From: Candidatus Multivorans sp.
GTDB taxonomy: Bacteria; Acidobacteriota; Thermoanaerobaculia; Multivoradales; Multivoraceae
DNA: 64,000 bases
Assembly (NCBI GenBank): GCA_965224025.1
Contig: OZ245033.1
Coordinates: forward strand, 2,656,001 to 2,720,000
Direction: 5' to 3'
Shown: piece by piece, positions 1 through 64,000 of the stretch
How positions within the stretch are numbered: the stretch's first letter is position 1
How the letters are laid out: the number at the start of each line of letters is the position of its first letter
Notes under the pieces: model-generated
The model's input: only the letters and a program-made list of their open reading frames with translations
Told to the model about the DNA's origin: nothing
Databases searched by the model: none
Made by a program: the position numbers and the translations under genes

Positions 1-171
1 CCTCGTCGACCCGAGACGGAGGAGTGGAGTCTCGTTGTATTCTGGCCCCTGCTCACGATCACTTCTCGGTGGAGAGCACCCGACTTGCGCTGACGGGAAC
101 CGGCACTGGTAGAGTCAGCCCATGGCCCAAGCGCCGACGTTCGACAGACCCCAAGAGGAGGATGTAGACCC

Positions 172-828
172 ATGACAAATCGAGTTGTGCGTCCCATCTC
201 GATCCCACTCACCGTTCTTGTGTGCGGCCTTCTGGCCGTCGCGCTGTTCGCCGGCCCGGCGCTGGCCTCGGAATCGGAGCGGCCGGAGACAGCCGGCTTC
301 GTCGGCGTGGACCAGGCGGCCGAGATCGAGCAGGCCGAGGGCGATCTCGAACCCTGCGTCGCGAGTGAGACCGTCATGTGTCTTCATGGCGACCGCTACG
401 AAGTGACGATCGAGTGGGAGAACCCCCAAGGGGCCAGGGGGGACGCGAAGGTGGTCAGGGGGGGGGCGCGACCTATCGGCACGAGTGAATCGGGCATGTT
501 CTACTTCTTCAGCCCGAGCAACTGGGAAGTGCTGCTCAAGGTGCTTGATGCCTGCACTCACAATCGGCATCACTGGGTGTATGCAGCGTCGGCGAGCGAT
601 GTCGGCATGACGCTGGTCGTTCGGGATACGAGCCTCCCGAACTACGATGCGGACGGCAGGATGATCGTCAACTCCAGGACCTACACCTTCGCGCCTCATA
701 GCAGACGGCCGCAGAACCCGGGTGAGTCGGATGAGGACTACCGGACGAATGTTCTAGCGAAGGGACACCCGGCGCTTACTGAGAGTGGTGCGTTCCCCGA
801 CGCGTGCCCTGCCCCTGCGGACGCATAG
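172..828 (+). CDS. Secreted hypothetical protein with a Cys-containing domain of a type seen in Acidobacteria secreted proteins
   Basis: N-terminal signal peptide (…LLAVALFAGPALA); motifs CLHGDRYEV, SGMFYFFSPSNWEVLLKVLDAC, HWVYAAS and terminal AFPDAC; GGAGGA RBS upstream. Confidence 0.75.
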   Translation: MTNRVVRPISIPLTVLVCGLLAVALFAGPALASESERPETAGFVGVDQAAEIEQAEGDLEPCVASETVMCLHGDRYEVTIEWENPQGARGDAKVVRGGARPIGTSESGMFYFFSPSNWEVLLKVLDACTHNRHHWVYAASASDVGMTLVVRDTSLPNYDADGRMIVNSRTYTFAPHSRRPQNPGESDEDYRTNVLAKGHPALTESGAFPDACPAPADA

Positions 829-876
829 CTGAGTTCGCGGCTCGGCCTAGCCCCGCGCGATGCCGACTCTTGAACG

Positions 877-1842
877 TCAGCTCATCAGGCCGGCCAACAG
901 TCGGATCGACTCCTCGACCTCCCATGGCGCCGCGTCGGGGACCCCGCAGCGGGCAATGACGTGGGTCATGCCGATTTGCTCGCGGTAGCGATCGAGGCCG
1001 GCGCGAACCTCGTCGCTGTCGCCCACGATCGCCCAGTTCTCCACGTCGGCCAGCTCCTCCTCCTGGACCAGACGTGTGCCGGAGCGCACCATGCGGATCG
1101 CCTGGGCAGTCAGAGCGGAGCGGACGCGGTCGCAGGTCTGCGGGTTGTCCGCAACGAAGACGGTGCGCATGACCGGCACGATGGGGCGGGGGGCGTCCTC
1201 CGGGAGAGCGGTCCGATGGAGTTCGTGGTTCCTGGTCAGGCGCTGGATCGTTTCCAGCGGTGACGACAAGTAGGGCAGGCCGAGTTCGCCGGCCTGCTTG
1301 AGCGCCAGCGGGCCGAAGGCGGCCACCCACAGTTCGGGGTGTGGCTTCTGCACCGGTAACGGCGCCAGCCTAACCGGCTGCCGCGCATCCGGTGCACCGA
1401 CTTCGATCGCTTCGCCGGCCCAGGCCCGTCGCATCAGGTCGAGGGATTCGGAGAAGCGCTGGCGTTTGGTCCGCGGATCGACGCCGAACGCCGCGAACAG
1501 CGCCGGGCGGAAACCGCGTCCCAGGCCGAGGATCACCCGGCCGTTCGAGACCTGGTCGAGGACCGCGACATCTTCGGCGGCCTGGAACGGGTTCCGGATC
1601 GGCAGCAGATAGGACGTCGTGCCCAAGCGGAGCCGGCTCGTTCGCGCCGCCGCGGCTGCGAGAACGACGAGCGGCGACGGGCAGGAGGCGGCGCCGCTGA
1701 AGTGGCTCTCCGGCAGGAACAGGGAATGGAAGCCGAGTTGATCCGCGAACTCCGCCTGCTCGGCGATGGCGGCCGCCTGGTCGCCCAAACGGTCAACCCA
1801 AGGCGTGAGTCCGACCTGGATCCTGTTCGCTTCCTCCACCAT
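877..1842 (-). CDS. LLM-class (luciferase-like) flavin-dependent oxidoreductase
   Basis: GFHSLFLPESHF, AARTSRLRLGT, AEDVAVLDQVSNGRVILGLGRG and PLPVQKPHPELWVA motifs. Confidence 0.9.
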   Translation of the reverse strand: MVEEANRIQVGLTPWVDRLGDQAAAIAEQAEFADQLGFHSLFLPESHFSGAASCPSPLVVLAAAAARTSRLRLGTTSYLLPIRNPFQAAEDVAVLDQVSNGRVILGLGRGFRPALFAAFGVDPRTKRQRFSESLDLMRRAWAGEAIEVGAPDARQPVRLAPLPVQKPHPELWVAAFGPLALKQAGELGLPYLSSPLETIQRLTRNHELHRTALPEDAPRPIVPVMRTVFVADNPQTCDRVRSALTAQAIRMVRSGTRLVQEEELADVENWAIVGDSDEVRAGLDRYREQIGMTHVIARCGVPDAAPWEVEESIRLLAGLMS

Positions 1843-1863
1843 CCGCCGGCCCGGCGGCGCCGA

Positions 1864-3951
1864 TCAGGAGCGCCAGTCGCTGAAGCTCTTGCCCTTGGCG
1901 GCCAGGTCGGCGAGCAGACCTGACGGCTGCCAGAAGTCGTCACCGCTCTCGCCCGCGAACTCGCGCATCCGGTCGACGATCTTGCCCAAGCCGACGCTGT
2001 CGCTCCAGTGCATCGGACCGCCCCGGTACACCGGCCAGCCGTAGCCGTTGACCCAGATCACGTCGATGTCGGAGGGCCGGATCGCGATCCCTTCTTCGAG
2101 GATCTTCGCGCCCTCGTTGACCATCGGATAGAGGCAGCGTTCGAGGATCTCGTCTTCGCCGACTTCGCGCTGTTCAATGCCCTGGGCGGCGCCGAAATCG
2201 CTGATGATCTGTAGCACTTCCGGATCGGGCGCCGAGGCGCGGGTTTCGGGATCGTAGACGTAGTAGCCGCGGCCGTTCTTCTGGCCGCGCCGGCCGGACT
2301 CGCAGAGGATCTCGCGGATGTCGCGAGACGCCGACTCCTTCTCGTTCCAGCCGATGTCGAGACCGGCGAGGTCGCTCATCGCGAACGGACCCATGGGGAA
2401 GCCGAAGTCGTACAGGACGCGGTCCACGTCGTAGTATCTGGCGCCTTCCAGGATGATCTGCTGTGCCTGCGTCTGGCGCTGGAACAGGATCCGGTTGCCG
2501 ACGAAGCCGCGGCAGACGCCCACGAGCACCGGCACCTTGCCGATCTGCTTGGAGATCGTCATCGAGGTGTGGATCACGTCCTTCGCCGTCTTCTCGCCCC
2601 GCACGACCTCGAGCAGGCGCATGATGTTCGCGGGCGAGAAGAAGTGCATGCCGATCACGTCCTCGGGCCTCGCCGTGGCGGCCGCGATCTCGTTCACGTC
2701 GAGGGCCGAGGTGTTCGTGGCCAGGATGGCGCCCGGCTTCACGATCCGGTCGAGGCTGGCGAAGATCTCCTTCTTCAGATCCATGTTCTCGAACACCGCC
2801 TCGATCACCAGGTCGCGGTCGGCGAGCGCCTCGCGGTCGGTGACGCCGTTGAGCAGTCCCATGCACTGGTCGACCTGTTCCATCGTCATGCGGCCGCGGC
2901 TGGCGGTCCGTTCGTAGTTCTTGCGGATGACGCCGAAGCCGTGGTCGAGCCGGCTCTGCTCGGCCTCGACGATCGTCACGCCGATGCCGCGGTTCGCGAA
3001 GTTCATCGAGATGCCGCCGCCCATCGTGCCGCATCCGAGGACCCCGACCTTCTCGATCTTCCGCATCTTGGTGGTGCGGGGCACATCGGGCACCTTGGCG
3101 GCCTCGCGCTCGGCGAAGAAGTAGTAGCGCTGAGCGATCGACTGCTTGCCGGCCATCAGCTCCGCGAACAGTTGACGTTCGTAGTCGAGCGCTTCGTCGA
3201 AGGACATGTCGAGGCCGGCCTCGATCGCCCGCGCGTTGGCCTCCGGCGCCTCAAAGCCGCGCGTCCGCCGGGCGATCTTGCGCCGGAAGCCGTCGAAGAT
3301 CTCCTTCCGGTTGGCCCGCGCCTCGTTCACCTTCTCGTCGAGGTCGCGGATCTTCTTGAGCGGCCGGTCTTCGGCGATCAGTTTCTCGGCGAAGGCGACC
3401 CCGCCCTCGAACACGTCGCCTGTGATCTCGTCGATCAGGCCGCCTTCGAGCGCCTCCGCGGCGCCGATGGGGTTGCCGATCACGCACATTTCGAGCGCCT
3501 TCGGATAGCCGACGAGTCGGGGCAGCCGCTGCGTGCCGCCCGCGCCCGGCAGAATCCCCAGCTTGACCTCGGGCTGGCCGAAACGGGCGGACGCCACGCC
3601 GACCCGGTAGTGGCAGGCCATCGCCGTCTCCAGGCCGCCGCCGAGTGCCGTGCCGTGAATCGAAGCGATGACGGGCTTGGACGCATGCTCCATCGCCTCG
3701 ATCGCTTCGTTCAGGCCGGGCTCCTTCATCGGCTTGCCGAACTCGGTGATGTCGGCGCCGGCGATGAAGGTGCGGCCCTTGCACACCAGGAGGACGGCGG
3801 CTACATCGTCGTCCGCCTCCGCCCTGGCGAGTCCTTCGACCATTCCGGCCCGCACGCCGTGGCTGAGAGCGTTGACGGGAGGATTGTCGATCACGATCAG
3901 GGCGACTTCGCCGCGAACTTCGTAGTCGACCATGTCTGTCAATGGGGTCAT
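1864..3951 (-). CDS. Multifunctional enoyl-CoA hydratase / 3-hydroxyacyl-CoA dehydrogenase (FadB-like)
   Basis: Crotonase motifs (NPPVNAL, FIAGADI, GGGLE, PEVKLG), Rossmann GCGTMG, ATNTS, GMHFFSPA; start moved to ATG 3951, which follows a GGAG RBS. Confidence 0.93.
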   Translation of the reverse strand: MTPLTDMVDYEVRGEVALIVIDNPPVNALSHGVRAGMVEGLARAEADDDVAAVLLVCKGRTFIAGADITEFGKPMKEPGLNEAIEAMEHASKPVIASIHGTALGGGLETAMACHYRVGVASARFGQPEVKLGILPGAGGTQRLPRLVGYPKALEMCVIGNPIGAAEALEGGLIDEITGDVFEGGVAFAEKLIAEDRPLKKIRDLDEKVNEARANRKEIFDGFRRKIARRTRGFEAPEANARAIEAGLDMSFDEALDYERQLFAELMAGKQSIAQRYYFFAEREAAKVPDVPRTTKMRKIEKVGVLGCGTMGGGISMNFANRGIGVTIVEAEQSRLDHGFGVIRKNYERTASRGRMTMEQVDQCMGLLNGVTDREALADRDLVIEAVFENMDLKKEIFASLDRIVKPGAILATNTSALDVNEIAAATARPEDVIGMHFFSPANIMRLLEVVRGEKTAKDVIHTSMTISKQIGKVPVLVGVCRGFVGNRILFQRQTQAQQIILEGARYYDVDRVLYDFGFPMGPFAMSDLAGLDIGWNEKESASRDIREILCESGRRGQKNGRGYYVYDPETRASAPDPEVLQIISDFGAAQGIEQREVGEDEILERCLYPMVNEGAKILEEGIAIRPSDIDVIWVNGYGWPVYRGGPMHWSDSVGLGKIVDRMREFAGESGDDFWQPSGLLADLAAKGKSFSDWRS

Positions 3952-4034
3952 GCTTCTGTTCTCTCCTGGCGCGGGCGCGCCGATGGGTTGCTTGGGAAGT
4001 TGCCGCCGGGGTTGGCGCCGGAAGGAAACGGAAT

Positions 4035-4697
4035 CTAGTCGCCGGCGCCGAGCAGGTCCAGGAAGCTGCTGATGCGGTCCGCGTTCTTGCCCAGGTCGCC
4101 GACGCCGACGCGGGACACGGAGCGCACGTCGACAGCGGCGCCGCCGGCCTCGGCGCGGACGCGGACTGCTATGTAGTCGACGAACCGGAACCACGGCGTG
4201 GTGTCGGAGAACTCGAACAGGCCGTTCTGCTCGTCCTCGCGCACTGGCGTCCAGCCGAGGTCCTCGGCCGCGTGCTGGACCCGCCAGATCGCCTCGTTGG
4301 TGGCGATGTCGAACCTGGCGGTGTCGAGATCGGCGTATGCCTGCCGCTGCAGGTCCGGCACCTGGTCGCCGCCGCTCGGGTAGGCGAAGCCGGCGCCGCG
4401 ACTGTCGAGGGAGGCGGCTGCCGCGAAGGCCGGCGGGTCCTCGGGATTCGTCGTGATGTCGTGGATGGGCGGGGCCTGGGCAGCCCCGCCGCGGCGCTCT
4501 CTGGGCCGCGTGCGGACCAGGCCGATCAGGCCCAGAAGCAGCGCCAGCGCGGCGCCCAGAGGCAGCAGGAAGGCGAACAGGGCAAAGCCCGGCAGGGAGG
4601 AGACCAGGCCGAACCGGGCGCCGACAGCGCCGACCAGTCCGGTTACCATCGCCAGGCTGGCCACCAGCGGCGAAGCGAGTGCGGTCGTGGAGTTCAT
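4035..4697 (-). CDS. DUF1499-like membrane protein
   Basis: Two N-terminal TM segments, then PPIHDITT, WFRFVDYIAVRV and VDVRSVSRVGVGDLGKNADRI. Confidence 0.8.
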   Translation of the reverse strand: MNSTTALASPLVASLAMVTGLVGAVGARFGLVSSLPGFALFAFLLPLGAALALLLGLIGLVRTRPRERRGGAAQAPPIHDITTNPEDPPAFAAAASLDSRGAGFAYPSGGDQVPDLQRQAYADLDTARFDIATNEAIWRVQHAAEDLGWTPVREDEQNGLFEFSDTTPWFRFVDYIAVRVRAEAGGAAVDVRSVSRVGVGDLGKNADRISSFLDLLGAGD

Positions 4698-4738
4698 AGG
4701 GCGCGGAGGGTAACAGGGACTGCTACGGTTCTGCCGTT

Positions 4739-4814
4739 CCATCCGTGCGCCCGATGACGGGCCCACGGAGTGGTTCGCGTGTGGCGCGGGTCGCGCCACA
4801 CGGGTTTGCCGCGC
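4739..4814 (+). repeat. Intergenic palindromic repeat family A (REP/MITE-like), copy
   Basis: ccatccgtgcgcccgatgacgggcccacgga...gtggcgcgggtcgcgccac double hairpin shared with copies at 6195, 19978, 25646 and 38851. Confidence 0.85.
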
Positions 4815-4845
4815 AGCCGATCCGAACGCCGCAGCAGCCATCGCC

Positions 4846-6192
4846 GTGCAGGAAGACCGATTCGCAGCCGCCCTGGTGCTTCTGTTCGTCTCGCTGGCCG
4901 GGTGCGGCGGCGAGCGGGCGGCCGACGGTCGCGCGGAACGCCGGCCCAACGTGGTCCTGTACGTCGTCGACACGGTCCGCGCGGACCGGCTCGGCATATA
5001 CGGCTACGACAAGCCGACCTCGCCGCGGCTCGACGCGTTCGCGGAAGATGGCGTCGTGTTCGCGAACGCCTACGCCCAGTCTTCATGGACCCGGCCGGCG
5101 ATGGCGTCCCTCTTCACCGGCCTCCTGCCGCCGGCGCACCGGACCGTCGGCCGCCGTTCCGTGTTGCCCGGGGACGCGACGACCCTGGCCGAGATCCTGG
5201 CCGCCAACGGCTACGAGGGAATGGGCCTCGTCCGCAACCCGAACGTCGGCCGGGCCTTCGGCTTCGCCCAGGGGTTCACCCGCTTTCGCAGCGAGGATCG
5301 CGAGCGGGACGAGACGATGCTCGACCGGGTTCGGCTGTGGCTGGACGAGCGACAGGACACTGGATCGCCGTTCTTCCTCTATCTGCACGCGATCGACCCC
5401 CACGGGCCCTACGACCCGGCGCCCGAGTTCGAGCGGATGTTCGACGCCGGCGGCGCGCCCGGGCACTACCGCACGGTCCGGTACCTGCTTCAGTTGAACC
5501 GGGGCGAGGTGGAGCCCGATGCGGGCACCGCCGAGGCCTTGTCCCGTCTGTACGACGCGGAGGTGGCCCAGAACGACCGCGCCTTCGGCCAGCTTCTCGA
5601 CGAGCTCAACGTTCGTGGACTGGTTGGCGACACGGCGGTGATCTACGTGTCCGATCACGGTGAAGAGTTCGAGGAGCACGGCCGCTGGGAACATGGCATC
5701 TCTCTCTATGAGGAAGTGCTGCGGATCCCTCTGGTGATGGGTCTCCCGGGAGTGACGGCGCGGCGGGTCGAGACGCCGGCGCAGCACGTCGACCTGCTGC
5801 CGACCCTGCTCGCCTACCTGGGCATCGAGACGCCGGCGACGGACGGTCGCGATCTGCTTTCGGAGCCGAAACGGGGAGATGAACGGTCAGACGTCTACGC
5901 TCACCTCGACGTCGACAACCACCGGAGCTCCGCTGTGATCCGCGGCCACTACAAGTTGGTTCTGCCGCAGTCACGCTCCCAGGGCAGCGAGCCGATGCTC
6001 TTCGACCTGGAGGTGGACCCGGACGAGCGCGCGAACCTGGCGCCGAGCCGGCCGGAGATCGTCACGCGGATGACGGAGTTACTCGCTGGCAGAGGGCTCG
6101 CGGGCGAAGTCGAGCCCGCAGTCGAACTCGAAGATGACCAGATCGATGAGGACCTGCGGCGCAGGCTGAAGGCGCTGGGCTACGTCGACTAG
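4846..6192 (+). CDS. Sulfatase-like hydrolase/transferase, predicted lipoprotein
   Basis: Lipobox LAGC; RPNVVLYVVDTVRAD, DPHGPY, SDHGEEF, PMLFDL; WTRPAMAS in place of the canonical CxPxR. Confidence 0.85.
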   Translation: MQEDRFAAALVLLFVSLAGCGGERAADGRAERRPNVVLYVVDTVRADRLGIYGYDKPTSPRLDAFAEDGVVFANAYAQSSWTRPAMASLFTGLLPPAHRTVGRRSVLPGDATTLAEILAANGYEGMGLVRNPNVGRAFGFAQGFTRFRSEDRERDETMLDRVRLWLDERQDTGSPFFLYLHAIDPHGPYDPAPEFERMFDAGGAPGHYRTVRYLLQLNRGEVEPDAGTAEALSRLYDAEVAQNDRAFGQLLDELNVRGLVGDTAVIYVSDHGEEFEEHGRWEHGISLYEEVLRIPLVMGLPGVTARRVETPAQHVDLLPTLLAYLGIETPATDGRDLLSEPKRGDERSDVYAHLDVDNHRSSAVIRGHYKLVLPQSRSQGSEPMLFDLEVDPDERANLAPSRPEIVTRMTELLAGRGLAGEVEPAVELEDDQIDEDLRRRLKALGYVD

Positions 6193-6194
6193 CG

Positions 6195-6353
6195 CTAGAA
6201 GCTTGCGCGGCAGAAACTGGGTGCGCCGGCGTGCCATCCGTGCGCCCGAGTGACGGGCGCACGGAATGGTTCACAGGTGGCGCGGATCGCGCCACCTGGG
6301 TTCCCGCCGGCATCCTGCGCGAAGCGTCGGCTTCCGTGAGTTCTGCCGCGCTA
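6195..6353 (+). repeat. Repeat family A, most complete copy, with terminal inverted repeats
   Basis: gcgcggcagaa (6205-6215) ... ttctgccgcgc (6341-6351) enclose the double hairpin; lies between convergent genes. Confidence 0.85.
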
Positions 6354-7511
6354 GCGCTGCGGCGCCAGCTCTCGCAGGCACTCTGCCAGCAGTTCGACCC
6401 CTTCGCGGATCCTGGCGACGGAGGGGCAGGCGTAGGCCAGACGCAGGAACGGCACGTCCTCGCGCCCCGCATGGTAGGCGGCGCCGTGGCCGTATTCGAG
6501 GCCGCGCCGCTCGCCGAGCGCAAAGAGCGCCTTGCGGTCCACTTCCTCCGGCAGGCCGACCCACAGGAACATGGCGCCGGCAGGCTTGCGCCAGGTGCAG
6601 ACGCCGCCGAGCTCCTCGGCGAGCGCGGCCAGCAATGCGTCACGCTTCGGCAGCAGGGCGGCGTTGTTGCGCTCGATCTGAGCCGGCAGGCGGCCGCGCA
6701 GCAGTTCCGCAACGATGCTCGAGGACAACGTGCTCTGGCCGGCATCGAAGCGCCGATCGAGAAACCGCTGTTGGAGCGGCTGCCTGGCCAGGAAGTAGCC
6801 GATCCGGACTCCGGCGCCGAGGATCTTGGACAGCGACCCGATGTAGACGACTCCTTGGCCGCCGGCCAGGCTGTAGAGCGACTGCGGCGGGCGCGGCGCG
6901 TCGTCGTAGTGGACGTCGGCGTAGCAGTTGTCCTCAACCAGAAGGACCTCGAACTCGCGCGCCGCTTCGATCATCTCGAGGCGCCGCTCGCGCGGCATCA
7001 CGGCGCCGGTCGGGTTGTGGTAGGTCGGCAGGGTGTAGATGAAACGCGGCTTCCTGCCGTCCGCGGCCAGGCTCCCCAGCGTTCGGCGCAGTTCGCCGAT
7101 ATCCATGCCCTGCTCGTCCGTCGGCACGCCGACCAGGCGGTAGCCGAGCCCCCGGTAGGCGCCGAGGGTGCCCGAGTAGGTCGTCTCCTCCGTGATCACG
7201 ATGTCGTCCGGCTCTTCCATCAGCGCCCTGCCCACCAGCGTCACCGCCTGCATGGAGCCGTTGGTCAGCGCGACCTCGTCGGGGTCGTACTCCACGCTTT
7301 CGCGGTCCGCTTCGCGCCGGGCAAGCACTTCCCGCAGACCGGGATGGCCGAGATCACCAGGGTAGAAAGCGAAGTTCTTCCCGATGTCGAGAATCGCGCG
7401 TCCGGCCGCCTCGGCCATCTCGGCGGCCGGGAACGCTTCGGGCGCCGTCATGCCGACCCGCATCGGAATCGGGTTCGCAGGCGGGCCACTCGAGTCTGGA
7501 GCGCCGGTCAT
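6351..7511 (-). CDS. PLP-dependent class I/II aminotransferase (MocR/LysN-like catalytic domain)
   Basis: TNGSMQA, YTLPTYHNPTG, VEDNCY, GSLSKILGAGVRIGY, GAMFLWV; start uncertain. Confidence 0.88.
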   Translation of the reverse strand: MTGAPDSSGPPANPIPMRVGMTAPEAFPAAEMAEAAGRAILDIGKNFAFYPGDLGHPGLREVLARREADRESVEYDPDEVALTNGSMQAVTLVGRALMEEPDDIVITEETTYSGTLGAYRGLGYRLVGVPTDEQGMDIGELRRTLGSLAADGRKPRFIYTLPTYHNPTGAVMPRERRLEMIEAAREFEVLLVEDNCYADVHYDDAPRPPQSLYSLAGGQGVVYIGSLSKILGAGVRIGYFLARQPLQQRFLDRRFDAGQSTLSSSIVAELLRGRLPAQIERNNAALLPKRDALLAALAEELGGVCTWRKPAGAMFLWVGLPEEVDRKALFALGERRGLEYGHGAAYHAGREDVPFLRLAYACPSVARIREGVELLAECLRELAPQR

Positions 7512-7591
7512 CGCGGCGGGGACTGTAGCAGCGCCGGGCGGGCTGTTACCCTCTGCCGCCTCACAACCGACAACACTGGGGGAATCGGACG

Positions 7592-8359
7592 ATGAAGGAC
7601 CTCTTCGACCTCACCGGCAGGGTGAGCGTCATCACCGGATCGACGAAGGGCATCGGCAAGGCGATGGCCGAAGGCCTGGCTGCCTTCGGCTCGAAGGTCG
7701 TCATCTCGAGCCGCAAGGCGGATGCCTGCGAAGCGGTTGCGGCCGCGATCAACGAGAGCGGCGGCGAGGCGATGGCGCACCCCTGCCACGTCGGTCACAA
7801 GGATCAGTTGGAACGCCTGGTTGCGGCGACCCGGGAGCGCTGGGGGAAGATCGACAACCTGGTCGTCAACGCCGCGGTCAATCCGTACTTCGGTTCGAGC
7901 CTGGGCATTCCGGACTCCGCGTTCGACAAGGTGATGGAGGTCAACATCAAGAGCGTCCACTGGCTGTGCCAGATGGTGATTCCCGACATGCGGGAGCGCA
8001 AGGACGGGTCGATCATCATCGTGTCCTCGGTCGGCGGCTTCCGCGGCAGCTCGATGCTCGGCGCCTATGCGATCTCCAAGGCCGCGGACATGCAGCTCGC
8101 GCGGAACCTGGCGGCCGAGTTCGGTCCCGACAACATCCGCGTCAACGCCGTGTGCCCCGGCCTGGTCAAGACGGACTTCGCCCGCGCGCTTTGGGAGGAC
8201 CCGGAGCGGGAGCAGGCGGTCGCCGCGAGAACTCCGCTCCGGCGCCTCGGCGAGCCGGAAGACTGCGCCGGGATCGCGGTCTATCTCGCGTCGCGCGCGG
8301 GTTCGTGGACCACGGGCCAGACCTTCACCGTCGACGGCGGGGTCGTGGGCTGCGGTTGA
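7592..8359 (+). CDS. Short-chain dehydrogenase/reductase (DHRS4-like)
   Basis: TGSTKGIG, YAISK, NIRVNAVCPG, TGQTFTVDGG. Confidence 0.93.
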   Translation: MKDLFDLTGRVSVITGSTKGIGKAMAEGLAAFGSKVVISSRKADACEAVAAAINESGGEAMAHPCHVGHKDQLERLVAATRERWGKIDNLVVNAAVNPYFGSSLGIPDSAFDKVMEVNIKSVHWLCQMVIPDMRERKDGSIIIVSSVGGFRGSSMLGAYAISKAADMQLARNLAAEFGPDNIRVNAVCPGLVKTDFARALWEDPEREQAVAARTPLRRLGEPEDCAGIAVYLASRAGSWTTGQTFTVDGGVVGCG

Positions 8360-9777
8360 TCTCGTTCCCCGCGGCGCTGCTGCTCGCCGCCGGTGCGGTG
8401 GCCGCCCAAACGGCCGCCGAGCCCGCCGGCGCGGTGTTCCTCGCCAGCGGCGCCCGGGTCGGAGAAGTGACCGCGACGTCGGCCGTCGTCTGGACCCGGA
8501 CAACGGCCGAACCGCAGCGGCGTGCAGGAGAGGAGATCTCCGGCCGACCGGTCGTGACGCTCGAGCCCGCTGTCGACGTGTCGACGCTCGAAGGAGCGGT
8601 CCCCGGGGCGCCGGGCGAGGTCCGGGCGACCGTGAGGCGCCGGGATGGAAGTGGTGAAGTGCGGCTCGTCGACTGGCGGCCGACCGAGCTCGCTCGCGAC
8701 TTCACCCGTCAGATTCTGCTCGACGACCTGGCCGCCGATACCTCGTATCTCGTCACGGTCGAGGCACGGCCGGCGGCGGATTCCGAAGCGACGGCCCTTG
8801 ACGCCGTGGCGTTCCGCACCGCGCCGCGGCCGGACCAGCGGCGTCCGGTTCGCTTCGCCGCGATGACCTGCCAGCACTACGGGCGCCGCGACCGCACGGA
8901 CGGCTTCCAGATCTACTCGTCGATGGCCGCCGGCGGGCCGGACTTCTACCTGTCCATCGGCGACAACGTGTACTACGACAACGAGTCCCCGCGCGTCACC
9001 TCCGTGGAGTTGGCGCGCTACCACTGGCAGCGGATGTTCACCCTTCCGGCGGTGGCCACCTTCCTGCGTTCGGTGCCCGGCTACTGGCTCAAGGACGATC
9101 ACGACCTGCTGCGGAACGACTCCTGGCCCGGGATCGAACCGGGCATCTCCGCGCCGATGACGTTCGAGGAGGGGCTGGCGGTGTTCGCGGAACAGACGCC
9201 GGCACCCGAACGTCCCTACCGTACCGTCCGCTGGGGCAAGGGGCTGCAACTCTGGCTGGTCGAGGGCCGTGACTTCCGTTCGCCCAACGACATGCCGGAC
9301 GGCCCCGGCAAGACGATCTGGGGCGCCGAACAGCGGCGGTGGCTGCGGGAATCCCTGCTTGCAAGCGACGCGGACTGGAAGATCCTCGTCTCACCGACGC
9401 CGATCGTCGGCCCGGACCGGGGCAACAAGGCGGACAACCACGCCAACGCCGCCTTCAGCCATGAGGGCGACGCGGTCCGCGAGTGGGTCCAGGCGAACAT
9501 GGACGACCGATTCCTGGTCATCGTCGGCGACCGGCACTGGCAGTACCACTCGGTCCATCCGGGGACTGGCCTCGACGAGTTCTCCGTCGGCCCGGCCAGC
9601 GATGCCCATGCCGGCGGCACGCCCGGCGAGGATCCCGACTACCACCGCTTCCACCGCGTCGGCGGCGGCTTTCTCAGCGTCGACGTCGACTGGGTCGGCG
9701 ACCGCCCGCGCATCGTGCTGCGGCACCGGGATGCGTTCGGCCGGATGGTCTACGAGGTCGAGCGTCTCGGTTCGTAG
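8356..9777 (+). CDS. Alkaline phosphatase D family protein
   Basis: Signal peptide from TTG 8356 (overlaps the SDR stop); SAVVWTR, GDNVYYD, KDDHD, GDRHW. Confidence 0.88.
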   Translation: MISFPAALLLAAGAVAAQTAAEPAGAVFLASGARVGEVTATSAVVWTRTTAEPQRRAGEEISGRPVVTLEPAVDVSTLEGAVPGAPGEVRATVRRRDGSGEVRLVDWRPTELARDFTRQILLDDLAADTSYLVTVEARPAADSEATALDAVAFRTAPRPDQRRPVRFAAMTCQHYGRRDRTDGFQIYSSMAAGGPDFYLSIGDNVYYDNESPRVTSVELARYHWQRMFTLPAVATFLRSVPGYWLKDDHDLLRNDSWPGIEPGISAPMTFEEGLAVFAEQTPAPERPYRTVRWGKGLQLWLVEGRDFRSPNDMPDGPGKTIWGAEQRRWLRESLLASDADWKILVSPTPIVGPDRGNKADNHANAAFSHEGDAVREWVQANMDDRFLVIVGDRHWQYHSVHPGTGLDEFSVGPASDAHAGGTPGEDPDYHRFHRVGGGFLSVDVDWVGDRPRIVLRHRDAFGRMVYEVERLGS

Positions 9778-9793
9778 GGGCTGAGCGCTGGCG

Positions 9794-9826
9794 TCAGCCC
9801 TCCGGCTGGACTCGGCCTGGGCTCAC
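9794..9826 (-). pseudogene. Possible 10-codon remnant of a HepT-like toxin gene (MSPGRVQPEG*)
   Basis: GTGA overlap with the mntA-like stop at the position where the HEPN partner normally starts; ends at once in a hairpin. Confidence 0.35.
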
Positions 9827-10278
9827 GGCTGGCGGTTCCTGTTCGCGTAGCGGCGCGCGGCGGCCTGTTTCTTCAGTTGCGGGATGAAGTCGAAGTAGCG
9901 CGAGAGAGCGTAGCCGGCGCGGGTGGTCGTGGCCCTCGGGTCGCGCGTCACCAGCAGTTTGCCGTCGCGCAGGACGCGGTGGTAGAGCAGGGGCGGCGCC
10001 CGGTTCAGCAGGACGACGTCGATGTCGTTCGTTCCCAGCTCGGTCATGAGGTCGGTGATGAGTTTCGCGTCGTAGCCGTACGGGCCCGGCTCGGCGAGGT
10101 CTTCGTCGATGAACACGGCGACGTCGATGTCGCTCAGGGCGCCCGCGTCTCCGCGCGCCCGCGAACCGAAGAGGTAGGCGTCGAGGATCTCGGGCCGGGG
10201 CTCCAGGGCGCGGGTCAGCCGGGCCTGAAGATCCGTGCCCTCGGTGCTCGTTCTTCCGGATTGCGCCTTGCCCATCAT
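9823..10278 (-). CDS. MntA-like minimal nucleotidyltransferase (type VII TA antitoxin family)
   Basis: AYLFGSRARG, SDIDVAV, IDVVLLNRAPPLLYHRVLRDG. Confidence 0.88.
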   Translation of the reverse strand: MMGKAQSGRTSTEGTDLQARLTRALEPRPEILDAYLFGSRARGDAGALSDIDVAVFIDEDLAEPGPYGYDAKLITDLMTELGTNDIDVVLLNRAPPLLYHRVLRDGKLLVTRDPRATTTRAGYALSRYFDFIPQLKKQAAARRYANRNRQP

Positions 10279-10399
10279 CGGTAGTTGCAGAAAGTGGGTT
10301 TCGCGACTCTGCCTGGACGTATCGTACAGCCGACGCGAAGTGCCAGCCCGCTGAAGCCGGTCGACTGCTAGCGTCCGCTGCTCTGGTCCAACGAGGACG

Positions 10400-11227
10400 T
10401 CAGATCGTCGCCTTCGGCACGGCCAGCCCCGCCACCGGCGCCCGGGTCCGGAAGATCGAGCCGCTGCTCGCCGGATCGTCCGGGTCGCCGGCGGTGACGA
10501 CGTAGAGGTCTCGCCGGTCGCTGCCGCCGAAACAGACGCTAGTGATGTTCTTCGCCGGAACTTCCAGGTGGCTCACGATCCGGCCTTCGGCGTCGAAGCG
10601 GGTGACGCAGCCTCCGGCGAAGCAGGCGACCCAGAGGCAGCCCTCTTCGTCGACGGCGAGGCCGTCGGGGCGGCCCCGATCCGGCGAGGCGAGCGGCCCG
10701 CGGTTGCCGCATTGGCCGTCTTCCATCACGTCGTGGGCGACCACGTGGTTGCGGGCGGTGTCGGCATGGTAGAGCGTCCGGCCGTCCGGCGAGAAGCCGA
10801 TGCCGTTGGTCAGGCTGATGTCGCCGTAGAGTTCGGTCGCATTGCCCTCGGACTCGATTCGCCAGCACTCGCCGGGAGTGCGCTCCTTGGCTCCCGTGAA
10901 CGGGCTCGTGCGCATCGTTCCGCAGATGACCCGGCCCTGGGGGTCGACGAACAGGTCGTTGAAGCCGGGCGTGTCCGGCGGGTCGAAGAGGACGCGCGTG
11001 ACGCCGTCCCGAACGTGGCAGATGTTGCGGCCCGAGCAGACGACGCCGCCGTCGGCATGGAGCGCGATGCCTCCTACGCCGCGACGCTTGGGCACGACCG
11101 TTTCGATCTTGCCGTTCGGGCTGCGCCGGTAGACGCCGCCGTTGTGGACGTCGCTGAAGTAGAGGCGGTCCGCGGAGTCGACGCGGGGTCCTTCGATCAG
11201 TGTGTAGCCGGACGCGAGGAGCTCCAT
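10400..11227 (-). CDS. SMP-30/gluconolactonase/LRE family beta-propeller
   Basis: IEGP, FND..VDPQGR, NGIGFSPDGRTLY, PDGLAVDEEG, TSVCFGG. Confidence 0.92.
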   Translation of the reverse strand: MELLASGYTLIEGPRVDSADRLYFSDVHNGGVYRRSPNGKIETVVPKRRGVGGIALHADGGVVCSGRNICHVRDGVTRVLFDPPDTPGFNDLFVDPQGRVICGTMRTSPFTGAKERTPGECWRIESEGNATELYGDISLTNGIGFSPDGRTLYHADTARNHVVAHDVMEDGQCGNRGPLASPDRGRPDGLAVDEEGCLWVACFAGGCVTRFDAEGRIVSHLEVPAKNITSVCFGGSDRRDLYVVTAGDPDDPASSGSIFRTRAPVAGLAVPKATI

Positions 11228-11249
11228 GGGGCGCGGACTGTAGCAGCGC

Positions 11250-12728
11250 TCATCGCCAGCGAATTCCCAGCCAGGCGGCGGGGTGGAGGAAGATCAGCAC
11301 GGTGACGATCTCGAGCCGGCCGATCCACATGTTGAGCGCCAGGTAGACCTTGATCGGATCGGAGAAGTGGGCGTAGTTGCTGAACGGTCCGACGTTTCCC
11401 AGGCCCGGGCCGATGTTGCCGAGGGTGGCGATGCTGGCGGTCACTGCGGTCGGCATGTCCGTACCGGCCAGTCCGACGACGCCGACGCTCGCGGCGAACA
11501 GCACGAGGTAGAGCAGCAGAAAGGACACGACGGCGTGGATCACGTCGTCGGGCACTCTCCGGCCGTCCAGGCGCAGCGGCCGCACCGCCCGCGGGAAAAT
11601 GGTCTGGAAGAGCTCGAGCAGCGTCGACTTCGCGATCAGCCATACCCGCACCAGCTTGGGGCCTCCGGCCGCGGAGCCGCCGCAGCCGCCGCAGAACATG
11701 AGCAGCAGCAGGATGGTCTGGCTTCCCTGCGCCCACAGCGTAAAATCCTCGGTCGCGAATCCGGTTGTCGTCATGATCGCGAGCGCCTGGAAGCCGGCGC
11801 GCCGCAGCGTGTCCTCCGACAGTGCGTCGGTCGCGATCCACTCCCACAGCGGCACCTCGTCGCTCTTGAGGGTGCAGGCCAGAAGCAGGGTCGCGGCGAC
11901 GACGATCAGGAGGTAGAGCCGGAACTCCTCGCTTCGCAGCAGGGTCAGCGGGCGGCCGCGGATGGCCTGGAACTGGAAGGCGTAGTTCGTTCCGGCGAGG
12001 AGCATGAAGGCGATCACGGTCCACTCGATCAGGCTGCTGCCGTAGCCGCCGATGCTGCTCGGATGAGGCGAGAACCCTCCCGCCGACACGGTGCTCAGGG
12101 AGTTGCAGATGGCGTCGAAGGGCGGCATGCCGAAGCGGATCAGGAGGCCGGTTTCGAGAGCGGTCAGGCCGACGTAGAGCGTGTACAGGTAGAGCGCCGT
12201 GTTGCGGATGCGGGGTGTGAGGCGCTCCTCCGTGGGCCCGGGTGCCTCGGCGAAGAACATCTGGCGGCCGGCGATGCGGAGCGCGGGCAGCACGGCGATG
12301 AAGAGGGCGATGATGCCCATGCTGCCCACCCACTCGCTCAGGCTGCGCCACAGGAAGATGCCTTCACTCACCGCGTCGAAGTCGGTGAGGATCGTGGCGC
12401 CGGTGCCGGTCAGGCCCGACATCGACTCGAAGAGCGCGTTGGCGGGGGCGAAGCCGTTCGCGGAGTAGGGGATGGCGCCGATCAGCACGAGCAGGAGCCA
12501 GGCCACGGCCACGGTCGCCAGCCCTTCCATCCGCCGCATCTCGAGTCCCCGGCCGGGCAGCAGCCGGGAAGCCAGACCCAGAAGGACGGCGAGTCCGGCG
12601 GCGGCGAGGAAGGCCAGGGCGCTGCGCCGATGCCCGTAGGCGGCCTCGACCGCCGACGGCGCCAGCAGGACCGCGCCGAAACAGCCGACCAGCGCCAGGG
12701 TCGTGCGGAGAACGAGCGAGACGCGCAT
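11250..12728 (-). CDS. trkH: TrkH family potassium uptake permease
   Basis: FESMSGLTGTGAT, GSMGII, TTTGF, GGCGGSAAGGPK, GNIGPG, WIGRLE. Confidence 0.93.
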   Translation of the reverse strand: MRVSLVLRTTLALVGCFGAVLLAPSAVEAAYGHRRSALAFLAAAGLAVLLGLASRLLPGRGLEMRRMEGLATVAVAWLLLVLIGAIPYSANGFAPANALFESMSGLTGTGATILTDFDAVSEGIFLWRSLSEWVGSMGIIALFIAVLPALRIAGRQMFFAEAPGPTEERLTPRIRNTALYLYTLYVGLTALETGLLIRFGMPPFDAICNSLSTVSAGGFSPHPSSIGGYGSSLIEWTVIAFMLLAGTNYAFQFQAIRGRPLTLLRSEEFRLYLLIVVAATLLLACTLKSDEVPLWEWIATDALSEDTLRRAGFQALAIMTTTGFATEDFTLWAQGSQTILLLLMFCGGCGGSAAGGPKLVRVWLIAKSTLLELFQTIFPRAVRPLRLDGRRVPDDVIHAVVSFLLLYLVLFAASVGVVGLAGTDMPTAVTASIATLGNIGPGLGNVGPFSNYAHFSDPIKVYLALNMWIGRLEIVTVLIFLHPAAWLGIRWR

Positions 12729-12739
12729 CGCCGGCGGCC

Positions 12740-14092
12740 TCAGTCGGCTTCGGGCGCCAGTCCGAAGGCCGGGCCCACGGTGTCGGCGGCCTCCGCCGTG
12801 GCGACGACCAGCAGACGGTCGCCGGGGCGCACTTCGTCGCCTCCACCGGGCACGATCGTGTTGTATTGCCGCAGCACGGCGCCGACGATGACGCCGGTAG
12901 GCATGTCCATCTCGCGCAGGCGCCGAGCCTCGAAATCCGGCGGAATGGCGACTTCGACCACTTCGGCCCGGCCGTCCTCGAGTGTGGCGCGGTACTCCAG
13001 GCGCGGCGCGTGGATCTGGTGCAGGACCTCGGCGATCGCGGCTGCGCGGGCGTTCAGCGTCACGTCGATGCCGACCCGCTCGAACAGTGCGCTGCTCGTG
13101 TCGTGGCTGACGCCGGTGACGACCTTCGGGATCCCGAGTTGTTTGGCGATCAGGGAGCAGAGCAGGTTCGTCTGATCGTCACCGGCCATGGCGACCAGAG
13201 CGTCGCTGCGCGCGACGCCGACTTCCTCCAGCACCCTCAGGTCCGTGCCGTCGCCGCAGAAGACGATCGCCCTGCCCACCTGTCCGGCGATGTCCTCGCA
13301 ACGACGCCGCGAGACCTCGATGACCCGGACTTCGGGCCAGAGGCCCCGCGTCAGTTCCTGGGCCAGGAGCCTGCCGGTGCGGCCGCCGCCGATGATCGTC
13401 ACGGTGCGCACAACGGTCTCGGGGGCGGCGAAGAATCGCTTCGCGACCTGCCGCAGCGCGGTCCGCCGACCCATGAACAGGACCTTGTCGCCTGCTTCCA
13501 GGCGGTCCTGCCCGCGCGGAACGATCAACTCGCCGTTCCTGACCCGGCTGACGGCCAGGGTGTTCCTGGGCAGGGGCGCGTCGGCCAGGGTCGGTCCGCA
13601 CAGCGGGGAGTCCGCCGGCAGCCGGTACTCCATCAACCAGACCCGGCCGCGGTGGAAGTTCTCCACATCCAGGGCTCGGGGCTCGAGCACGATCCGGGCG
13701 ATCTCCCTGGCCAGCGACCACTGGGGCCAGATCAGGTGGTCGATGACCTCTTCGAGTGTCGTCTGCTCCGGGTCGTTGAAGCTCTCGTGGTGTTCGTCCT
13801 GTGAGATGAAGCAGTAGGTCGTCGCCTTCGACCGGCCGCGGGCCGCGAGGCAGGCGATGATGTTGCGCTCGTCCGAGTCGGCGCAGGCGATGAACGTGTC
13901 CCGGTCTGAGAGACCGACATGCTTCAGCGTGGTGCGGCTGGCCGCCGGGCCGACCGTGATCTGCAGGTCGAGGTTCTCGAACCGGCCGCGGGCCGTCTCG
14001 GTGGGCACGACGACGAAGACATCCTCCTCGCGCGCCAGGGAGGACGCGAGCAGGTAGGCGATGTCCCCGCCTCCGGCGATGACGACTGTCAC
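12740..14092 (-). CDS. trkA: Trk potassium transporter regulatory subunit (two RCK pairs)
   Basis: IAGGGDIA and IIGGGRTG Rossmann motifs, GDGTD, DDQTNLL; adjacent to trkH; start set at GTG 14092. Confidence 0.9.
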   Translation of the reverse strand: MTVVIAGGGDIAYLLASSLAREEDVFVVVPTETARGRFENLDLQITVGPAASRTTLKHVGLSDRDTFIACADSDERNIIACLAARGRSKATTYCFISQDEHHESFNDPEQTTLEEVIDHLIWPQWSLAREIARIVLEPRALDVENFHRGRVWLMEYRLPADSPLCGPTLADAPLPRNTLAVSRVRNGELIVPRGQDRLEAGDKVLFMGRRTALRQVAKRFFAAPETVVRTVTIIGGGRTGRLLAQELTRGLWPEVRVIEVSRRRCEDIAGQVGRAIVFCGDGTDLRVLEEVGVARSDALVAMAGDDQTNLLCSLIAKQLGIPKVVTGVSHDTSSALFERVGIDVTLNARAAAIAEVLHQIHAPRLEYRATLEDGRAEVVEVAIPPDFEARRLREMDMPTGVIVGAVLRQYNTIVPGGGDEVRPGDRLLVVATAEAADTVGPAFGLAPEAD

Positions 14093-14157
14093 GTTCGGGA
14101 CGATACCGGACCGCGCCCGGGCTCGCAGCCAGACAGGATTCCCGGATGTGCGGCCGG

Positions 14158-15585
14158 TTAGAAGATCCGGGAGAAGCCGCCGCTCTCGCTGCTCAGTCTG
14201 GAGTTCACGACGTTGTTGTAGATCGAGCCGAAGGTGTACCGCAGCTCGATGCCGCCGCGAAACGTGAGGTCGGTCTCCAATTGGCGCCTGGCGACCAGAA
14301 CCTCCGCGTCGGAGGCCCCGCCCTTCGGCAGGTAGATCTGATCCCGGATCCGCGAGACGCCGGCGTAGATGTCGAAGCTCAAACCGCGCAGGATGCGGTA
14401 CTCGATGTCGGTGTTGAACTCGATGCGGCTGCGGTCGAAGTCGTCGATGAAGTGGCTGTACTGGAGATCGATGTGCGCTTCGCCCCAGGGCCTCTGCATT
14501 CCAAAGGCGACGAAGGCGCCCTGGTCCGCGAAGGTCTCGCGCAGCTTGTCGTAGACGGTGATTTCTTCGTAGTCGAGTCGCGTGCCGCCGATGAAGTAGG
14601 CGAACGTGAACTCCCTCTCGGACGACTCGCCGTACGGGAAGATGTTGTACTCGACCGCGGCCGCGGCGCGATAGGAGTTGTCCAGGTTCAGGTAGGTCGA
14701 CCGCCGGCTGCTGGCGCCGACGCCAACTCCCCAGTGGGGCGCCAGGGTGCGGATCACCTGGCCGAAGTAGTTCGTGCTGCGCGAGACGTTCTTGTAGGCG
14801 CCTCCGTCCTCGAACTCGAAGTTGTCTTCGCGGTAGGAGTAGAACACGCCCATGCCCGTGCGCCACATGTCGGTGGTGCGGCCGGCGGAAGCGCTGGCCC
14901 GATACGTCTGCGAGTCTCGCCGATCCTCGGTGCGAAAGTCGGTCTCCATGCGGAGCCGGTAGACCCAGTGGTTCCAGGGGTCGTCTTCCGCGTCGGCGAC
15001 GAGGGTGTTCGGCTCCGGATGGAAGTGATCGCGATGCGGCTCGCCCTGTCCTTCGCCGTTCTTGAAGTCGACGATCAGACCCTCGGCCTGAGGCGTTTCC
15101 AGGACGTAGCGCACGAGGCCGAGTTCCAGGACGCGGGCAAAGCCGCGGCGGCGCTCGTCGTCCGTTTCGATGGAGGCGGACGTGAACAGCAGTCTCTGGG
15201 CGATGCTCTCGAACCGCTCCAGACCGATGAAGTTGAGCGTGTACTCGCGGGAATTGCCGCCGTACTGGCTGGTCACGCGGACGTGAACCTCCGCGTCCTG
15301 ACGGTCGCGAACCCAGTTCACGTAGGTGATCTGGCTGCGCAGGAAGTCGAAATCGCAGCCGCCGTCGCAATCGAGAAAGAGGCGGAGCGCCTCCGTCCCT
15401 TCGGTGGTCTCGAACGCTGGCGCCGGCCCCGCCAGGCCGGTGAGACCAAACAACGCGAGGGCCGGGAAGATCGGGCGCCATGGGCGGCGTTGTCGATCTC
15501 GAGTCGGCGCCGGCAACTCTCCGCCCCGGGGGCCCCGAACGTCGCTATGATGCCGGACGGACTCCCGTGAGTCTCTCGGTGTCAT
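14158..15585 (-). CDS. Putative outer-membrane beta-barrel protein
   Basis: Signal-like segment, N-terminal LFLDC..GCDFDFLR domain, alternating amphipathic strands, C-terminal YTFGSIYNNVVN...IF; start uncertain. Confidence 0.65.
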   Translation of the reverse strand: MTPRDSRESVRHHSDVRGPRGGELPAPTRDRQRRPWRPIFPALALFGLTGLAGPAPAFETTEGTEALRLFLDCDGGCDFDFLRSQITYVNWVRDRQDAEVHVRVTSQYGGNSREYTLNFIGLERFESIAQRLLFTSASIETDDERRRGFARVLELGLVRYVLETPQAEGLIVDFKNGEGQGEPHRDHFHPEPNTLVADAEDDPWNHWVYRLRMETDFRTEDRRDSQTYRASASAGRTTDMWRTGMGVFYSYREDNFEFEDGGAYKNVSRSTNYFGQVIRTLAPHWGVGVGASSRRSTYLNLDNSYRAAAAVEYNIFPYGESSEREFTFAYFIGGTRLDYEEITVYDKLRETFADQGAFVAFGMQRPWGEAHIDLQYSHFIDDFDRSRIEFNTDIEYRILRGLSFDIYAGVSRIRDQIYLPKGGASDAEVLVARRQLETDLTFRGGIELRYTFGSIYNNVVNSRLSSESGGFSRIF

Positions 15586-15730
15586 CGGTGGGGTGGTCTT
15601 GGGCGGCTTGCAGTGAATGTGCAAGAGGCGCGGGTGGGCGACGACGGAAAGTACCACAGCCTAGAGAGAGAGTTTCAAGCGTGAACAACCTCCCGCGAGA
15701 CGAGCCCGCGGACCGGCGGGGAGATTCCCG

Positions 15731-16594
15731 GTGAGCGTCTTCGACTCGGTCGAGTCGGGTGCCGTGCCGGTACGCGAAACAGGTCCTGGGAGCGACCTCT
15801 GGCGGCGCGTGAAGGCCCTGATCAAGTGGCCGTTCTACGTGGTGTACCAGCGCCGGCTCGAGTCCAAGGTGCGGACCTGGCGGCTGCCCCAGCACATTGG
15901 GCTGATCATGGACGGCAACCGCCGCTTTGCGCGCCAGCAGGGTTTCGGCAACGTCAGCGCCGGGCATTTCCGGGGCGCCGAGAAGCTGTGGGAGGTTCTC
16001 AACTGGTGCTACGAGGCGCAGGTCTCGACGGTCACCGTGTGGAGCATGTCGCTCGACAACTTCAATCGCTCCGCGAAGGAAGTGCGGGCCCTGTTCGATC
16101 TCTTCGAGGAGAAGACCCGGGAACTCACGAACCATGACGACGTCCACGAGAAAGGCATCCGGGTGCGCTTTCTGGGGCAGATCGATCTGCTGCCGGAGAG
16201 CCTTCAGACCGCGATCCTCGAGGCGGAGGCGGCAACCAGCGGCTACGACCGCTACCGGTTGAACATCGCGATGGCGTACGGCGGCCGGGAGGAGATCGCG
16301 AGCGCCTTCCGCAACTACCTGCTGGACAACTCGGCCGTCGGAAAGTCGCTCGACGAGGTCGCCGACGACTTCAGCGCCTCGTCGATCGAGCGCTACCTCT
16401 ACACATCCGGCCAACCCGAGCCCGACCTGATCCTCCGCACGAGCGGCGAGGTCCGCTTGAGCGGGTTCCTGCTCTGGCAGAGCACCTATTCCGAGTACTA
16501 CTTCTGCGACACGCACTGGCCCGCTCTGCGCAAGATCGACCTTCTGCGCGCGCTGCGCTCCTACAGCGGCCGCCAGCGTCGCAGAGGACGTTGA
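15731..16594 (+). CDS. uppS: cis-prenyltransferase (UppS family)
   Basis: PQHIGLIMDGNRRFA, SLDNFNR, YGGREEI, PDLILRTSGEVRLSGFLLWQ. Confidence 0.93.
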   Translation: MSVFDSVESGAVPVRETGPGSDLWRRVKALIKWPFYVVYQRRLESKVRTWRLPQHIGLIMDGNRRFARQQGFGNVSAGHFRGAEKLWEVLNWCYEAQVSTVTVWSMSLDNFNRSAKEVRALFDLFEEKTRELTNHDDVHEKGIRVRFLGQIDLLPESLQTAILEAEAATSGYDRYRLNIAMAYGGREEIASAFRNYLLDNSAVGKSLDEVADDFSASSIERYLYTSGQPEPDLILRTSGEVRLSGFLLWQSTYSEYYFCDTHWPALRKIDLLRALRSYSGRQRRRGR

Positions 16595-16670
16595 GATTCC
16601 GGGACACAAGACAAACTGGACAGGCGCGGTGGTCGCCCGATCGCTACCTGTGGTCGGAGGTCGTGCCGGC

Positions 16671-16863
16671 TGGGAGTTGCCAAGTGAACAAGACAGCCGA
16701 AGTAGCAGCCTTGTCGAGATCGATGGCTTGGCGCTTGGCTGCGGTTGGAGTGTTTGGGAGTAGCAAGTGAACAAGACAGCCCAGGTAGCAGCCTTGTCGA
16801 GATCGATGGCTTGGCGCTTGGCTGCCGTTGGAGTGTTTGGGAGTAGCAAGTGAACAAGACAGC
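16671..16863 (+). repeat. 83-bp tandem repeat (2 full copies plus a partial third) overlapping the M42 gene start
   Basis: caagtgaacaagacagc recurs at 16681, 16764 and 16847. Confidence 0.95.
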
Positions 16864-17923
16864 GCGGAAATTCCTTGTCGATCTGTTGGCCACGCCGAGC
16901 CCCTCGGGCCACGAGGAGCCGGTGCAGGAAGTCGTTCGCGCCTACGCGGGCAAGTTCGCCGACGACGTTTCGACCGACATTCACGGCAATGTGATTGCGG
17001 CCGTGAACGGCGAGGCCGGCGAGAAGCCGGACGGCCGCCGCGTGCTGTTCGCGGGCCACTGCGATCAGATCGGTCTGCTGGTCAGTTACATCGACGACAA
17101 GGGCTTTCTGTGGGTGCAGCCGATCGGCGGCTGGGATCCGCAGCAGTTGATAGGCCAGCGGATGATCGTGTGGGCCAAGGACGGTCCGGTACCCGCGGTC
17201 ATCGCCCGCAAGCCGATCCACCTGCTGGACACGGAGGAGCGTCGGCGCGCGGTCAAGATGGAGAATCTCTGGCTCGACATCGGCGCGACGGATGGCGACG
17301 ACGCGAAGAGCGTGGTGCGGGTCGGTGATCCGGTGACCCTCGATCTCGGTTTCCGGGAACTGCGCAACGGCTTGGCCAATGCTCCGAAGATGGACAACAC
17401 GACCGGCCTCTGGGTGGTCATCGAGGCGCTGCGGCGGGCAGTGAAGCGGAACCCGAAAGTCGCGGTCTACGCGGTATCGACGGTGTGCGAGGAGATCGGC
17501 CTGCGCGGCGCCCGCACGAGCACCCACGGCGTCGACCCCGACGTCGGCATCGCGGTGGACGTGACCCACGCGACGGACTGTCCGACGATCAGCAAGCGGC
17601 AGGAGGGCGACCTGCGCCTGGGCGGCGGGCCCGTCATCGTGCGCGGGCCCAACATGAACCCGAGGGTCAGCGATCGGCTTGAGGCGATCGCGGAAGAAGA
17701 GGAGATTCCGTTCCAGTTGGCGGCCCTGGGGCGCGCGGCGCCGAACGACGCGAACTCGATCCAGATCACCCGTGCCGGCGTCGCGACCGGACTGATCAGC
17801 GTCCCGAACCGTTATATGCACAGCGCCGTCGAGACGATCTCCCTGGACGACATCGATCACTCCGCCGATCTGTTGGCCGGCTTCGCGGCGTCGCTTACTC
17901 CCGACGAGTCTCTGATCCCGTGA
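16850..17923 (+). CDS. M42 family metallopeptidase
   Basis: SPSGHE, GHCDQIG, MDN, CEEIGLRGA, AVDVTHA, RYMHSAVE. Confidence 0.93.
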   Translation: MNKTARKFLVDLLATPSPSGHEEPVQEVVRAYAGKFADDVSTDIHGNVIAAVNGEAGEKPDGRRVLFAGHCDQIGLLVSYIDDKGFLWVQPIGGWDPQQLIGQRMIVWAKDGPVPAVIARKPIHLLDTEERRRAVKMENLWLDIGATDGDDAKSVVRVGDPVTLDLGFRELRNGLANAPKMDNTTGLWVVIEALRRAVKRNPKVAVYAVSTVCEEIGLRGARTSTHGVDPDVGIAVDVTHATDCPTISKRQEGDLRLGGGPVIVRGPNMNPRVSDRLEAIAEEEEIPFQLAALGRAAPNDANSIQITRAGVATGLISVPNRYMHSAVETISLDDIDHSADLLAGFAASLTPDESLIP

Positions 17924-18006
17924 CCTAGCGGGGGACGCCCCGCTGGCTGCTACTCTCCGCGGCCACAATCACCGTCCAACGAAGCGACAAAAGGGGCTAG
18001 AAGCCA

Positions 18007-18780
18007 ATGCCGATGAAGAACCGTCTGCGCGACAGGATCGACAACGGAGAGGCGGCGCTCGGCGCCTGGTTGGCCTTTCCGGACACGCACAGTGCTGAGC
18101 TGATGTCCCGTCTCGGTTTCGACTGGGCGACGATCGACATGCAGCACGGGCTGGTCGACTACCAGCGCGCGACGGAGATGCTGCAGGCGATGACCGCCTC
18201 CGACACGACGCCGATCGTCCGCGTTCCCTGGAACGAGCCCGGGATCATCGGCAAGATGCTCGACGCCGGCGCTCACGGCATCATCATCCCGATGGTGAAC
18301 AGCCGCGCCGAAGCGGAAGCCGCGGCGGCCGCCTGCCGCTATCCGCCGCGCGGAAAGCGCAGCTTCGGTCCCTTCCGGGCCGGCCTGCTCTACGGCGGGA
18401 ACTACCTGGAGGAAGCGAACGAGCAGATCTACTGCATCCCGATGATCGAGACCCAGCAGGCGCTCGACAACCTCGACGACATCCTGTCCGTGCCGGGCCT
18501 CGACGGCGTTTACGTCGGCCCGAGCGACCTCAGCGTGTCGTTGGGGCTCCGACCGGCGGCGGACCAGAAGGATGAGAAGTTCACCTCCGCGATCGACAAG
18601 ATCCTCGATGGCTGCAACCGGTACGGGCTGTTTGCCGGGGTTGCAGGCACCGTCAAGGAGGCGCCGAAGCGGATCAGGCAGGGGTTCCGGTTCGTGGAGG
18701 TGGCGCGCGACGGCGGGTCGATGGCCAAGGCGGCGCTCCAGGATCTGCGCGCCGTGCGGGCTTCCATGGAAGATTCCTGA
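18007..18780 (+). CDS. HpcH/HpaI aldolase family protein
   Basis: GFDWATIDMQHG, VRVPWN, LDAGAHGIIIPMV, MIET, YVGPSDLS. Confidence 0.92.
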   Translation: MPMKNRLRDRIDNGEAALGAWLAFPDTHSAELMSRLGFDWATIDMQHGLVDYQRATEMLQAMTASDTTPIVRVPWNEPGIIGKMLDAGAHGIIIPMVNSRAEAEAAAAACRYPPRGKRSFGPFRAGLLYGGNYLEEANEQIYCIPMIETQQALDNLDDILSVPGLDGVYVGPSDLSVSLGLRPAADQKDEKFTSAIDKILDGCNRYGLFAGVAGTVKEAPKRIRQGFRFVEVARDGGSMAKAALQDLRAVRASMEDS

Positions 18781-19008
18781 GCCGATTGACTCGGTACCTG
18801 GAACGAATCGGCCCGGAGCGCGTTCTCACTACAGAGGCGGGCCGGCTGTGGCGCGCCCGCACGCTATGTGTCCTGTCTCCGACACCGGCGTTTCGGACCG
18901 GATGCTGCGTAGCTCTTGGCGCTGGGCAACATCATGATGCAAGCCAAGGGGAGACAAGACACTAGAATGCAGAGCAAACGCAGAGGCAAACAGGAGAAGG
19001 ATCGAACC

Positions 19009-19944
19009 ATGTCGCGAATGAAGGTCTGGTTGGTAGTGGGTCTGGCACTGGCTATAGCGGTGCCGGCTGTGGCGCAGGACGGCGAGAAGAAGCAGGTTCG
19101 GAAGATCCAGATCAAGAAGATCGTGGAGTGTGCGGACGGCGAGGACTGCGAGGAGCAGGCGAGCCGGATGGTCTTCGTCGGCGACGACGGCGATGTCCGG
19201 GTTCTTCATGGCGACGATACGGAATGGGTGTCGGAGGACAACGTCCGCATTCTCAAGGCGAACGGTCACGACGTGGTTCTGATCGGAGATGAGCACGCGG
19301 ACGGCGAAGCCGGCGAGTCGGTGCGGCGCCGCGTGCATCGGATGATGAAGCAGCTCGGCGAGCGCGGTTCACGCCTGCACCCGCGGCACGGCGGCGGCGC
19401 GTTTCTCGGCGTACAGCTCTCCGATCTGACGCCGGAGCTCCGCACTCACTTCGGCGTGCCCGAGGACGCGGGCGTCATGGTCGGCAAGCTCGTGGACGGC
19501 AGCCCGGCATTCCGTGCGGGCTTGGAGATCGGCGACGTCGTCACCGCGGTCTACGGTGAACCGGTCGCATCCGCGTCGGCGCTGGCGCGGGCCGTCCGCG
19601 GTCACGAGGACGGCGATACCGTCGTGCTCGAGGTCTGGCGCGATGGCCAGATGCAGAAGATCAGCGCCACTCTGGAGGAGCGGGAGCGGGAGCGGCGCGT
19701 CGAGATGTCCAGCGCCGAGGCTGGGGAACACGAAGCCCGCGTGATCGAGGTCAAGGTCGCCTGCGAGGACGGCGAGGACTGCACGGTCGACGTCGACAAC
19801 CTGCACTCGTTCGACTTCGCGGCTTCCGCCTGCGGCGACTCGGGCGAGTGCGAAGTGAATGTCGACTGCACCGGCGGCGACTGCGCCTGCACCGTGAACG
19901 GGGAAGCGGTCGACTGCTCGGCGTTCCCCGGCCTCGCGCAGTAG
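19009..19944 (+). CDS. Secreted PDZ-domain protein with Cys/acidic repeats
   Basis: Signal peptide; FLGVQL..LTPELR..FGV, GSPAFRAGL..GDVV; no protease domain; Cys-rich C-terminus. Confidence 0.82.
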   Translation: MSRMKVWLVVGLALAIAVPAVAQDGEKKQVRKIQIKKIVECADGEDCEEQASRMVFVGDDGDVRVLHGDDTEWVSEDNVRILKANGHDVVLIGDEHADGEAGESVRRRVHRMMKQLGERGSRLHPRHGGGAFLGVQLSDLTPELRTHFGVPEDAGVMVGKLVDGSPAFRAGLEIGDVVTAVYGEPVASASALARAVRGHEDGDTVVLEVWRDGQMQKISATLEERERERRVEMSSAEAGEHEARVIEVKVACEDGEDCTVDVDNLHSFDFAASACGDSGECEVNVDCTGGDCACTVNGEAVDCSAFPGLAQ

Positions 19945-19977
19945 CGCGGACCCGCATCCGGTCCGGGGCGGTCCGAA

Positions 19978-20050
19978 CCGGCGTGCCATCCGTGCGCCCG
20001 ATGACGGGCGCACGGACTCGTTCACGCGTGGCGCGGATCGCGCCGCGCGG
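19978..20050 (+). repeat. Repeat family A copy
   Basis: ccggcgtgccatccgtgcgcccgatgacgggcgcacgga...gtggcgcggatcgcgcc. Confidence 0.88.
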
Positions 20051-20094
20051 AATGTAGAGTCCCGCTCTTCACTGTCGCGGAAAGGACCTCCCGG

Positions 20095-21513
20095 ATGCCC
20101 TTCGAACGTCTCAGCCTGACCGAAGTGCTCGACCAGCTCGACGCCGGAAAGTGCTCCTGCGTCGAGCTGATGGGCGCAACGCTCGACCGCGTCGAGGCGA
20201 CCCACTCTCGCCTGAACGCGGTGGTCAGCGCGAGACCGCGCGAAGAACTGCTGGCCGACGCCGAGGCCGCCGATCGCCGGCGGGCCGCCGGCGAGGCGGG
20301 CCCGCTCGAAGGAGTGCCGCTCGGGGTCAAGGATCTCGAGGACGTGGCGGGCATGGTCACAAGTATGGGCTCGAGGGTGTTCCGGGACAACCTGGCCGGG
20401 AGCGACTCGACACAGGTGGCGCGGTTGCGGGCCGCGGGCGCGATCGTCGTCGGCAAGACGAACACGCCGGAGTTCGGGTTCACCGCGATCACGAAGAACC
20501 CGCTGTTCGGGGTGAGCCGCTCACCGTGGGACCTGGAGCGAACCCCCGGCGGTTCGAGCGGCGGCTCGGCGGCGGTGCTCGCGGGCGGCGTGCTGCCCCT
20601 GGTCACGTCGTCGGACGGAGGCGGCTCGATCCGCATTCCGGCCAGCTTCACGGGCGCCTTCGGCCTCAAGCCGAGCCAGGGCAGGGTGCCTCGGGGGCCG
20701 ATGCGGTCATGGGACTACGGAGGCACCGCGGTGTACGGTCCTCTGACCCGGACCGTGGCAGACGCGGCCCTGTTCCTCGACCTCGTCGCCGGCCCCTCGC
20801 CTTGCGACCCCGGCTCGTTGCCGGCGCCGGGCCTCAGCTACCGCGACGTGTTCGACTCCGCTTTGCCGGCATCCACGCGGATCGCCTGGTCGCCGGACCT
20901 CGGCTATGCCCGGGTCCAGTCGGACGTCGGCCGCGTTGCGGCGCAAGGGGTGGCGGCGTTCGAGGAGGCGGGTTTCCCGGTCGAGGCCCTGGAAGAGCAC
21001 GTCCCCGGCGGTCCGCCGATGCTGACCGCGGCCTGGGGCGCGCTCGGCAACTTCTTCCTTGCCGGTCAACTGCACGAGTCGCTCCGGAACCAGCGCCACG
21101 ACATGACGCACTCCTTTGCCGACGCGCTGGAGCGCTCGTGGGACGTGACGCCCGAGTCGTTCGGCGAGGGCGCGCGCGAGCGCGGACGCCTGAACCAGTG
21201 GTGCGGCGAGGTGTTCGACCGGTTCGACCTGCTCGTGACCCCTACCGTGCCGTACGACCCGCCGCCAGCCCGCGGTCCCTTCCCGACCCACACCGGGGGA
21301 AGGGAACAGATCCCGGCGGGCGTCGCCGCGTTCACGATTCCGTTCAACATGTCGGGTCATCCGGCCGCCACGGTGCGGGCCGGCTTCTCCGACGCCGGTC
21401 TGCCGGTGGGCCTGCACATCGTGGGTCCGCGCCACCGCGACGACCTTGTGCTCCGGGCCGCGCGCGTGTTCGAACGGGCTCGCCCCTGGCACCCGAACTG
21501 GCCGGAGATCTAG
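20095..21513 (+). CDS. Amidase signature family enzyme
   Basis: GVPLGVKDL, GKTNTPEFG, GGSSGGSA, SDGGGSIRIPAS. Confidence 0.94.
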   Translation: MPFERLSLTEVLDQLDAGKCSCVELMGATLDRVEATHSRLNAVVSARPREELLADAEAADRRRAAGEAGPLEGVPLGVKDLEDVAGMVTSMGSRVFRDNLAGSDSTQVARLRAAGAIVVGKTNTPEFGFTAITKNPLFGVSRSPWDLERTPGGSSGGSAAVLAGGVLPLVTSSDGGGSIRIPASFTGAFGLKPSQGRVPRGPMRSWDYGGTAVYGPLTRTVADAALFLDLVAGPSPCDPGSLPAPGLSYRDVFDSALPASTRIAWSPDLGYARVQSDVGRVAAQGVAAFEEAGFPVEALEEHVPGGPPMLTAAWGALGNFFLAGQLHESLRNQRHDMTHSFADALERSWDVTPESFGEGARERGRLNQWCGEVFDRFDLLVTPTVPYDPPPARGPFPTHTGGREQIPAGVAAFTIPFNMSGHPAATVRAGFSDAGLPVGLHIVGPRHRDDLVLRAARVFERARPWHPNWPEI

Positions 21514-21606
21514 CCATAGCGCGGCAGAACGATCGGAGGCCGGCGCTTCGCGCCGGATGCCGGTGGGGACGCCGGCGCACTCAGTTTCCGCCGCGCAAGC
21601 TGCCAG
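21511..21606 (-). repeat. Repeat family A variant lacking the inner double hairpin
   Basis: Reverse complement reads agcttgcgcggcggaaactgagtgcgccggcgt...gcatccggcgcgaagcgccggcct...ttctgccgcgc, collinear with 6195-6353. Confidence 0.75.
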
Positions 21607-21613
21607 GAACGGT

Positions 21614-22648
21614 TCACGGGATCACGGAGACCTTGACCGCACCGGACCGTTTGTCGCCGGCGACTTCGAAGGCGCGCTCGATGTCGTCCAGCGGCACTTC
21701 GTGGGTCAGCAGGCCGGCGTAGTCGCTTCCGGCCGCGGTCAGGATGCGCACCGCCTCCTCGAAGTCCGCTTCGCCGGGGCGGCGCGCGTAGCAGTTGGAC
21801 CACTGAAGGCGTGCCTCCTTGCCCAGGAGGGTCAGAGGATCGAGCGTCAGGGGCCCGAGGAAGACGCCCAGGACGGCGATCGTGCCGCCCGGCGCCAGTG
21901 CCGCCGAGGCCGCATCCATCGTGTCCGCCGTGCCGCCGACCGTCTCGACGACCGCATCGGCGTCGAGGCCGGCCAGATCGTCAGTCGACGCCGCGTCGAG
22001 TGACTCGTGGACGCCGAGCCGCTTCGCCAGGCGCGCCTGGTGCTCGTAGCGGGCCGTGATCGCAATGTCGTCGAACCCCCAGGCGCCCGCGACCGCGGCC
22101 ACCGCCAGGCCGATCGCGCCGGCGCCGAGGATCAACAGCCGTTCGGGCTGCCTGCTGTCGTTGAAGCCGGCCAGACGCAGGCCGTGGACGGCCACCGCGA
22201 AGGGTTCGGCGAGCGCGGCGAGGGCCGGCGGGAGAGTCTCGGGAACCCGGTACAGGCGGTGTGCTGGCACGACCACGGCGTCGGCGAAGCCGCCGGGACG
22301 GCGGAGGCCGTAGAGCTCCAGGTCACGGCAGATGGAGTCCCGGCCTTCGCGGCACGGGCCGCAGTTGCCGCAGGAGGCGAGCGGCTCGACCACGACCGGT
22401 TCGCCGCCGCCCAAGCCCTCGACTTCTGGGCCCAGGGCGTCGACTAGCCCGGCCATCTCATGCCCCATGGTCGAACCCGGGGCGATGATCGGCTGCGGGC
22501 TGTGAACGAGATGCAGATCCGTGCCGCAGAGCCCGCAGGCGGTGATCCGGACGCGGACCTCGCCGGGGCCGGGTTCCGGCAGCGGCCGTACGGCCAGCGC
22601 CACTCTTCCCGGTTCGAGGTAGACGCCGGCGCGCATGGTCGCCGTCAT
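21614..22648 (-). CDS. Zn-dependent medium-chain alcohol dehydrogenase
   Basis: CGLCGTD, GHE, CGNCGPC...C, GAGAIG. Confidence 0.92.
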   Translation of the reverse strand: MTATMRAGVYLEPGRVALAVRPLPEPGPGEVRVRITACGLCGTDLHLVHSPQPIIAPGSTMGHEMAGLVDALGPEVEGLGGGEPVVVEPLASCGNCGPCREGRDSICRDLELYGLRRPGGFADAVVVPAHRLYRVPETLPPALAALAEPFAVAVHGLRLAGFNDSRQPERLLILGAGAIGLAVAAVAGAWGFDDIAITARYEHQARLAKRLGVHESLDAASTDDLAGLDADAVVETVGGTADTMDAASAALAPGGTIAVLGVFLGPLTLDPLTLLGKEARLQWSNCYARRPGEADFEEAVRILTAAGSDYAGLLTHEVPLDDIERAFEVAGDKRSGAVKVSVIP

Positions 22649-23904
22649 GGGGCCGTTCCTTCCTTCCCGTCTCCCAGACACACGGGAAGCGCAAGCAGGA
22701 AGAGCGCCCAGCGCTGGATCTCCGTATCGCGCCAGTTCGCCTCGAACAGGCCCGCGACGTTGAGGGCCAGCAGAGCGAAGAGAACACCCAGATAGAGGTC
22801 CGCGCGGGGTCCGGCTCGCCCTCCCTCGCCGCGGTAGCGCTCGATCGCCGGAGCCGCCGCCGCGCCCATCAGCCACAGGTAGCAAAGCAGCGAAGGGATG
22901 CCGCGACTTGCGGCCATGTGGACGAACGTGTTGTGCAAGTGCTTCACGCGCGCCCGCACGGAGGTCGGATGACGGTAGACCGGGTACCACTCGCGGACCA
23001 TGGCCGGGCCGATGCCTGTGAGCGGCCGGTCCGCGATCATCCGGCCGCCGGCCCACAGCATGCAGAGCCGGTCGTAGTTCGAGGGGTTGCGGACGTCGAC
23101 CACGGACGTGGCGCGTTGCCAGTAGGTCGGCCAGAAGGTGGGCGCCACCGCGGCCAGCGAAACGGCCGCCAGCACCAGGGCGGCGGCGTAGCCCACGAGG
23201 ACCCGGCGACGCTGCAGAGTGAAGGCGGCGGTGGCGACGGCGAAGGCGCCGAGCCAGGCGCTGCGGGTGAGGGTCAAGACGAGCGTTCCGCCGACAATGG
23301 CCAGCACGAGCCAGTTCACCTGCCGGCGCCAACCGTGGCTGCTGGAGACACGCCCGGCGATCAACGCCAGACCGAGCAGGAGCACGCCGGAGAAGGTCAT
23401 GTAGTGCGAGAACGGCCCCGGGATCCGCTGGTGCAGGGGTCCGTAGTCGGTGAAGACGAACTGCGTCAGGCCGTAGACGGCCAGGACCGCCGAGATACCG
23501 ATGACCGCGGCGATCACAACCCTCACCTGCCGTTCGCCCCGGACCAGCAGGAGCGCCAGTGGCAGGGTGAGGACGGAGTAGAGCTGGGAGAGTTCCTGGA
23601 GACTCGTCCCCGGCGCGTAGGAAAGGACCGCCGAGAGGACAAAGCAACCGGTATAGGCGGCCAGGGGGTAGAGGAGCCGCCGCCGTCGCCGGCGATCCTG
23701 GTCGCCGGCTGTGAAGAACAGTCGTCGGCGACTGAACGCGCTCCAGACCAGCGTAAAGAACAGCAGGATGTTCGAGAGCGCGATCCCGAAGGTGGTCACG
23801 AGCTGGCCCAGGAAGAGCCAGAAGCCCGCGTTTCCCCTGGCTTCGCGGCAGGGCCGGGGCACGGCGCGCTCGATCGCCCCCATCGGCCCCTGCGTCCGCT
23901 GCAT
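22645..23904 (-). CDS. O-antigen ligase family membrane protein
   Basis: About 10 TM segments, TLTRSAWLG, R..LW..G..MI.D.PLTGIG, HLHN; the ORF-track start at 23946 runs into the IS end. Confidence 0.85.
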   Translation of the reverse strand: MQRTQGPMGAIERAVPRPCREARGNAGFWLFLGQLVTTFGIALSNILLFFTLVWSAFSRRRLFFTAGDQDRRRRRRLLYPLAAYTGCFVLSAVLSYAPGTSLQELSQLYSVLTLPLALLLVRGERQVRVVIAAVIGISAVLAVYGLTQFVFTDYGPLHQRIPGPFSHYMTFSGVLLLGLALIAGRVSSSHGWRRQVNWLVLAIVGGTLVLTLTRSAWLGAFAVATAAFTLQRRRVLVGYAAALVLAAVSLAAVAPTFWPTYWQRATSVVDVRNPSNYDRLCMLWAGGRMIADRPLTGIGPAMVREWYPVYRHPTSVRARVKHLHNTFVHMAASRGIPSLLCYLWLMGAAAAPAIERYRGEGGRAGPRADLYLGVLFALLALNVAGLFEANWRDTEIQRWALFLLALPVCLGDGKEGTAP

Positions 23905-23991
23905 GGCGGTCAGTCTATGCGGGTCCGGCTCACTGGGACTCTCCACCCTTTAGCAAGTGTGTTTTGGGGAGGCTGCTGCGGGTCAGGGAGG

Positions 23992-25245
23992 TCATGCGAC
24001 CTGGGCATGGCATCGCTTGTTGGGGTCGAAGAGAGTTCGGTCTCGGAGCATGGCGCAGGCGACGCCGAGGAGTCGGTCGACGAGTTGTCTGATGGCGCGT
24101 CCGTGCGTCTTGCCTTCGGCTTTCATGGCGTCGTACTTGGCGCGGCTGATCGGGTCGTGCTGGATGGCGACTCGTCCCCAGTGATAGACGGCGTCGCTGA
24201 GGTGTTCGTTGGCGGCGAGTCGTCGCATGACGATGAGCTTCTTGCCGGACTTGACGGTCACCGGCGCCACTCCGCAGAGGCAACGCAGTGCCTCGTGGTC
24301 TCTGCGGCCCAGGCTTTGATCGGCCTCGGAGAGCAGGGTGGCGAGGCCGACCTTGCCGAGTCCGGGCAGCGACCTGAGGATGGCGGCGTCGCTCGGCTTA
24401 GGGGAGTCGTCGTCGTTTTCCCGTTGGGCCGGGGCCTCGAGTGCGCGGGTCATCCGCTCCAGCCGCTTGTCGGCGTCGGCGAGTTGGCGGCAGACGGTGT
24501 CGAGCACCGGCCGGAGGAGTCCTATGTGTTCGACGGCGGCCTTAACGGTGTCCGGGGAAACGGCGATCGGCTCGGCCCGCAGTTGATCGCGCAGTTGGGC
24601 GGAGGTCAGGCGCCGGATGCGGTGTTCCTTGAGCAGTTTGGCGAGCGTGGCTTCGCGCAGCCGTCGAGCCTTGCCGGGGGTCGGCGCCAGTCGCCACAAG
24701 GCCAGCGCGAAGGGCGCCGACACCTCGTTCTTGACCACGGCGAGAAACTGCGGGTAGTAGCGCCAGAGCTGGTCGCGGACCTGGTTCTCCAGGCGGTTCT
24801 TCTGGCCGACCAACTGCTTGCGGCCGCGGGACACCTCGCGCAGCATGACGATGGCGGCATCGGATGGTTGCACGCGGTTCAGGCACTCGGGGTCGGTGCG
24901 AAGCGCGGCGGCGAGCACCCGTGCATCGCGGCGGTCATCCTTGGCGCCGGCGACGGAGAAGCGGTCCCTGAAGCGGTCGAGCTGCTTGGGGTTGATCGAA
25001 TGGACGGCGAAACCCCGCTCCAGGAGAGTCTCGACCACCGGTCCGTGCGGCACCTCGATGGCGACGCCGATCTCGTCCGGAGACGTCGGTCGGGTATGTC
25101 CAAGGAGCCAGTCGGCCATGGCGGCAAGTCCCTTGCCGCTGTGGTCGAACGCCCGCTCCCCCCTCACCTTGCCGTCCCGATCCAGCACACACACGTGGTG
25201 GGTCTCGGACCCCCAGTCCACGCCGGCGAACCACGTCCTGGTCAT
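23992..25245 (-). CDS. IS110 family recombinase/transposase
   Basis: DEDD motifs GVDWG, AIEVP, KDDRRDA; SLPGLG; GVAPVTVKSGK; start ATG 25245 after AGGAGG. Confidence 0.95.
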   Translation of the reverse strand: MTRTWFAGVDWGSETHHVCVLDRDGKVRGERAFDHSGKGLAAMADWLLGHTRPTSPDEIGVAIEVPHGPVVETLLERGFAVHSINPKQLDRFRDRFSVAGAKDDRRDARVLAAALRTDPECLNRVQPSDAAIVMLREVSRGRKQLVGQKNRLENQVRDQLWRYYPQFLAVVKNEVSAPFALALWRLAPTPGKARRLREATLAKLLKEHRIRRLTSAQLRDQLRAEPIAVSPDTVKAAVEHIGLLRPVLDTVCRQLADADKRLERMTRALEAPAQRENDDDSPKPSDAAILRSLPGLGKVGLATLLSEADQSLGRRDHEALRCLCGVAPVTVKSGKKLIVMRRLAANEHLSDAVYHWGRVAIQHDPISRAKYDAMKAEGKTHGRAIRQLVDRLLGVACAMLRDRTLFDPNKRCHAQVA

Positions 25246-25288
25246 CTCGTCCTCCTTCTCCCTTGCGGTAGTGTTGCCTGGTCGGCAT

Positions 25289-25430
25289 GCCGCGTTGCCT
25301 GCCCGTACCTGTACTGGTGCTCTAAGGCACTGACTCTCCACTGGGCGTCCAACGCGGCGAAGCAGCCAGGGCACGGGTCCCAGCCAGGTGCTCGAAGCAC
25401 AGTGCGCCGGTGGTCGCTCCTGGCTGCTTG
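25289..25430 (-). ncRNA. Predicted bridge RNA (target-binding loop, then donor-binding loop)
   Basis: Two stem-closed loops, each with an inner GTGC/GCAC hairpin flanked by segments matching target or donor; transcript ends unknown. Confidence 0.75.
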
Positions 25431-25645
25431 CCGACCTTCCTTCAGTGACTCCGGCAGGCCGGAAACGCAACCGACCGGCGGTCTCGGCTGCGGAAGCTGC
25501 CGGTCCGGCGGAAAACGGCAGACCGTTTCCCGCCGGACCTTGGAAAACCGGCAAGCCGGTTTCCCACAGCTACCGCAGCCACGACGGCTACTGGTCGATT
25601 CCACCTCTCTCAACGACCCACCAGAATCCACCCGAGAAAGGTACA

Positions 25646-25725
25646 GGTGCGCCGGCGTGCCATCCGTGCGCCCGATGACGGACGCACGGACTGGTTCACG
25701 GGTGGCGCGGATCGCGCCACCCGTG
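25646..25725 (+). repeat. Repeat family A copy carrying the IS110-1 insertion
   Basis: ggtgcgccggcgtgccatccgtgcgcccgatgacggacgcacgga...ggtggcgcggatcgcgccacc starts at the IS core. Confidence 0.88.
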
Positions 25726-25777
25726 TTCTGGCCGGCATCCGCCGCAAGGCGGAATCCGGCTGGGCTCCGAAGGCGGC

Positions 25778-28378
25778 CTACCGTCCCCGGCTCCGCACGC
25801 CCGTTGCCACGAGCCCCGGACGCAGCACTTCGACCCGGATGTCCCTGAGCCCATCCGGGCCGGCCGCCGCGACCGACGGCGGTTCGAAGGCGATCAGGTA
25901 CTGCGAACGAAGAGCGCGCGCAATCTCGCGGTAGATGCGGTCCAGGTCGTCCACCGATTCGGCGGCGTGGTACTGGCCTCCGGTGCGGTCGGCAAGCTTC
26001 CGCAGCGCATCGATCGTCGCCGGGTCGCCTACGCGCAGCGCGATCGGGTAGGTCGCAACGCCGGCCAGCTCGACCTGGGCGAGCACGCGCTCGAAGTCGA
26101 GGTTGCTGTCGGTGTCCGCGCCGTCGCTCAGGATGACGAGAGCCCGCCGGTCCGGCCGTCCGGCGAACGAGGAGACCGCGTAGGCGATGCCGTCGTAGAG
26201 CCGGGTCGCGCCCCAGGCGCGCAGCCCCTCGGCGGCGTAGCGAAGCTGCCGGGCGTCGCCGACAAAGGGCGTCAGCCGTTCGAGATCGTGGTTGAAGACG
26301 AGGAGGCTGGCGGCGTCGCGCTCGGTCAGGACCCGTTCGAAGAAGCGCTGCGCGCTCGTAGCCGCGACCCGTACGCTGCGTCCCAGGGAGCTGGAGACGT
26401 CCATCAGCAGGGCAACGTTCAGCGGCCGGTCCGCGAGGCTGCGGAAGTCATGGACCGGCGCCTCGATGCCCTGGTGAAGAACCCGAAAGTCCCCCGGTCC
26501 GAGGTCCGTCGCCGGGCCGGTCTGCCGGCCGCCGACGGAGACGAGGATGTCGACCAGGCGCACATCGATCTGCTCAGGCGCCCCGGCGCCCAGGAATGCG
26601 AGATCCTCGACCTGCTCGCCGGAGCGGAGCGTGGCCGCGGCGCGAACGAAGCTGAGGGGTAGCCGCAGCCCGGCCGGAACCCGGCAACGGAAGGGTGGCG
26701 CGGTCATCCGCTCGAGCAGGTCCGCGCCCAGGAAGCAATCGACGTGCTCGAGTTCGCGTCCGGACGGCACGTCGACGCGGACGGCCAGGTCGAGCGCCTG
26801 GTCGAGGCGTGCCGGGTCGGGAGGTTCAAGCGCGATCGCGAACGGGCGCTCCTCCCGTTCGACGTCGAGGCCGTGCCGGGCCACGAGCCGCCCCACGCGG
26901 TCAAGGCCACGGAGTTCGATCCGGTGACGCTGCTCCGGCAGATCGATGGCGTGAACGAAGGGCGGCTCGCTGACCGTGGCCACGTTCTCGCCGTCGCGCC
27001 GGAAGACGACCTCGGCGATGCCGGGGCTGGCTGTGGCGCGGGCGGTGAACGTGGCGCCCAGCACCCGGCCGTCCGGCGCCAGAAGTTCGACGCTCGGCAA
27101 CTGGTTCAGGACGATCGTCTCCCGCCGGGTCAGCAGGTGGAGCCCCGGCACGTCGGGCGGTGTGGAAAGCGCCGGCACGTCGACCGTGTTGCTGCTGTGG
27201 AGCAGCCCGCGCCCCAGGCCGTCCTCGGCGCGGAGTTCGAAGCGGTAGGCGCCGGGAGGCAGGCGACGGTAGAAGTCGAGCGCGATGCCCGGCGAACGGT
27301 CACCGGTGTCCGTCGCGTCGACTGGAATGCCGCCGCTGATGTGGTGCGTGACGACGAAGGCGTCGGCGAGCCGGTTGCCGAGGAAGACATCGCCCGTGAT
27401 CGTCACCCGGTCGAGGATCTGGCCGGCGCCGAGTTCGGCGAGATGCTCGGGAGGCAGCCGCAGCCGGCCGCGCATCGCGGTGCGGCGGTTCTCGCTGCCG
27501 AGGGCCTCGAACTCCAGCGAAACACCTGGCATTGCCATGGCAGCGGGATCGAGGACGGCCTCCACGCGCAGGAAGTCGTCGACCCAGCTCGAGGTCCGGT
27601 CTTCGGCCCCGGTCGGTTTCCCTATCCAACCGAGCCGCTCGACGAACCGTCGCCAACCTGCCGCGCGTTCGAGCCGTCGCTGCAACCGGGCGCGTTCGTT
27701 CGCGGTCAGGCAGCGGCGGCGTTCCGCCTGTTCCAGTATCCGGGGCGCGCCGACTCGCGGGGGAGGAGTGGCGTCGTCACTCGGGCTGTCCGAAGCTTTG
27801 GGGGCGAAAGCGAGATCCACGCCGGATTCCGGCGACCACACTCGCATCGATCGGGGGTCGAAGTTCACTTGCTGGACGAACGCGAGCAGGAGTTCGCCCT
27901 CGCCCCGTGGCGGCGGCCGGCCGAGTTGGTGTTCGAGTTGCCATCCGTACCAGGTCCAGATCTCAATCCGGCGCAGGGTCGATTCGCACGGCTCGACCAT
28001 CTGCCGGTCAGCCGGCTTGCCGGCCAGCAGCACGGCGCGCTCCATTGCCGGCGACCGCTCGCGGAGCTGGTCGCGGGCTCGCCGGTTTGCTTGCCAGCGT
28101 TCGAGCAGGCGCGGCGGACGCGCCGCCCAGAAGGCGCGCAGGAAGCGCTCGCGCGCGCCCGGGCCTTCGAGTTGTTCGAAGGCCCGGCGCTCGCGGTCGG
28201 TGAGCAGCGGTTCGACCTCGGCGAACCACTGGGTGTAGAAGTCGGGCAGCCGGGCTTGCGGGCGGCGACTGCCCTGGGCCTCCGTGGGGAGGGCTGCCGA
28301 GAGCAGCACCGTCGCGGCGAACAACGTCGCAGCCGCGATTGGCGGCGCTCCAGCGGCGAGCGCGGGCGACGCGGCCAC
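25778..28378 (-). CDS. Secreted GWxTD-like + Ig-like + VWA domain protein
   Basis: Signal peptide; W..EVEPLLT..ER.AF...RERFLRAFW; C-terminal VWA with LLMDVSSS, GATRLYD, ILSDGAD, LRSQYLI. Confidence 0.82.
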   Translation of the reverse strand: MAASPALAAGAPPIAAATLFAATVLLSAALPTEAQGSRRPQARLPDFYTQWFAEVEPLLTDRERRAFEQLEGPGARERFLRAFWAARPPRLLERWQANRRARDQLRERSPAMERAVLLAGKPADRQMVEPCESTLRRIEIWTWYGWQLEHQLGRPPPRGEGELLLAFVQQVNFDPRSMRVWSPESGVDLAFAPKASDSPSDDATPPPRVGAPRILEQAERRRCLTANERARLQRRLERAAGWRRFVERLGWIGKPTGAEDRTSSWVDDFLRVEAVLDPAAMAMPGVSLEFEALGSENRRTAMRGRLRLPPEHLAELGAGQILDRVTITGDVFLGNRLADAFVVTHHISGGIPVDATDTGDRSPGIALDFYRRLPPGAYRFELRAEDGLGRGLLHSSNTVDVPALSTPPDVPGLHLLTRRETIVLNQLPSVELLAPDGRVLGATFTARATASPGIAEVVFRRDGENVATVSEPPFVHAIDLPEQRHRIELRGLDRVGRLVARHGLDVEREERPFAIALEPPDPARLDQALDLAVRVDVPSGRELEHVDCFLGADLLERMTAPPFRCRVPAGLRLPLSFVRAAATLRSGEQVEDLAFLGAGAPEQIDVRLVDILVSVGGRQTGPATDLGPGDFRVLHQGIEAPVHDFRSLADRPLNVALLMDVSSSLGRSVRVAATSAQRFFERVLTERDAASLLVFNHDLERLTPFVGDARQLRYAAEGLRAWGATRLYDGIAYAVSSFAGRPDRRALVILSDGADTDSNLDFERVLAQVELAGVATYPIALRVGDPATIDALRKLADRTGGQYHAAESVDDLDRIYREIARALRSQYLIAFEPPSVAAAGPDGLRDIRVEVLRPGLVATGVRSRGR

Positions 28379-28427
28379 GCGAACGCGGCCGCCCCGGAGG
28401 AGGCGCTGATCCGACCGGGCCGAGGCC

Positions 28428-29237
28428 CTACTCCGACAGCAACGCCTTGATCGCCTCGGAAGGCTCGAAGACGCTCGGATCGACGTCGTTCCAGGTGACG
28501 GACTCGATGGTCTGGGTCATCTCCATACTCATGAAACTGATGACCACCCTGCTCGGGGCCATCAGACCGCCGAACTCCTTGTAGTCGCTCGAGCTGATCG
28601 TGACATCGACAGTGCCCATCTCATTCGTCTGTGTCGTCTCGATGCCGATCAGGAGGCCGGTGTCCTTGGCGAAGTAGTGCGAGGATTCGTTGCCGTCGGT
28701 GTCGACGAGGTCGAGCTGATAGGCCGCTTGGCCGTTCCACTCTGTTTCCCCGGCCGCCTGCTGCTCGGGGTAGATCTCGGCGTACTCCAACTCGGAGTAG
28801 AAGCGGGCGTCGCGCGCGGCGTCCTTCAGCATCTGGCCATCCAGGAGGCGCGTGCCCTGCATTGGATCGTCGGCCCAGCCGATCTCGCCGTTGTAGACCT
28901 CAAGGGTCTCGCCAAAGCCGGCCAGGTTGGTCGACTCGTAGTACTTGTCGGGCGCCATCTGGTAGATCGTCGTTTCACCGGAGACACCCATTGCGGGCAG
29001 GTCGAACGCGGCCTTGATTGTCGCGGATGTATGCGAGCGCACAGCTTCCTCGCCACCGATCGCTTCAACTAAGCGGGCGATGATCTTCTCTTCCTCTGTC
29101 AGCTCTCGGGGTGGTGGGACTTCTGCCGTCGCCTCTTGGGGTGGTGGATCTGCGTTGTAGGCAGAGCAGGCGCCGAGAATCAGACCGCAGCAGGCAAGTG
29201 CGAGCACGGTGCGGCGGCGAAGGGAATGGAAGGACAT
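28428..29237 (-). CDS. Lipoprotein, LolA-like / lipoprotein-sorting fold candidate
   Basis: Lipobox LGAC; EAIGGEEA, APDK, YNGEIGW, YFAKDTGLL, SDYKEFGG. Confidence 0.7.
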   Translation of the reverse strand: MSFHSLRRRTVLALACCGLILGACSAYNADPPPQEATAEVPPPRELTEEEKIIARLVEAIGGEEAVRSHTSATIKAAFDLPAMGVSGETTIYQMAPDKYYESTNLAGFGETLEVYNGEIGWADDPMQGTRLLDGQMLKDAARDARFYSELEYAEIYPEQQAAGETEWNGQAAYQLDLVDTDGNESSHYFAKDTGLLIGIETTQTNEMGTVDVTISSSDYKEFGGLMAPSRVVISFMSMEMTQTIESVTWNDVDPSVFEPSEAIKALLSE

Positions 29238-29410
29238 GAGCGGGTCTCCTTCGGAGGATGTGTTGGTTGTCGTACCTGACTACGTAGAAGCGGCGGCGCG
29301 GTTGCGGTGCGTTCCCTAGGAGTGTCCGCAGCGTTGTCGCTGCGCTGTCGCGCAGGGAACAGGCAGCGAGTAGCCAACGTTACAGCGGCGTCGTGGGTTC
29401 ATAGAGTTGG

Positions 29411-29567
29411 CCGCGCTGGGCAGCGAGGCCGCGCAGGCACTGGTGTGTTGGCGCCCGACTAGGAGTTTGGCCCGGACCGTGATCGGCGCTCTGACGCTGG
29501 CGGCGCGGCTTGTGTCGCGACCCCGTATGCAAGATTGAGCTTTTCGCCGCGGTCTCTGCCCAGCGCG
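29411..29567 (+). ncRNA. Predicted bridge/seek-type guide RNA with a multibranch fold
   Basis: Outer stem cgcgctgggcag...cgcg / cgcgg...ctgcccagcgcg encloses four segments that match the junction flanks. Confidence 0.62.
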
Positions 29568-29600
29568 ACGATTGGATTCCACATCTACGGGAGGCAGGGG

Positions 29601-30920
29601 ATGGCAAAGCGGAAGGCGGAGCGTCTGGAAGTCGTTCACCCGGATTGCGCCGGTGTGGACGTAGGCAAGCGCAAGCACTACGTGGCGGTGGCCCCGTCGC
29701 GTTTCGAGCGGCCGGTGCGCAATTTCTCGTCGTTCACGGAGGACCTCGAGGCGATGGCCTCGTGGCTTCAGGAGTGCGGCGTGCGTGAGGTGGCGCTGGA
29801 GTCGACGGGGGTGTACTGGATTCCGGTGTTCGAGGTGCTGGACCGGGCGGGGTTCGAGGTGCATCTGGTGAATCCTCGGGCGACCAAGCAGGTGAGTGGC
29901 CGCAAGAGTGACGTTCTGGACTGCCAGTGGATCCGGCAGTTGATGAGCTACGGGCTCCTGCGCGGTGCGTTTCGCGCGCCGGACGAGTTGTGTCCGCTGC
30001 GTTCGTACACGCGGCAGCGCGCCCAGTTGGTCCGCGACCGCAGCCGCGCGGTGCAGCACATCCAGAAGGCTCTGGTGCAGATGAACGTGCAGTTGGACAA
30101 CGTGCTGAGCGACATCATGGGCAAGACCGGCCAGTTGATCGTGCGCGCGATCGTCGCCGGCGAGCGCGACGGCGCGGCGCTGGCCCGTCACCGGGACGGT
30201 CGCTGCAAGGCTGGTCCGGCTGTGATCGCGGCGAGTTTGCAAGGCAACTGGCGAGACGAGCACCTGTTCGCTCTGGGCCAGGCGCTGGCCCGCTACGACA
30301 TGCTGCAAGGCCAGATCGAGATGTGCGAGAAGCGCATCGACGCCGAGCTCGACGGTCTGGCCCAAGACGGCGTCGAGGACGCGCCGCCGCCCGGTTCGAA
30401 GGCGCGCGAGCGCGCCCTGCGGAAGCGGCTGCATCGCATGCTCGGCGTGGACCTGGTCGCCATTCCGACGGTCGGCGTCGAAACCGCGCTGACCTTCGCC
30501 GCTGAGATCGGCCCGGACCTGTCCCGGTTTCCCTCGCAGGGCAACTTCTGCTCGTGGCTGTGTCTGGCTCCACCGACCAACATCAGCGGCGACAAACGGC
30601 TGAACGGCCCTCCCGTGAAGCAGACCAACCGGGTCGGCCAGGCGCTGCGCCAAGCCGCCACCACAGCCCGCAACAGCAAGACCGCCATCGGAGCCTCTCA
30701 CCGCCGGCGTCTCCAGCACATGGAGAAGGCGAAGGCCATCAAGGCCACCGCTCATCAACTCGGCCGACTGATCTACGCCATGCTGACCCACGGCGAAGAG
30801 TACGTCGAGCGCGACCTCGCCGAAATGGAGGCCGTCCGACGCGAACGACAAATCAGAAACCTGCAGCGTCAGGCCCGCCGCCTGAATCTGGCTCTCGTGC
30901 CGACCGAACATGCCGCCTGA
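29601..30920 (+). CDS. IS110 family recombinase/transposase
   Basis: AGVDVG, ALESTGVYW, RKSDVLDC, IPTVG, WLCLAP..NISG; ATG 29601 after GGAGG. Confidence 0.95.
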   Translation: MAKRKAERLEVVHPDCAGVDVGKRKHYVAVAPSRFERPVRNFSSFTEDLEAMASWLQECGVREVALESTGVYWIPVFEVLDRAGFEVHLVNPRATKQVSGRKSDVLDCQWIRQLMSYGLLRGAFRAPDELCPLRSYTRQRAQLVRDRSRAVQHIQKALVQMNVQLDNVLSDIMGKTGQLIVRAIVAGERDGAALARHRDGRCKAGPAVIAASLQGNWRDEHLFALGQALARYDMLQGQIEMCEKRIDAELDGLAQDGVEDAPPPGSKARERALRKRLHRMLGVDLVAIPTVGVETALTFAAEIGPDLSRFPSQGNFCSWLCLAPPTNISGDKRLNGPPVKQTNRVGQALRQAATTARNSKTAIGASHRRRLQHMEKAKAIKATAHQLGRLIYAMLTHGEEYVERDLAEMEAVRRERQIRNLQRQARRLNLALVPTEHAA

Positions 30921-31024
30921 ATCGCGCAACCTGCGCTGCCAACAAGGAACCCCTACCCGTTTGTTCCATGCAAGCGTGCGCGGCAGAACATGGGGTGCGC
31001 CGATTCTTCCTGCGGCGCACGCAG

Positions 31025-32236
31025 CTAGCTTGCCCACTTCCTGGCTGCGGCCAGGGCCTCTTCCGACGGTGGCAGAGTGGGCTTCAGGCGCGCGGTCACG
31101 TTGAAGGGCTCCGTGTCGATCTCGTCGAGGCCCTGCTCGCCGGCGAGGACGGCGCGTTTCCATTCCTGCTGCTGGTCGTCGCGTTCCTGGAACTCGGGCA
31201 TCACTTCGCGCGCGAACAGCTCCAGGCTGCTCTTGATGTCCTCGTGGGTGTTCTTGCCGGCCTGGTTCAGCAGGATGACCTGGTCGACGTGGGCCCGTTC
31301 GAGTTCCAGCAGGCGCTCGCGGATCGTGGCGGGTGAGCCGATCAGTTCGCTGCGCGAGCGCTTCCGGCCTTCGGGCGTCTGCTTCCACTCCTGGTAGCGC
31401 TCCCAGAAGTTGTTCGACCTGGGCTCGAACGGACCTTCCTTGTTGTAGAGCTGCAGGGCGAACTGGAAGAACGTCCAGCCGTCGGCCTTGTGTTGCGCCT
31501 CTTCGTCGGTGGGCGCGCACATGAAGCCGCCGACCACGGCGAGGTTCGGGTTCGTCTGGTAGTCGCAGAGCCTCTGCTGGTCATGGGCGAAGGTGTTGTA
31601 GTACGCGTTGACCCAGGCGCGGGCGGAGTCGAGGTCGACGAACTTGAAGCACAGCGCGCCCATGCCGCGATGCGCGGCGTAGCGGATCGTTTCGAGTTGC
31701 GAGCAGGCGACCCAGAGCGGCGGGTGGGGCCGCTGCAGCGGCTTCGGAATCACGTTGCGCAGCGGGAAGTCGAAGTAGTGGCCGTGATACTCCCAGCCCT
31801 CTTCCCAGAACATCGGCAGGCAGGCCTGGACGGCCTCCTCCCACACGATCCGCTTGTCGCGGAAACTGCGGCCGAAGGGGTGGAGTTCGGTGACGCTCGA
31901 GCCCTCGCCGAGCCCGAGTTCGACGCGGCCGTTCGAAACCAGGTCGAGGGTCGACACCCGCTCGGCGACGCGGGCCGGGTGGTTCGTCGTCAACTGGACG
32001 ATGCCGTGGCCGAGGCGGATGTTCGTCGTGCGCTGCGACGCCGCGGCGAGAAACACCTCGGGCGCCGAGCTGTGCGAGTACTCCTCCAGGAAGTGGTGCT
32101 CCACCTCCCAGGCGTAGTCGTAACCGAGCCGGTCCGCGAGTTCGATCTGCTCCAGGGAGTTCTGGAGCAGGCGGTGCTCCGAGTCCGGTCCCCAGGGCTT
32201 GGGCAACTGGTGCTCGTAGAAGATGCCGAATTTCAT
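31025..32236 (-). CDS. LLM-class flavin-dependent oxidoreductase
   Basis: MKFGIFYEHQLP, EVEHHFLEEYSHSSAPE, LDLVSNGRVELG, PKPLQRPHPPLWVA. Confidence 0.92.
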   Translation of the reverse strand: MKFGIFYEHQLPKPWGPDSEHRLLQNSLEQIELADRLGYDYAWEVEHHFLEEYSHSSAPEVFLAAASQRTTNIRLGHGIVQLTTNHPARVAERVSTLDLVSNGRVELGLGEGSSVTELHPFGRSFRDKRIVWEEAVQACLPMFWEEGWEYHGHYFDFPLRNVIPKPLQRPHPPLWVACSQLETIRYAAHRGMGALCFKFVDLDSARAWVNAYYNTFAHDQQRLCDYQTNPNLAVVGGFMCAPTDEEAQHKADGWTFFQFALQLYNKEGPFEPRSNNFWERYQEWKQTPEGRKRSRSELIGSPATIRERLLELERAHVDQVILLNQAGKNTHEDIKSSLELFAREVMPEFQERDDQQQEWKRAVLAGEQGLDEIDTEPFNVTARLKPTLPPSEEALAAARKWAS

Positions 32237-32318
32237 GGCAGCCGACAGTAGCACTGTGCACGTCACCCGCCCGCCCCGGCACTCCGGGAACACGGACTGC
32301 TAGGGTCGCGCGGCGGAG

Positions 32319-32606
32319 GTGATGGCGATGGCGATGACGGCAGACGAGATCCAGGCGGCTTGCGGGGAACTGAGTGGTTGGGAGGCGGATCTGGAGGCCC
32401 CTTCGATCTCGCGGGCGTACCAGTTCCCGACCTTCCCCGCGGCGGTGCGTTTCGTGGACTTCGTGGCCGAGTTGGCCGAAGCGGCGGACCACCACCCGGA
32501 TATCGACATCCGCTACAACCGGGTCCGGCTCACCTTGAGTACCCACTCTGCGGGCGGGGTAACCGAGAAGGACTTCGCTCTGGCGCGGGCGGTCGATCAC
32601 TGTTGA
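32319..32606 (+). CDS. phhB: Pterin-4-alpha-carbinolamine dehydratase
   Basis: [23 protein letters not shown]. Confidence 0.9.
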
Positions 32607-32625
32607 TGAGGCCGGTTCGCTGCCC

Positions 32626-33474
32626 GTGACTCAACCGTTGGAAGCGGCGCCGCGGCCCGCGCCCGAGGCGCCCTACTACCTGCCGGCCGCCAACGAGGTC
32701 GAGATGTTTCTGGCCGCGTACCGGGCGCGCATGCCGATCCTGCTCAAGGGACCGACCGGCTGCGGAAAGACGCGGTTTCTGGAACACATGACGCACCGCC
32801 TGTACCGCGGCGCCGAGTCGGGCACGCGGGCCGGCATCGAACAGCCCCTGGTCACCGTCGCCTGCCACGAGGATTTGACCGCCACGGACCTGGTCGGCCG
32901 GTACCTGCTGGAGGGCGACGACACCGTCTGGATGGACGGTCCGCTGACCCGGGCGGTGCGCGACGGGTCGATCTGCTACCTCGACGAGATCGTCGAGGCG
33001 CGCAAGGACACGACGGTGCTGATCCACGCGCTGACCGACCACCGGCGCATCCTGCCGATCGAGAAGCGGGGCGAGATCCTGCCGGCCCACCCCGACTTCC
33101 TGCTCGTCTTGTCGTACAACCCGGGCTACCAGAGCGTCGCCAAGGACCTGAAGCCGAGTACCCGCCAGCGGTTCGTGGCGCTCGAGTTCGACTACCCGCC
33201 ACCGGAGCTCGAAGCCGAAATCATCGCGCACGAGGCGGACATCGACGAGACGCTGGCCCGCGACCTGGCCGAACTCGGCAAGCGCATTCGCAACCTGCAT
33301 CACCGCGGCTTCGACGAGGGGGTCAGCACCCGGCTGCTGATCTACACGGCTCAGTTGATCGTGGGCGGCATCAGTGTGCGCGAGGCGTGCGTGGCCGCGA
33401 TCTGCCGGGCGATCACCGACGACGACGAAGTCCAACGCGCGGTGACTGAGGTCGCATCGACTCTCCTGCCTTGA
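32626..33474 (+). CDS. CbbQ/NirQ/NorQ family AAA+ ATPase
   Basis: [48 protein letters not shown]. Confidence 0.93.
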
Positions 33475-33490
33475 CCCTTCCACGTCCCGA

Positions 33491-35791
33491 GTGCGCTTTG
33501 GGAACGCGGGCATCCTGCCCGCATCTGCCCCTGGGAACGCGGGCATCCTGCCCGCATCTGGAACGGTTCGGGACTCTCCTGCCTTGCCCCTCGTAGAACT
33601 CGACGACATCGGACGCATCCTCGAGCTCTACGTCGAGGCGATGCTGGCGCGCCCGGCCGAGGTCCGGCCGCTGGCTGATCTGGAAACCGGCGACCGGTCG
33701 CGCGCCGGTCACCTCGACTTGGAGGGCGCGGCCGCAGCGGGCCGCCCGACGACCGACGGCGCCGCCTTCTACCTGCCGGAGCAGATCGACCGGTTTCCCG
33801 ACCGCTACGGGAACTTCATGGTCTACCGGATGGCGGTGCTGCACCAGTTGGGCGGCGTGCTGTTCGGCACCTACCGCCGGGGTCCGGTCCGGTTTGCCGA
33901 CTTCTTCGCCGGGTTCGACGAGCCCGGCCTCGCCCGTGCGCTGTTTGCGCGACTCGAAGGGGCGCGCATCGACGCTGCGCTGGCGCGCACGTTCCGGGGT
34001 GTCCGCCGGGACCTCCTGCGGCTGATCGACGATGCCCTGGAGTCCTCGGCAGCGCCTCCGTCGAGGGCGAGGCGGCGACATCGGTTCCGCGAAGCGGCTC
34101 TGTTCGATCTGGCGGCCGCGTTGCTGGTGGCCCAGCGATCATTGTTGACTTCGCCCGCATCCGGCTCTGAACTACGCCGCGGAAGCGACCTCCCCAACGA
34201 AGCCGCGTCCCTGCTCCAACCCGGCGCTACCGTCGAGGACACGCGACGCGCAGTGCGCTCCCTCTATCCGGTGTTCGCGGCCCTGCGCTCGCGCGGCCTC
34301 CCGGCCGACCCGGGCGTGCCGGCCGGCGATGCCTGCGCGGAAGATCGCGAGCCGGCGCCCGACGCCGACCCGGTCCCGCAGTCGCTCGAGATGCCGGCGC
34401 CGGCCCATCACGGCGACCCGGCGCCCGAGCGGGTCGAACTGCGAGGCGAGTGGGCCGAACTCGCCGCTGAGGTCGAACTGCGCGACGACGTGGAACCGGG
34501 TCCGGTGGCCTCGGGCCTGATGGACCAGTTGCAGGTCGACGAACTCGGCGTGCTCAGCCTCCAAGACGGCGATCTTTCGGGCACCGCCGGACTGCCGCTC
34601 ACCGACCTCGACGTCACCGGGGCGATCGAGGCCGAGGCCGGCGACGCGGACGCCGAGTCGATCGAACTCGATCCGGAAGAGCTGGCCGCCCGGCTGGAGG
34701 AACTGTCGAAACGGCTCGAGCGCGAGCTTGCGGAGGCGGGCCTCGACCGTGACCGCGAGCAGATCCACTACTACGACGAGTGGGACCACGAGCTTGCCGG
34801 CTACCGTCGCCGCTGGTGCCACCTCCGCGAGAAGGCGATCGAACCGCCACCCGCGAAAGGCGGCGTCGCGGCCGTTTCGGATCGCCGATTCGTCGATGAG
34901 ACGAGACACCACCATGCCGACCTGCTCCGGCGGGTGCGTCGCCAGTTCGAGTTGCTCAAGCCGGAGGAACTCCGGCGCGTGCGCCGTCTGATCGAAGGCG
35001 AGGAACTCGACCTCGACCGGGTGGTGGAGACGCACGTGGACCGCCGCGCCGGCCGGCCGCCGGACGGCGCCGTATACATGAGCCGCCGCCGACAGCATCG
35101 CGACGTGGCGGCGGCGTTCCTGCTCGACATGAGCGCATCGACCGACGCCGAGGCGCCTACCTGTGAGCCGGAACCCCTTCCCGGCAAGACCCCGGCGCCC
35201 GAGTACGTGGGCGTCTTCGACGACTTCGACTGGCCGGACAATCCCCAGCCCCTGCCGCCCGGCCGCCGGGTGATCGACATCGAGAAGGAGTCCCTGGTCC
35301 TGATGGCCGACGCGCTCGAGACCCTGGGCGACGACTACGCGATCTACGGCTTCTCCGGGTTCGGCCGCAAGGAGGTGGAGTTCTTCGTCGCCAAGGAGTT
35401 CGACGACGACCTCAGCCGGGAAGCGGAAGAGCGGATTGCCGCGATGGAACCGAAGCGCAGCACCCGCATGGGACCGGCGATCCGCCACGCGGCGGTGAAG
35501 CTCGCCGAACGCGAAGCGAAGGTCAAGGTGCTGCTCATCCTCTCCGACGGCTACCCCCAGGACTTCGACTACGGCAGCGACCGCGCCTCGCGCGTCTACG
35601 GCATACGCGACACGATGGTCGCCCTGCGCGAGACGGAACGCCAGGGCATCTCGACGTTCTGCATCACCGTCGACCCCGCCGGCCACGACTACCTGCGCGA
35701 GATGTGCCCCGAGCGCCGCTACCTCGTGATCGACGAGATTGCGGCCTTGCCGAGCCAGTTGCCGAAGGTGTACCGGGGCCTGACGGCGTAG
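33491..35791 (+). CDS. NorD/CbbO-like VWA adaptor protein
   Basis: PTTDG, YDEWD, GEELDLD, LLDMSAST, EKESL, TRMGPAIRHA, LSDGYPQD; start uncertain because repeats occupy the 5' end. Confidence 0.88.
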   Translation: MRFGNAGILPASAPGNAGILPASGTVRDSPALPLVELDDIGRILELYVEAMLARPAEVRPLADLETGDRSRAGHLDLEGAAAAGRPTTDGAAFYLPEQIDRFPDRYGNFMVYRMAVLHQLGGVLFGTYRRGPVRFADFFAGFDEPGLARALFARLEGARIDAALARTFRGVRRDLLRLIDDALESSAAPPSRARRRHRFREAALFDLAAALLVAQRSLLTSPASGSELRRGSDLPNEAASLLQPGATVEDTRRAVRSLYPVFAALRSRGLPADPGVPAGDACAEDREPAPDADPVPQSLEMPAPAHHGDPAPERVELRGEWAELAAEVELRDDVEPGPVASGLMDQLQVDELGVLSLQDGDLSGTAGLPLTDLDVTGAIEAEAGDADAESIELDPEELAARLEELSKRLERELAEAGLDRDREQIHYYDEWDHELAGYRRRWCHLREKAIEPPPAKGGVAAVSDRRFVDETRHHHADLLRRVRRQFELLKPEELRRVRRLIEGEELDLDRVVETHVDRRAGRPPDGAVYMSRRRQHRDVAAAFLLDMSASTDAEAPTCEPEPLPGKTPAPEYVGVFDDFDWPDNPQPLPPGRRVIDIEKESLVLMADALETLGDDYAIYGFSGFGRKEVEFFVAKEFDDDLSREAEERIAAMEPKRSTRMGPAIRHAAVKLAEREAKVKVLLILSDGYPQDFDYGSDRASRVYGIRDTMVALRETERQGISTFCITVDPAGHDYLREMCPERRYLVIDEIAALPSQLPKVYRGLTA
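33500..33558 (+). repeat. REP-like family B, two tandem copies (33-bp period)
   Basis: gggaacgcgggcatcctgcccgcatc at 33500 and 33533. Confidence 0.9.
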
Positions 35792-35905
35792 CGGCGCCGC
35801 CTTGGTCGGTCTCAGCCGTCCGCACAGGGGGTCTCACCCGCCCCTCTCGACCCACTGCGCAGGCTGGACGGTGTCGAGCCGGCAAGGCCGCGCTCCGTAG
35901 CTGGT

Positions 35906-37261
35906 CTATCTCGGCGCGAGCACTCCCAACGGGGGTGAGCCGTCGGGGCTCTCGAAGTCGACGTCGAGCAGCAAGGCTATGAGGTCTGCGATGTCGGTGA
36001 GCCCCATGCGGTGTACGGTGCGGCCCGGCTCGAAGCCGGCGCCCCAGCCGACGAAGCCGGTGAGGATCTCGGGGAAGTCGGTGGGGAAGAAGCCGTGGGC
36101 GCCGCCGGCGGTGGGGCGAAGGGCGTCGCCTGAGGCGTCGGAACCGAAGCTGACGCCGAGCGTGCCGGCGAGGGCGAAGGGGGCATTCGGGGCGGCGCCG
36201 ATGGCATCGAGTTCCTCCCGTTCGACGACGCGGAACAGGCGGTGGATGGAAGCGGGCAGAGTGGCGAGGAGCTTGCGCACCGCTGCTTCAGCGTCTCGGT
36301 CGTCGGCGTCCCGCAAGTGCATGAAGGCGCCGCCGCCCGTGGGGTGGAAGGTGGCGCGCCATGTGCCGCGGTCGGGCTCGGTGCCGTGGAGGCCGGCTTC
36401 GGTCAGCCAGACGTTGGGCATGACCTGGGTGTGGAGGTCGACGAAGCCGTGGTCGCCGGTGATCACGAAGGCGGTGCGGTCCAGGATCCCTGCGCGTTCG
36501 GCGGCGTCGCGGATCGCTCCGATCGCCCGGTCGGCGCCGGCGACAGCGCGCCGGGCGATGTCGGACTCCCGCCCCTGTTCGTGCTGGAAGCGGTCGGTGG
36601 AGATCAGGTGGAGGGCCATCAGGGCCGGCCGGTGGGTCTCCAGGACGTACGCCGCGATGGCGGCCGTCGTGTCGTCGCGGGTGATGTAGTTGGCGGAGTA
36701 GTTGCGCAGGTTGAGGCGCCCCGTGGCCTCCCGCTCCAATTCCTGCCACAGACCCGGCGTGCTGCCCTCGCGCATCGGCAGCAGGCGGTCGACGTTGGGG
36801 TCGAGGGAGTAGACCTCGGGGACGAGGAGGTCGATCGGCGCGCCGACGGTCACCGGCCAGGAGATCGCCGCGGCCTCCCTGCCGGCGGCTCGGACCGCGT
36901 CCCAGAGGGTGGGAACCTGGATTGCCGATTCGTGCCAGTACCACTGGCCGGTCTGGCCGGCGGGTTCAAAGGGCCGGTTGTAGTAGACGCCGTGGCGGGC
37001 GGGTAGTGCGCCGGTGACGATCGTCGTGTGCGAGGGATAGGTAACGGAGGGAAACACCCCGTGCACCCCCTCGGCGTGCGCGCCGTCGCGCGCCATCTGC
37101 TGCATGTTCGGTGCCGGCCAGGAGGAACCTGGAATGTAGAAGTCGGGACGGAAGCCGTCCACCGAAATGAGCACGACGTGGTCCGCCCGCGGCTGGGCGG
37201 CCAGGGGGACGGTGGCCAGGACCAGGGCGCCGATGGCTACCAGGAAGCTCCGCGGCATCAT
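35906..37261 (-). CDS. Nucleotide pyrophosphatase/phosphodiesterase (alkaline phosphatase superfamily)
   Basis: Signal peptide; VVLISVDG, PSVTYPSHTTIVTG, GDHGF, GAHGF. Confidence 0.9.
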   Translation of the reverse strand: MMPRSFLVAIGALVLATVPLAAQPRADHVVLISVDGFRPDFYIPGSSWPAPNMQQMARDGAHAEGVHGVFPSVTYPSHTTIVTGALPARHGVYYNRPFEPAGQTGQWYWHESAIQVPTLWDAVRAAGREAAAISWPVTVGAPIDLLVPEVYSLDPNVDRLLPMREGSTPGLWQELEREATGRLNLRNYSANYITRDDTTAAIAAYVLETHRPALMALHLISTDRFQHEQGRESDIARRAVAGADRAIGAIRDAAERAGILDRTAFVITGDHGFVDLHTQVMPNVWLTEAGLHGTEPDRGTWRATFHPTGGGAFMHLRDADDRDAEAAVRKLLATLPASIHRLFRVVEREELDAIGAAPNAPFALAGTLGVSFGSDASGDALRPTAGGAHGFFPTDFPEILTGFVGWGAGFEPGRTVHRMGLTDIADLIALLLDVDFESPDGSPPLGVLAPR

Positions 37262-37278
37262 GTGCCGTTCCGCCCCCT

Positions 37279-37323
37279 GGGAACGCGGGCATCTTGCCCG
37301 CATCCGGCGCGCAGCGCCGGCCT
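37279..37323 (+). repeat. REP-like family B copy
   Basis: gggaacgcgggcatcttgcccgcatccggcgcgcagcgccggcct. Confidence 0.88.
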
Positions 37324-37370
37324 GACACCGCTGACCCTCATTCTCAGGAGGCCGGGCTTCGTCACTTCCG

Positions 37371-38198
37371 CTAGACCGCCGCCGCCAACCGGCGGTCGTA
37401 GACGCTCTGCCGCATCTCTTCCAGCTTGTCGATATAGAGCTGCCGGTAGCCCTCGTAGTCGAGGCCGAAGGGCGCGTTGCCCGGCTCGAAGCCGGCGAAG
37501 GTCTGGTTCGGGTCGTTTTCGGCGAACGGACGCATGGCCTCGACCTGCTCCTCAAACAGGTCGACCAGGCCGGAGTGCTCGGCCAGCAGCCGCTGCAGGA
37601 CGTAGACGCCGAACGCGATGTGGCGGGCCTCGTCACGCTGGATCAACCGGATGCCGCGCTCGAGCGCCGGGAAACGTCCGCTGCGCTCGAAGATCGAGTA
37701 GTACAACGGGTAGCCGGCCTCGGCGCCCACGCCCTCGACGTAGAAGTGGTAGAGCATGATCGCGTTCAGCATCGCCTCGGGGCTGTCATCCGTGAACAGC
37801 GCGCGCATGGCGTGGGGCAGGCGCGTGGAGAACATGTCGCCGTGGAGATCGGGGTACGGAATGTCGACGCCGAAGCGGCCCGGCAGCGTCTCGATCAGCC
37901 AGGTCTCGAAGAACTGGACGTGGCGTGCCTCCTCGTACATCTGGGCGGTGACGAACATCTCCTCCTCGAGCCGGCCCTGCTGGCGGAGCCGGAACTGGAG
38001 CGGCGCGAGTTCGTGGGCCACGCCGCGCTCGCCGACCCGGAAGCCGGACACGAGCCGCAGCAGCAACTGACGTTCGTCGTCCTTGAGCGACAGCCAGTCG
38101 GAGTGCTCCTGGGAGAAGTCGATGTCGGCGGGGTTCCAGGAACGCTCGTGCGAAGCGGTGAACAGCCGCATCGGAAGCGAGGTGTCGTCGAACGGCAT
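37371..38198 (-). CDS. R2-like ligand-binding oxidase (R2lox, ferritin-like dimetal)
   Basis: SLPMRLF, WNPADIDFSQ, GERGV, EEARH, YVEGV, DEARH; ATG after GGAGGT. Confidence 0.85.
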   Translation of the reverse strand: MPFDDTSLPMRLFTASHERSWNPADIDFSQEHSDWLSLKDDERQLLLRLVSGFRVGERGVAHELAPLQFRLRQQGRLEEEMFVTAQMYEEARHVQFFETWLIETLPGRFGVDIPYPDLHGDMFSTRLPHAMRALFTDDSPEAMLNAIMLYHFYVEGVGAEAGYPLYYSIFERSGRFPALERGIRLIQRDEARHIAFGVYVLQRLLAEHSGLVDLFEEQVEAMRPFAENDPNQTFAGFEPGNAPFGLDYEGYRQLYIDKLEEMRQSVYDRRLAAAV

Positions 38199-38269
38199 CA
38201 GGTAGACCTCCTGGTCGCCGATTCTAGTCCAGCGCCTCGCTGGCATCGGGGGCGAAGCGGTCGATTCCT

Positions 38270-38320
38270 GGGAACGCGGGCGTCTCGCCCGCATCCGGCG
38301 CGGTCCTTCAGAGCGCCGGA
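38270..38320 (+). repeat. REP-like family B copy
   Basis: gggaacgcgggcgtctcgcccgcatccggcgc...gcgccgga. Confidence 0.85.
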
Positions 38321-38356
38321 AGAGTCCTTAGGTCGGGGAAGCGCTAGAGTTACACC

Positions 38357-38848
38357 GTGAATACCACGTCTGAGACGACACTGTGGGCTCGGGGACCGGT
38401 ACCGCCCCGCACCGCGGTGCGATCGCGGTTGGTCGCCTTCGGCGCGCTCGCACTGGCCGGAGCATTCCTGGCATGCGCCGAGTCGGTGCCCGAACCGGAC
38501 GAAGGCAGTCTGCGGGCTTCCTTCATTGCGCAGATCGAGGCCGACGAACATGTGAAGGACCTCAAGGTCTACGGCAACGAAATCCACTTCGCTCGCCGTG
38601 ACCGCTCGGGTGAGCACGTCGACTGGCGGGTTCGCATTGACTCGCTGTCGGTGGAGCCCTGGGCCGGTGACGAGGCTGAGTTGGCGGGTCACGTCGTGTC
38701 GGGCTGGAGTGTTGCCGGACGCCCGGTGTCGGTCGAAATCGGGCCGGAGGGTCTGGTCACCGACATGCCGATCTGGGTGCTCGACGCAGGCTTGGCGCCG
38801 GTGTGCTGGGCGCTCTGGGACGAGGACGCGAAAGCCTGGGGCTGGTGA
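38357..38848 (+). CDS. Hypothetical lipoprotein
   Basis: Hydrophobic stretch ending FLAC; Trp-rich globular region; typical codon usage. Confidence 0.6.
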   Translation: MNTTSETTLWARGPVPPRTAVRSRLVAFGALALAGAFLACAESVPEPDEGSLRASFIAQIEADEHVKDLKVYGNEIHFARRDRSGEHVDWRVRIDSLSVEPWAGDEAELAGHVVSGWSVAGRPVSVEIGPEGLVTDMPIWVLDAGLAPVCWALWDEDAKAWGW

Positions 38849-38850
38849 AA

Positions 38851-38931
38851 CCGGGTGGCGCGATCGGCGCGACCCGCGAACTACTCGCCGCGCCCGTCAG
38901 CGGGCGCGGGGATGCACCCGGGTGGGTCGGA
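38851..38931 (-). repeat. Diverged repeat family A copy
   Basis: Reverse complement catccccgcgcccgctgacgggcgcggcga...gttcgcgggtcgcgccgatcgcgccacc keeps both hairpins. Confidence 0.7.
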
Positions 38932-38994
38932 CGCTGCGGCGGGGCAGCTATGATCACGGTGCGCGAATGAACACGCTGGTTGGAGGGCAGGCAC

Positions 38995-40086
38995 ATGAGA
39001 ACGCATGAACGCTTGAACGTCGGATGGACTGTGGCTGTTGTCTCTGTACTGCTGGTTCTTGCCCTTTCCGGCGGCGCGACCGCTGCGGGCAACAACCCCA
39101 ACAACGCCGCCAAGGACGCCGACTGGACCATGCCCCGCACCGGTTCGGGCCACCCCGACCTCCAGGGAGTATGGGCGAACAACAACGCCACGCCGTTGCA
39201 GCGCCCCGCCGCCTGGGCCGGCAAGGAACGCCTGACGGACGCGGAGCTTCAGCAGTTGGTGGCCGCGGCGGCCGAGGCGACGAACCCGGGCGCCGACGCC
39301 CTGTTCGGCGACCAGCTCGTCCTGGCTGCCATCGCGCGCACCGAGGCCACCTCCTACGACCCGACGACCGGCAACTACAACCAGTTCTGGATCGCGGACC
39401 GGGATTGGACGAACCGCACGTCCCTGGTCATCAATCCGCCCGACGGCCTGATCCCGCCCTTCACCGAGCCGGCGAAGAAGCGTCTCTGCAAGCGGGTCAA
39501 GCACCTGATGGAGCACGCCGCCGACTCATGGCTGGACCGCCCGATTCCCGAGCGTTGCATCAGCTACGGCGCTCCCTTCATCTTCCCGGGCTACAACGGC
39601 TACCACCAGGTCTTCCAGAGCGAGGACCACGTCGTGATTCACCAGGAGATGATCCACGACGCGCGGGTCATCCCGCTCGACGGCCGGGCGCAACTGGACG
39701 AGGACGTGCGACTGTGGAACGGCGCCTCCCGCGGTCGCTGGGAGGGCGACACCCTGGTCGTCGAGACGACGAACTACTCGGAGAAGAACGACTTCATGGG
39801 CTCCTCCGAGCAGCTCGCGATCACCGAGCGCTTCACCCTCACCGGGCCGGAAACCCTGGAGTGGGAAATCACGGTCAGTGACCCGGGCACCTGGACCGAG
39901 CCCTGGACCGCGTCGATCCCGCTCAAGCGCACTGAGGACGCGATCTTCGAGTACGCCTGCCACGAGGGCAACTACGCCATGGAGGGCATGCTCGCCGGCG
40001 CCCGCGCGGAGGAGGCGTCGGACAAGCCGAAGCAGCTCGACCCCGGTGCCGCGTTCCGGTACCCCGGCCTGATCTGCGACTTCTGA
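38995..40086 (+). CDS. Conserved secreted hypothetical protein (PDLQGVW ... EYACHEGN type)
   Basis: Signal peptide; GHPDLQGVW, RTSLVINPPDG, ERCI, GRWEGDTLVVETTN, FEYACHEGNY. Confidence 0.8.
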   Translation: MRTHERLNVGWTVAVVSVLLVLALSGGATAAGNNPNNAAKDADWTMPRTGSGHPDLQGVWANNNATPLQRPAAWAGKERLTDAELQQLVAAAAEATNPGADALFGDQLVLAAIARTEATSYDPTTGNYNQFWIADRDWTNRTSLVINPPDGLIPPFTEPAKKRLCKRVKHLMEHAADSWLDRPIPERCISYGAPFIFPGYNGYHQVFQSEDHVVIHQEMIHDARVIPLDGRAQLDEDVRLWNGASRGRWEGDTLVVETTNYSEKNDFMGSSEQLAITERFTLTGPETLEWEITVSDPGTWTEPWTASIPLKRTEDAIFEYACHEGNYAMEGMLAGARAEEASDKPKQLDPGAAFRYPGLICDF

Positions 40087-40106
40087 TCGGTCCGACCTTT
40101 CGTTGA

Positions 40107-40275
40107 GCTTTCGGCTCCAGGCTCGCGCCAGAGCAGGGCCAACAGTGCCGAGGCATCGAGGAGGGCCCGAGTCACCTCAGTCTCGTGCCGCCTCCCGGCG
40201 TCGCTCGGCGATGAAGGCGTCGACTTCGCTTCCCGATGAACCTGTGCCGTACTTCCGAGCAAGCGCCTGGGCTTG
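40107..40275 (-). pseudogene. Remnant of a vapBC-type TA pair (antitoxin C-terminus plus PIN N-terminus)
   Basis: 40275-40177 reads QAQALARKYG...EVDAFIAERRREAARD*; GTG 40175 reads MTRALLDASALLALLWREPGAE, then similarity ends. Confidence 0.7.
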
Positions 40276-40430
40276 TCACGCGGAATGGTATGGCGCCCGG
40301 CTGTACCACGGGAGTGAGAGCAGCTGCCAGTCGCTTGGGCCAGCGGTCAGCACGGTGGAGGGACGGACGAGGGTGACCATACCGTCGCTCCACCGTGCGT
40401 CGCCCGTTGTCGGCGGGTCGGTCGACCCGG

Positions 40431-40727
40431 CTACATACAGATGGTCATGCTCTGGAAGGTCAGGTACATCCCGATGGCGGTCAAGACGGGGGAGCCGACA
40501 ACCTGGCCAGCGGTAGTAAACACCGCTCCGGCAACCGAGTTGGTCCTGCAACTGTGGCGCCGCGCTCCTCCGACCACGCTCGTCAGGTCGGTGGCCGTGA
40601 AGCGGTCGAGGCCATCGTGGCCGATAGTCGATGGTCCGCCCGCTGTCACGGCGTCAGGCGGTATGGCGAAGGAAGCGCCAACGTTCAACACCAGGGCGAT
40701 CAGTGCAATAGCTGAGAATCTCGTCAT
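40431..40727 (-). CDS. Small secreted precursor peptide 1 (signal + GG-type leader + Cys-bridged hydrophobic core)
   Basis: AAAGGA RBS; signal ending GASFA; leader GLDRFTATDLTSVVGG; core ending ICM; paralogous to 41918-42211. Confidence 0.72.
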   Translation of the reverse strand: MTRFSAIALIALVLNVGASFAIPPDAVTAGGPSTIGHDGLDRFTATDLTSVVGGARRHSCRTNSVAGAVFTTAGQVVGSPVLTAIGMYLTFQSMTICM

Positions 40728-40899
40728 GTCCAGGGTTCCTTTCGGTTGTAGAGGATTCGGCAGTCAAGCGGTGGAGGCGGCCGGTAGGCATCTCTCGGCC
40801 CACCTATGGACCAAGACGGAATGGGCGCGGCTGGATTCGTCTCGTGTCCTCGCGTTGCTCAAGGGAAGACGGGCTGCCCGGAAGGAGCGCTATGCATGT

Positions 40900-41592
40900 T
40901 CAGCCGCTGAGCATCTGCTCGCGGCGCTCCGCGCGGGCGAAGGTGAGCGCGATGATGGCGGTAATTATGAGCGCGTAGCCGATGCGGTTCCGGACGGCCA
41001 TCGCGAGCAACTGCTCAGCGTCGGCTCCTTCCACCGTGAGCGGGTTCCAGAACGGCGAAATGCGGAACAGGAACGGGAGTAGGGCAGGCACGCTGACGGC
41101 CAGGCCGAATAGCCCGATGGTTGCCAGGGCGCCGGAAGTCTCGCTGCGGAACAAGGCAGCGAAACCCATGGTCAGTGCCAGACAGAAGACGGCTCCTTGC
41201 GCGGCGCCGTAGAGGGTCTGGAAGACTGGAAAGGCGGTGAAGAATGCGAATGTGAGCACCGCCATCAGGCTCAGGCTGGCAAGCAGGATGAGGCCCGCGG
41301 CGGCGAGCTTCCCAAGCCAGACTCGATGGGCGCCGCCCGGTACGGTGTAGGCGATCTCCAGGGTGTGCTCGTCGAGTTCCCCGGCGATGATCCGGCCGCC
41401 CAGAAACACGGCAAGAGCCGACACCGGCATGCCGATCAGGATGTTCTGGGCTGCGGCGGGTTCAAACCCGGTCTGGCGGGCGGTAACCAGCAAGACCGCC
41501 TGCACGGCAAGCCACGGAAGCGGCAGCAGTGGCAGCAGCCAGTACCGCGGGCCCCCGAGCAGCACGGCGGAGAGACGGATGATGGTGATCAC
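40900..41592 (-). CDS. ABC-2 type permease-like membrane protein (paralog 2)
   Basis: About 6 TM segments; I.GELDEHTLEIAYTVPGG, FRISPFWNP; clearly paralogous to 42472-43161; GTG start 41592. Confidence 0.85.
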   Translation of the reverse strand: MITIIRLSAVLLGGPRYWLLPLLPLPWLAVQAVLLVTARQTGFEPAAAQNILIGMPVSALAVFLGGRIIAGELDEHTLEIAYTVPGGAHRVWLGKLAAAGLILLASLSLMAVLTFAFFTAFPVFQTLYGAAQGAVFCLALTMGFAALFRSETSGALATIGLFGLAVSVPALLPFLFRISPFWNPLTVEGADAEQLLAMAVRNRIGYALIITAIIALTFARAERREQMLSG

Positions 41593-41917
41593 GCCAGAGT
41601 TCCGAGGGTCGCCAGACCGGGGCGGACATGTTTGGGTTCGACGCCAAGGAGCGATTGCTGCGAAAGAAGAGTTGGGAGTGACGCGAGGGCGACGAATACC
41701 AGCGGTGTCCACGCGACGCAGCCGACCGCTGATCGGCGCGTCCGCGTCGTCAGAGGCCCGGCGGCCGGTCCGACGTGGCATCCCGGTTGGTTCACTGGAC
41801 GTCGCCCTCGCGCCCACGCGGGAGGAAGGATATTGGCCCACCGGCGCTCTCGGAAGAGAGAATCCTCATCAATACGATCGCGTGTAGACTCTCGGGTGGC
41901 GCCGGTGGAGAGATTGG

Positions 41918-42211
41918 TTACACGCAGATAGCACCGACAAGGCCGAGGCCGGCACCCTGCCCGATTGGATCCCCTGCGATGGTGGCGGCTACGAAGAGCA
42001 GGTAGCCGAGACCCTTGACGGCCAGAGTGCAAGCTCCCGACCGCCACCCTTCACCGGTCACGGCGACCATGTCGGCATCCGTGAGTTGTTCGAGCCCGGG
42101 ATTGTCCGCGCCCGATGTGTCGCCCGCCACGGCCGTGACAGGGGGTTCTGCGAAGGCGCCGCCGACGCTCAGCACAAGCGCTGCCACTGCGAGAGTTAGA
42201 ACTTTCTTCAT
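41918..42211 (-). CDS. Small secreted precursor peptide 2
   Basis: AAAGGA RBS; signal MKKVLTLAVAALVLSVGGAFA; leader GLEQLTDADMVAVTG; core ending ICV. Confidence 0.78.
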   Translation of the reverse strand: MKKVLTLAVAALVLSVGGAFAEPPVTAVAGDTSGADNPGLEQLTDADMVAVTGEGWRSGACTLAVKGLGYLLFVAATIAGDPIGQGAGLGLVGAICV

Positions 42212-42471
42212 GATTCCTGGTTCCTTTCCGTTTCATTGGTTTGTGTTGCCGTCGACCCCGTTCGGAGAGGCCGACGACGCTGGTAGGCGGTGAGGTCCGG
42301 CGGAAGCCGAGAAGGCTTCGCAGGTCCGGCGACCCGCAGCGCCTCGTGGCGCCGCAGGGACTGTGCCCGCCTATAGACCTAAGACGGAATTCGGAGCGGT
42401 TCTTGTCGCGAGGAACCTGAGAGGGGGGCTGGGTGGCGGTGGATGCGTGTCAGTCGATGGCGGAACCCGGC

Positions 42472-43161
42472 TCAGCCACCGAGCATCTTCTCCCGCCGTT
42501 CCGCTCGGGCGAAGGTAAGTGCCACGATGGCGACGATCGCGAGTGCGATGCCAATACGGTTCTGGACGCTCATGGCGAGCATCCGCGCCGCGTCGGCGTC
42601 CTCGATCGCGAGCGGATTCCATAGCGGCGAAATGCGGAACTGGATAGCGCCGAAGCTGGTGATCAAGCCGTTTAGGCCGAGGAGGCCGATCGTGGCCAGG
42701 GTACCGGCGACCTCGCTGCGGAACAGGGTGGCGAACCCCATCGCGGCAACGAGGTAGAAGACGACTCCCTGGCCCGCGCCGTAGAGGCTCTGGAGGACGG
42801 GGAAAGAGGTGAAGAAGGCGAACGAGACGGCCGCCATGAGAATCATGCTGGAGAGCAGGATCAGGATCGCGGCCGCGAGCTTGCTTAGCCAGACGCGATG
42901 GGCGCCTCCCGGCACGGTGTAGGCAATCTCCAGGCTGTGCTCGTCGAGTTCGCCTGTGATCGTCCGCCCACCCAGGAAGATGGCAAGGACTGCTACCGGC
43001 ACGCCGATCAGGGTGTTCTGGGCCGCCGCGGGCTCGAGCGTGGGCCGTCCCGCAAGCAGTAGCGCTGCCTGGATCGTCAGCCAAACGAGGGGCAGAAAAG
43101 GCAGCAACCAGTAGCGCCGCCCGGCCAGCAGCACCGCGGAGAGACGCAGCACGCCGATCAC
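42472..43161 (-). CDS. ABC-2 type permease-like membrane protein (paralog 1)
   Basis: About 6 TM segments; GELDEHSLEIAYTVPGG; GTGA-coupled to the upstream fusion gene. Confidence 0.85.
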   Translation of the reverse strand: MIGVLRLSAVLLAGRRYWLLPFLPLVWLTIQAALLLAGRPTLEPAAAQNTLIGVPVAVLAIFLGGRTITGELDEHSLEIAYTVPGGAHRVWLSKLAAAILILLSSMILMAAVSFAFFTSFPVLQSLYGAGQGVVFYLVAAMGFATLFRSEVAGTLATIGLLGLNGLITSFGAIQFRISPLWNPLAIEDADAARMLAMSVQNRIGIALAIVAIVALTFARAERREKMLGG

Positions 43162-46100
43162 GCCGGGGTTCCACCGCGCGCCGCCCGCGCCAGCCAGAGG
43201 TAGCCGTCCTCGAGCGTGGGTTCGACCGGTTCGGCGCGTTGATCGGGGCGATCCGCGGCCAGCACGCGCAGGCGGCTGCTGCCGTCGGGCTCGGGTTGGC
43301 GATCAGCGAGCACGGACGTCTGGGGCAGCTCCGGCTCTTCATCTCCGGGCGCCGTCCAGGACCAGACGCGGCCTTCTGCCTCCCGGGACAGCGCCGCCGG
43401 CTCGCCGTCGAACACCATGCGGCCGCCGGTGAGCACCAGCACGCGCTCGCAGGCCACGGCCACGTCCTCGACGACGTGGGTGGAGAAGAGGACGATGCGG
43501 TCCTTGGCCAGGCGCGAGAGCAGGTTGCGGAAGCGGACGCGCTCGCGGGGGTCGAGACCGACGGTCGGCTCGTCGACGACGATGATCGGCGGCAGGCGCA
43601 GCAGCGTGCGGGCCACCGCGACCCGCTGCCGCATGCCGCCGGAGTAGCCACCGATCGGTTCGTCCGCGCGCTCGTCGAGTCCGACCTCGCGCAGCAGGGA
43701 CGCAATGCGCTCGGCTCGCTCCGACGCCTCGATCTGGTAGAGCGCGGCGTAGTACTCGAGGTACTGGCGGGCCGTCAGGCGCGCCGGCAGGCCGGCGTCC
43801 TGCGGCAGGTAGCCGACGTAGCGGGCCAGCCGCTTCCGGACGCTGAGCAGCGGCACGCCGCCCAGCGTGATCCGGCCGCGGGTCGAATCGAGAATGCCGG
43901 TCACCTGGCGGAGCAGGGTCGTCTTGCCGGCACCGTTCGGACCCAGCACGCCGACCATGCCTCGCTCGACTTCGAAGCTCACCGCGGCCAGCGCCTTCAC
44001 CGTGTCGATCGGCAGGTCGAGGCCGAAGATCCGGCTTGCAACCGCGCGCCAGAGGCGGATCAACATGCCGCGCCAGCCCCGTGTGCGCCGCTGGCGCGCC
44101 TCTCGCTGCTCCCGGCGCACCGTCTCGAGGCGCGCCGTGCGACGTCCGAGTTGGATGAAGAGAGTGATGGTGGAGAGGATGGTCACGACGACGAACCCGC
44201 CCACCGCGGGTTCGCTCGCGAGAGCCGGACCGGCGAGGCCCGCGAGAAGCGCCCAGGGCAGCAGGGCGGACAGCACGCCCTCGATGCCGCCCGGCTCGAC
44301 TCGTCCGAGCGCGTCGGCCCGGCCACGGGCACGCCGGACCTCGGTCAGCAACCGGGAAGCGATCAGCAGTGCGGCGATCCAGGCGCCCAGTTGGATCAGG
44401 TCGGCACGAAACCTCAGAGCCATGGCGACCGCGCCGGCGAGCAACAGGAGCAACGGCGGGATGCATTCCCGCGCGTCGGCGGGGTGGAACGCTTCACCGC
44501 CGCGGTCGACCACCTGCCTGGCGAAATCGGTCGACGCCCGCAGCGCCCGGCGCACCGGTCCCGCGAGGCCGTATGTCTTGCGCAGGTGGCGGACCACGAG
44601 GCGGGGCGGTCCGGCGCCGGCCTCCGGCTCCGGCGTCGGCGGCTTCGGCACCAGCCACACGGCGAGCCCGAGCAGCGCGCCGGCGATGAGGACCGTCGTC
44701 GTGATCTGCCAAAGCATGGACTCGATCACGCCGAGCACGAACAACGGGGCGGTGGCCGCGATGACCGCGCCGAGCCAGGTCAGCACCATCCAGGGTCCGA
44801 CGCGGCTGAACAGGTCGTCCAGGCGGCGCAGAAAGACGTAGCCGACCGGGATGACGAGCAGCGTGAGCACGGTCGAGGTCAGAAGACCGCCGATCACGAG
44901 TGTCGCGAAGGGCGGCCAGATCTCGTTCTCGCGTCCGGTGGCGATGGCCAGCGGCGCCAGCGCCGCGATTGTTGTCGCGCTCGTCATCAGCACCGGACGC
45001 GCGCGCTCCCGAACCGCGGCCAGGGCGGCGGCGCCGGCGCTCCAGCCGGCGCCGAGTACACGCTGCTGCATCCGGTCGACGAGCAGGACGGCGGGATTCA
45101 CCGCCAACCCCAGCAGGACGAGCGCCCCGAGCAGCGCCATCGGATCGAGCCCGATGCCTGAGAACATGAGCACCCACAGCGAGCCGAGCAGGGCCAGCGG
45201 CAGGGCCAGCAGGACGAGGATCGGCAGGGTCATCGATTCGAACGCCACCGCCAGAACCAGGAACACGAGCATCACGACCGGGCCGAGGACGCGCCGGAAC
45301 CAGCTCGTGTTCTCGTCCGAGCGGTCGAGCTCGATTGTCGTTCCGGGCGGGCGGTGGACGCTGGCGAGGGCCTCGTCCAGGTTGCGGTCGAACTCCAGCC
45401 GGGCCGCTCCGCTGCTTGGTACGTCGGACGAGACGCTGTAGATGACCTCCCGCTCGCGGCGGCCGTTGTGGTGGGTGATCACCGGGGAAGCCGGCGCGCG
45501 GCGGACCTGCGCCAGCGCCGCCACCGGCAGCACGCCGGCGCCGGTGGAGACGCGCAGCCGGGACAGGCCACTGAGCGACACTTCGCGGTCAGGACTCATC
45601 CCGTCTTCGGGCGTCGCGTCGCTGGGCCGAGCTTCCAGGCGTTGGACGACGATCGGAAGCTCGCGGCCGCTCGGAAGCGGGAAGCCGCTGTTGATGCTCG
45701 TGCCCTCGCGGCCGGCGAGATTCAGCATCGGCAGCACATCGTCGAGCAGCACGCCGAAGGTGTCGAAAGCGCGCCGGTTCGGGCTGACGTGGATCTCCTC
45801 GGGGCCGGGTCGCGAGGAGGGGAAGGCGCCGCTGATCCCCTCGATCTCCTTCAGCCGCTCGGCAACCTCGGCAGCGAGACCGGTCAACTGATCGTTGTCG
45901 TTTCCGGACAGGATGACCTTTTGGGGGCCGCCGCCGAGCAACTCCTGGGCGCCGCCCCCGCCGCCGGGGCCGCCGCCGCGACCGCCCGGGCCTTCGCCTT
46001 CGCCGGGTCGCAGAATCTCGGTGCCGGCGCGCCGGTTCGCGGCCCTGCGTACGAGCTGACGGATTCGCCGCGCGGTCAGTTCCTCGGGACGGTCCTCGAG

Positions 46101-47975
46101 GGGCTCGAGGTGCACCGTCAACGAGCCCCCCTCCTCGCGGATCATGCTTTCGACGCGGTCCACACCGTCGACTTCATGAACCGCTTCCAGGGGCTGAAAG
46201 GCGCGCACCGCGGCATCGAGCGAACTGCGGCTCTCGTCGAGGCGCACCGAGAGCTGGACCTGGTCTGCGATTTCTGCGTCCGGCGACACCGTGTTTCCGA
46301 GCACAAAGGGCAGGGCCACGAGCGCGGTGACGACGACGGCGAGAGCCACCGACGTGACCCAGCTCGCGGGCCGCCTCAATGCCGAGGCGAGAACTCCCGC
46401 GAACAGGATGCGGGTCGGGTCGGGCGGCGCCTGTCCGGCGAAGCGTTCGCGTCGCCGGCGCAGTCGGTCCAGCCGGCGGATTGCCGCGGGCGCGGCCAGA
46501 TGGCGGGCCAGCAGCGGTACGAGACCGATCGCCACCAGCAGGGAACCGAACAGCGGCAGCAGGATCGAGAGGGCGGCGATCGCGATCAGGTTGCGGATGA
46601 ACGACGATCCCAGGTCGACGAGCAACGGCGGCACGAACACGACCGCGGTGGTCACCGACGCGGCGATGATCGCGCGGGCGGTGCGACGAATGCCCCCCGC
46701 CGCGGCGTCGTCGGGACTTCGTCCTCGTTCGAGGCGCCGCTGGACGGACTCGAAGACGACGACGCTGTTGTCGACCAGGAGGCCGACCCCGACCGCCAGG
46801 CCGAAGAGGCTGATCAGGTTCAGCGTCTGGCCCGCCAGATAGAGGAAAGCCAGGGCCGAGGCCAGACTGACCGGCACGGCGATGGCGACAACCGCCACTG
46901 CCCGCCACTGTCGGAGGAAAAGGAACAGGACGGCGAGAGCGATCAGGAAACCGGTCAGACCGAGTTTCTTGAGCCGGTCGATCTGGGTCTCGACGAGCTC
47001 CGCGGCGTCGAAGCTGCTCAGCAGGCGAATGCCCAGCGGCTGGAGATCTTCGTTGATCTCTTCGATTCGGCGGCGGAGGTCGCGGCCGAGGCGAACCAGG
47101 TTCGCACCCTCTTCCTGGAGCACCATGACTCCGACCGAGGGGTCGCCGTTGACCCGGAACAGCGTTTGCCGCCGGCCGGGGCCGACCTCGATTTCGGCGA
47201 CGTGGCGCACCAGGGCCGGCCGGTCCGGCACGATCCGGACTTCGCCCATGGACACCGGCCCGATCGGGCGGCCGTCGAGCATCACCGCCATCCTCCCGGC
47301 CTCGTCCTCCAGGCTGCCGAGGTAGCGCAGGCGGCCGGCCGCGGCGCGCACCGCCGCCGTCACCTGCTCCGTGGTGACGCCGAGCGCGGCACAGCGGTTC
47401 GGGTCGACCCAGACGGTCAACTGGCGCGCCGCGCCGCCGCCGACCATCGCCTGGCTGACGCCCGAAACCGCGGCCAGCCGCGGAGTGACGAGTTCGTCGA
47501 CCAAACCGCGCAGGGCGTTCTGATCGGCCGCGCCGGTGACCTGCAGAACCATGGCGAAACTGGAAAGAAAGCCGGTGTCCTGGGACTGGACATCGAGGAA
47601 GGCATTCCGCGGCTGGGTGCGGGCCAGGTCCGCGGCGATCCGGCGCACCTCCAGCTCGCGCACCTTCAGGTCGACGCCACGCTCGAAGAGGATCGTGAAG
47701 CTGCCGCCGGAGCCGATGACCTCGCCCCAGGTTTCGGCGACCCGCGGCAGGGTCCGTACCCGGGCCTCCAGAGGCATCAGGATCTCCCGCTCGATGGTCT
47801 CCGGTTCGCTGCCCGGGCGGAAGAAGTTGACGTAGAGCTGGTCGCCGGTCAGGGCGGGGAAGAGTTCCACCGGCAACCTTTGCCATGCGAACAGCCCCAT
47901 GATCACCAGCCCCAGGAAGAACATCGCCACGGCGACGGGGCGGCGAATGGCGAGGGTGTCGAGACCGGCTCTCAC
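43158..47975 (-). CDS. RND (AcrB-like) permease fused to a C-terminal ABC ATPase
   Basis: RRPVAV, LPVELFP, GLLVDNSVVV, RARPVLMTS; then GPNGAGKTT, SGGMRQR, VDEP and STH in one 1605-aa ORF. Confidence 0.9.
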   Translation of the reverse strand: MRAGLDTLAIRRPVAVAMFFLGLVIMGLFAWQRLPVELFPALTGDQLYVNFFRPGSEPETIEREILMPLEARVRTLPRVAETWGEVIGSGGSFTILFERGVDLKVRELEVRRIAADLARTQPRNAFLDVQSQDTGFLSSFAMVLQVTGAADQNALRGLVDELVTPRLAAVSGVSQAMVGGGAARQLTVWVDPNRCAALGVTTEQVTAAVRAAAGRLRYLGSLEDEAGRMAVMLDGRPIGPVSMGEVRIVPDRPALVRHVAEIEVGPGRRQTLFRVNGDPSVGVMVLQEEGANLVRLGRDLRRRIEEINEDLQPLGIRLLSSFDAAELVETQIDRLKKLGLTGFLIALAVLFLFLRQWRAVAVVAIAVPVSLASALAFLYLAGQTLNLISLFGLAVGVGLLVDNSVVVFESVQRRLERGRSPDDAAAGGIRRTARAIIAASVTTAVVFVPPLLVDLGSSFIRNLIAIAALSILLPLFGSLLVAIGLVPLLARHLAAPAAIRRLDRLRRRRERFAGQAPPDPTRILFAGVLASALRRPASWVTSVALAVVVTALVALPFVLGNTVSPDAEIADQVQLSVRLDESRSSLDAAVRAFQPLEAVHEVDGVDRVESMIREEGGSLTVHLEPLEDRPEELTARRIRQLVRRAANRRAGTEILRPGEGEGPGGRGGGPGGGGGAQELLGGGPQKVILSGNDNDQLTGLAAEVAERLKEIEGISGAFPSSRPGPEEIHVSPNRRAFDTFGVLLDDVLPMLNLAGREGTSINSGFPLPSGRELPIVVQRLEARPSDATPEDGMSPDREVSLSGLSRLRVSTGAGVLPVAALAQVRRAPASPVITHHNGRREREVIYSVSSDVPSSGAARLEFDRNLDEALASVHRPPGTTIELDRSDENTSWFRRVLGPVVMLVFLVLAVAFESMTLPILVLLALPLALLGSLWVLMFSGIGLDPMALLGALVLLGLAVNPAVLLVDRMQQRVLGAGWSAGAAALAAVRERARPVLMTSATTIAALAPLAIATGRENEIWPPFATLVIGGLLTSTVLTLLVIPVGYVFLRRLDDLFSRVGPWMVLTWLGAVIAATAPLFVLGVIESMLWQITTTVLIAGALLGLAVWLVPKPPTPEPEAGAGPPRLVVRHLRKTYGLAGPVRRALRASTDFARQVVDRGGEAFHPADARECIPPLLLLLAGAVAMALRFRADLIQLGAWIAALLIASRLLTEVRRARGRADALGRVEPGGIEGVLSALLPWALLAGLAGPALASEPAVGGFVVVTILSTITLFIQLGRRTARLETVRREQREARQRRTRGWRGMLIRLWRAVASRIFGLDLPIDTVKALAAVSFEVERGMVGVLGPNGAGKTTLLRQVTGILDSTRGRITLGGVPLLSVRKRLARYVGYLPQDAGLPARLTARQYLEYYAALYQIEASERAERIASLLREVGLDERADEPIGGYSGGMRQRVAVARTLLRLPPIIVVDEPTVGLDPRERVRFRNLLSRLAKDRIVLFSTHVVEDVAVACERVLVLTGGRMVFDGEPAALSREAEGRVWSWTAPGDEEPELPQTSVLADRQPEPDGSSRLRVLAADRPDQRAEPVEPTLEDGYLWLARAARGGTPA

Positions 47976-47988
47976 GTCGCCTTCCGGT

Positions 47989-50900
47989 TCAGGCCCCGGC
48001 CGGGGCGCGGCGGCGCCGGGTCAGTCGCATCGAGTCGAGGATCAGGTAGAGGCAGGGCAGGACGAGGAGCGAGCCGACGGTGGAAGTCAGGATGCCTCCG
48101 ATGATCGTGTACGCCATCGGGCTCCGCAGTTCCGCGGCCTCGCCGGCGCCGAGAGCGAGCGGCGCCAGCACCAGGACGGTGGTCAGAGTCGTCATCAGGA
48201 TCGGCCGCAGCCGGATCGCCGCGGCCCGGGCCAGCGCGGCGTGCCGCTCCATGCCGGCGGCGAGCAGGCGCCGGGCGGTGGCGATCAGCAGGACCGCGTC
48301 GTTCACCGCCACGCCCGCGAGCACGATGAGGCCGAGCAGCGCCATGACCCCGACCGGCCGCCCGAGGAAGCCGAGGGTGCAGGCGACGCCGACCAGAGCC
48401 AGGGGGATCGAGAACAGCACCGTGAGCGGTTGGAGCAGGGACTCGAACGTTCCGGCCAGGACCATCAGCACGAGAACGAGTGCCAGCAGGCCCGCCCAGC
48501 GCAGTTCGCCGACGGCGCGCTCGCGTTCCTCCTCCTCGCCGGCCAGACGGACCCCCAGACCGGAGGGCAGGTCGGTTGCCGCGATCGCCTCGCCGGCTGC
48601 CGCGACAGCGCGCGGGTAGTCGCTGTCCTCGGCGACCCGGGCGGTCACCTGGGCGACGCGGCGCTGGTCGCGGCGGAAGACCTCGCGGGCGCCCTCGGCG
48701 GGGACGAAGCGGGCGACCTGGCCGAGGGCGAGATCCGCGCCGGCGTTGCTTGTGAAGCGCAGTTCGGCGAGTTCTTCGGGCCGCGGCTGGGGCAGAGAGA
48801 GGACGACATGGCGCTCCTCGTCTCCGGTCGAGAGCAGGGTGACCCTGCGGCCGTCGAGTGCGGACTGGAGCACTCGGGCGATCGTCTCCAGGCCGACGCC
48901 CAGACCGTCGGCCATCGCGCGGTCGAGTTCGATCCGCAGTTCCGGCGGCCCGCCCTCGAACGAGGAGCGGACGTTCCAGAGTTCGGATTGTGCGGCGAGG
49001 GCGTCGCGCAGTCTGGTGGCCGCCAGGCGCAGGTCGGGTAGCGACTGGCCGGCGATCTCGACCACGATCGGCGGCCCCGCGGAGCCAAGCGCGCGCGACA
49101 GGGCGGAGGCCCCGACCTCCCACTCGATCTCGGTACCCGGCAGGTCTTCGAAGTTGGGCTGCAGGGCGGCCACGATCTGGCCGCCGGTCGGCCCTTCGGC
49201 GGACATCCGGACGAGCAGGCGGGCCGTGTTCTCTTCGGTCAGCTCCGTGGTCACCAGCCGATCGTCCTCGGGCAGGCGGCCGACCTCGGCCTGGATCGCC
49301 TCCAGGTGCTCGCCGGCAGCCTGCCGGACCGCCTCTTCCAGCGTCGCAACGGCGCCGGCGGTGGCCTCGACGCGCTGGCCGGGCGGGCCCACCATGCGCA
49401 CCGAGAACTGCCGCGGGTCGGCGGGCGGCAGCAGCTCGCTGCCGAGTCCGAGCAGAACGTGGACGCCGCCGGCGGCGGCGAGCACCGCCGTCGCGACGAC
49501 CAGCCAGCGCAGCCGGAGCAGGGAGAGAACCAGGCGCTCGACGGCGCCGAAGGCCCAGCCCAGCGGGCGCGCCTCGTCTTCGTCGGGGTCCGCGGTTGTG
49601 CCGGTGGTTGCCGCCTCCGATGCCTCCTCAGTGGCCTCGGGCGCGGCGGTTTCCGGCTTCGCGCGCGGCAGGAGCCAGCGCGACAGGGCCGGAATCAGCA
49701 TGATCGCGACCGCCAGGGAGGCGCCGAGAGAGGCGGTGACGGTGAAGGCGATGCCCTCGATCAGACGCGCCGCCAGCCCCTGGACGAAGAGGACGGGTAG
49801 GAAGACCACGCAGGTGGTGAGCGTCGAGGCGGCGATTGCGCCCGCGACCTCGCCCGTGCCCCTGGCGGCCGTGTCGGCTGCCGAAGCGCCGGGGCGGTGG
49901 CGGCGGTGGATGCTCTCGACAACGACGATCGCGTTGTCCACCAGCATGCCGGCGCCGAGCGCCAGCCCGGCCAGGGTGATGATGTTCAGGGAGTGCTCCC
50001 ACAGCCGCATCGCGAACAGGGCGACGAACAGGGACACCGGCACTGCCGAGGCCACGACCACGGTCGGACCGAGGGAGCGCAGGAACAGCGCCAGGACGAC
50101 GACGGCGAGGGCGATGCCGATCAGGGCCGCGTTCAACAGATCGTCCATCGCGTCCTCGACCAGGGCGGCGTCGTCGTTGACCATCGAGACGCTGACCCGG
50201 GGCAGGTCGCGCTCCAGGTCGTCGAGCGCCGCGCGCACGGTGCGCGAGACCTCCACGGTGTTCGCGCCGGCCTCCTTGAACACCTGGAGACCGACGCCCT
50301 CCCGGCCGTTCACCCGCACCAGGTGGTCGATCTCGGCGTGGGCGAGTTCGACCTCGGCGACATCGGAGACCCGGATCGGCTGACGGACCTGCTGGCCTCC
50401 CCCCACCTGCTGAGTGCGGTAGCGCACGACGACCCGCTCGACATCGCGGGAGTTCCGGAACCGGGAGATGCCGCGAACGAGATAGACTTGACCGCCGTCC
50501 TCCAGGGTGCCGGCGTCGATGTCGACGTTCTCGGCTACGAGTCGCTGCTCGAGTTGATTCAACGTGACGCCGAACGCCTGCAGGCGGTAGCGGTCGACGC
50601 GTACACGGACCTCCAGGTCGCGTCCGCCGAGGACCCGGACCTCGGCGACGTCGGCAAGCTGCTCCATGGCCGGCGCCACTTGGCGGCGCGCCAGGCGGCG
50701 GAGCTCGGCGAGATCGGGTCCTTCGGGCTCGGCGGCCAGCCCCAGGGTGATCACCGGCGACTGCCGCGGATCGAGTTGACGGACCAGGACCTCGTCGACT
50801 TCGGGGTCGGCGGCGACCGGATTGACCGCCTTCTGCACCTCGATCAGCGCCAAGTCCATGTCGGCGTCCCAGTCGAAGCGGACGGTGGCGATCAGGCGGC

Positions 50901-51183
50901 CGGTGCGGGCCACCTGGTGAACCTCGCGGAGGCCGCGCACCGTGAACAGGCGCTGCTCGACCTGCTCGCCGTAGAGCCGCTCCATCTCGGTCGGCGGCCG
51001 GTCGCCGGAACGCACGGCGACGACGATGGTCGGCGAACGCAGGTCGGGCAGGAGGTCGATCGGCAGTTCGCGCCACGACATCCAGCCCACCAGGGCGAAG
51101 GCCAGGGCGGTGACGGTGACCGCTACGGGCCGGCGCGCAGCCAGGCGGGCGGGACCGAAGGTCTCACCGGATGTTCGAGTCAT
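47989..51183 (-). CDS. RND (AcrB-like) efflux permease
   Basis: RRPVAV, LPIDLLP, GMLVDNAIVVVE, RLRPILMTT. Confidence 0.93.
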   Translation of the reverse strand: MTRTSGETFGPARLAARRPVAVTVTALAFALVGWMSWRELPIDLLPDLRSPTIVVAVRSGDRPPTEMERLYGEQVEQRLFTVRGLREVHQVARTGRLIATVRFDWDADMDLALIEVQKAVNPVAADPEVDEVLVRQLDPRQSPVITLGLAAEPEGPDLAELRRLARRQVAPAMEQLADVAEVRVLGGRDLEVRVRVDRYRLQAFGVTLNQLEQRLVAENVDIDAGTLEDGGQVYLVRGISRFRNSRDVERVVVRYRTQQVGGGQQVRQPIRVSDVAEVELAHAEIDHLVRVNGREGVGLQVFKEAGANTVEVSRTVRAALDDLERDLPRVSVSMVNDDAALVEDAMDDLLNAALIGIALAVVVLALFLRSLGPTVVVASAVPVSLFVALFAMRLWEHSLNIITLAGLALGAGMLVDNAIVVVESIHRRHRPGASAADTAARGTGEVAGAIAASTLTTCVVFLPVLFVQGLAARLIEGIAFTVTASLGASLAVAIMLIPALSRWLLPRAKPETAAPEATEEASEAATTGTTADPDEDEARPLGWAFGAVERLVLSLLRLRWLVVATAVLAAAGGVHVLLGLGSELLPPADPRQFSVRMVGPPGQRVEATAGAVATLEEAVRQAAGEHLEAIQAEVGRLPEDDRLVTTELTEENTARLLVRMSAEGPTGGQIVAALQPNFEDLPGTEIEWEVGASALSRALGSAGPPIVVEIAGQSLPDLRLAATRLRDALAAQSELWNVRSSFEGGPPELRIELDRAMADGLGVGLETIARVLQSALDGRRVTLLSTGDEERHVVLSLPQPRPEELAELRFTSNAGADLALGQVARFVPAEGAREVFRRDQRRVAQVTARVAEDSDYPRAVAAAGEAIAATDLPSGLGVRLAGEEEERERAVGELRWAGLLALVLVLMVLAGTFESLLQPLTVLFSIPLALVGVACTLGFLGRPVGVMALLGLIVLAGVAVNDAVLLIATARRLLAAGMERHAALARAAAIRLRPILMTTLTTVLVLAPLALGAGEAAELRSPMAYTIIGGILTSTVGSLLVLPCLYLILDSMRLTRRRRAPAGA

Positions 51184-51222
51184 CGTGCCGGGCTCCGGTG
51201 GTCAGAGCTGCCGAATCGGCTC

Positions 51223-52329
51223 CTATTGGGAGACCCGGACGCGTGTACCGTCGGTCAGGGTCTCGAGACCGCGTACGACGACCCGCTCGCCGAGCTCGAG
51301 CCCCTGGCGAATCTCGGTGATCTCGTCGTCGCCGAGGCCGAGAACGACTTCGCGCCGCACCGCGCGCTGGCCGTCGAGGACGAAGACGACGCGCCGGCCG
51401 CCGCGCTCGGTAACCGCCTCGCGCGGAATGACGGGGACGTCGTTTCGCTGCTCGACGACCAGGGTCACTTCGACGAACATGCCCGGCCGCAGCAGGCCGC
51501 CGGGATTGCGCACGGCGACCTCGGCGCGGAAGGTGTGGGCGACCGGGTCGACCTCGGGGGACAGGCGAACGACCGCGCCTGCGAACGTCTGGCCCTCCCA
51601 GGCGAAGTGCCTGAGCCGGCCCTGCTGCCTGGGGTGGACCCGCGCCAGTTCGGGGCCCACGAGGTCGATGTCGGCGACCAGGGAGTCGACCGGAGCGATC
51701 CGGGCCACCTGGAAGCCCTGGGAGACGAGCTGGCCGTCGGCGATCGGCATGCCGTTCGGGTCGCGCGCGAGTTCCATCAGCACACCGCCGATCGGAGTCA
51801 GCATCTTCGCGCGGTCCTCGGTCAGGAGGCTCTGCTCCCAGGTCGCCTTCGCGTCCTCGAGCGCGATCTCGGCGCGGCGCAGTTCCTCGGCACTGATCAG
51901 TTCCTGCTCGAACAGCTTGGCGCGGGCGTCTCGTTCGGCCTCGGCGCCCAGGTAGGCCTGGTGGGTTGCTTCGACCCGGGCCGCAAGGCGTGCGTCCTCG
52001 CCGGTGACCTCCGCGATCATCTGGTCGGGGACGACGCGGTCGCCCTCGGCCAGCCGGTCGCCGGAACCGTTGCGGCCGATCAGCAGTCTCCCGGGCGTTT
52101 CGACCTGCAGGACGATGCTCTCGGCCGCTCGCAGAGTGCCGGTGGCGACGATCAGATCCTCGACGCTGCCGGTTTCGACCTCGGCCGCGGTGACCGGCAC
52201 CAGGAAGTCGACGGGGTCCGTGCTGCCGCCGCCTTCGCAGGCGACGATCGCGGCGCAGGCCGCAATCGCAATTGCGAGGCCCGCGCGCCGGAAGTTGGCG
52301 GTCGGGCGGGATGGCTGCCGCGCGCTCAT
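51223..52329 (-). CDS. RND periplasmic adaptor (MFP), lipoprotein
   Basis: Lipobox IVAC; TPIGGV, LRPGMFV, VIPREAV, GLELGERVVVRG; ATGA overlap with the upstream gene. Confidence 0.92.
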   Translation of the reverse strand: MSARQPSRPTANFRRAGLAIAIAACAAIVACEGGGSTDPVDFLVPVTAAEVETGSVEDLIVATGTLRAAESIVLQVETPGRLLIGRNGSGDRLAEGDRVVPDQMIAEVTGEDARLAARVEATHQAYLGAEAERDARAKLFEQELISAEELRRAEIALEDAKATWEQSLLTEDRAKMLTPIGGVLMELARDPNGMPIADGQLVSQGFQVARIAPVDSLVADIDLVGPELARVHPRQQGRLRHFAWEGQTFAGAVVRLSPEVDPVAHTFRAEVAVRNPGGLLRPGMFVEVTLVVEQRNDVPVIPREAVTERGGRRVVFVLDGQRAVRREVVLGLGDDEITEIRQGLELGERVVVRGLETLTDGTRVRVSQ

Positions 52330-55300
52330 GGCCCCGCGCCCCCGGTCTCGGCACGGCCGGCGGCGGCGCCGTTGTCGAGCCGCACGAAGCGCACGGCGTC
52401 CGCGGCGACCGCTCTGCCGGAGGTCTCGTCGCTCAGGACCAGTTCGGTCGGGCCGCCGGCCAGATCGAAGTCTCCGAGCACCGCCCATCCGGTTCCCGCG
52501 GCCGCGGCGTCGAAGTCGATCGGCCGGGAGACGCCGCCGTTCTGCAGTTCGAGGTCGTAGGTACCGAGATTCAGGCCCAGGTTCACCGAGATCCGCACGC
52601 CGTCGCCGTCGTTCCCTCTTCGCTGAGCGTTTCCTCCATCGTTGCCGACCCGCACTTCCCGACGCACGCCCGCGGCGCCGGCTGGCAGCGGCGAGAGCGA
52701 CGGTACGTGCAGTTCGACTCGCCAGCGGCCGTCTGCCGGCAACTCCGTCCGGTAGATCGCGCGGCTGGTCCCTTCGCCCGCTGGCGCCAGGGCGGTCGTG
52801 CGGCGGTAGCGCCCCCAACTCGTGGGCTGTTCGTAGCGCGACCATTCTGTCGGCGTTCCGCCGAAGCTCTGGTAAACGAGCAGGCCCTGATCCGTCTGGT
52901 TCGACGGTGCGAAGAAGCCGGCGAGACCGCCCTGCAGCCGGAAGCCGCCGGTATCCGCTTCATCCGTCTCGATCGAGAAGCCGGGGTCCAGGTCGTCGAC
53001 GACGACCATGTCGGTCGCTGATCGCAGGAAGGCGGGCAGCCAGTCGGCCGGTCGCGTGCCGCGTAGCGGTTCGGCCTCGACGATCGATTCGTCGTCGACA
53101 TCAGGCAGATCGATCGGGAACTCCCGGCGGTTCAGCGACAGATACGGGGAAGCGAGCATCCTGCCCGGCGCCCTGGACGTGACCAGGCCGAATTCGACGG
53201 AGGTGTTTCCCGGGATCAGAGTTGGCTCGCTGGTCTCCCAGCGCACCCCGCTCGGTGCGCGAACGGCGTAGCGGAGCCGGAAGAGGCCGGGCGCTTTCTC
53301 GCCGTTGTGGACGAAGAGACGGGTCTGGTACTGCGGCAGGCCCTGGTCGTCGTCCGCCAGCCGCACGAGTTCGGCTGCGGAGACGACGAAGCCGGGCAGG
53401 TCGGTCTGGTGGAGGAAGTCGCCGACCAGGCCGGCGAGGTCCACGCCGGCTTCCTGAGCGGCCCGTTCGAGGTCGGCGGCGGTGAAGGTCGAGCCCCGGT
53501 GGTCGCGCATGAGGTTGGCGATCATCGCGGCGGTCCGTTCCCGGCCGGCGCCGTCCAGGATTGCGGTGGCCAGGGCCGAGGTCTTCAGGTAGAGCGCGTT
53601 GAGCGCCTTCTTCGGCTCCTCTTCGACCTCCATTTTCGTCAGCGAGGCGCCGAGCACGGCGTCCCAGACTTCGGGGCGGTCCGTGAGGCTCCTCACGATC
53701 GAACTGGAGATGGGTGCGCCGCCTCCGCCGAGCTGGCCCAACACGGCGCCCTGTACCACGCTGCCGATCGTCCAGCCGAACTCGCGGTCGAACAGGTGGG
53801 CCGAGAAGTACGATTCGCCGCCGCTCACCAGCCGGTTCACCAGGTTGTTGCACAGTTCGTCGAGCGCCAGCGCCTCCGGACCGCGGGCGGCGGTCTGATA
53901 CAGGAACAGGTTGCGGATGCCGCCCACCTCCACGTTGCCGCCCGAGAAGTCGTTGCGGAAGAACTGCTGCAGTCTGAAGGCCTTTGCCCGCGCCAGACCG
54001 CCCTCCTGCTCCTCGAACTGCTCAGGGTTGCGGAACGGGAACTCGAAGCGAGCGGTCGGCAGGCTGCTCTCGCTGATCAGCACCATGCCCGGCGGTGCGC
54101 GCTCGGTGTCCATGCGCCAACCGCCGCCGTAGGAACGCAGCGTCCAGGGCACTTCGACCAGGGTGAGTTGGCGGTAGGGGTAGGGCAGACCGAGCTCGCG
54201 GGCAGTGGCGAAGCGCTCGGCGGCGACCGCTTCGATCTCTTCCCTGGCATCGGCGAAGAACTCCACGTTTCTGAGATGGCGGGGGTGGACGAGCAGTTCG
54301 ATCTCGACGCCCTCGATCTCCGTCGTCCGGCGATCGAACCGTCCGGCGATCAGGGCCGCTTCAGGCACGACCCCCACCGGTGCGAACCGTTGCCGGTCGC
54401 CTGCCGCCTCGCCTCTGCCTGGCCCGGCGACCGTCCAGCCCGAGGGGGCGCCGACCTCCAGGTCGAGTTCGAAGAAGTCTCTGGGACGCCTTCGCGGATC
54501 GGCGAGGCCAACTGAAGCGCCGGGGCGTGGCAGCCAGGCCAGCGCGGCGGGCAGCGCGACGTAGCGACGCTCCGCAAAGCCGTTCAGGGCGCCGAGAATG
54601 ATGATCTGCGCGTCCTGGAACTTGATCCGGTTGAAATCGATCGCGGAATCCAGGTGGGCGAAGCGAAGGTCAGGCCGTCCGTGGGCGCGCAGGCGAAGGT
54701 CGACGGCTTGGCCCGCGGCCTGCGAGCGCCCGAGGTCGACTTCGAGCAGGCCGGCGCCGTGGTTGAAGGCGAGCGGCGCGCCGGCAGAGTCCTCGACGGC
54801 ATCGACGTCAAGGCCGGGGTTCAGGCTGAAGAGGGCCCGCGAACCTCCGGCGGCGAGGAACCGGACGTTGACGTCGAGGGTCAGACGACCCCGCGGTTCG
54901 ATGTCGACGGAGCCGTGGATCCGCTCCAGGTCAAGGACCGGTTCCTCCTGACGTTCCGCGTGGGCGATCCGCCAGTCGTCGATCTCGTCGACCTGGTTGG
55001 TGGCGGTCACCGCGGCGGCCGCGATCGTGCCGATGGCCGCGACCAGAAGGCCGGCGCCGGCGGTGGCCCACAGGCGTCGCCGGGCGTCGTCGAGCCGGGG
55101 ATGGACGGCGACGGCGACCGCAAGCAGACCAACGGCCAGCGCCGCGACCGTGGCCCGGTTCATCAGGTTCAGGGCGGTCCATATCTGGGGCGCGACTTCG
55201 GACGGATTGCTGCCGAAGCCGCCCTGGAGCGACAGGATGGGCAGGATGTAGGTCGGTACGCGGAAGGAGAGAATCCATGGACCGATGGCCAGCCCGAGGC

Positions 55301-55874
55301 CAAGAAGCGCGGCCACCAGGCGGTTGCGGCTCAGGAGCGACGCCACCTGGACGAAGGCGATGGTCATGGCCAGCGCCGGCAGCGCCTCGGTCAGCAGGTA
55401 GGCCCAGACGGAACTCCAGATCGCCGGTTCGCCCACGTACCAACCGAGCGCCACTCCGAGATGGCCGAAGCCCTGGATGAGCATCATGCCGATGAAGGCG
55501 ACGCCCCAGATCAGGATCAGGGCGCCCAGGAACCTGCCCAGGACGAGTTCCGCGTTCGAATAGGGCCGGCTGTCCAGGACCTCGATCACGCGGTCGCGCC
55601 GGTCCCGTGCGCGCACGTCGAAGGCCAGAAAGACGACGCCGATCGCCAGGACCATCGTCTGGATCGAACCCATCTGGGCGAGCAGGAACTTCGGGCTGAA
55701 CGAGCCGACCGTCGCCGACCAGGACGAGAAGAGGCCGTGGATAGCCCAGTAGTAGCCGTACGACAGCAGGCCGATGAGGATTGCAAGGCCCGAGAACAAC
55801 CAGAAGCGGAACAGCCGGCGGATGGTGCGCATCTCGGCGCGGGCCAGGGACCAGACGGCGGCGAGTGAGATCAC
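52326..55874 (-). CDS. ABC permease fused to a degenerate M1-aminopeptidase-like ectodomain and a C-terminal carbohydrate-binding-like beta domain
   Basis: About 7 TM segments with RDRRDRVIEVLDSRP; FSLNPGL, PYPYRQLTLVEVP, YLK; no HExxH; tail GWAVLGDF...AADAVRFV; GTG start 55874. Confidence 0.78.
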   Translation of the reverse strand: MISLAAVWSLARAEMRTIRRLFRFWLFSGLAILIGLLSYGYYWAIHGLFSSWSATVGSFSPKFLLAQMGSIQTMVLAIGVVFLAFDVRARDRRDRVIEVLDSRPYSNAELVLGRFLGALILIWGVAFIGMMLIQGFGHLGVALGWYVGEPAIWSSVWAYLLTEALPALAMTIAFVQVASLLSRNRLVAALLGLGLAIGPWILSFRVPTYILPILSLQGGFGSNPSEVAPQIWTALNLMNRATVAALAVGLLAVAVAVHPRLDDARRRLWATAGAGLLVAAIGTIAAAAVTATNQVDEIDDWRIAHAERQEEPVLDLERIHGSVDIEPRGRLTLDVNVRFLAAGGSRALFSLNPGLDVDAVEDSAGAPLAFNHGAGLLEVDLGRSQAAGQAVDLRLRAHGRPDLRFAHLDSAIDFNRIKFQDAQIIILGALNGFAERRYVALPAALAWLPRPGASVGLADPRRRPRDFFELDLEVGAPSGWTVAGPGRGEAAGDRQRFAPVGVVPEAALIAGRFDRRTTEIEGVEIELLVHPRHLRNVEFFADAREEIEAVAAERFATARELGLPYPYRQLTLVEVPWTLRSYGGGWRMDTERAPPGMVLISESSLPTARFEFPFRNPEQFEEQEGGLARAKAFRLQQFFRNDFSGGNVEVGGIRNLFLYQTAARGPEALALDELCNNLVNRLVSGGESYFSAHLFDREFGWTIGSVVQGAVLGQLGGGGAPISSSIVRSLTDRPEVWDAVLGASLTKMEVEEEPKKALNALYLKTSALATAILDGAGRERTAAMIANLMRDHRGSTFTAADLERAAQEAGVDLAGLVGDFLHQTDLPGFVVSAAELVRLADDDQGLPQYQTRLFVHNGEKAPGLFRLRYAVRAPSGVRWETSEPTLIPGNTSVEFGLVTSRAPGRMLASPYLSLNRREFPIDLPDVDDESIVEAEPLRGTRPADWLPAFLRSATDMVVVDDLDPGFSIETDEADTGGFRLQGGLAGFFAPSNQTDQGLLVYQSFGGTPTEWSRYEQPTSWGRYRRTTALAPAGEGTSRAIYRTELPADGRWRVELHVPSLSPLPAGAAGVRREVRVGNDGGNAQRRGNDGDGVRISVNLGLNLGTYDLELQNGGVSRPIDFDAAAAGTGWAVLGDFDLAGGPTELVLSDETSGRAVAADAVRFVRLDNGAAAGRAETGGAGP

Positions 55875-55888
55875 TGTCGGGCCCTCCT

Positions 55889-55917
55889 GGGAACGCGGGC
55901 GTCTCGCCCGCATCCGG
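55889..55917 (+). repeat. REP-like family B copy
   Basis: gggaacgcgggcgtctcgcccgcatccgg inside the export operon. Confidence 0.85.
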
Positions 55918-55944
55918 CTCGGGGCCAGACCACGGCGAGCGGCA

Positions 55945-56952
55945 TCACGGTTGAGCCTCCTTGCCGGACACGCCTCCGTCGGGTGGCGCTGTTGCGCCGG
56001 GAGACCCTGGGCCCTCCAAGTCTTCGGCAAGTCCGGCGCCTTCGCTCTCGCCGAAGTGCTTCTCGGTCACGATGGCCTCGGCGCGGCCGCGCGCGACCAT
56101 GAAGGCGAGGTATCCCTCCTCGAGGGTCGGCGACGAGGCGATCCGGGCGTCCGCCGGCACGCCGCCGGGCGCCGCGACGCCGCGGTAGGTCGTTTCGTTC
56201 ATGCTGGCGGTGCGCGAGACGATCTCGAAGCCGCCCTCGGGTTGCGGCGCGGATGTCGGCAGGGTCAGCTCGAAGACTTGGCCCTGGGCGCGCTCGAGCA
56301 GGCCTGACGGAGAGCCGCGAAAGACGATCTTGCCCGCGTCGAGCAGGGCGAGGTCGCTGCAGCCGGTACCCAGGTCGGCGACGATGTGGGTAGAGAGGAT
56401 GATCGTCCGTTCGCGGCCGAGGTTCGCCATCAGTTGGCGGAAGCGCAGGCGCTCCTCGGGATCCAGGCCGACCGTGGGTTCGTCGACCACCAGCAGGCGG
56501 GGTTGGTGGATCAGCGCCTGGGCGATGCCGAGGCGGCGGGTCATGCCGCCGGACAGCTTCTTCACCTTGCGGTGGGCGACCTCGCCGAGGCCGACGCTGT
56601 CGAGGACGGAGTCGACCCGGGCCCGGCGGGCGCCGCGGCCGTCCAGGCCCGAGAGCTCGGCCAGGGTGTCGAGGACTTCCTCCACGCGGTGCAGGCGCCA
56701 GGCGCCGAACTCCTGCGGAAGGTAGCCCAGGTGTGCGCGGACGCCGCGTCGCTGAGAGACCACGTCGTGGCCGAAGACCGTTGCCGCCCCGCCGCTGGGC
56801 TTGAGCAGCGTGCAGACGATCCGCATCAGGGTGCTCTTGCCGGCGCCGTTGGGGCCCAGCAGACCGAAAAGGCCGGCGCCGATCTCCAGATCGACGCCGT
56901 TGAGGGCTACTGTGCCGCCGCGATAGACGTGGCGGAGGCCGCGGGCGGCCAC
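55945..56952 (-). CDS. ABC transporter ATP-binding protein
   Basis: GPNGAGKST, LSGGM, VDEPTVGLDPEER, STH, PTLEEGYL. Confidence 0.94.
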   Translation of the reverse strand: MAARGLRHVYRGGTVALNGVDLEIGAGLFGLLGPNGAGKSTLMRIVCTLLKPSGGAATVFGHDVVSQRRGVRAHLGYLPQEFGAWRLHRVEEVLDTLAELSGLDGRGARRARVDSVLDSVGLGEVAHRKVKKLSGGMTRRLGIAQALIHQPRLLVVDEPTVGLDPEERLRFRQLMANLGRERTIILSTHIVADLGTGCSDLALLDAGKIVFRGSPSGLLERAQGQVFELTLPTSAPQPEGGFEIVSRTASMNETTYRGVAAPGGVPADARIASSPTLEEGYLAFMVARGRAEAIVTEKHFGESEGAGLAEDLEGPGSPGATAPPDGGVSGKEAQP

Positions 56953-57156
56953 TGTCGTCGTCAGAGTTGTCTCCTCCCGAAAGGTCTATACGGATGACAG
57001 CGGTGCATGGTTTACAAGGCTCTGAAGCCGAGATCTCGGTTCGCTTGCGATGAAACTCAGCCCTGTGGCTCGGCGTACGTCCTATAGTATGCGGGCGCCG
57101 GCCCGGACACTCTTTCCGACAACATCTCTGGACACCCCCCAACGGAGGCTTCAAGA

Positions 57157-58641
57157 ATGATCCGTTCCCAGTTCTCGCTCGTGAGTCGTGCGCTCGCACT
57201 CGGCGCCGTCTGTTCGCTGGCCTTCTCCGGCCTCGCCGCTGCCGCCGCGGTCGACCCCGAGCCGGTCACCTTCTACCGCGACGTGGCGCCCGTGCTGCAG
57301 CAGGAATGCCAGGTCTGCCATCGGCCCAACGGCGCCAACCTCGGCGGCATGGTGGCGCCGATGGCGCTCACGACGTACGAAGAGACGCGGCCCTGGGCGC
57401 GTTCGATCGCGCGCCAGATCGCTGCGCGCGCGATGCCTCCCTGGGATGCCTCCCCGGCACACAACGGTGTGTTCTCCAACGAGCGCACGCTGACCCAGGA
57501 AGAGATCGACCTGATCGTGCGCTGGGCGGAATCCGGCGCTCCGGCCGGCGACCCGGCGGACGCCCCGGCCGCCATCGAGTGGCCGAGCAGCGACGGCTGG
57601 CTGATCGGCGAGCCGGACCTCGTCCTGCAGTTCGACGAGCCCTTCTGGGTCGAGGACGACGTGGACGACCTCTACATCTACCGGAAGACGACGGTGACCG
57701 AGGACATGATCCCCGAGGACCGCTTCGTCAAGGCGATCGAGTTCCGGCCCGGCAGCTCGGCGGTTCACCACATCATCGTTCCGGGCCTGGGCGGCATCGC
57801 TCCCGGCAACGACCCGGTGATCCACGCGGACGGCATGGCGGACGTGCTCAAGGCCGGCCGCGACCTGACTTGGCAGATGCATTACCACAAGGAGCCGGGC
57901 GAGGGCACCGGATCCTGGGATCAGTCCTCGGTGGCGCTCAAGTTCTATGACAGCGAAGACGAGGTGAAGTACGAGGTCTTCAACGCGGACATGGGCAAGT
58001 ACGACTTCGCCGTTCCGCCCGGCGCCTCCGACTACACGATCCAGACCGAGTGGATCTTCCCGACGGACTCGGAGATCGTGGGTTACCTGCCGCACATGCA
58101 CCTGCGCGGCAAGGCGGCGAAGTACGAGGCCTACTACCCGGACGGCAGCCACGAAGTCCTGCTCGACGTGCCGAACTACGACTTCAACTGGCAGACCACC
58201 TACAAGTACCAGGAGCGGAAGAAGGTGCCGGCAGGCACTCGGGTGGTCCTGACCACGGTCTTCGACAACTCGGAAGACAACCCGGCCAACCCGGATCCGT
58301 CGATGACGGTGCGCTGGGGCGAGCCGACCACCGACGAGATGAGCTTCGGCTTCATGTCCTACATCAACGAAGAGAACAAGGGCCGCGGCGCTTTCCAGGG
58401 CCAGGACGGGAGCATTGACGTCACGGCCATCGTGGCCTTCTCGGACGAGAGCCGTGACGGCCTGATGCAGCTTGAGGAGGCGCCGGACATGGTCAAGCCC
58501 TACTTCGAGATGATGGACCAGAACAAGGACGGCGCCGTCGACATGGAGGAGGCGAAGGCAGCCAACGGCGTCCTCGAGCAGATGGCGGAAGGCGGGGCGG
58601 AGGCCGACACGCCCGCCGCCGGAGCGGCCGGCGGGCAGTAG
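57157..58641 (+). CDS. Secreted cytochrome c + copper type II monooxygenase-like (PHM/DBH fold) protein with an EF-hand-like tail
   Basis: CQVCH; AVHHII, QMHYH, PHMHLRGK, DEM; DQNKDGAVDMEE. Confidence 0.82.
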   Translation: MIRSQFSLVSRALALGAVCSLAFSGLAAAAAVDPEPVTFYRDVAPVLQQECQVCHRPNGANLGGMVAPMALTTYEETRPWARSIARQIAARAMPPWDASPAHNGVFSNERTLTQEEIDLIVRWAESGAPAGDPADAPAAIEWPSSDGWLIGEPDLVLQFDEPFWVEDDVDDLYIYRKTTVTEDMIPEDRFVKAIEFRPGSSAVHHIIVPGLGGIAPGNDPVIHADGMADVLKAGRDLTWQMHYHKEPGEGTGSWDQSSVALKFYDSEDEVKYEVFNADMGKYDFAVPPGASDYTIQTEWIFPTDSEIVGYLPHMHLRGKAAKYEAYYPDGSHEVLLDVPNYDFNWQTTYKYQERKKVPAGTRVVLTTVFDNSEDNPANPDPSMTVRWGEPTTDEMSFGFMSYINEENKGRGAFQGQDGSIDVTAIVAFSDESRDGLMQLEEAPDMVKPYFEMMDQNKDGAVDMEEAKAANGVLEQMAEGGAEADTPAAGAAGGQ

Positions 58642-58666
58642 CCCCCTTGGGCAGTCCGTTCAGTTC

Positions 58667-58701
58667 GAACCGCCGGCGCGCCGAAAGGCCGCCGGCGGTT
58701 C
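58667..58701. terminator. Hairpin between convergent genes, possible bidirectional terminator
   Basis: gaaccgccggcg...cgccggcggttc stem; no clear U-tract. Confidence 0.5.
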
Positions 58702-58712
58702 TGCGTGTCGGG

Positions 58713-59480
58713 TCAGATGTCGTAGGCGTGACGAATTGCCGCCGCGGCCAACAGGCGCGCAGGATCCAGCAACGGCCTCTCCGCAACCTCCGCCCCGTCA
58801 AGCGCCAGTGGAATCTCAGTACACCCCGCCACCAGGACATCAACGCCGCCCTCATCGACAAGCCGCTGGGCCGCCTCCTCGAGCAACGCACACGCCTCAG
58901 CCGACCCGCCATCCGTCTTGATCCCGCCTCCCTGATGCCGTTCGTCGATCCAGGGCCCGTAGATCGGCTCCATCACGCAACGGAGCTGCAACGCTTCGCC
59001 GTTCTCCAGGTCGAGCGGGCTCATAGCCGCTAGGCCTCGCTCCGCCAGCGGATCGTGGTACAGGCGCGAGCGCAGCGTGCCGGAGGTGGCGAGCAGCCCG
59101 ACGCACCTTTCCGGCGCGATGCGGGAGGCCTCGTCGGCGGTGGCCTCGATCAGGCTGAGAATCGGCAGCGGGCTCTCCTCGCGCAGTGGCGCCAGGAACA
59201 GGTGCGCCGTGTTGCAGGCGACCACGGCGAAGTCCGCTCCGGCCCGCCGCACCCGTTCCAGGCTTCGAAGCAGCACCGGGGTCGGGTCCTCGGCGTGGCC
59301 CAGGAAGGCTTCGGTCCGGTCCGGAGTCTGCGGGATGCTCGAAAGCACCCACTGCGGGAAGTCTTGATCGCGCCGGGCCCCGATCAGCTCGCTCGCAGCG
59401 TCCAGCAGCTTCCGCTCGAAGTCCAGATGCGCGAACGGCCCGAGTCCTCCGACGATCCCGATGAGCCGTCGTTGCTGCAT
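58713..59480 (-). CDS. Aspartate/glutamate racemase family protein
   Basis: IGIVGGLGP, PDRT, ACNTAH, GCTEIPL. Confidence 0.92.
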   Translation of the reverse strand: MQQRRLIGIVGGLGPFAHLDFERKLLDAASELIGARRDQDFPQWVLSSIPQTPDRTEAFLGHAEDPTPVLLRSLERVRRAGADFAVVACNTAHLFLAPLREESPLPILSLIEATADEASRIAPERCVGLLATSGTLRSRLYHDPLAERGLAAMSPLDLENGEALQLRCVMEPIYGPWIDERHQGGGIKTDGGSAEACALLEEAAQRLVDEGGVDVLVAGCTEIPLALDGAEVAERPLLDPARLLAAAAIRHAYDI

Positions 59481-59506
59481 GCGAGTTGTCAGCCCCGCCT
59501 GAAGGC

Positions 59507-61051
59507 TCAGGGTCGAGCGGCTCGCGGGCGGAGGGCTCCGGGACTGCGACGCGGAAGGCTCGGATGGCGTGGTGCGCCTCCCAAGTAGGGATAGTCGTCG
59601 AAGGCGTCGCCGTTGCCCGTGGCGCGGGGGTCGCCGGTCGATCGCAGTCGCTCCATCAGCCGCTCGCCCAGCTCGTCGCGGATCGCCTCATACTCCGGAT
59701 CGCCGCCGACATTCACCTGTTGGTCCGGATCGTTGCGGAGGTCGTAGAGCTCGACCGCCGGGCGCTTCGCGAACGCCAGGTCGTAGAGCCGTCGGTGGTC
59801 GGCGTCCCGATCGCGATGCTCGATCATGTAGGTCTTCGTCGGCCCGTTGTCCGTGTCCGCGTACCAGGCGCCGGGGTAGGCGGCCTGTTCGTAGTTCGGC
59901 GTACCGTTCGGCCAGCGGTCGGGCCGGAAGTTGCGGATGTAGAGGAAGTCGTGGGTGCGGATCGCGCGGCTCGGATAGCCGCCCATGTCTGGCGCTTCCT
60001 GCGCCGGCGTGTGACGCTCCTTGCCGGTCAGCACGTGATCGCGTCCGTTGGCCACGATGACTGCCTGTAGGAACTCGCTGGCATTGCCGGATCCGAGCAG
60101 GGGGATGAGGCTCTTGCCCGTCATCGCCTCCGGCGGCGGAAGGCCGGCGGCTTTCAGGAACGTCGGCGCGAAGTCCGTCAGGCTGATGAAAGCGGTGATC
60201 TCGAGGCCGGGCTCGACCCGGCCAGGCCAACGGATCGCCAGCGGCACCCGCGACCCGCAGTCGTAGACGTTGCTCTTGCAGCGCGGGAAGGGCATGCCAT
60301 GGTCGCTCGTCATCACCACAATCGTGTCGCTGGCGAGACCCTGTTCGTCGAGCAGCCGCAGCGCGTCTCCGACCAGGGCGTCGAACCGCTGGACCTCCCA
60401 GTAGTAGTCCGCCACGTCGCCCCGGGTGTCCGGGTGGTCTGGAAAGGCAGCCGGAAGCTGGATCGCTCCCAAGTCCATGCCGCTCTCCTCGCCCGATCCG
60501 AGGCGGAAGGGGCGGTGCGGATCGGAGGTGCCGAGCCAGAAGGCGAAGGGCTGGCTCTCGCCCTGCCCGGCCAGGAACTCTTCGAAGTTCCCAAAGCGTC
60601 GCCCGGCGAGTTGCCGCCCCTCGGTTTCGGTGCGCCCGGGCCCCCAGCCCTTCCCGGTGACCCCGGTGCGGTAGCCGGCGCCCTTCAGTAACTCCTGGTA
60701 GGTCTCGAAGCGATCGGGAAAGACGCTCCACAGGTTCGCTGCGCCCCCGAGCCGCCAGTGCCACTGCCCGGTGAGGATCGCGCCGCGCGACGGCGTACAC
60801 GAGGGCGAGGAGACATAGGCGTGATGTGCCAGGGCCCCCTCGCTCGCGATCCGGTCGAAGCTTGGCGTCTTCACCACCGGGTCGCCGTAGGCGGAGCCGT
60901 GCGGCCAGCCCCAGTCGTCGGCGATTGCGAACAGGATGTTGGGGGGTTCGTTCTGGGCCGCGACCGGGACGGAAGAAGACATGACTGCGGCGAGGCAGGC
61001 TCCGAGTATCGTGCGGGCGGTGAGTGAGGCTGTGTGTCGAGTGCTTGGCAT
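59507..61051 (-). CDS. Cys-type sulfatase (sulfamidase-like)
   Basis: PNILFAIADD, CTPSR, DPHRPF, SDHGMPFPR, ELYDLRNDP. Confidence 0.92.
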   Translation of the reverse strand: MPSTRHTASLTARTILGACLAAVMSSSVPVAAQNEPPNILFAIADDWGWPHGSAYGDPVVKTPSFDRIASEGALAHHAYVSSPSCTPSRGAILTGQWHWRLGGAANLWSVFPDRFETYQELLKGAGYRTGVTGKGWGPGRTETEGRQLAGRRFGNFEEFLAGQGESQPFAFWLGTSDPHRPFRLGSGEESGMDLGAIQLPAAFPDHPDTRGDVADYYWEVQRFDALVGDALRLLDEQGLASDTIVVMTSDHGMPFPRCKSNVYDCGSRVPLAIRWPGRVEPGLEITAFISLTDFAPTFLKAAGLPPPEAMTGKSLIPLLGSGNASEFLQAVIVANGRDHVLTGKERHTPAQEAPDMGGYPSRAIRTHDFLYIRNFRPDRWPNGTPNYEQAAYPGAWYADTDNGPTKTYMIEHRDRDADHRRLYDLAFAKRPAVELYDLRNDPDQQVNVGGDPEYEAIRDELGERLMERLRSTGDPRATGNGDAFDDYPYLGGAPRHPSLPRRSPGALRPRAARP

Positions 61052-61127
61052 GCTCGGATGATCCTAGCTTCCAGGGTGCGTTCACCTGCCGGTGGCTTGA
61101 TGAGGCTTCATCGGCGGTGGCTAGTCT

Positions 61128-61154
61128 GGATGGCATAATGGACTTATGTCTGAC
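61128..61154. other. dif-like palindromic site
   Basis: GGATGGCATAA-TGGAC-TTATGTCTGAC; the spacer is 5 bp, not the canonical 6. Confidence 0.3.
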
Positions 61155-61270
61155 GCATCACTCCCTTGTTGGTCCGACCTTATTGGGGGGCGACTGCAAT
61201 CAACTGAGCGCCCGGATGGGGGGCCACGATTCCAGTAGCGGCCACTTTGCGCCACCTCGCGGCCACTTGA

Positions 61271-62768
61271 GCCTCTTTCGAGTTGCGAGTGGGTAGGGCG
61301 CGGGCGAGTGCAGATGCTGAGGGGGTCTTGGGAGAGCGGCCTCCGCCGCCGTAGCCGCCGCCGTCGGGCTGTGGAATCTGCGGAAGACCGGTAGCGGCGA
61401 GGGCGCAAGCTGTCCGGTGGGGAGGGCGTTCGCGGCGATTTCGGGTGGCGGCTGTAGTCGCGGGCGATCGGAATGAGCAAGACTCGTCTCTCCTGTTCCG
61501 ACTGAAGGAGGACGAGAGATGCAGAGGGAATTGTTCGCGAGAGCGCTGGGCGTGTCGGCGCCGTGGTTCGTTGACGGCGTGGACTTCTGTGAGAGGGAGC
61601 GTCGGTTGACGATACGGATCGACTTCAGGAAGGGCAGCCGATTCGCCCACGAGGGGGACGGCGGTTCTCATCCGGTGCACGACACGCAGATCAAGCGCTA
61701 TCGGCACCTCAACTTCTTCCAGCACGAGTGCCTGCTCGAGGCGCGAGTGCCCCGTGTGCGACTCCCCGACCAGCGGGTGGCGTTGGTGACTCCGCCCTGG
61801 TCGGGCAGATTGTCCGGCTTCACGCTGCTGTTCGAAGCCTTGATTCTGGCCATGTGCCGAGACATGACCTTCGCTGCGGTGGCCCGGTTGACCGGGGTGT
61901 CGTGGCATCGGGTGCACGCGATCTGCAAGCGCTACGTCGAGCTGGCGGTCGACCGGGACGACCTCTCCGAACTGCGCCACGTGGCCATTGACGAGACTTC
62001 CCGCGCCAAGGGGCACGACTACGTGACCGCGGTCGCCGACAGCGAGCGCCGGCGCGTGGTGTTCCTCGCCGAGGGACGCAAGTCCGGCACGATCGAGGAG
62101 TTCGCCGACGATCTGCAAAGGCGCGGCGGCGATCCCGCCGCGATCAGCCGGGCGTCCATCGACATGTCGGCCGCCTTCCTCAAGGGCGTCGCCGAGAATC
62201 TCCCCAACGCCGAGGTGACCCTCGACAAGTTCCACGTCATGGCCCTGGCCTCGAAGGCGGTGGACGAGACCCGGCGCCTCGAACAGCGCCTCGATCCGTC
62301 GCTGAAGGGCCTGCGCTGGACGCTGCTCAAGAACCGCGACTCCCTGACGCCGGCCCAACGGGCCGACCTCGACCGCTTCGTCAAGAGGGTCGCCAGCCGA
62401 CGCACCGCACGCGCCTGGCTCTATCGGGAGCAACTCCGCGAAATTCTCAACCGCAAGCAGATCAACGTCGTGCTGCGAATGCTCCATCAGTGGTGCACCA
62501 ACGTGAACCGCTCCAAGGTCGAACCCATGAAGGCCGTCGCCCGCACCATCCGAAAGCACCTGCAAGCGATCGCTGCCTGGGCGCGAACCCGGCAGACCAA
62601 CGGCTTCCTCGAAGCCCTCAACGGACTCTTCCAGTCCGCCAAACGCAAGGCCAGAGGCTACAAGCGATTCGACACCATACGCATCGCCTTCTTCCTCATC
62701 GCCGGCAAACTCGACTTCCACACGCTCAACCCGCACACCGCTTGACCCACTCGTAATTCAAAAGAGCC
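61271..62768 (+). mobile_element. ISL3-family insertion sequence
   Basis: Terminal IRs GCCTCTTTCGAGTTGCGAGTGGGT / GGCTCTTTTGAATTACGAGTGGGT (20/24 match); no evident target duplication. Confidence 0.88.
61519..62745 (+). CDS. ISL3 family transposase
   Basis: RHLNFFQH, AIDETS, IDMS, DKFHV, TNGFLEALN, KRKARGY. Confidence 0.95.
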   Translation: MQRELFARALGVSAPWFVDGVDFCERERRLTIRIDFRKGSRFAHEGDGGSHPVHDTQIKRYRHLNFFQHECLLEARVPRVRLPDQRVALVTPPWSGRLSGFTLLFEALILAMCRDMTFAAVARLTGVSWHRVHAICKRYVELAVDRDDLSELRHVAIDETSRAKGHDYVTAVADSERRRVVFLAEGRKSGTIEEFADDLQRRGGDPAAISRASIDMSAAFLKGVAENLPNAEVTLDKFHVMALASKAVDETRRLEQRLDPSLKGLRWTLLKNRDSLTPAQRADLDRFVKRVASRRTARAWLYREQLREILNRKQINVVLRMLHQWCTNVNRSKVEPMKAVARTIRKHLQAIAAWARTRQTNGFLEALNGLFQSAKRKARGYKRFDTIRIAFFLIAGKLDFHTLNPHTA

Positions 62769-63081
62769 CTTTGAAGTCGTGTCGACGTATCTAACAACGG
62801 CCCGGATCGAGGACGAGGGCGGGCAGGCCGTGTACCGCTCCAGCAACGCATGGAACACCGCGACCGGTTTGCCTTCGCCGCCACGCTCCGGGAATTCGTG
62901 CGGCGCCGGCGGAGGTCGACGTCCGCGTGTTCGCCGACGCGGCGGCTAGGCCGCCACCGTCGACTTCGACCAGGTGCTGGCCGCCGGGTGGTACTGGAGC
63001 CGCCTGGAGTCGGCAGGGGTCGTCCAAGCCGGCGAGACTCGGCTTCGTGCAAAGGCCTTGCACTAGGAAAGGAGCCACTTC

Positions 63082-63630
63082 ATGGCTGAACGCCCAGTAG
63101 TCATGATCCACGGTTGGAGCGCCACGTCCGAAGGACTAGAGCGGTTGGCAACTTTCGTTCGGGCCCAACTCAACACACAGATCTCGGTTATTCGTCTCGC
63201 CGATTACGTCAGCATGGAAGACGAAGTACGCTTCGACGACGTCGTGTCGGCAATGAACAGGGCTTGGGACGCCGAAGGGCTCCCCCGGACGAAAGGTGGC
63301 GTGGATGCCCTCGTCCACAGCACCGGTGGTCCGGTCGTTCGGGATTGGTTGGATCGCAACTTCGGCCCGGACGAGTCGCCCATAATGCACTTGGTCATGC
63401 TCGCGCCTGCGAACTTCGGCTCGCCGCTGGCCCACAAGGGAGGTCCTTTATCGCGCGTGCGTTCAAGGGCTTCATCGCGAAGAAACCGGAGGGCGAGCCC
63501 TTTGAGACGGGCACAAAGATCCTGAAGGGGCTGGAACTGGCGAGTCCCTATACGTGGAACTTGGCGCATCGCGACAGGTTCGGCGAAGGCGGCACACGCT
63601 ACCAACCCGGGAACGTGCTATGTACCGTCC
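63082..63630 (+). pseudogene. Alpha/beta hydrolase, frameshifted and truncated by IS630
   Basis: IHGWS, VHSTGG, LAPANFGSPLAHKG; reading continues in another frame (RSFIARAFKG...LKGLELASP) from about 63440 and stops at the IS end. Confidence 0.8.
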
Positions 63631-64000
63631 TAGTGTAGTGTCTCCGACATGGGTTGACAGTTTCGGTTAAGTTCGTCAGTATTCCGTTCATGTGGGAACC
63701 AGCGGAACGACTTGACATCGAAGAGAGCGATCGAGCGCTTCTCAAGAAATGGGTAGAGGCGCCGACGACGCCACAACGCACGGTCCGGCGTAGCCGGATC
63801 GTGCTCGCTGCGGCGGAGGGCACGGCCAATCGGGCGATCGCGGCGAAACTCGGAGTTTCGCGGCCCACGGTGCTGCTGTGGCGTCGTCGGTTCGCGGAGG
63901 ACGGGCCTTCGGGGCTGACCAGGGATCGTCCCCGCGGTTGCGGAAAGCCGCCGCTCTCGGAGTCGGTCGTGCGTAAAGTGATCGAAGCGACGCTGCACGA
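63631..64000 (+). mobile_element. IS630-family element, left end (runs off the window)
   Basis: TA followed by GTGTAGTGTCTCCGA end sequence; TTGACA-17-CAGTAT promoter-like motif at 63654-63682. Confidence 0.8.
63690..64000 (+). CDS. IS630 family transposase, N-terminal HTH part
   Basis: MWEPAERL...RSRIVLAAAEG..NRAIAAKLGVSRPTVLLWRRRF...G..GL; absent from the ORF track because it has no stop in the window. Confidence 0.88.
   Translation, partial: MWEPAERLDIEESDRALLKKWVEAPTTPQRTVRRSRIVLAAAEGTANRAIAAKLGVSRPTVLLWRRRFAEDGPSGLTRDRPRGCGKPPLSESVVRKVIEATLH

What the first reader, a model, noticed from the sequence alone, without database searches (positions are those of the whole stretch)
40431..56952. 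Candidate undescribed peptide-export system: hybrid RND/ABC operon ending in Sec-signal, double-glycine-like precursor peptides
Seen: nine co-oriented genes in the order ABC ATPase, permease/pseudo-M1 fusion, MFP, RND, RND-ABC fusion, permease, peptide, permease, peptide. Two junctions are ATGA/GTGA-coupled. The window has no TolC, C39 peptidase transporter or RiPP tailoring enzyme. Known: RND pumps run on proton motive force and take periplasmic substrates, and GG-leader bacteriocins normally leave through C39-ABC transporters without Sec signals. Inference: the peptides go through Sec, are bound or processed by the periplasmic M1-like domain, and leave through an ATP-assisted heteromeric RND. 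The machine could instead provide self-immunity. I do not recognise this architecture as described.
Basis: partly seen in the sequence, partly recalled or inferred. Interest (0 to 1): 0.9.

Follow-up and report, generated by a model that had tools for sequence, protein, structure and literature searches.

The report
Hybrid RND–ABC pump with bacteriocin-like peptides
A gene cluster found in several bacterial phyla fuses two different kinds of membrane pump into one machine, and in one lineage it has gained small secreted peptides that look like bacteriocin precursors trimmed outside the inner membrane by an unusual protease encoded elsewhere in the genome.

Summary
Nine co-oriented minus-strand genes (56952 to 40431) encode an ABC ATPase, a 7-TM ABC-2 permease with a periplasmic pseudo-M1 domain, an MFP, an RND, an RND fused to an ABC ATPase, and two [small ABC-2 permease + ~97-aa peptide] modules.

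The fusion is real. The six-gene core is collinear in Acidobacteriota, Gammaproteobacteria, Desulfobacterota and others. In 7 of 51 distant loci an OMF gene follows it.

The peptides are a narrow add-on of the Candidatus Multivorans lineage: 21 of 28 near loci have them, 0 of 38 distant loci do. Only 32 hits appear among 1.84 billion representative proteins. They carry a Sec-like signal, a leader with double-glycine spacing, and two invariant cysteines.

The M1-like domain has the M1 fold but lacks HExxH and GxMEN in 14 of 14 orthologs, so it is unlikely to process them. The better candidate is a membrane-anchored, outward-facing standalone C39 peptidase, paired with a thioredoxin-like protein. 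It is present in 42 of 42 genus genomes and is repeatedly followed by peptides of this architecture, including next to a lone RND-ABC paralog.

Transport and immunity roles remain inferred. I found no paper describing either feature.

The parts
55945..56952 (-). g1: ABC ATPase (DrrA/GldA-like), 335 aa
   Evidence: Pfam ABC_tran 3e-29. NCBIfam drrA 2.3e-57 and GldA 4.6e-53, both below their cut-offs. Conserved as the first gene of the cassette.
52326..55874 (-). g2: ABC-2 permease (7 predicted TM helices) fused to a large periplasmic pseudo-M1 domain and a C-terminal Golvesin_C-like domain. 1182 aa from GTG 55874.
   Evidence: Pfam ABC2_membrane_2 and Golvesin_C (Golvesin_C in 14 of 14 orthologs). 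AF2 model with pLDDT 80.5. Foldseek hits M1 aminopeptidases at 1e-15. No HExxH or GxMEN in 14 of 14 orthologs. RBS AGGAGG lies before GTG 55874. The TM count comes from reading the sequence and the helices.
51223..52329 (-). g3: periplasmic adaptor (MFP), 368 aa. Its ATG overlaps the g2 stop (ATGA).
   Evidence: TIGR01730 RND_mfp 3.1e-45, above the cut-off. HlyD_D23 3e-15. Junction read.
47989..51183 (-). g4: RND permease, 1064 aa
   Evidence: ACR_tran 3.5e-198. The best PDB matches include MdtB 9lyq. TM4 reads LVDNAIVV. In TM10, N aligns with the Lys of AcrB-type pumps.
44829..47975 (-). g5, N-terminal part: RND permease module (residues 1-1049)
   Evidence: ACR_tran 1.2e-141 at residues 8-1049. 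TM4 reads LVDNSVVV. TM10 reads LAVNPAVLL, with N aligned to the Lys of the solved pumps.
43158..44828 (-). g5, C-terminal part, same ORF: six extra predicted TM helices and an ABC ATPase. The first beta-strand of the ATPase (..LVVRHLRKTYG..) is separated from the rest by about 190 aa that hold four of those helices.
   Evidence: ABC_tran 6.7e-27 at residues 1331-1471. One uninterrupted 1605-aa ORF. Homologs of the same length occur in many taxa. The linker is conserved. AF2 model with pLDDT 78.2 gives the helix and strand order.
42472..43161 (-). g6: small ABC-2-type permease, 229 aa. Its GTG overlaps the g5 stop (GTGA).
   Evidence: Weak Pfam hit, 1e-3. Exactly one copy follows g5 in 42 of 45 distant loci. 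Junction read.
42370..42388 (-). Conserved 19-nt motif TCCGTCTTAGGTCTATAGG, 177 nt upstream of the g7 ATG
   Evidence: The pattern occurs only twice in the 5.14-Mb genome, both times upstream of these peptide genes. The reversed control gives 0. A loose form occurs upstream of 21 of 43 peptide genes in relatives.
41918..42211 (-). g7: 97-aa prepropeptide. Sec-like signal (residues 1-21, ..GGAFA|EPP), GG-type leader (..LEQLTDADMVAVTGEG), and a hydrophobic Gly-rich core with Cys61 and Cys96.
   Evidence: Family alignment of 43 unique sequences, with G53, C61 and C96 invariant. Leader logo. dN/dS below 1. RBS GAAAGGAAC.
40900..41592 (-). g8: second small ABC-2-type permease, 230 aa, paralog of g6
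   Evidence: 68% identical to g6, E 5e-92. Extra copies occur only in loci of the genus.
40803..40820 (-). Second copy of the upstream motif (TCCGTCTTGGTCCATAGG), 93 nt upstream of the g9 ATG
40431..40727 (-). g9: 98-aa prepropeptide of the same family (..VGASFA|IPP; ..LDRFTATDLTSVVGG|ARRHSC...TICM)
   Evidence: 33% identical to g7, E 4e-12. Member of alignment A3. Orthologs at 55-78% identity in relatives.

Best explanation
g7 and g9 are precursors of small, disulfide-looped, membrane-active peptides of the class II bacteriocin/microcin kind. They appear to mature by a two-step route.

1. The N-terminal signal takes the precursor through Sec.
2. In the periplasm a membrane-anchored standalone C39 peptidase, encoded elsewhere in the genome, cuts after the double-glycine-type leader. 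A periplasmic thiol-disulfide oxidoreductase joins the two invariant cysteines. The product is a looped peptide of about 42 aa.
3. The operon in front of the peptides is a separate and much older unit: a six-gene envelope exporter found in several phyla. It is built from a heteromeric RND pair (g4 + g5), one adaptor (g3), an unlinked outer-membrane duct, and two ABC-2 modules (g1 + g2 with a non-catalytic M1-fold periplasmic domain; the g5-borne ATPase + g6).
4. In the Candidatus Multivorans lineage, peptide genes with their own upstream motif and extra copies of the small permease were added at the 3' end. I infer that the small permeases give peptide-specific capture from the outer leaflet or periplasm and hand the peptide to the RND/adaptor/duct. 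Secretion and self-protection would then be the same act.

Shown: the gene content, the reality and conservation of the fusion, the M1 fold without catalytic motifs, the peptide architecture and its conservation, and the genomic linkage of C39 with such peptides and with a g5 paralog.

Inferred: Sec export, the cleavage site, the disulfide, any transport or immunity role, and energy coupling.
For: Peptide architecture:
- 43 unique family members have G53, C61 and C96 invariant. 39 of 43 have exactly two Cys. C1 lies 3-8 aa after the Gly, and C2 is 1-2 aa from the C-terminus.
- Relative to the invariant Gly, taken as position -2, the leader has V/L at -4, L/M/I at -7, D/E at -8 (39 of 43), L at -12 (37 of 43), and is mostly hydrophobic at -15. 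This is the double-glycine leader spacing as I recall it.
- An AxA-like site followed by xP follows the hydrophobic N-terminus in 35 of 43.
- Pooled dN/dS is 0.32 (signal), 0.57 (leader) and 0.64 (core).

C39 link:
- The genome has exactly two Peptidase_C39 domains. Both are standalone with open frames of 269 and 282 aa, and neither is fused to an ABC transporter (Pfam 1.6e-28 and 2.4e-31).
- Each has a basic N-terminus plus one hydrophobic helix ahead of an intact Q/C/H/D set, so the domain should face the periplasm.
- One copy sits directly upstream of a third family member.
- The other follows a membrane-anchored CxxC Redoxin-like gene and precedes three signal + GG + Cys peptides.
- C39 homologs occur in 42 of 42 genus genomes.
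- In 15 of 15 C39 loci scanned, 1-4 such small ORFs follow within 1.5 kb on the same strand.

Link to the pump:
- A lone g5 paralog is followed by C39 and then a family peptide in G031 and G036 (L028, L051, L052).
- In G020 a C39 gene and peptides lie in the tail of the main operon.
- Extra small-permease copies occur only where the peptide family occurs. Near loci have 1-4 copies; 42 of 45 distant loci have exactly one.

Core as a tripartite exporter:
- The order is collinear across phyla.
- An OMF gene (OEP 6.7e-43) follows g6 in 7 of 51 distant loci.

Precedents:
- FapD is a Sec-exported periplasmic C39 protease (PMC5557850, passages).
- Enterotoxin STII goes Sec, then Dsb, then MacAB-TolC from the periplasm (PMC5985334, passages).
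Against: - There are no data on expression, cleavage, disulfide formation, activity or transport.
- The residue after the invariant Gly is G or A in only 25 of 43 and R, E or K in 18 of 43. That is atypical for C39 substrates, so the cleavage site is uncertain.
- No C39 gene lies in the window. The C39 gene is present in all 42 genus genomes, including the 8 with no family peptide, so co-occurrence does not discriminate.
- The core is conserved without such peptides in 38 of 38 distant loci and in 7 of 28 near loci. These peptides are therefore not its general substrate.
- Permease and peptide numbers do not match strictly. Near-locus pairs of (permeases, peptides) include (2,1) seven times, (2,0) twice, (1,2) once and (0,1) once.
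- The lone g5 + C39 + peptide cassette has no small permease.
- The Redoxin hit is below Pfam's cut-off (24.1 against 26.6 bits).
Confidence: 0.5

Rival explanations
1. One reading: after Sec export, the peptides are bound or processed by the periplasmic M1-like domain of g2 and leave through the ATP-assisted RND.
For: The g2 periplasmic domain has an M1 aminopeptidase fold. The fold matches include a lanthipeptide leader peptidase, EryP 7v9o, at 1.6e-14. It lies in the same operon as the peptides.
Against: HExxH and GxMEN are absent in 14 of 14 orthologs, so catalysis by the M1 mechanism is unlikely. The domain is conserved at 34-45% identity in 11 of the 13 aligned orthologs, which come from distant loci where no peptide of this family was found (0 of 38). 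The leader has the C39-type motif, and standalone C39 genes sit next to such peptides.
Confidence: 0.1
2. The peptide genes are merely lodged at the 3' end of an operon whose substrate is something else, such as a lipid, a glycolipid or a small molecule. Their export and immunity would be handled by other genes, for example the ABC ATPase, the Yip1-domain protein and the 540-aa membrane protein in the core C39 locus.
For: The six-gene core occurs without peptides in 38 of 38 distant loci and 7 of 28 near loci. The peptides have their own conserved upstream motif and RBS, which suggests separate transcription. The core C39 locus carries its own ABC ATPase and membrane proteins. g2 carries a Golvesin_C-like domain in 14 of 14 orthologs.
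Against: Peptide gain goes together with duplication of one specific transporter gene, the small permease. In 34 of 42 genus genomes, nearly all family members map to the operon tail or next to a g5 paralog. A g5 paralog travels with C39 and a peptide in an IS21-flanked cassette.
Confidence: 0.25
3. The small proteins are not cleaved bacteriocin-like products. They are instead membrane-anchored accessory or regulatory subunits of the transporter, or secreted signalling peptides.
For: The C-terminal half is hydrophobic enough for a membrane helix. GG leaders also serve peptide pheromones (recalled). Small membrane proteins can modulate RND pumps (recalled).
Against: Accessory subunits would be expected wherever the core occurs, but 0 of 38 distant loci have them. 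The core region is the most variable part, while the leader Gly and the two Cys are invariant, which is the pattern of a processed secreted peptide. They also sit next to C39 genes.
Confidence: 0.1

Closest known systems
Double-glycine-leader class II bacteriocins and microcins exported by C39-ABC transporters (PCAT) with an adaptor and TolC, e.g. microcin V (recalled; PMC10233263 seen only in a search listing)
   Same: Leader helix with the same spacing of hydrophobic and acidic positions before a Gly. A small, Gly-rich, hydrophobic core with a disulfide. A C39-family peptidase as the likely processing enzyme. An adaptor and tripartite-pump setting.
   Different: A Sec-like signal peptide precedes the leader. 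The genome has no C39-ABC fusion. The C39 is a separate protein anchored to face the periplasm. Position -1 is often R, E or K. The neighbouring pump is an RND/ABC-2 hybrid.
FapD, the periplasmic C39 protease of the Pseudomonas Fap amyloid system (PMC5557850, passages read)
   Same: A standalone C39 peptidase exported by an N-terminal signal and active in the periplasm on Sec-exported partners.
   Different: FapD serves amyloid secretion through FapF, and its substrate is not settled. Here the C39 is paired with a thioredoxin-like protein and followed by arrays of small GG-motif, Cys-containing peptides.
Enterotoxin STII secretion: Sec, then DsbA, then MacAB-TolC from the periplasm (PMC5985334, passages read)
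   Same: A two-step route: Sec export of a small precursor, periplasmic disulfide formation, then expulsion across the outer membrane by a tripartite pump that takes its substrate from the periplasm.
   Different: MacB is a type VII ABC transporter, not an RND. STII has no GG leader or C39 step. Nothing here has been shown experimentally.
Heteromeric RND pumps of the MdtABC kind (NCBIfam MdtB/MdtC hits; MdtB structure 9lyq among the best PDB matches of g4)
   Same: Two adjacent paralogous RND genes with one adaptor gene and an unlinked duct.
   Different: One RND paralog carries six extra TM helices and an ABC ATPase in the same polypeptide. The TM4 pair is D-N rather than D-D. The TM10 Lys of the solved pumps aligns with Asn in both paralogs. 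Two ABC-2 modules belong to the same operon.
ABC-2-type peptide immunity and export transporters (LanFEG-like; NCBIfam TIGR03740 'lantibiotic protection ABC transporter ATP-binding subunit' hits g1 at 1.6e-33 and the g5 ATPase at 2.4e-30, both below cut-off)
   Same: DrrA-like ATPases with separate small six-helix permeases. Permease genes lie next to the peptide genes.
   Different: The ATPase is fused to an RND. The permease paralogs share that one ATPase. No function has been tested.
M1 family metallopeptidases, including the lanthipeptide peptidase EryP (Foldseek)
   Same: Overall multi-domain fold over about 630-670 aligned columns, with E around 1e-15 to 1e-14.
   Different: No zinc-binding HExxH and no GxMEN in 14 of 14 orthologs. 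Fused behind a 7-TM ABC-2 permease and followed by a Golvesin_C-like domain.

Membership tests
Double-glycine leader peptides (class II bacteriocin/microcin precursors) | Leader with hydrophobic residues at -4, -7, -12 and -15, an acidic residue at -8 and Gly at -2 (consensus recalled) | tested here: met
   43 sequences: Gly 43 of 43; V/L/A/I/F at -4; L/M/I at -7 in 43 of 43; D/E at -8 in 39 of 43; L at -12 in 37 of 43; L/V/F/I at -15 in 29 of 43, with P in 11.
Double-glycine leader peptides (class II bacteriocin/microcin precursors) | Gly, Ala or Ser at -1 | tested here: inconclusive
   G 17 and A 8, against R 9, E 5 and K 4. The next residue is G or A in 35 of 43, so the cut could lie one residue further on.
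Double-glycine leader peptides (class II bacteriocin/microcin precursors) | Leader at the extreme N-terminus, no Sec signal, export by a C39-ABC transporter | tested here: not met
   A basic and hydrophobic N-terminal segment with an AxA-like site precedes the leader. The genome has no C39-ABC fusion.
Double-glycine leader peptides (class II bacteriocin/microcin precursors) | Cleavage by a C39 peptidase; antimicrobial activity of the product | not testable with these tools
   Only genomic adjacency is available.
Peptidase C39 | C39 domain with the catalytic Gln/Cys/His/Asp set | tested here: met
   Pfam 1.6e-28 and 2.4e-31. The Q..DCG(P/A)AAL motif is seen in all 16 unique copies. HGDHFVV-like and DDP motifs are seen in the 14 copies whose print reached that far.
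Peptidase C39 | N-terminal cytoplasmic domain of an ABC exporter (the PCAT architecture) | tested here: not met
   Open frames of 269 and 282 aa, with a basic N-terminus and one hydrophobic helix before the domain. The same holds in 13 of 13 more distant standalone homologs read.
RND (HAE-1-like) tripartite efflux pump | 12-TM ACR_tran permease with an adjacent adaptor gene | tested here: met
   (g3, g4, g5).
RND (HAE-1-like) tripartite efflux pump | Outer-membrane factor partner | tested here: inconclusive
   None lies in the window. The genome has 13 OEP-domain matches elsewhere. An OMF gene follows g6 in 7 of 51 distant loci.
RND (HAE-1-like) tripartite efflux pump | Proton-relay residues: Asp-Asp in TM4 and Lys in TM10 (AcrB numbering recalled) | tested here: not met
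   TM4 reads VDNA in g4 and VDNS in g5. Asn aligns with the TM10 Lys of the solved pumps in both. The TM11 Arg is kept.
ABC-2 type exporter | ATPase with the Walker A, signature and Walker B motifs, plus a separate polytopic permease | tested here: met
   ABC_tran hits for g1 and g5. GPNGAGKTT, SGGM and DEPT are invariant in the g5 alignment. The permease hits for g6 and g8 are weak and below cut-off.
M1 aminopeptidase family | M1 fold | tested here: met
   Foldseek E 9.8e-16 to IRAP, with 188 matches at E <= 0.001. A weak collinear profile hit to 6a8z, E 0.029.
M1 aminopeptidase family | Zinc site HExxH(18)E and exopeptidase motif GxMEN | tested here: not met
   0 of 14 orthologs have HExxH or GxMEN. 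The region homologous to GxMEN reads YGGGWRMD. No Pfam Peptidase_M1 hit at E <= 1.

The most novel reading that the evidence does not exclude
Two linked novelties.

(1) The six-gene cassette is a new class of envelope exporter. A heteromeric RND trimer is covalently tied, through six extra helices, to an ABC-2 transporter. ATP hydrolysis and the proton gradient would then drive one machine, with a non-catalytic M1-fold domain as a periplasmic substrate receptor.

(2) The Multivorans lineage uses this machine as the exit and self-protection route for a new kind of bacteriocin. That peptide is made by Sec export, periplasmic C39 cleavage of a double-glycine leader, and thioredoxin-assisted disulfide closure. 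This route is the reverse, in topology, of the classical cytoplasmic C39-ABC pathway.
Probability: 0.3. Interest if true: 0.9.

Novelty: new variant of a known kind. Interest (0 to 1): 0.78.

Why it matters
RND pumps and ABC transporters are treated as separate energy classes of efflux machine. Here they sit in one polypeptide that is conserved across phyla: full-length homologs at 47-59% identity occur in Acidobacteriota, Gammaproteobacteria, Desulfobacterota and others. That raises a testable question about energy coupling and assembly, and it gives a defined target for structural work.

Separately, GG-leader peptides that carry a Sec signal occur together with outward-facing standalone C39 peptidases and a thioredoxin-like partner. 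This suggests a periplasmic maturation route for bacteriocin-like peptides. Genome-mining tools built on the C39-ABC paradigm would miss such a route.

The standalone anchored C39 family extends beyond this genus, so the route may be wider than the one lineage studied here.

Tried and rejected
- Pfam and NCBIfam give nothing for the peptides.
- The ESM Atlas search with g7 gave only unnamed clusters scoring 0.86 or less, with no structure search. It was uninformative.
- Complex prediction with two copies of g8 plus the presumed mature part of g7 (residues 55-97) returned 'no answer', score 0.00. This counts neither for nor against binding.
- The look-up of sequencing runs listed no RNA holder, so expression could not be examined.
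- The promoter scan found no sigma-70-like site. It found 2 terminator-like sites against 1.6 expected in 40200-43300, which is uninformative.
- A gapless form of the upstream motif matched only one of the two copies. A form with a 1-2 nt gap found both.
- The profile search of g2 against PDB sequences gave only a weak hit, E 0.029. The fold search was needed to see the M1 relationship.
- I considered that the fusion was a frameshift or assembly artefact. I rejected this because homologs of the same length and domain content are numerous.
- I considered a cytoplasmic C39-ABC processing route. I rejected it for this genome because no such fusion exists in it.
- Literature searches: 'Candidatus Multivorans' gave 0 papers. 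'RND-ABC', 'ABC-RND', 'RND ABC fusion' and 'hybrid RND' gave 0 papers. Two broader searches listed nothing on such a fusion, judged from titles and abstract starts only. Supplementary files were not consulted.
- My first tally of g3 undercounted it because an overlap filter removed it. I recounted with a trimmed query.

Full report
**What is there.** The window is about 69% G+C. On the minus strand between 56952 and 40431 lie nine ORFs in one direction. Pfam and NCBIfam give:
- g1: an ABC ATPase.
- g2: an ABC-2 permease with a very large extra part.
- g3: an RND-type adaptor.
- g4: an RND permease.
- g5: a 1605-aa ORF with a full RND domain (residues 8-1049) and an ABC ATPase (residues 1331-1471).
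- g6 and g8: two small paralogous ABC-2-like permeases, 68% identical.
- g7 and g9: two proteins of about 97 aa with no family hit, 33% identical, E 4e-12.

The g2/g3 (ATGA) and g5/g6 (GTGA) junctions overlap. g2 most likely starts at GTG 55874, behind an AGGAGG. The gene upstream of g1 is divergent and unrelated, and the gene downstream of g9 is convergent. The unit therefore runs from g1 to g9.

**The RND-ABC fusion is real and old.** A search with the linker plus ATPase part found 1341 proteins at E <= 1e-3 among 8000 scored. The 120 best are almost all 1570-1640 aa and carry both the RND and ABC Pfam domains.

In whole genomes, a full-length match occurs in all 36 same-genus genomes drawn. 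In the 24 genomes of other families of the order, no match covered the linker from its start.

A pattern scan of one genome per species found 509 relatives among 594 candidate stretches. The 80 best are full-length at 47-95% identity. They come from Candidatus Multivorans (Acidobacteriota, Thermoanaerobaculia), Vicinamibacterales, Pseudomonadales and other Gammaproteobacteria, Desulfatiglans and Desulfobacteraceae, a Planctomycetia bin and others.

The linker is itself conserved. An AF2 model of residues 1040-1605 (pLDDT 78.2) shows, in order:
- two helices after the last RND helix;
- one beta-strand, the ATPase's first strand (..LVVRHLRKTYG..);
- four more long helices;
- the rest of the ATPase.

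That is six extra membrane helices, which keeps the ATPase on the cytoplasmic side.

**A six-gene core.** I mapped the nine window proteins onto the loci by tblastn, tallied the results, and recounted g3.
- Near loci (g5 at 70% identity or more, n=29): g1-g4 precede g5 in 23 of 24 loci with enough upstream sequence. The exception is a lone paralog.
- Distant loci (g5 at 47-59% identity, n=51): g1-g4 precede g5 in 27 of 35. The exceptions are L070, L082, L094, L096, L104, L112, L114 and L118.
- Exactly one small permease follows g5 in 42 of 45 distant loci.
- In 7 of 51 distant loci the next gene on the same strand is an outer-membrane factor (OEP 6.7e-43).
- In the window's own genome the OEP-domain matches all lie outside the window.

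The core therefore looks like a tripartite-type exporter with two ABC-2 modules attached.

Both RND paralogs depart from the solved multidrug pumps. TM4 reads D-N rather than D-D. The TM10 Lys aligns with Asn..VAVNDAVLL.. in g4 and ..LAVNPAVLL.. in g5. I note this without drawing a conclusion on energy coupling.

**The 'pseudo-M1' domain.** Sequence methods see almost nothing: no Peptidase_M1 hit at E <= 1 and one weak collinear PDB hit at E 0.029. An AF2 model of g2 from 14 orthologs (pLDDT 80.5, pTM 0.76) matches M1 aminopeptidases by Foldseek. IRAP scores 9.8e-16, followed by ERAP1, PfA-M1 and the lanthipeptide peptidase EryP, over about 630-670 columns with TM 0.36-0.48 on the target length.

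HExxH and GxMEN are absent from 14 of 14 orthologs. A Golvesin_C-like domain ends the protein in 14 of 14. By reading the sequence, and from the helices of the model, the permease part has seven helices. That places the big domain in the periplasm. A catalytic role for this domain is unlikely.

**The peptides.** An iterated profile over all six-frame ORFs of 100 loci plus the window found 64 ORFs. All lie in loci of the genus. None lies in the distant loci, and 9 genus loci also lack them. By tally, peptides occur in 21 of 28 near loci and 0 of 38 distant loci.

The family is small.
- 34 clusters at E <= 0.01 in a word-indexed search.
- 32 hits at E <= 0.001, 27 of them at E <= 1e-10, in an exhaustive profile search of 1.84 billion representatives. 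All but one are 89-117 aa; the weakest hit is 276 aa.

Forty-three unique sequences align with one Gly and two Cys invariant. The parts are:
- A basic and hydrophobic N-terminus ending in an AxA-like site followed by xP, in 35 of 43.
- A stretch of about 30 aa that ends in a motif whose positions relative to the Gly match the double-glycine leader spacing as I recall it.
- A variable Gly-rich hydrophobic core of 40-47 aa, with Cys 3-8 aa after the Gly and Cys 1-2 aa from the end.

Pooled dN/dS over 54 pairs is 0.32, 0.57 and 0.64 for signal, leader and core. These pairs are not independent. The genes look coding and constrained, with the fastest change in the core.

An 18-19-nt motif occurs only twice in the 5.14-Mb genome, 177 and 93 nt upstream of g7 and g9. 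A loose form occurs upstream of 21 of 43 family genes.

**Where the processing enzyme probably is.** The peptide profile has a third hit in the same genome, 670 kb away. Directly upstream of it on the same strand is a 214-aa ORF that is a Peptidase_C39 (1.6e-28).

The genome has exactly two C39 domains, both standalone, and no C39-ABC fusion.

The second copy (2.4e-31) follows a membrane-anchored CxxC protein with a weak Redoxin hit. It precedes three small ORFs with signal, GG/GA motif and cysteines. After those come a 540-aa membrane protein, an ABC ATPase and a Yip1-domain protein.

All 16 unique C39 copies read have a basic N-terminus, one hydrophobic helix, and then an intact catalytic Cys motif. 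The His and Asp motifs appear in the 14 copies printed that far. By the positive-inside rule the domain faces the periplasm.

C39 homologs are present in 42 of 42 genus genomes. The peptide family is present in 34 of 42.

In 15 of 15 C39 loci scanned, 1-4 ORFs of 72-154 aa follow within 1.5 kb on the same strand. Each has a signal-like start, most have a GG/GA motif, and each has a Cys-bracketed Gly/Ala-rich core. Two of these loci, L138 and L068, show the same sequence.

Three arrangements tie this to the pump:
- A lone g5 paralog followed by C39 and a family peptide, flanked by IS21-type genes (L028, L051, L052).
- C39 plus peptides inside the tail of the main operon in G020.
- Extra small-permease copies confined to the lineage that has the peptides.

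Standalone C39 proteins with the same N-terminal anchor also exist at 36-48% identity in other metagenomes: 13 of 13 read.

**Reading.** I think g7 and g9 are Sec-exported precursors. They would be cut in the periplasm by the anchored C39, closed by a disulfide, and then either expelled or kept off the producer's membrane by the RND/ABC machine. The paralogous small permeases would be the specificity elements. For a peptide that matures outside the inner membrane, expulsion and immunity are one act.

Two published cases make the steps plausible. FapD is a periplasmic C39 protease (PMC5557850, passages). STII goes Sec, then Dsb, then MacAB-TolC (PMC5985334, passages).

The transport part is inference. 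The numbers of permeases and peptides do not match strictly. The core exists widely without such peptides. The residue after the Gly is often charged. The main rival is that the peptide genes merely sit behind an exporter of something else.

**Novelty.** I found no paper on an RND-ABC fusion or on this genus. I found none on Sec-signal GG-leader peptides with periplasmic C39 processing beyond FapD (listing only, apart from the two papers read). All parts belong to known families, so I rate it a new variant of known kinds. It has two unusual features that can be tested directly.

Noticed in passing
window 40803-40820 and 42370-42388 (minus strand): An 18-19-nt motif, TCCGTCT(N1-2)GRTCYATAGG, occurs exactly twice in the 5.14-Mb genome, upstream of g9 and g7. 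A loose form precedes 21 of 43 family genes in relatives. It may be a dedicated promoter or a regulator site.
   Followed up: partly
L137:7061-14324 (own genome, G000:C1 about 1803060-1810323): A conserved cluster holds a membrane-anchored CxxC Redoxin-like protein, a standalone C39, three signal-peptide ORFs, a 540-aa membrane protein with no Pfam hit, an ABC ATPase and a Yip1-domain protein. One of the three ORFs is a Pro/Cys-rich type (..PIPFPRPWPPGGP..) unlike the window's family.
   Followed up: partly
L051:462-9087 and L052:7307-15516: A lone g5 paralog (78% identical) followed by C39 and a family peptide lies beside IS21-type istA/istB-like ORFs. It looks like a mobile or transposed cassette. 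The IS assignment is by reading only.
   Followed up: partly
P0063, P0068, P0070: Some g5 homologs are 1840-1876 aa long and carry additional sigma-70 region 4 Pfam domains (PF04545, PF08281) in the same protein.
   Followed up: no
P0245: A standalone anchored C39 protein is fused at its C-terminus to a Gly/Ala-rich hydrophobic tail that resembles the peptide cores.
   Followed up: no
window 44826-45278 and 48019-48486 (TM10 regions of g5 and g4): In both RND paralogs, Asn aligns with the TM10 Lys of the solved multidrug pumps, and TM4 reads D-N instead of D-D. g4 has an Asp next to that Asn, and g5 a Pro.
   Followed up: partly
window 39972-40262 (minus strand) and L138:7839-8186: In several relatives a MazE/AbrB-type antitoxin gene (Pfam 9.9e-6) and a PIN-like ORF follow the operon tail. 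In the window only a short ORF resembling the start of the PIN-like protein remains, with no Pfam hit.
   Followed up: partly
L124:8000-11200 (own genome, around G000:C1:3368000-3371200): The island that holds the second C39 and the third family peptide did not pass the GC3 filter that neighbouring genes pass. It also holds transposase-like fragments, which hints at recent acquisition.
   Followed up: no

Follow-up and report, generated by a model that had tools for sequence, protein, structure and literature searches.

Candidate microcin-like precursors with a signal-like segment ahead of a double-glycine-type leader at the end of an RND/ABC transporter operon in an acidobacterium

Introduction

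Double-glycine leaders are cytoplasmic export tags, recognised by a dedicated ABC exporter through its peptidase domain. In the stretch of DNA analysed here (the window, 64,000 nucleotides of the genome of Candidatus Multivorans sp., Acidobacteriota), two small genes termed pep1 and pep2 encode precursors in which such a leader is not found at the extreme N-terminus: a signal-like segment lies ahead of it, unlike in standard double-glycine precursors. What kind of peptide is made from these precursors, and in which compartment would a leader placed in this way be read?

Results

Two paralogous precursor genes with homologues in one Acidobacteriota genus

The preliminary description of the locus had reported two minus-strand open reading frames of 97 and 98 aa, and the features that it listed are all present in the translations (Table 1): signal-like ends followed by xPP, the ends of the pro-regions, the Cys-Cys spacing (34 residues in pep1 and 36 in pep2), a central turn motif (G-D-P and G-S-P, respectively) and the final residues (I-C-V and I-C-M, respectively). 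The two products share 33% identity across 91 residues (BLASTP E 4e-12), which bears out their proposed paralogy. Key residues of pep1 are G53, at position P-2 of the leader, C61 and C96; the P-1 residue is Glu in pep1 and Gly in pep2. Neither peptide matched a Pfam family, and the best NCBIfam match, bactofencin_A to pep2 (E 0.11), scored 12.9 bits vs a cutoff of 35. Rfam gave no match over positions 38000-58000; scans of positions 40200-43400 returned no promoter-like site and two terminator-like sites, which were inside genes and at chance level.

Table 1. Coordinates of the peptide genes, their predicted parts and the adjoining transporter genes in the window
Feature	Position	Strand	Basis
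pep1 precursor, 97 aa	41918..42211	-	listed ORF
pep1 signal-like residues 1-21	nt 42149-42211	-	
pep1 leader residues 22-54	nt 42050-42148	-	
pep1 core residues 55-97	nt 41921-42049	-	
pep2 precursor, 98 aa, paralogous to pep1	40431..40727	-	listed ORF
pep2 signal-like residues 1-21	nt 40665-40727	-	
pep2 leader residues 22-54, G-G at end	nt 40566-40664	-	
pep2 core residues 55-98, Cys-x36-Cys	nt 40434-40565	-	
perm2, 230-aa ABC-2-like permease paralogue	40900..41592	-	Pfam ABC2_membrane_2 E 5.7e-5, 23 bits, cutoff 27.2
perm1, 229-aa ABC-2-like permease, conserved 'position-1'	42472..43161	-	Pfam ABC2_membrane_2 E 0.001, 18.9 bits, cutoff 27.2
RND::ABC fusion, 1605 aa	43158..47975	-	Pfam ACR_tran E 1.2e-141, ABC_tran E 6.7e-27
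Second AcrB-type RND permease, 1064 aa	47989..51183	-	Pfam ACR_tran E 3.5e-198
HlyD-type membrane-fusion (periplasmic adaptor) protein	51223..52845	-	Pfam HlyD_D23 E 3e-15, HlyD_3 E 8.2e-7
1234-aa protein, ABC-2 permease region + Golvesin_C	52326..56030	-	Pfam ABC2_membrane_2 E 2.5e-7, Golvesin_C E 7.3e-9
Separate ABC ATPase, head of same-strand gene row	55945..56952	-	Pfam ABC_tran E 3e-29

A first search recovered 25 homologues (alignment A1), and a profile search of 1.84 billion representative proteins gave 27 clusters at E <= 0.001, 26 of them of 90-115 aa and the remaining one of 2430 aa. The family comprises about 50 homologues, almost all from one Acidobacteriota genus, that keep the three parts first described for the two ORFs (signal, GG-type leader and Cys-bracketed core). 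Homologues conserving the leader and the Cys pair, which a profile search had been proposed to look for, do exist: both Cys are invariant in a 29-sequence alignment (A2), and the Gly at P-2 is kept throughout A1 and almost throughout A2. A hydrophobic 15-mer (mean Kyte-Doolittle at least 1.98) starts at residues 4-9 in 27 of the 29 aligned members; it is preceded by 0-3 Lys/Arg, with at least one in 26/27, and the signal segment typically ends A-x-A.

The double-glycine consensus consists of a hydrophobic residue at P-12, Ser/Thr at P-11, Glu/Asp at P-8, Leu/Met at P-7, Ile/Val at P-4 and Gly at P-2, and the leaders of the family fit it. When 50 of the 51 unique sequences were counted (one was not anchorable, and about eight rows are mis-anchored on an earlier Gly), Val/Leu/Ile/Met was present at P-4 in 47, Leu at P-12 and Met/Leu at P-7 in 40 each, Asp/Glu at P-8 in 37 and Thr/Ser at P-11 in 31; the Gly at P-2 was the anchor of the count and hence is not itself counted. 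Position P-1 is Gly in 18/50 and Ala in 10/50 (28/50 jointly), the rest being Glu, Arg, Lys, Thr, Val and others, a tally that includes the mis-anchored rows. Residues such as Glu, Arg, Lys, Thr or Val at P-1 are atypical for C39 substrates.

The peptide array is syntenic in 11 genomes, the window included. In 7 other genomes a peptide of the pep2 type stands last or late in the array, with identities over the aligned part (BLASTP) of 69-77% in four and 56-57% in three; only the first-position peptide is hypervariable and the pep2 type is fairly conserved. The dN/dS of the leader is 0.13-0.50 (6 pairs of 4 type-A-like peptides), and decayed peptide remnants are found beside intact copies. Judged by these comparisons, pep1 and pep2 are real genes, because they have homologues, 11-genome synteny, a leader dN/dS below 1 and decayed remnants.

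The core is predicted to form a helical hairpin

The core is a hydrophobic segment of ~43 aa bracketed by the two invariant Cys, whose spacing varies from 32 to 37 residues across the family; the last Cys is penultimate in 42/50 sequences. Structure prediction, which the preliminary description had called for, agrees with the helical hairpin that it envisaged: AlphaFold2 places helices at residues 3-19, 45-52, 54-79 and 82-92 of pep1 and models the core as a helix-turn-helix hairpin (pLDDT 86-91) with the turn at G-D-P and a second helix of only ~11 residues. Glu, Arg and His are present in several core types. A fold search of the model against the PDB gave nothing better than E 3.2, and the best score in the protein atlas was 0.86, to unnamed clusters (lead threshold 0.9).

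The peptide pair closes a transporter operon

Each peptide follows one ABC-2-like permease paralogue (perm1 precedes pep1 and perm2 precedes pep2), and the pair lies at the 3' end of an operon that includes an HlyD-type adaptor, an AcrB-type pump and an AcrB::ABC-ATPase fusion. In the fusion, an AcrB-type RND permease (residues 8-1049) is combined with extra hydrophobic segments and with a GldA/DrrA-like (NCBIfam) ABC ATPase (~1331-1530). Its C-terminal part has 1329 long homologues; PF00873 and PF00005 are both present in all 120 listed, most of which are ~1600 aa long. The true start of the HlyD-type gene is probably internal, since its listed ORF overlaps the upstream gene. An outer-membrane channel (TolC-like) gene was not found in the window, and all 13 OEP matches are elsewhere in the genome.

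The start of perm1 overlaps the stop of the RND::ABC gene. Homologues of perm1 form one clade whatever the core type downstream, and one genome of the same genus that lacks the peptides, like three distant Acidobacteriota loci that were checked, has a single-copy perm1 homologue after RND::ABC. The listed ORF of perm2 extends to 41841, and the similarity to perm1 (68% identity) starts at the GTG at 41592; perm2 clusters with permeases located downstream of type-A cores in other genomes. The terminal peptide, pep2 in the window, has no downstream permease. Since distant genomes, and one from the same genus, have the RND::ABC and permease operon but no peptides, the main job of this operon need not concern the peptides. 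In 11 single-permease loci, a regular-expression filter detected no small ORF with signal and Cys beside the permease, and a permissive search with the family profile gave nothing better than E 1.8. A triple fusion of RND, ABC and permease, which very long open frames near distant permease homologues had suggested, was rejected: in L046, L049 and L055 the permease and the end of RND::ABC are in different frames. The permease paralogue before each peptide, the RND/ABC efflux operon closed by the pair and a distant candidate cognate peptidase had been overlooked in the preliminary description.

Standalone C39 peptidases are encoded elsewhere in the genome

Two PF03412 matches were found in the genome, both in short standalone open frames (269 and 282 aa), and the same search detected no peptidase-bearing ABC exporter. 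The first C39 (214 aa; E 1.6e-28, cutoff 22 bits) lies directly upstream of a third member of the peptide family. The second (200 aa; E 2.4e-31, cutoff 22 bits) comes after a gene for a CGNC thioredoxin-like protein and is followed by three signal-bearing small ORFs, two with GG/GA motifs and Cys-bracketed Gly/Ala-rich tails and a third that is Pro/Cys-rich and without such a motif. Both genes are distant from the window peptides (~0.67 and 0.89 Mb, same contig). Besides the thioredoxin-like gene and small peptides, their neighbours include polytopic membrane proteins, an ABC ATPase and a Yip1-domain protein.

The catalytic residues Q60, C66, H140 and D155 are invariant in 12 C39 sequences, and among solved structures the double-glycine proteases 6mpz, 4ry2 and 3k8u are the closest (E 1e-21 to 3e-16). 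All 12 C39s carry an N-terminal hydrophobic 15-mer after 1-6 Lys/Arg; with the topology assigned by the positive-inside rule, they appear to be membrane-anchored or exported, facing outward. The thioredoxin-like protein scored 24.1 bits against Redoxin, under the Pfam cutoff of 26.6; its C-G-N-C motif and N-terminal hydrophobic segment are kept in its own genome and in 7 relatives. The pairing of the thioredoxin-like and C39 genes was present in 7/7 relatives examined, and peptides of this kind follow the C39 in 7/7. The profile of the window family matches C39-adjacent peptides in two genomes (E 5e-7 and 9.7e-4), and two further Acidobacteriota families combine an anchored C39 with similar peptides (L027, L029).

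Prediction of a complex between the C39 domain and residues 22-97 of pep1 gave 'weak support', with a score of 0.36 vs 0.00 for the best of 3 controls. The mark was reached by 58/80 solved complexes and 2/110 mismatched pairs, but at <= 0.60 by just 7/80 solved complexes and by both mismatches. At least 77% of the contacts agree between runs and the partner pLDDT is at least 47; similar complexes are already solved, and the pass may reflect memory. The combination of a Sec signal with a GG leader, which had been singled out as unusual, is likely explained by the presence of standalone, apparently outward-facing C39 peptidases of the double-glycine type in a genome where no peptidase-bearing ABC exporter was found.

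Core types are replaced together with the downstream region

The preliminary description had attributed the divergence of the cores to diversifying selection. Between genomes, core diversity is mainly replacement of a whole cassette, with a breakpoint at the leader/core junction: DNA identity of 90-100% from the upstream permease to the end of the leader drops to 33-50% at this junction. DNA of loci L003 and L005 is 85-100% identical up to the junction and 33-58% identical beyond it, through core and spacer. L005 and L006, which have the same core type, are 75-98% identical from the upstream gene through the core; one 60-base window farther downstream is at 53%.

The upstream permease was rejected as the cognate partner of the core: upstream permeases that are 96-98% identical precede unrelated cores (33-44%), and over 12 modules no correlation was seen (Mantel r -0.01, p 0.46). 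For the downstream permease, r was 0.31 (p 0.041, 12 modules). Downstream permeases are 82-91% identical in 8 of the 10 pairs with cores at least 60% identical and at most 80% in all 56 other pairs; two pairs with L004 break the link. Core type moves, if weakly, with the downstream permease and not with the upstream one, and this statistically weak link could be plain physical linkage. By analogy with toxin-immunity systems, core, spacer and next permease may be exchanged between strains as a cassette while the leader and the first permease are conserved.

Within type A, where 8-14 non-synonymous and 3-5 synonymous changes were available, the dN/dS is 0.84-1.10 for the core and 0.13-0.34 for the leader; that of the pep2 type is ~0.75 (five sequences, window included). 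These values are not decisive for positive selection, the core values of ~1 within one core type coming from very few changes.

Discussion

We propose, with modest confidence, that pep1 and pep2 are polymorphic pre-pro-peptides of microcins or class II bacteriocin-like peptides, which would be exported by Sec, cleaved and closed by a disulfide in the periplasm, and accompanied by permease cassettes for self-protection or export. First, the N-terminal signal would direct the precursor across the inner membrane by Sec. Second, gene associations elsewhere in the genome and in relatives suggest that a membrane-anchored, outward-facing standalone C39 reads the double-glycine-type leader in the periplasm and cuts after the conserved Gly-x, while the CxxC thioredoxin-like protein or the general oxidation machinery may join the two invariant Cys, so that the ~43-aa helical hairpin is stapled shut. 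Third, the ABC-2 permeases, driven by the RND-fused ATPase, might keep the peptide from the membrane of the producer (self-protection and/or export), and the RND pumps with the HlyD adaptor may move it across the outer membrane. A joint version of this scheme is more tentative and we regard it as possible but less likely than not: after Sec export, the anchored C39 and a dedicated thioredoxin-like partner would release and staple strain-specific toxin cores that are swapped together with a cognate ABC-2 permease sharing the RND-fused ATPase, and the pump would expel the peptide across the outer membrane.

Four other readings were weighed. The peptides might be strain-specific signals (pherotypes), an option that the preliminary description had raised, with a conserved leader for processing and a variable mature peptide sensed by the co-varying downstream permease or by a distant receptor. 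Discrete core types on a conserved leader, and the inheritance of a core with the next membrane protein, resemble the pherotype logic of ComC/ComD. This reading is unlikely, however: the co-varying partner is an ABC-2-like permease and not a sensor, and the array has no adjacent histidine kinase or regulator, being flanked by the transporter genes on one side and by two convergent ORFs without Pfam hits, an RNR-like gene and a phosphodiesterase on the other. Furthermore, Gly/Ala-rich hydrophobic cores of ~43 aa are more typical of membrane-active peptides.

That near-identical upstream permeases come with unrelated cores argues against the peptides being membrane subunits with an accessory or regulatory function in the ABC-2/RND transporter, comparable to small efflux-pump-binding proteins, with a hairpin that stays in the inner membrane and a 'leader' that is a periplasmic tail. 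Such a role, which we consider slightly less likely still, would suit the hydrophobic, helical nature of the cores and the position of the genes, invariably within a transporter operon with one peptide for each permease. Yet other genomes have the operon and no peptide, Glu, Arg and His occur in several core types, the second helix is short, the leader fits a protease recognition motif, and similar peptides adjoin C39s that have no adjacent RND pump.

It is quite improbable that the products are secreted structural peptides (surface, matrix or amyloid-like subunits) processed by C39 in parallel to the Fap system. The Gly/Ala-rich cores are compatible with this, and the one studied periplasmic C39, FapD, is described as serving amyloid secretion (PMC5557850). 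No Fap-like genes were noticed beside either C39, however, and hypervariable, cassette-swapped cores with linked permeases suit conflict systems better. Finally, untranslated chance frames are highly improbable: GC-rich DNA does yield many long spurious ORFs (62 are listed in 7 kb), but these frames are intact across genomes with invariant Cys and Gly, a signal-like N-terminus, a leader dN/dS below 1 and decayed remnants elsewhere.

Because the double-glycine tag follows a Sec signal and the only C39s of the genome appear to face outward, the leader of the proposed microcin-like precursors would act as a periplasmic pro-domain. If so, this would constitute a second maturation route for microcin-like peptides, provide candidate substrates for an uncharacterised class of periplasmic C39 peptidases and point to uncultured Acidobacteriota as an unexplored source of disulfide-stapled, membrane-active peptides; if the joint version holds, it would also give periplasmic (FapD-like) C39 peptidases their first class of natural substrates. 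No publication on such a system was found, and supplementary lists might hold relevant entries; the account in PMC3482391 concerns only C39-like toxin domains and is not relevant to these peptides.

Comparison with known systems

Class II microcins and bacteriocins exported with a peptidase-containing ABC transporter (PCAT) share with the window peptides the leader match at P-12, P-11, P-8, P-7, P-4 and P-2, an unmodified-looking hydrophobic Gly/Ala-rich core of ~43 aa with a disulfide-capable Cys pair, a C39 of the family of LahT, PCAT1 and ComA in the genome, and a membrane protein gene after the structural gene. Unlike in those systems, the leader comes after a Sec-type signal and often has a charged P-1 residue, the peptidase stands alone and carries an N-terminal anchor (no fused exporter having been found in the genome), and ABC-2-like permeases in an RND/ABC operon take the place of a small immunity protein and a PCAT/MFP pair.

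FapD of the Pseudomonas Fap amyloid system is described as a periplasmic standalone C39 with a Sec signal and a substrate given as unknown; in the same account, the Fap proteins lack canonical C39 leader sequences and the periplasmic C39 class is 'yet to be characterised' (PMC5557850). The C39s found here are likewise standalone, with a putative signal or anchor and a predicted periplasmic location, but they are adjoined by candidate substrates with a canonical-looking leader and no Fap-like context was seen beside them.

MacAB-TolC is described as exporting heat-stable enterotoxin II from the periplasm after Sec delivery, cleavage and disulfide bonding (PMC8277102), the order of events proposed here, with a tripartite pump as the last step. 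The two are unrelated in sequence, and they differ in the pump, which in the window is of RND + ABC-2 and not of MacB type, in the GG-type motif that the pro-region has here, and in that pump export is only conjectured for the window peptides.

The pediocin accessory protein is thioredoxin-like. Clusters for disulfide-containing bacteriocins (pediocin/bactofencin type and glycocins) are described with a C39 and a thiol-disulfide protein beside Cys-containing peptides, as seen here (PMC5465099, PMC12457901). Those clusters are Gram-positive and use fused PCATs and peptides without a Sec signal.

LanFEG-type ABC-2 transporters serve as peptide self-protection. Here the putative immunity element differs from these and from polymorphic toxin-immunity loci in being a single permease that would share one RND-fused ATPase, in a statistically weak association with the core. 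As in the polymorphic loci, a conserved 5' part is followed by a 3' 'warhead' that is swapped in one cassette with the next gene, and decayed remnants persist; with its swap point between leader and core and its linked permease, this array would be a natural example of modular toxin-immunity exchange.

Two paralogous precursors with a double-glycine-type leader

The two precursor peptides pep1 and pep2 are 33% identical (E 4e-12). Both carry an N-terminal hydrophobic segment ending in A-x-A and followed by x-P-P, a pro-region terminating in a Gly-x or Gly-Gly motif and a hydrophobic tail with Cys-x34-Cys or Cys-x36-Cys, a mid-tail G-D-P or G-S-P and Cys as second-to-last residue; all these details, quoted in the preliminary description, were found in both translations. 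No Pfam model matched either peptide, and the top NCBIfam match, bactofencin_A on the leader/cleavage region of pep2, was insignificant (E 0.11).

A word-indexed search recovered 25 proteins of 95-101 aa. An exhaustive profile search of 1.84 billion representatives gave 27 clusters at E <= 0.001, 26 of them sized 90-115 aa, the outlier being P0035 (2430 aa, 11 matched stretches). Both family alignments have an invariant Cys pair and an invariant or nearly invariant Gly at P-2 (second residue before the putative cleavage site); the leader and Cys pair first noted in the two peptides are kept in homologues. Fifty of 51 unique sequences could be anchored, about 8 rows being mis-anchored on an earlier Gly; counted in this way, P-12 is Leu in 40, P-11 Thr/Ser in 31, P-8 Asp/Glu in 37, P-7 Met/Leu in 40 and P-4 Val/Leu/Ile/Met in 47, and P-1 is Gly or Ala in just 28. 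The pattern from P-12 to P-4 is the double-glycine leader consensus. Across the 50 sequences the Cys-Cys spacing is 32-37 and the last Cys is penultimate in 42. The family has a narrow taxonomic range. Of 301 Acidobacteriota genomes sampled, 6 gave a match (that of the window, 4 of 5 others of the genus and a marginal one elsewhere), and the named records of the family come from 'Candidatus Multivorans', Thermoanaerobaculia and Acidobacteria MAGs.

From a 29-sequence alignment, AlphaFold2 predicted helices at residues 3-19 (signal), 45-52 (leader), 54-79 and 82-92, with G-D-P as the turn (mean pLDDT 70; core blocks 86-91), in agreement with the helical-hairpin core proposed earlier. Both Cys would lie at the open end of this hairpin, a placement consistent with a stapling disulfide. 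No solved structure resembling the model was found.

The peptide array within a transporter operon

The permeases perm1 and perm2 are 68% identical, and perm1 overlaps with its start the stop of the RND::ABC gene. Further upstream, this strand also encodes a second AcrB, an HlyD-type adaptor, the ABC-2/Golvesin_C protein and a further ABC ATPase. The Golvesin_C ORF and the listed HlyD ORF share ~520 nt, which means that either start must be wrongly placed. The two convergent ORFs flanking the array have no Pfam or NCBIfam family and are conserved in relatives (74-92% identity).

Coordinates of the features (window positions, or locus and genome positions where a locus is named)
Feature	Position	Strand	Remark
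pep1	41918-42211	-	ORF, 97 aa
pep2	40431-40727	-	ORF, 98 aa
perm1, ABC-2-like permease	42472-43161	-	Pfam match under cutoff; followed by pep1
perm2, ABC-2-like permease	40900-41592	-	Pfam match under cutoff; followed by pep2
RND::ABC fusion, 1605 aa	43158-47975	-	single gene, AcrB-type RND pump + ABC ATPase
ABC-2 permease region + C-terminal Golvesin_C, 1234 aa	52326-56030	-	ORF
Convergent ORF, 368 aa	38980-40086	+	signal-like N-terminus; flanks array
Convergent ORF, 163 aa	38357-38848	+	flanks array
C39 paralogue + third peptide-family member	L011:7795-10503 (G000:C1:3367795-3370503)		two-gene module; adjoins IS3-type transposase fragments (HTH_Tnp_1, HTH_21)
Second peptide locus	L019:9060-16323 (G000:C1:1803060-1810323)		CGNC thioredoxin-like gene, anchored C39, 3 small ORFs, polytopic proteins, ABC ATPase, Yip1-domain protein
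Decayed remnants of a further peptide type	L002:8892-9050; L005:11438-11596; L006:11162-11560; L003:11310-11582		after middle permeases
IS21-type element	L070:4450-6484		two genes, IstA/IstB-like products; judged by eye from translations

The C-terminal part of the fusion has 1329 long homologues (E <= 1e-5). PF00873 and PF00005 occur together in all 120 that were listed; most are ~1600 aa, and their sources include Holophagales, Thermoanaerobaculia, Acidobacteriota and one Pseudomonadales MAG. In another genome of the genus (G211) and in the 3 distant Acidobacteriota loci checked, the fusion is followed by a single permease without any peptide, which indicates that the transporter operon is the older part and that the peptide/permease array was added to it. 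The insertion point of the array lies between the first permease and the convergent conserved gene.

Polymorphic cores and their proposed exchange between strains

The window and 10 related loci provided 12 peptide modules. First-position peptides fall into discrete core types, A (variants A2, A3), B, C, D, E and G; leaders are 53-95% identical and cores of unlike type 23-51%. L003 and L005, two loci of unlike core, are 85-100% identical in DNA over the permease ahead of the peptide, the spacer and the signal and leader segments. At the leader/core junction identity falls to 33-58%, a level that lasts to the end of the following spacer, and in the permease after that it is ~70%. L005 and L006, which share a core type, remain 75-98% identical from the upstream gene to the end of the core, with one 60-base window further downstream at 53%. 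Core identity was unrelated to that of the upstream permease (Mantel r -0.01, p 0.46) and weakly related to that of the downstream one (r 0.31, p 0.041; 12 modules each). Where cores are at least 60% identical, downstream permeases are 82-91% identical in 8 of 10 pairs, the remaining two involving L004; in the other 56 pairs all are <= 80%. Physical linkage alone could yield this association.

The pep2 type, in last position, varies comparatively little: BLASTP identity to it is 56-77% across 7 other genomes. Leaders of type A give a lower dN/dS than their cores, on small counts. Four genomes carry decayed remnants that retain part of the signal and pro-region without the core. In one relative (L070) the IS21-type element splits the array after the first peptide and takes away the first ~23 residues of the permease that follows.

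Candidate C39 peptidases

PF03412, the C39 double-glycine peptidase family, has only 2 matches in the genome, each in a short open frame, and the same search found no peptidase-bearing ABC exporter there. The first is a standalone protein (214 aa, E 1.6e-28) directly upstream of a third peptide-family member. By coordinates, G191 appears to have a matching pair, which, together with the transposase fragments beside the module, suggests that the module is mobile. The second (200 aa, E 2.4e-31) is preceded by a gene whose membrane-anchored product has a C-G-N-C motif and matches Redoxin below threshold, and followed by three small signal-bearing ORFs, the first Pro/Cys-rich without a GG/GA motif, the other two with GG/GA motifs and Gly/Ala-rich tails between Cys. 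Beyond these lie genes for two polytopic membrane proteins that match no Pfam family (540 and 445 aa), for an ABC ATPase and for a protein with a Yip1 domain.

The thioredoxin-like/C39 pair, with arrays of such peptides downstream, occurs in 7 of 7 relatives whose locus was read. The leader/core junctions of these peptides are much like that of pep1, and the window-family profile matches them in two genomes (E 5e-7 and 9.7e-4). Beyond the genus, at least two further families of Acidobacteriota (L027, L029) also have anchored standalone C39s with similar peptides after them. Gln, Cys, His and Asp are kept in all 12 aligned C39s, and the closest solved structures are the double-glycine proteases LahT150, PCAT1 and ComA. 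All 12 have an N-terminal hydrophobic segment with Lys/Arg ahead of it; by the positive-inside rule, the C39 domain would lie outside the cytoplasm. When the C39 domain was modelled in complex with residues 22-97 of pep1, the prediction supported the pairing weakly (score 0.36, best control 0.00). Of 80 solved complexes 58 passed the mark, and of 110 mismatches 2 did; at scores at or under 0.60 only 7 of the 80 passed, along with both mismatches. Runs agreed on at least 77% of contacts, with partner pLDDT of at least 47; the pass may reflect memory, because like complexes are already solved.

A proposed two-step route and its precedents

The best-supported reading is that pep1 and pep2 are microcin-like peptides with a two-step route. 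The precursor would be exported by Sec; in the periplasm, an exported C39 peptidase would cut off the leader and the disulfide would close; the co-encoded ABC-2/RND machinery would then handle the peptide, protecting the producer and perhaps exporting the product. Between strains, the core would pass together with the permease that follows it, as one cassette. The analysis documents the genes and their conservation, the leader motif, the peptidases with their associations and the breakpoint at the leader/core junction; topology, cleavage, disulfide closure, toxicity and the part played by permeases and pumps are inferred from these. Among the rivals, all of low probability, a signalling pheromone would fit the discrete core types on a conserved leader, and an accessory subunit of the transporter would sit beside the permeases, with peptide-free RND::ABC loci to be set against it. 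A structural peptide is a further alternative, to be weighed against the discrete core types. That the ORFs are spurious is the weakest, given the conserved leader and Cys pair.

None of the literature matches listed for the organism's names has those names in its text, and the main texts of the literature searched gave no description of Sec-signal double-glycine peptides matured by an exported C39, in Acidobacteriota or elsewhere. Separate steps have precedents. FapD, a C39 that carries a Sec signal and acts in the periplasm, is reported to have no known substrate (PMC5557850), and an exported C39 is likewise proposed here. Enterotoxin II is delivered by Sec, cleaved, disulfide-bonded and exported by MacAB-TolC (PMC8277102), a route similar to the one that we propose for pep1 and pep2.

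Follow-up and report, generated by a model that had tools for sequence, protein, structure and literature searches.

Textbooks assign RND pumps to the proton gradient and ABC transporters to ATP, as two separate modes of energisation. One gene of a Candidatus Multivorans sp. contig (OZ245033.1) joins them covalently in a conserved protein. It lies in a stretch of 64,000 nucleotides (positions 2,656,001 to 2,720,000), which is called the window here. The locus raises the question of whether this fusion is real, whether an ABC nucleotide-binding domain (NBD) interrupted by membrane helices can be complete, and whether ATP might energise the RND half. We address these points in turn.

The fusion protein and its reading frame

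The fusion gene (P0001) occupies 43158..47975 of the window on the reverse strand, the strand of all features below unless stated otherwise, and codes for 1605 aa in a single open frame. From the N-terminus it contains an RND permease, two transmembrane (TM) helices, the first strand (beta1) of an ABC NBD, a four-TM insert and the remaining NBD. The AcrB-type RND body (aa 8-1049, 44829..47954) was recognised by Pfam and by alignment to solved RND pumps. Its match to ACR_tran (PF00873; E 1.2e-141, 473.9 bits against a cut-off of 28) spans model positions 4-1020 of 1021 and is therefore full-length, and ABC_tran (PF00005) is matched at aa 1331-1471 (E 6.7e-27, 95.2 bits against a cut-off of 25). 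P0001 does not reach the multidrug RND subfamilies NF033617 and NF000282 of NCBIfam (361.1 and 321.2 bits against a cut-off of 1250), and the RND scores set against this multidrug cut-off, 361 and 542, fall far short of it. Beyond the RND part, the protein continues with a C-terminal extension of 555 aa that holds six TM helices and the ABC NBD. The first two of these helices (aa 1061-1108, 44652..44795) lead from RND TM12 to the NBD strand. They appear as hydrophobic peaks (1063-1081 and 1091-1109) and as helices H7-26 and H33-54 of an AlphaFold2 (AF2) model of the C-terminal part, with pLDDT values of 92-95.

PF00873 and PF00005 were found together in 120/120 homologs among the matches listed. 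Among 401 genomes of the phylum, counting that of the window, there were 20 strong matches, all of them open frames of ca. 1600 aa or more, or reaching contig ends. Out of 124 candidate stretches from species genomes, 99 proved to be relatives, found in about 99 such genomes, most of them MAGs of Acidobacteriota, and a profile of the insert region recovered only 59 cluster representatives in 1.84 billion, the full-length ones being all RND-ABC fusions. In the search for an unfused form, N-termini were read for 14 of the 120 shorter homologs listed, and P0197, a call joined to LysR, was left out. In the 13 that remain, beta1 never stands immediately before beta2. Ten begin inside the insert or just before beta2 and look like cut gene calls, P0176 begins just before beta1, and P0128 and P0160 begin at the first extra TM helix or slightly ahead of it. 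These last two may be true splits or frameshifts; P0128 (539 aa, on a 14.9-kb contig) begins exactly at that helix. An apparently truncated gene was also seen in a Fidelibacterota locus (L136), but this locus holds 1300 N.

Contigs from sequencing runs were compared with the gene, and they are not independent support, since the best-matching run may be the source sample itself. One contig of run X1 is identical (0 differences) to 44633-44853, across the junction between the RND part and the extra TM helices. No single piece among these contigs covers the whole gene. No indels were reported in runs X1-X3, and a single contig of a related run (X5) carries a 1-base insertion at 45501, at a depth of 18.5 of 56.2. 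That inserted base is the sole candidate sign of a mis-assembly or sequencing frameshift joining two genes, a reading with hardly any probability left: besides the X1 contig crossing the junction, the same architecture recurs in independent assemblies, many complete chromosomes among them, down to 35% identity, and this conservation refutes an artefact in practice. Judging from its sequence and those of its homologs, P0001 is a genuine single polypeptide.

The interrupted nucleotide-binding domain

Strand beta1, which bears the A-loop Tyr, was placed at RLVVRHLRKTYG (aa 1125-1136, 44568..44603) by the AF2 model, VIA alignments and conservation. The insert follows it (189 aa, aa 1137-1325, 44001..44567), delimited by hydrophobic peaks, AF2 and conservation. 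It consists of an amphipathic helix, four TM helices (hydrophobic peaks at 1171-1189, 1193-1211, 1234-1252 and 1258-1276, all helical in the AF2 model), a conserved cytoplasmic loop with the pattern RRARGxADxxGxxxPGGxE, and a second amphipathic helix. The NBD then resumes at VKALAAVSF (aa 1326-1334), and this remaining part (aa 1326-1605, 43161..44000) was recognised by Pfam, NCBIfam, its motifs, and Foldseek and VIA matches. It contains the Walker A GPNGAGKTT (aa 1345, 43917-43943), the signature YSGGMRQR (aa 1444, 43623-43646), the Walker B IIVVDEP (aa 1464, 43566-43586) and the H-loop STH (aa 1498, 43476-43484), after which the Foldseek and VIA matches show a TM_1403-like C-terminal domain. 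The NBD is thus not contiguous in sequence, with 189 residues and four TM helices between beta1 and beta2.

The AF2 model of the C-terminal part (pLDDT 85, pTM 0.72) shows beta1 as a strand (E72-81, block pLDDT 93) with the NBD present; modelled without the NBD, the same segment gives no full strand and its pLDDT falls to 65. VIA alignments to whole NBDs begin at model residue 70, aligned with chain residue 1-2. The alignment with the free ATPase of the locus (P0004, 37% identical to the fused NBD) begins only at P0004 residue 16, and hence the own beta1 of P0004 corresponds to the detached strand of the fusion. The strand motif is kept in 110/110 homologs of at least 1300 aa, always 212-227 residues upstream of Walker A, and its L, K, Y and G do not vary across 81 aligned sequences of 36-93% identity. 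Equally invariant in these 81 sequences are the A-loop Tyr, Walker A, the Q-loop Gln, the signature, the Walker B Asp-Glu, the D-loop Asp and the H-loop His. Strong conservation extends to the insert and its cytoplasmic loop, the motifs of which are kept from 36 to 93% identity. The model thus has beta1, with its A-loop Tyr and cut off from strand 2 by a conserved insert, folding back onto the NBD, and the fold is predicted to be complete in three dimensions though interrupted after its first strand. As judged by its conserved catalytic residues, the fused ATPase is a complete and catalytically competent one of the ABC-2 type.

A first-pass annotation, made from the letters of the window alone, had described two physically coupled transporter superfamilies and an ABC fold split by about 190 codons with roughly four hydrophobic segments, with intact signature, Walker B and H-loop. 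This description holds. Both Pfam domains stand in one open frame that is conserved among homologs, the insert has the length and the four peaks expected, the motifs are invariant, beta1 takes its place as a strand in the whole modelled fold, and all coordinates given, those of the strand and the insert among them, were correct. Neither a stop nor a frameshift was seen between the two parts, and the homologs are consistently fused.

The regulatory insertion of CFTR, which lies between the first two strands of NBD1, offers a comparison. It is described as disordered and placed at the N-terminal end of NBD1 (PMC9825563), and to that extent it resembles the insert here as an extra segment near the N-terminus of an ABC NBD. 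The two differ in that the CFTR insertion has ca. 30 disordered soluble residues, whereas that of the fusion has 189 residues, four TM helices and strong conservation.

The cassette and its small permease

The fusion belongs to a cassette in the order free ATPase, giant ABC-2 permease, adaptor, second RND permease, fusion and small ABC-2 permease. The first gene codes for the free ABC ATPase P0004 (335 aa, 55945..56952; Pfam ABC_tran, E 3e-29). The giant permease (52326..56030, with a true start probably near 55913-55874) combines an N-terminal ABC2_membrane_2 domain, a soluble region of ca. 890 aa and Golvesin_C, according to Pfam and its TM profile; in its atlas look-alikes, an ABC-2 permease is linked to large domains of enzymatic or binding type. 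The periplasmic adaptor, or membrane fusion protein (368 aa, 51223..52329; Pfam HlyD_D23, E 1.2e-15), has a lipoprotein-type signal. The second, unfused RND permease (P0002, 1064 aa, 47989..51183; Pfam ACR_tran, E 3.5e-198) shares 32% identity with the RND body of the fusion and has MdtB as its best solved match. Two other open frames were discarded: 51164-52354, a candidate for the adaptor, is in the wrong frame and has an Arg-rich translation with no family match, and 57151-58152 has an odd translation, again with no family match, the real neighbour there being probably 57157-58641 on the forward strand.

The same order, with the adaptor as a gap, was found in 9/9 fetched loci at 45-80% identity, and the adaptor is confirmed by Pfam in the window. 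The fused NBD may pair with the free ATPase, as the first-pass annotation had proposed. The free ATPase and the giant permease adjoin the fusion in 25 of the 27 genomes examined. One complete Pseudomonadales chromosome (G401) keeps the second RND permease, the fusion and the small permease with no free ATPase or giant permease nearby, which indicates that the four-protein ABC module is not obligatory in cis.

By its full-length ACR_tran match and its alignment to solved pumps, P0001 is like AcrB/MexB and MdtBC, and the cassette, like mdtABC, has two paralogous RND genes (P0002 and P0001) behind one adaptor gene. The fusion differs from AcrB and MdtBC in its C-terminal extension, and the cassette differs from MdtBC/AcrAB-type pumps in that no outer-membrane factor gene was found in it. 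MacB, of MacAB-TolC, brings a four-TM domain of its own, which comes with a periplasmic domain, and lacks an RND component; unlike there, the ABC motor is here fused to an RND permease and has membrane helices inside the NBD sequence.

The small permease is found downstream of the fusion in all nine loci and in G401. In the window this is P0003 (229 aa, 42472..43161), a 6-TM ABC-2-like protein with a weak Pfam match (ABC2_membrane_2; E 0.001, 18.9 bits, under the cut-off of 27.2). Its GTG start overlaps the TGA stop of the fusion (GTGA), pointing to translational coupling. A paralog 68% identical to P0003, of 313 aa and with an N-terminal extension, lies at 40900..41841 and also stays under the cut-off (E 5.7e-05). 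The motif LEIAYTVPGG is invariant in the aligned small permeases. A complex model of the fused NBD with P0003 reached an ipSAE of 0.65 against 0.00 for the best control, although this score may reflect likeness to solved NBD-permease complexes; out of 157 solved complexes, 116 attained the mark used for ipSAE, against 2 of 215 mismatched pairs. The model runs share at least 82% of contacts, with a partner pLDDT of at least 77. At the modelled interface, residues 1-15 and 74-93 of P0003, LEIAYTVPGG included, meet the Q-loop groove of the NBD, and P0003 is thereby placed in the canonical coupling groove. Of the confident contacts that the complex model lists, none links P0003 with the six extra TM helices. 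Two possible homologies were rejected, that of the insert with the small permease (hhalign probability of 0.6%) and that of P0003 with the N-terminal region of the giant permease, for which BLASTP gave no match.

These features recall DrrAB, GldAFG and NosDFY, and the ATPases TM_1403 and NosF, whose structures are solved. In NCBIfam, the fused NBD matches GldA and DrrA best, with 167.1 and 162.2 bits under family cut-offs of 402.6 and 312.45, just as the permease is under that of Pfam. As in ABC-2 or type V systems, a small 6-TM permease follows, with its N-terminal helix and TM2-TM3 loop predicted at the NBD. In those systems, however, ATPase and permease are separate, whereas here an RND permease is covalently attached to the NBD, and four TM helices break the NBD sequence after beta1.

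The proton relay and the possible working of the fusion

The AcrB-type proton relay is made up of two Asp in TM4, a Lys in TM10 and an Arg in TM11. Alignment to solved pumps gave a different set for the fused RND, with D-N in TM4 (VDNS, 46764-46775) and N-P in TM10 (NPAV, 45087-45098) in place of the K-N of AcrB-type pumps; the TM11 Arg is retained. P0002 also reads DN in TM4 and lacks the TM10 Lys, but it has an Asp one position past that of AcrB K940 (AVNDAV), and so retains an Asp in both TM4 and TM10. The TM10 Lys is found in 0/11 RND paralogs read in the same genome and DN in 5/11, which means that the relay pattern is not peculiar to the cassette. Within the fused family, the TM4 Asp is present in 107/107 long homologs and the TM11 Arg motif in 100/107. 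The TM10 NP of the fusion is unique among the 11 paralogs; it removes a polar or charged relay position and leaves room for a non-proton role of the fused subunit.

The reading that we favour, with a probability of about one half for the model as a whole, is that of an ABC-2 export module tethered to a heteromeric RND pump. The fused NBD and P0003 would form an ABC-2 (type V-like) export module, probably in concert with the free ATPase and giant permease that the cassette also encodes. This module would be tethered in the membrane to an RND pump composed of the fusion and P0002, with one adaptor serving both. ATP would power the first step, in which an envelope or secreted substrate is extracted or flipped from the cytoplasm or the inner leaflet, and the RND part, still proton-driven through the TM4 Asp and the TM11 Arg, would hand it onward across the envelope. 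Through the insert, the edge of the NBD that senses nucleotide would be pinned to the membrane next to RND TM12, and the ABC and RND cycles could in this way also be synchronised. Since RND pumps form trimers and ABC motors dimers, the tethered-module model leaves a mismatch in stoichiometry.

It seems unlikely that the fusion only co-localises two independent transporters of one pathway (the Rosetta-stone case), with no mechanical or kinetic coupling and the insert as a tether. Neighbouring genes in operons often fuse, neither half lacks any of its own parts, and P0128 is a possible split form. However, a simple tether would not require insertion within the NBD fold, the spacing to Walker A is confined to the narrow range given above, the loop motifs are kept, and all full-length members found retain the fusion.

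We also consider it rather improbable that the NBD is regulatory, with ATP gating or assembling the RND pump as an energy sensor, or that the ABC part is no transporter but a mechanotransducer acting on periplasmic partners, namely the soluble domain of the giant permease. The extensive non-membrane sequence and Golvesin_C of the giant permease, together with the enzymatic and binding domains of its atlas look-alikes, would suit such roles, but the invariance of all catalytic residues fits a working motor over a sensor, and mechanotransmission found no direct evidence.

No likelier is a dual-energised transporter. In it, membrane helices would connect the nucleotide-sensing strand of the ABC motor directly to RND TM12, and ATP binding and hydrolysis would drive or gate the RND cycle in a subunit with half of its proton relay gone (N-P in TM10). 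A mixed trimer with P0002, 2:1 or 1:2, would then settle the mismatch between trimer and dimer, and such a protein, if real, would represent the first case of an ATP-coupled RND pump.

Quite doubtful, finally, is the RND energised by ATP that the first-pass annotation had derived from the relay residues, with the NBD driving the RND cycle through TM13-18, wired to TM12, and replacing or supplementing the proton gradient. Its observation of DN in TM4 and no Lys in TM10 was right for both RND subunits, with the adjacent Asp of P0002 to be added, and the reading draws on a covalent path from RND TM12 through two TM helices to the A-loop strand, on the single acidic relay residue and unique NP of the fused RND, and on the strong conservation of the insert and its loop. 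The step from these residues to ATP is not supported by the present analysis, however, as unfused RND pumps of the same genome share the pattern. The conserved TM4 Asp and TM11 Arg weaken it further, as do the two Asp of P0002 and the coupling groove of the NBD, predicted to be filled by its own permease, and no precedent was found in the literature searched.

The literature searched, which covers few subscription journals, contained neither an RND-ABC fusion nor an ATP-driven RND pump, and within that coverage the architecture appears undescribed. The fusion family occurs only in uncultured bacteria, most of them known as Acidobacteriota MAGs. It is a ready-made system for asking whether two energy sources couple in one machine, and it could reveal how a trimeric pump accommodates a dimeric motor. 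Its NBD fold tolerates a whole membrane domain between strands 1 and 2, which bears on how NBDs fold and communicate with membrane domains. For the bacteria that carry it, the cassette may be the marker of an undescribed envelope export pathway.

A single reading frame joins RND and ABC domains

The fusion protein P0001 is encoded by a single open frame of 1605 codons (43158-47975, minus strand). Pfam assigns residues 8-1049 to a full-length AcrB/AcrD/AcrF domain (E = 1.2e-141; 4-1020 of the 1021 model positions) and residues 1331-1471 to ABC_tran (E = 6.7e-27). Hydrophobicity peaks mark two extra TM segments beyond RND TM12 (1063-1081 and 1091-1109) and, after the detached strand motif RLVVRHLRKTYG (aa 1125-1136; 44568-44603, minus strand), four more (1171-1189, 1193-1211, 1234-1252 and 1258-1276) that separate this strand from the remaining NBD. 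There we find VKALAAVSF (aa 1326), Walker A (aa 1345), the signature (aa 1444), Walker B (aa 1464) and the H-loop (aa 1498); when checked, every motif coordinate of the first-pass annotation proved exact. In AcrB topology, the RND C-terminus is cytoplasmic. The even number of TM segments in both stretches (two and four) thus leaves strand and NBD cytoplasmic, as the RND C-terminus demands. In its second periplasmic half, the fused RND contains a low-complexity loop rich in Gly, GEGEGPGGRGGGPGGGGG... (aa 650-690, window positions 45900-46030 approximately), and the family consensus retains a Gly run at this place.

The fusion is real. With P0001 residues 1055-1605 as the query (targets of 882-2809 aa), PF00873 and PF00005 occurred together in all of the best 120 matches listed, which bears out the physical joining of RND and ABC proposed from the sequence. 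These homologs are mostly 1570-1610 aa long, with identity down to 52%, and the strand motif L-x-V-x-x-L-x-K-x-Y was located 212-227 residues upstream of Walker A in all 110 listed matches of at least 1300 aa. The 276-aa linker/insert region was matched in 24 of 401 same-phylum genomes, the window's own included (20 of the 24 strongly), in open frames of ~1590-2340 aa or at contig ends. It was found in all nine other genomes of the same genus and in none of the eight listed that represent the order's other families. A pattern scan with one genome per species gave 124 stretches, 99 of which encode relatives, mostly from Acidobacteriota MAGs (Candidatus Multivorans, Thermoanaerobaculia, Holophagales, Vicinamibacterales and Polarisedimenticola); others come from Gammaproteobacteria (Pseudomonadales among them), Candidatus Azotimanducaceae, Desulfobacteraceae and Fidelibacterota, and several of these are complete chromosomes. 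Contigs from public runs also cover P0001, one of them spanning the junction between RND and extra TM segments (44633-44853) with 0 differences; they may come from the source sample and add little, and with the homologs at hand an artefactual origin of the fusion is extremely improbable.

Some relatives depart from this pattern. Three fused homologs (P0065, P0068 and P0072, 1840-1876 aa) additionally match the sigma-70 region 4 families PF04545 and PF08281, reflecting either an upstream ECF sigma gene merged at gene calling or a real triple fusion. P0128 (539 aa) and P0160 (563 aa), both from contigs 11-15 kb long, have their N-termini at, or slightly ahead of, the first extra TM helix; possibly they are natural split forms, in which the C-terminal module is a separate protein, or else their assemblies carry frameshifts.

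The RND permease, the ABC-2-type ATPase and the HlyD-type adaptor each belong to a known kind, whereas the architecture does not. P0001 differs from AcrB in having no AcrB-type relay and from standard ABC proteins in its non-contiguous NBD, and it scores under the cut-offs of the NCBIfam RND and GldA/DrrA families. The fusion sequences are already public: members have been labeled automatically as “ATP-binding cassette domain-containing protein,” “efflux RND transporter permease subunit” or “AcrB/ABC-type multidrug transport system ATPase subunit.” The full-text literature searched, in which few subscription journals are covered, yielded no paper that deals with an RND-ABC fusion, with an ATP-driven RND or with Candidatus Multivorans.

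The NBD is interrupted but intact

The C-terminal module (the last 551 residues of P0001) was aligned in 81 sequences with 36-93% identity to that of the window. No sequence departs from the L, K, Y and G of the strand motif or from Walker A, the Q-loop Gln, the Ser-Gly-Gly and Gln of the signature, the Asp-Glu of Walker B, the D-loop Asp or the H-loop His. AlphaFold2, given this alignment, folded the module with a mean pLDDT of 85 and a pTM of 0.72, and module residues 72-81 (aa 1126-1135) formed a strand (block pLDDT 93); in a control without the NBD, the same residues made no full strand and their pLDDT fell to 65. Nearly all LptB residues could be aligned to the model, starting at the detached strand, which the model therefore places in the beta1 position. 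Similarly, the free ABC ATPase P0004 is 37% identical to the fused NBD in an alignment that starts only at its residue 16, so its N-terminal strand (LRHVY...) is matched by the detached LRKTY strand. Conservation and model together confirm that the NBD is split after its first strand and yet intact.

In the model, the strand is followed by an amphipathic helix, two TM helices, a cytoplasmic loop, two further TM helices and a second amphipathic helix leading to beta2. The loop carries a nearly invariant motif, R-R-A-R-G-x-A-D-x-x-G-x-x-x-P-G-G-x-E. A linker/insert profile searched against 1.84 billion cluster representatives gave 59 matches at E up to 0.001; ten are at least 1500 aa long, all with the region at about residues 1030-1330, and the other 49 are shorter, mostly fragments. 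The insert is thus known only within the RND-ABC fusion. In CFTR NBD1, a regulatory insertion is placed between the first two strands. That insertion, described as lying at the N-terminal end of NBD1 (PMC9825563), is the closest precedent for one at this end of an NBD.

A conserved cassette and a predicted membrane partner for the fused NBD

The cassette seems to begin with P0004 (55945-56952), since the neighbor at 57157-58641 is divergent (plus strand); this neighbor has weak matches, all below cut-off, to Cu2_monoox_C, EF-hand and cytochrome c. Then follow, on the minus strand like P0004, a giant ABC-2 permease (52326-56030), whose 1234 aa include a Golvesin_C domain and a large non-membrane region, a lipoprotein-type adaptor (51223-52329; HlyD_D23, E = 1.2e-15), the second RND permease P0002 (47989-51183), P0001 and P0003, a 229-aa six-TM permease (42472-43161) whose GTG start overlaps the P0001 TGA stop. 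The longest ORF in the adaptor slot (51164-52354, minus strand) was rejected as an Arg-rich wrong frame; the true adaptor, read in a different frame, has a lipoprotein-type signal at its start, which overlaps the giant-permease stop. No outer-membrane factor gene is present within the cassette.

The order ATPase, giant permease, adaptor-sized gap, second RND, fusion, small permease was kept in all nine loci fetched (fusion 45-80% identical). All 13 further genomes have a homolog of the giant permease 8-12 kb upstream of the fusion, as do three of five non-Acidobacteriota genomes. Of the remaining two, one has its locus masked by N, and the other, a complete chromosome (G401), keeps only the second RND, the fusion and the small permease together. 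Two genomes have tandem copies of the giant permease ahead of the fusion (G406:C1:465217-472137 and G412:C1:1582679-1589579). Two copies of the fusion occur in some genomes (L055 and L062 on one chromosome, L059 and L064 in one MAG); the former genome has a single giant-permease homolog at E up to 1e-30, adjoining L055. Downstream of P0003 by 630 bp is a 313-aa paralog (40900-41841, minus strand), 68% identical in the shared part, and in several other genomes the sole downstream permease is nearer to this paralog than to P0003. The G+C content is ~0.65 at 40000-43000 and 0.70-0.74 in the cassette.

P0003 orthologs have an invariant L-E-I/V-A-Y-T-V-P-G-G between TM2 and TM3. Modeled with the 551-aa module, P0003 gave a median ipSAE of 0.65 (best of three controls, 0.00), with at least 82% contact agreement between runs and a partner pLDDT of at least 77; 116 of 157 solved complexes attained the mark applied, as did 2 of 215 mismatched pairs, counts that are only rough with custom alignments. 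The confident interface joins the Q-loop groove of the NBD (module residues 302-360, 402 and 406, with detached-strand residues 81-82) to P0003 residues 1-15, 74-93 and 223-227, and no confident P0003 contact is listed for the six extra TM helices. Type V ABC permeases canonically couple to their motors in the way predicted here, so the score may in part echo complexes already solved, and what the model shows is likeness, not binding. By eye, L-x-K-x-Y-G-x-P-G-P of the detached-strand region (alignment A2, residues 71-93) resembles L-E-I-A-Y-T-V-P-G-G of the P0003 family (alignment A3, residues 71-93); homology of the two was rejected, the profile comparison not being significant (probability 0.6%).

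Proton-relay residues and proposed working

Around the covalent RND-ABC fusion, the conserved cassette supplies one further RND, an adaptor, a further ATPase and two ABC-2-like permeases. Our working model, to which we give a probability of about 0.5, is that of an ABC-2-type module, made of the fused NBD and P0003, tethered to a mixed RND pump. A fusion in which the RND and ABC parts work without coupling is unlikely, and a regulatory or mechanotransducing role of the ABC part is less likely again.

Slightly less probable still is a truly ATP-driven RND, to which the first-pass annotation saw a pointer in the residues of the proton relay. Alignment to solved pumps did confirm TM4 D-N instead of D-D, and no TM10 Lys, in both RND subunits: TM10 has N-P in P0001 and N-D in P0002, against K-N in solved pumps, and the TM11 Arg is retained in both. 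All 107 long fused homologs and all 10 P0002 orthologs have TM4 D-N. However, among other RND genes of the same genome (12 loci extracted, 11 counted, L116 being left out because it had been read in a wrong frame), none has Lys at that TM10 position (one has Arg), five have TM4 D-N, and TM10 reads N-N in four and N-D in four. Unfused pumps here lack the Lys and are often D-N, so this combination is the local norm and no sign of lost proton drive, and the pointer was not borne out. The Pro of TM10 N-P is peculiar to the fused subunit.

In the tethered ABC-2-type arrangement, the module of fused NBD and P0003 would probably cooperate with the giant permease and P0004. Having two RND paralogs could resolve the mismatch between trimer and dimer, with either two fused subunits supplying the NBD dimer or one fused subunit pairing with the free ATPase. 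ATP would drive the inner-membrane step and the RND/adaptor part would hand the substrate outward, while the insert, which anchors the NBD by its A-loop edge to the membrane beside RND TM12, may synchronize both cycles.
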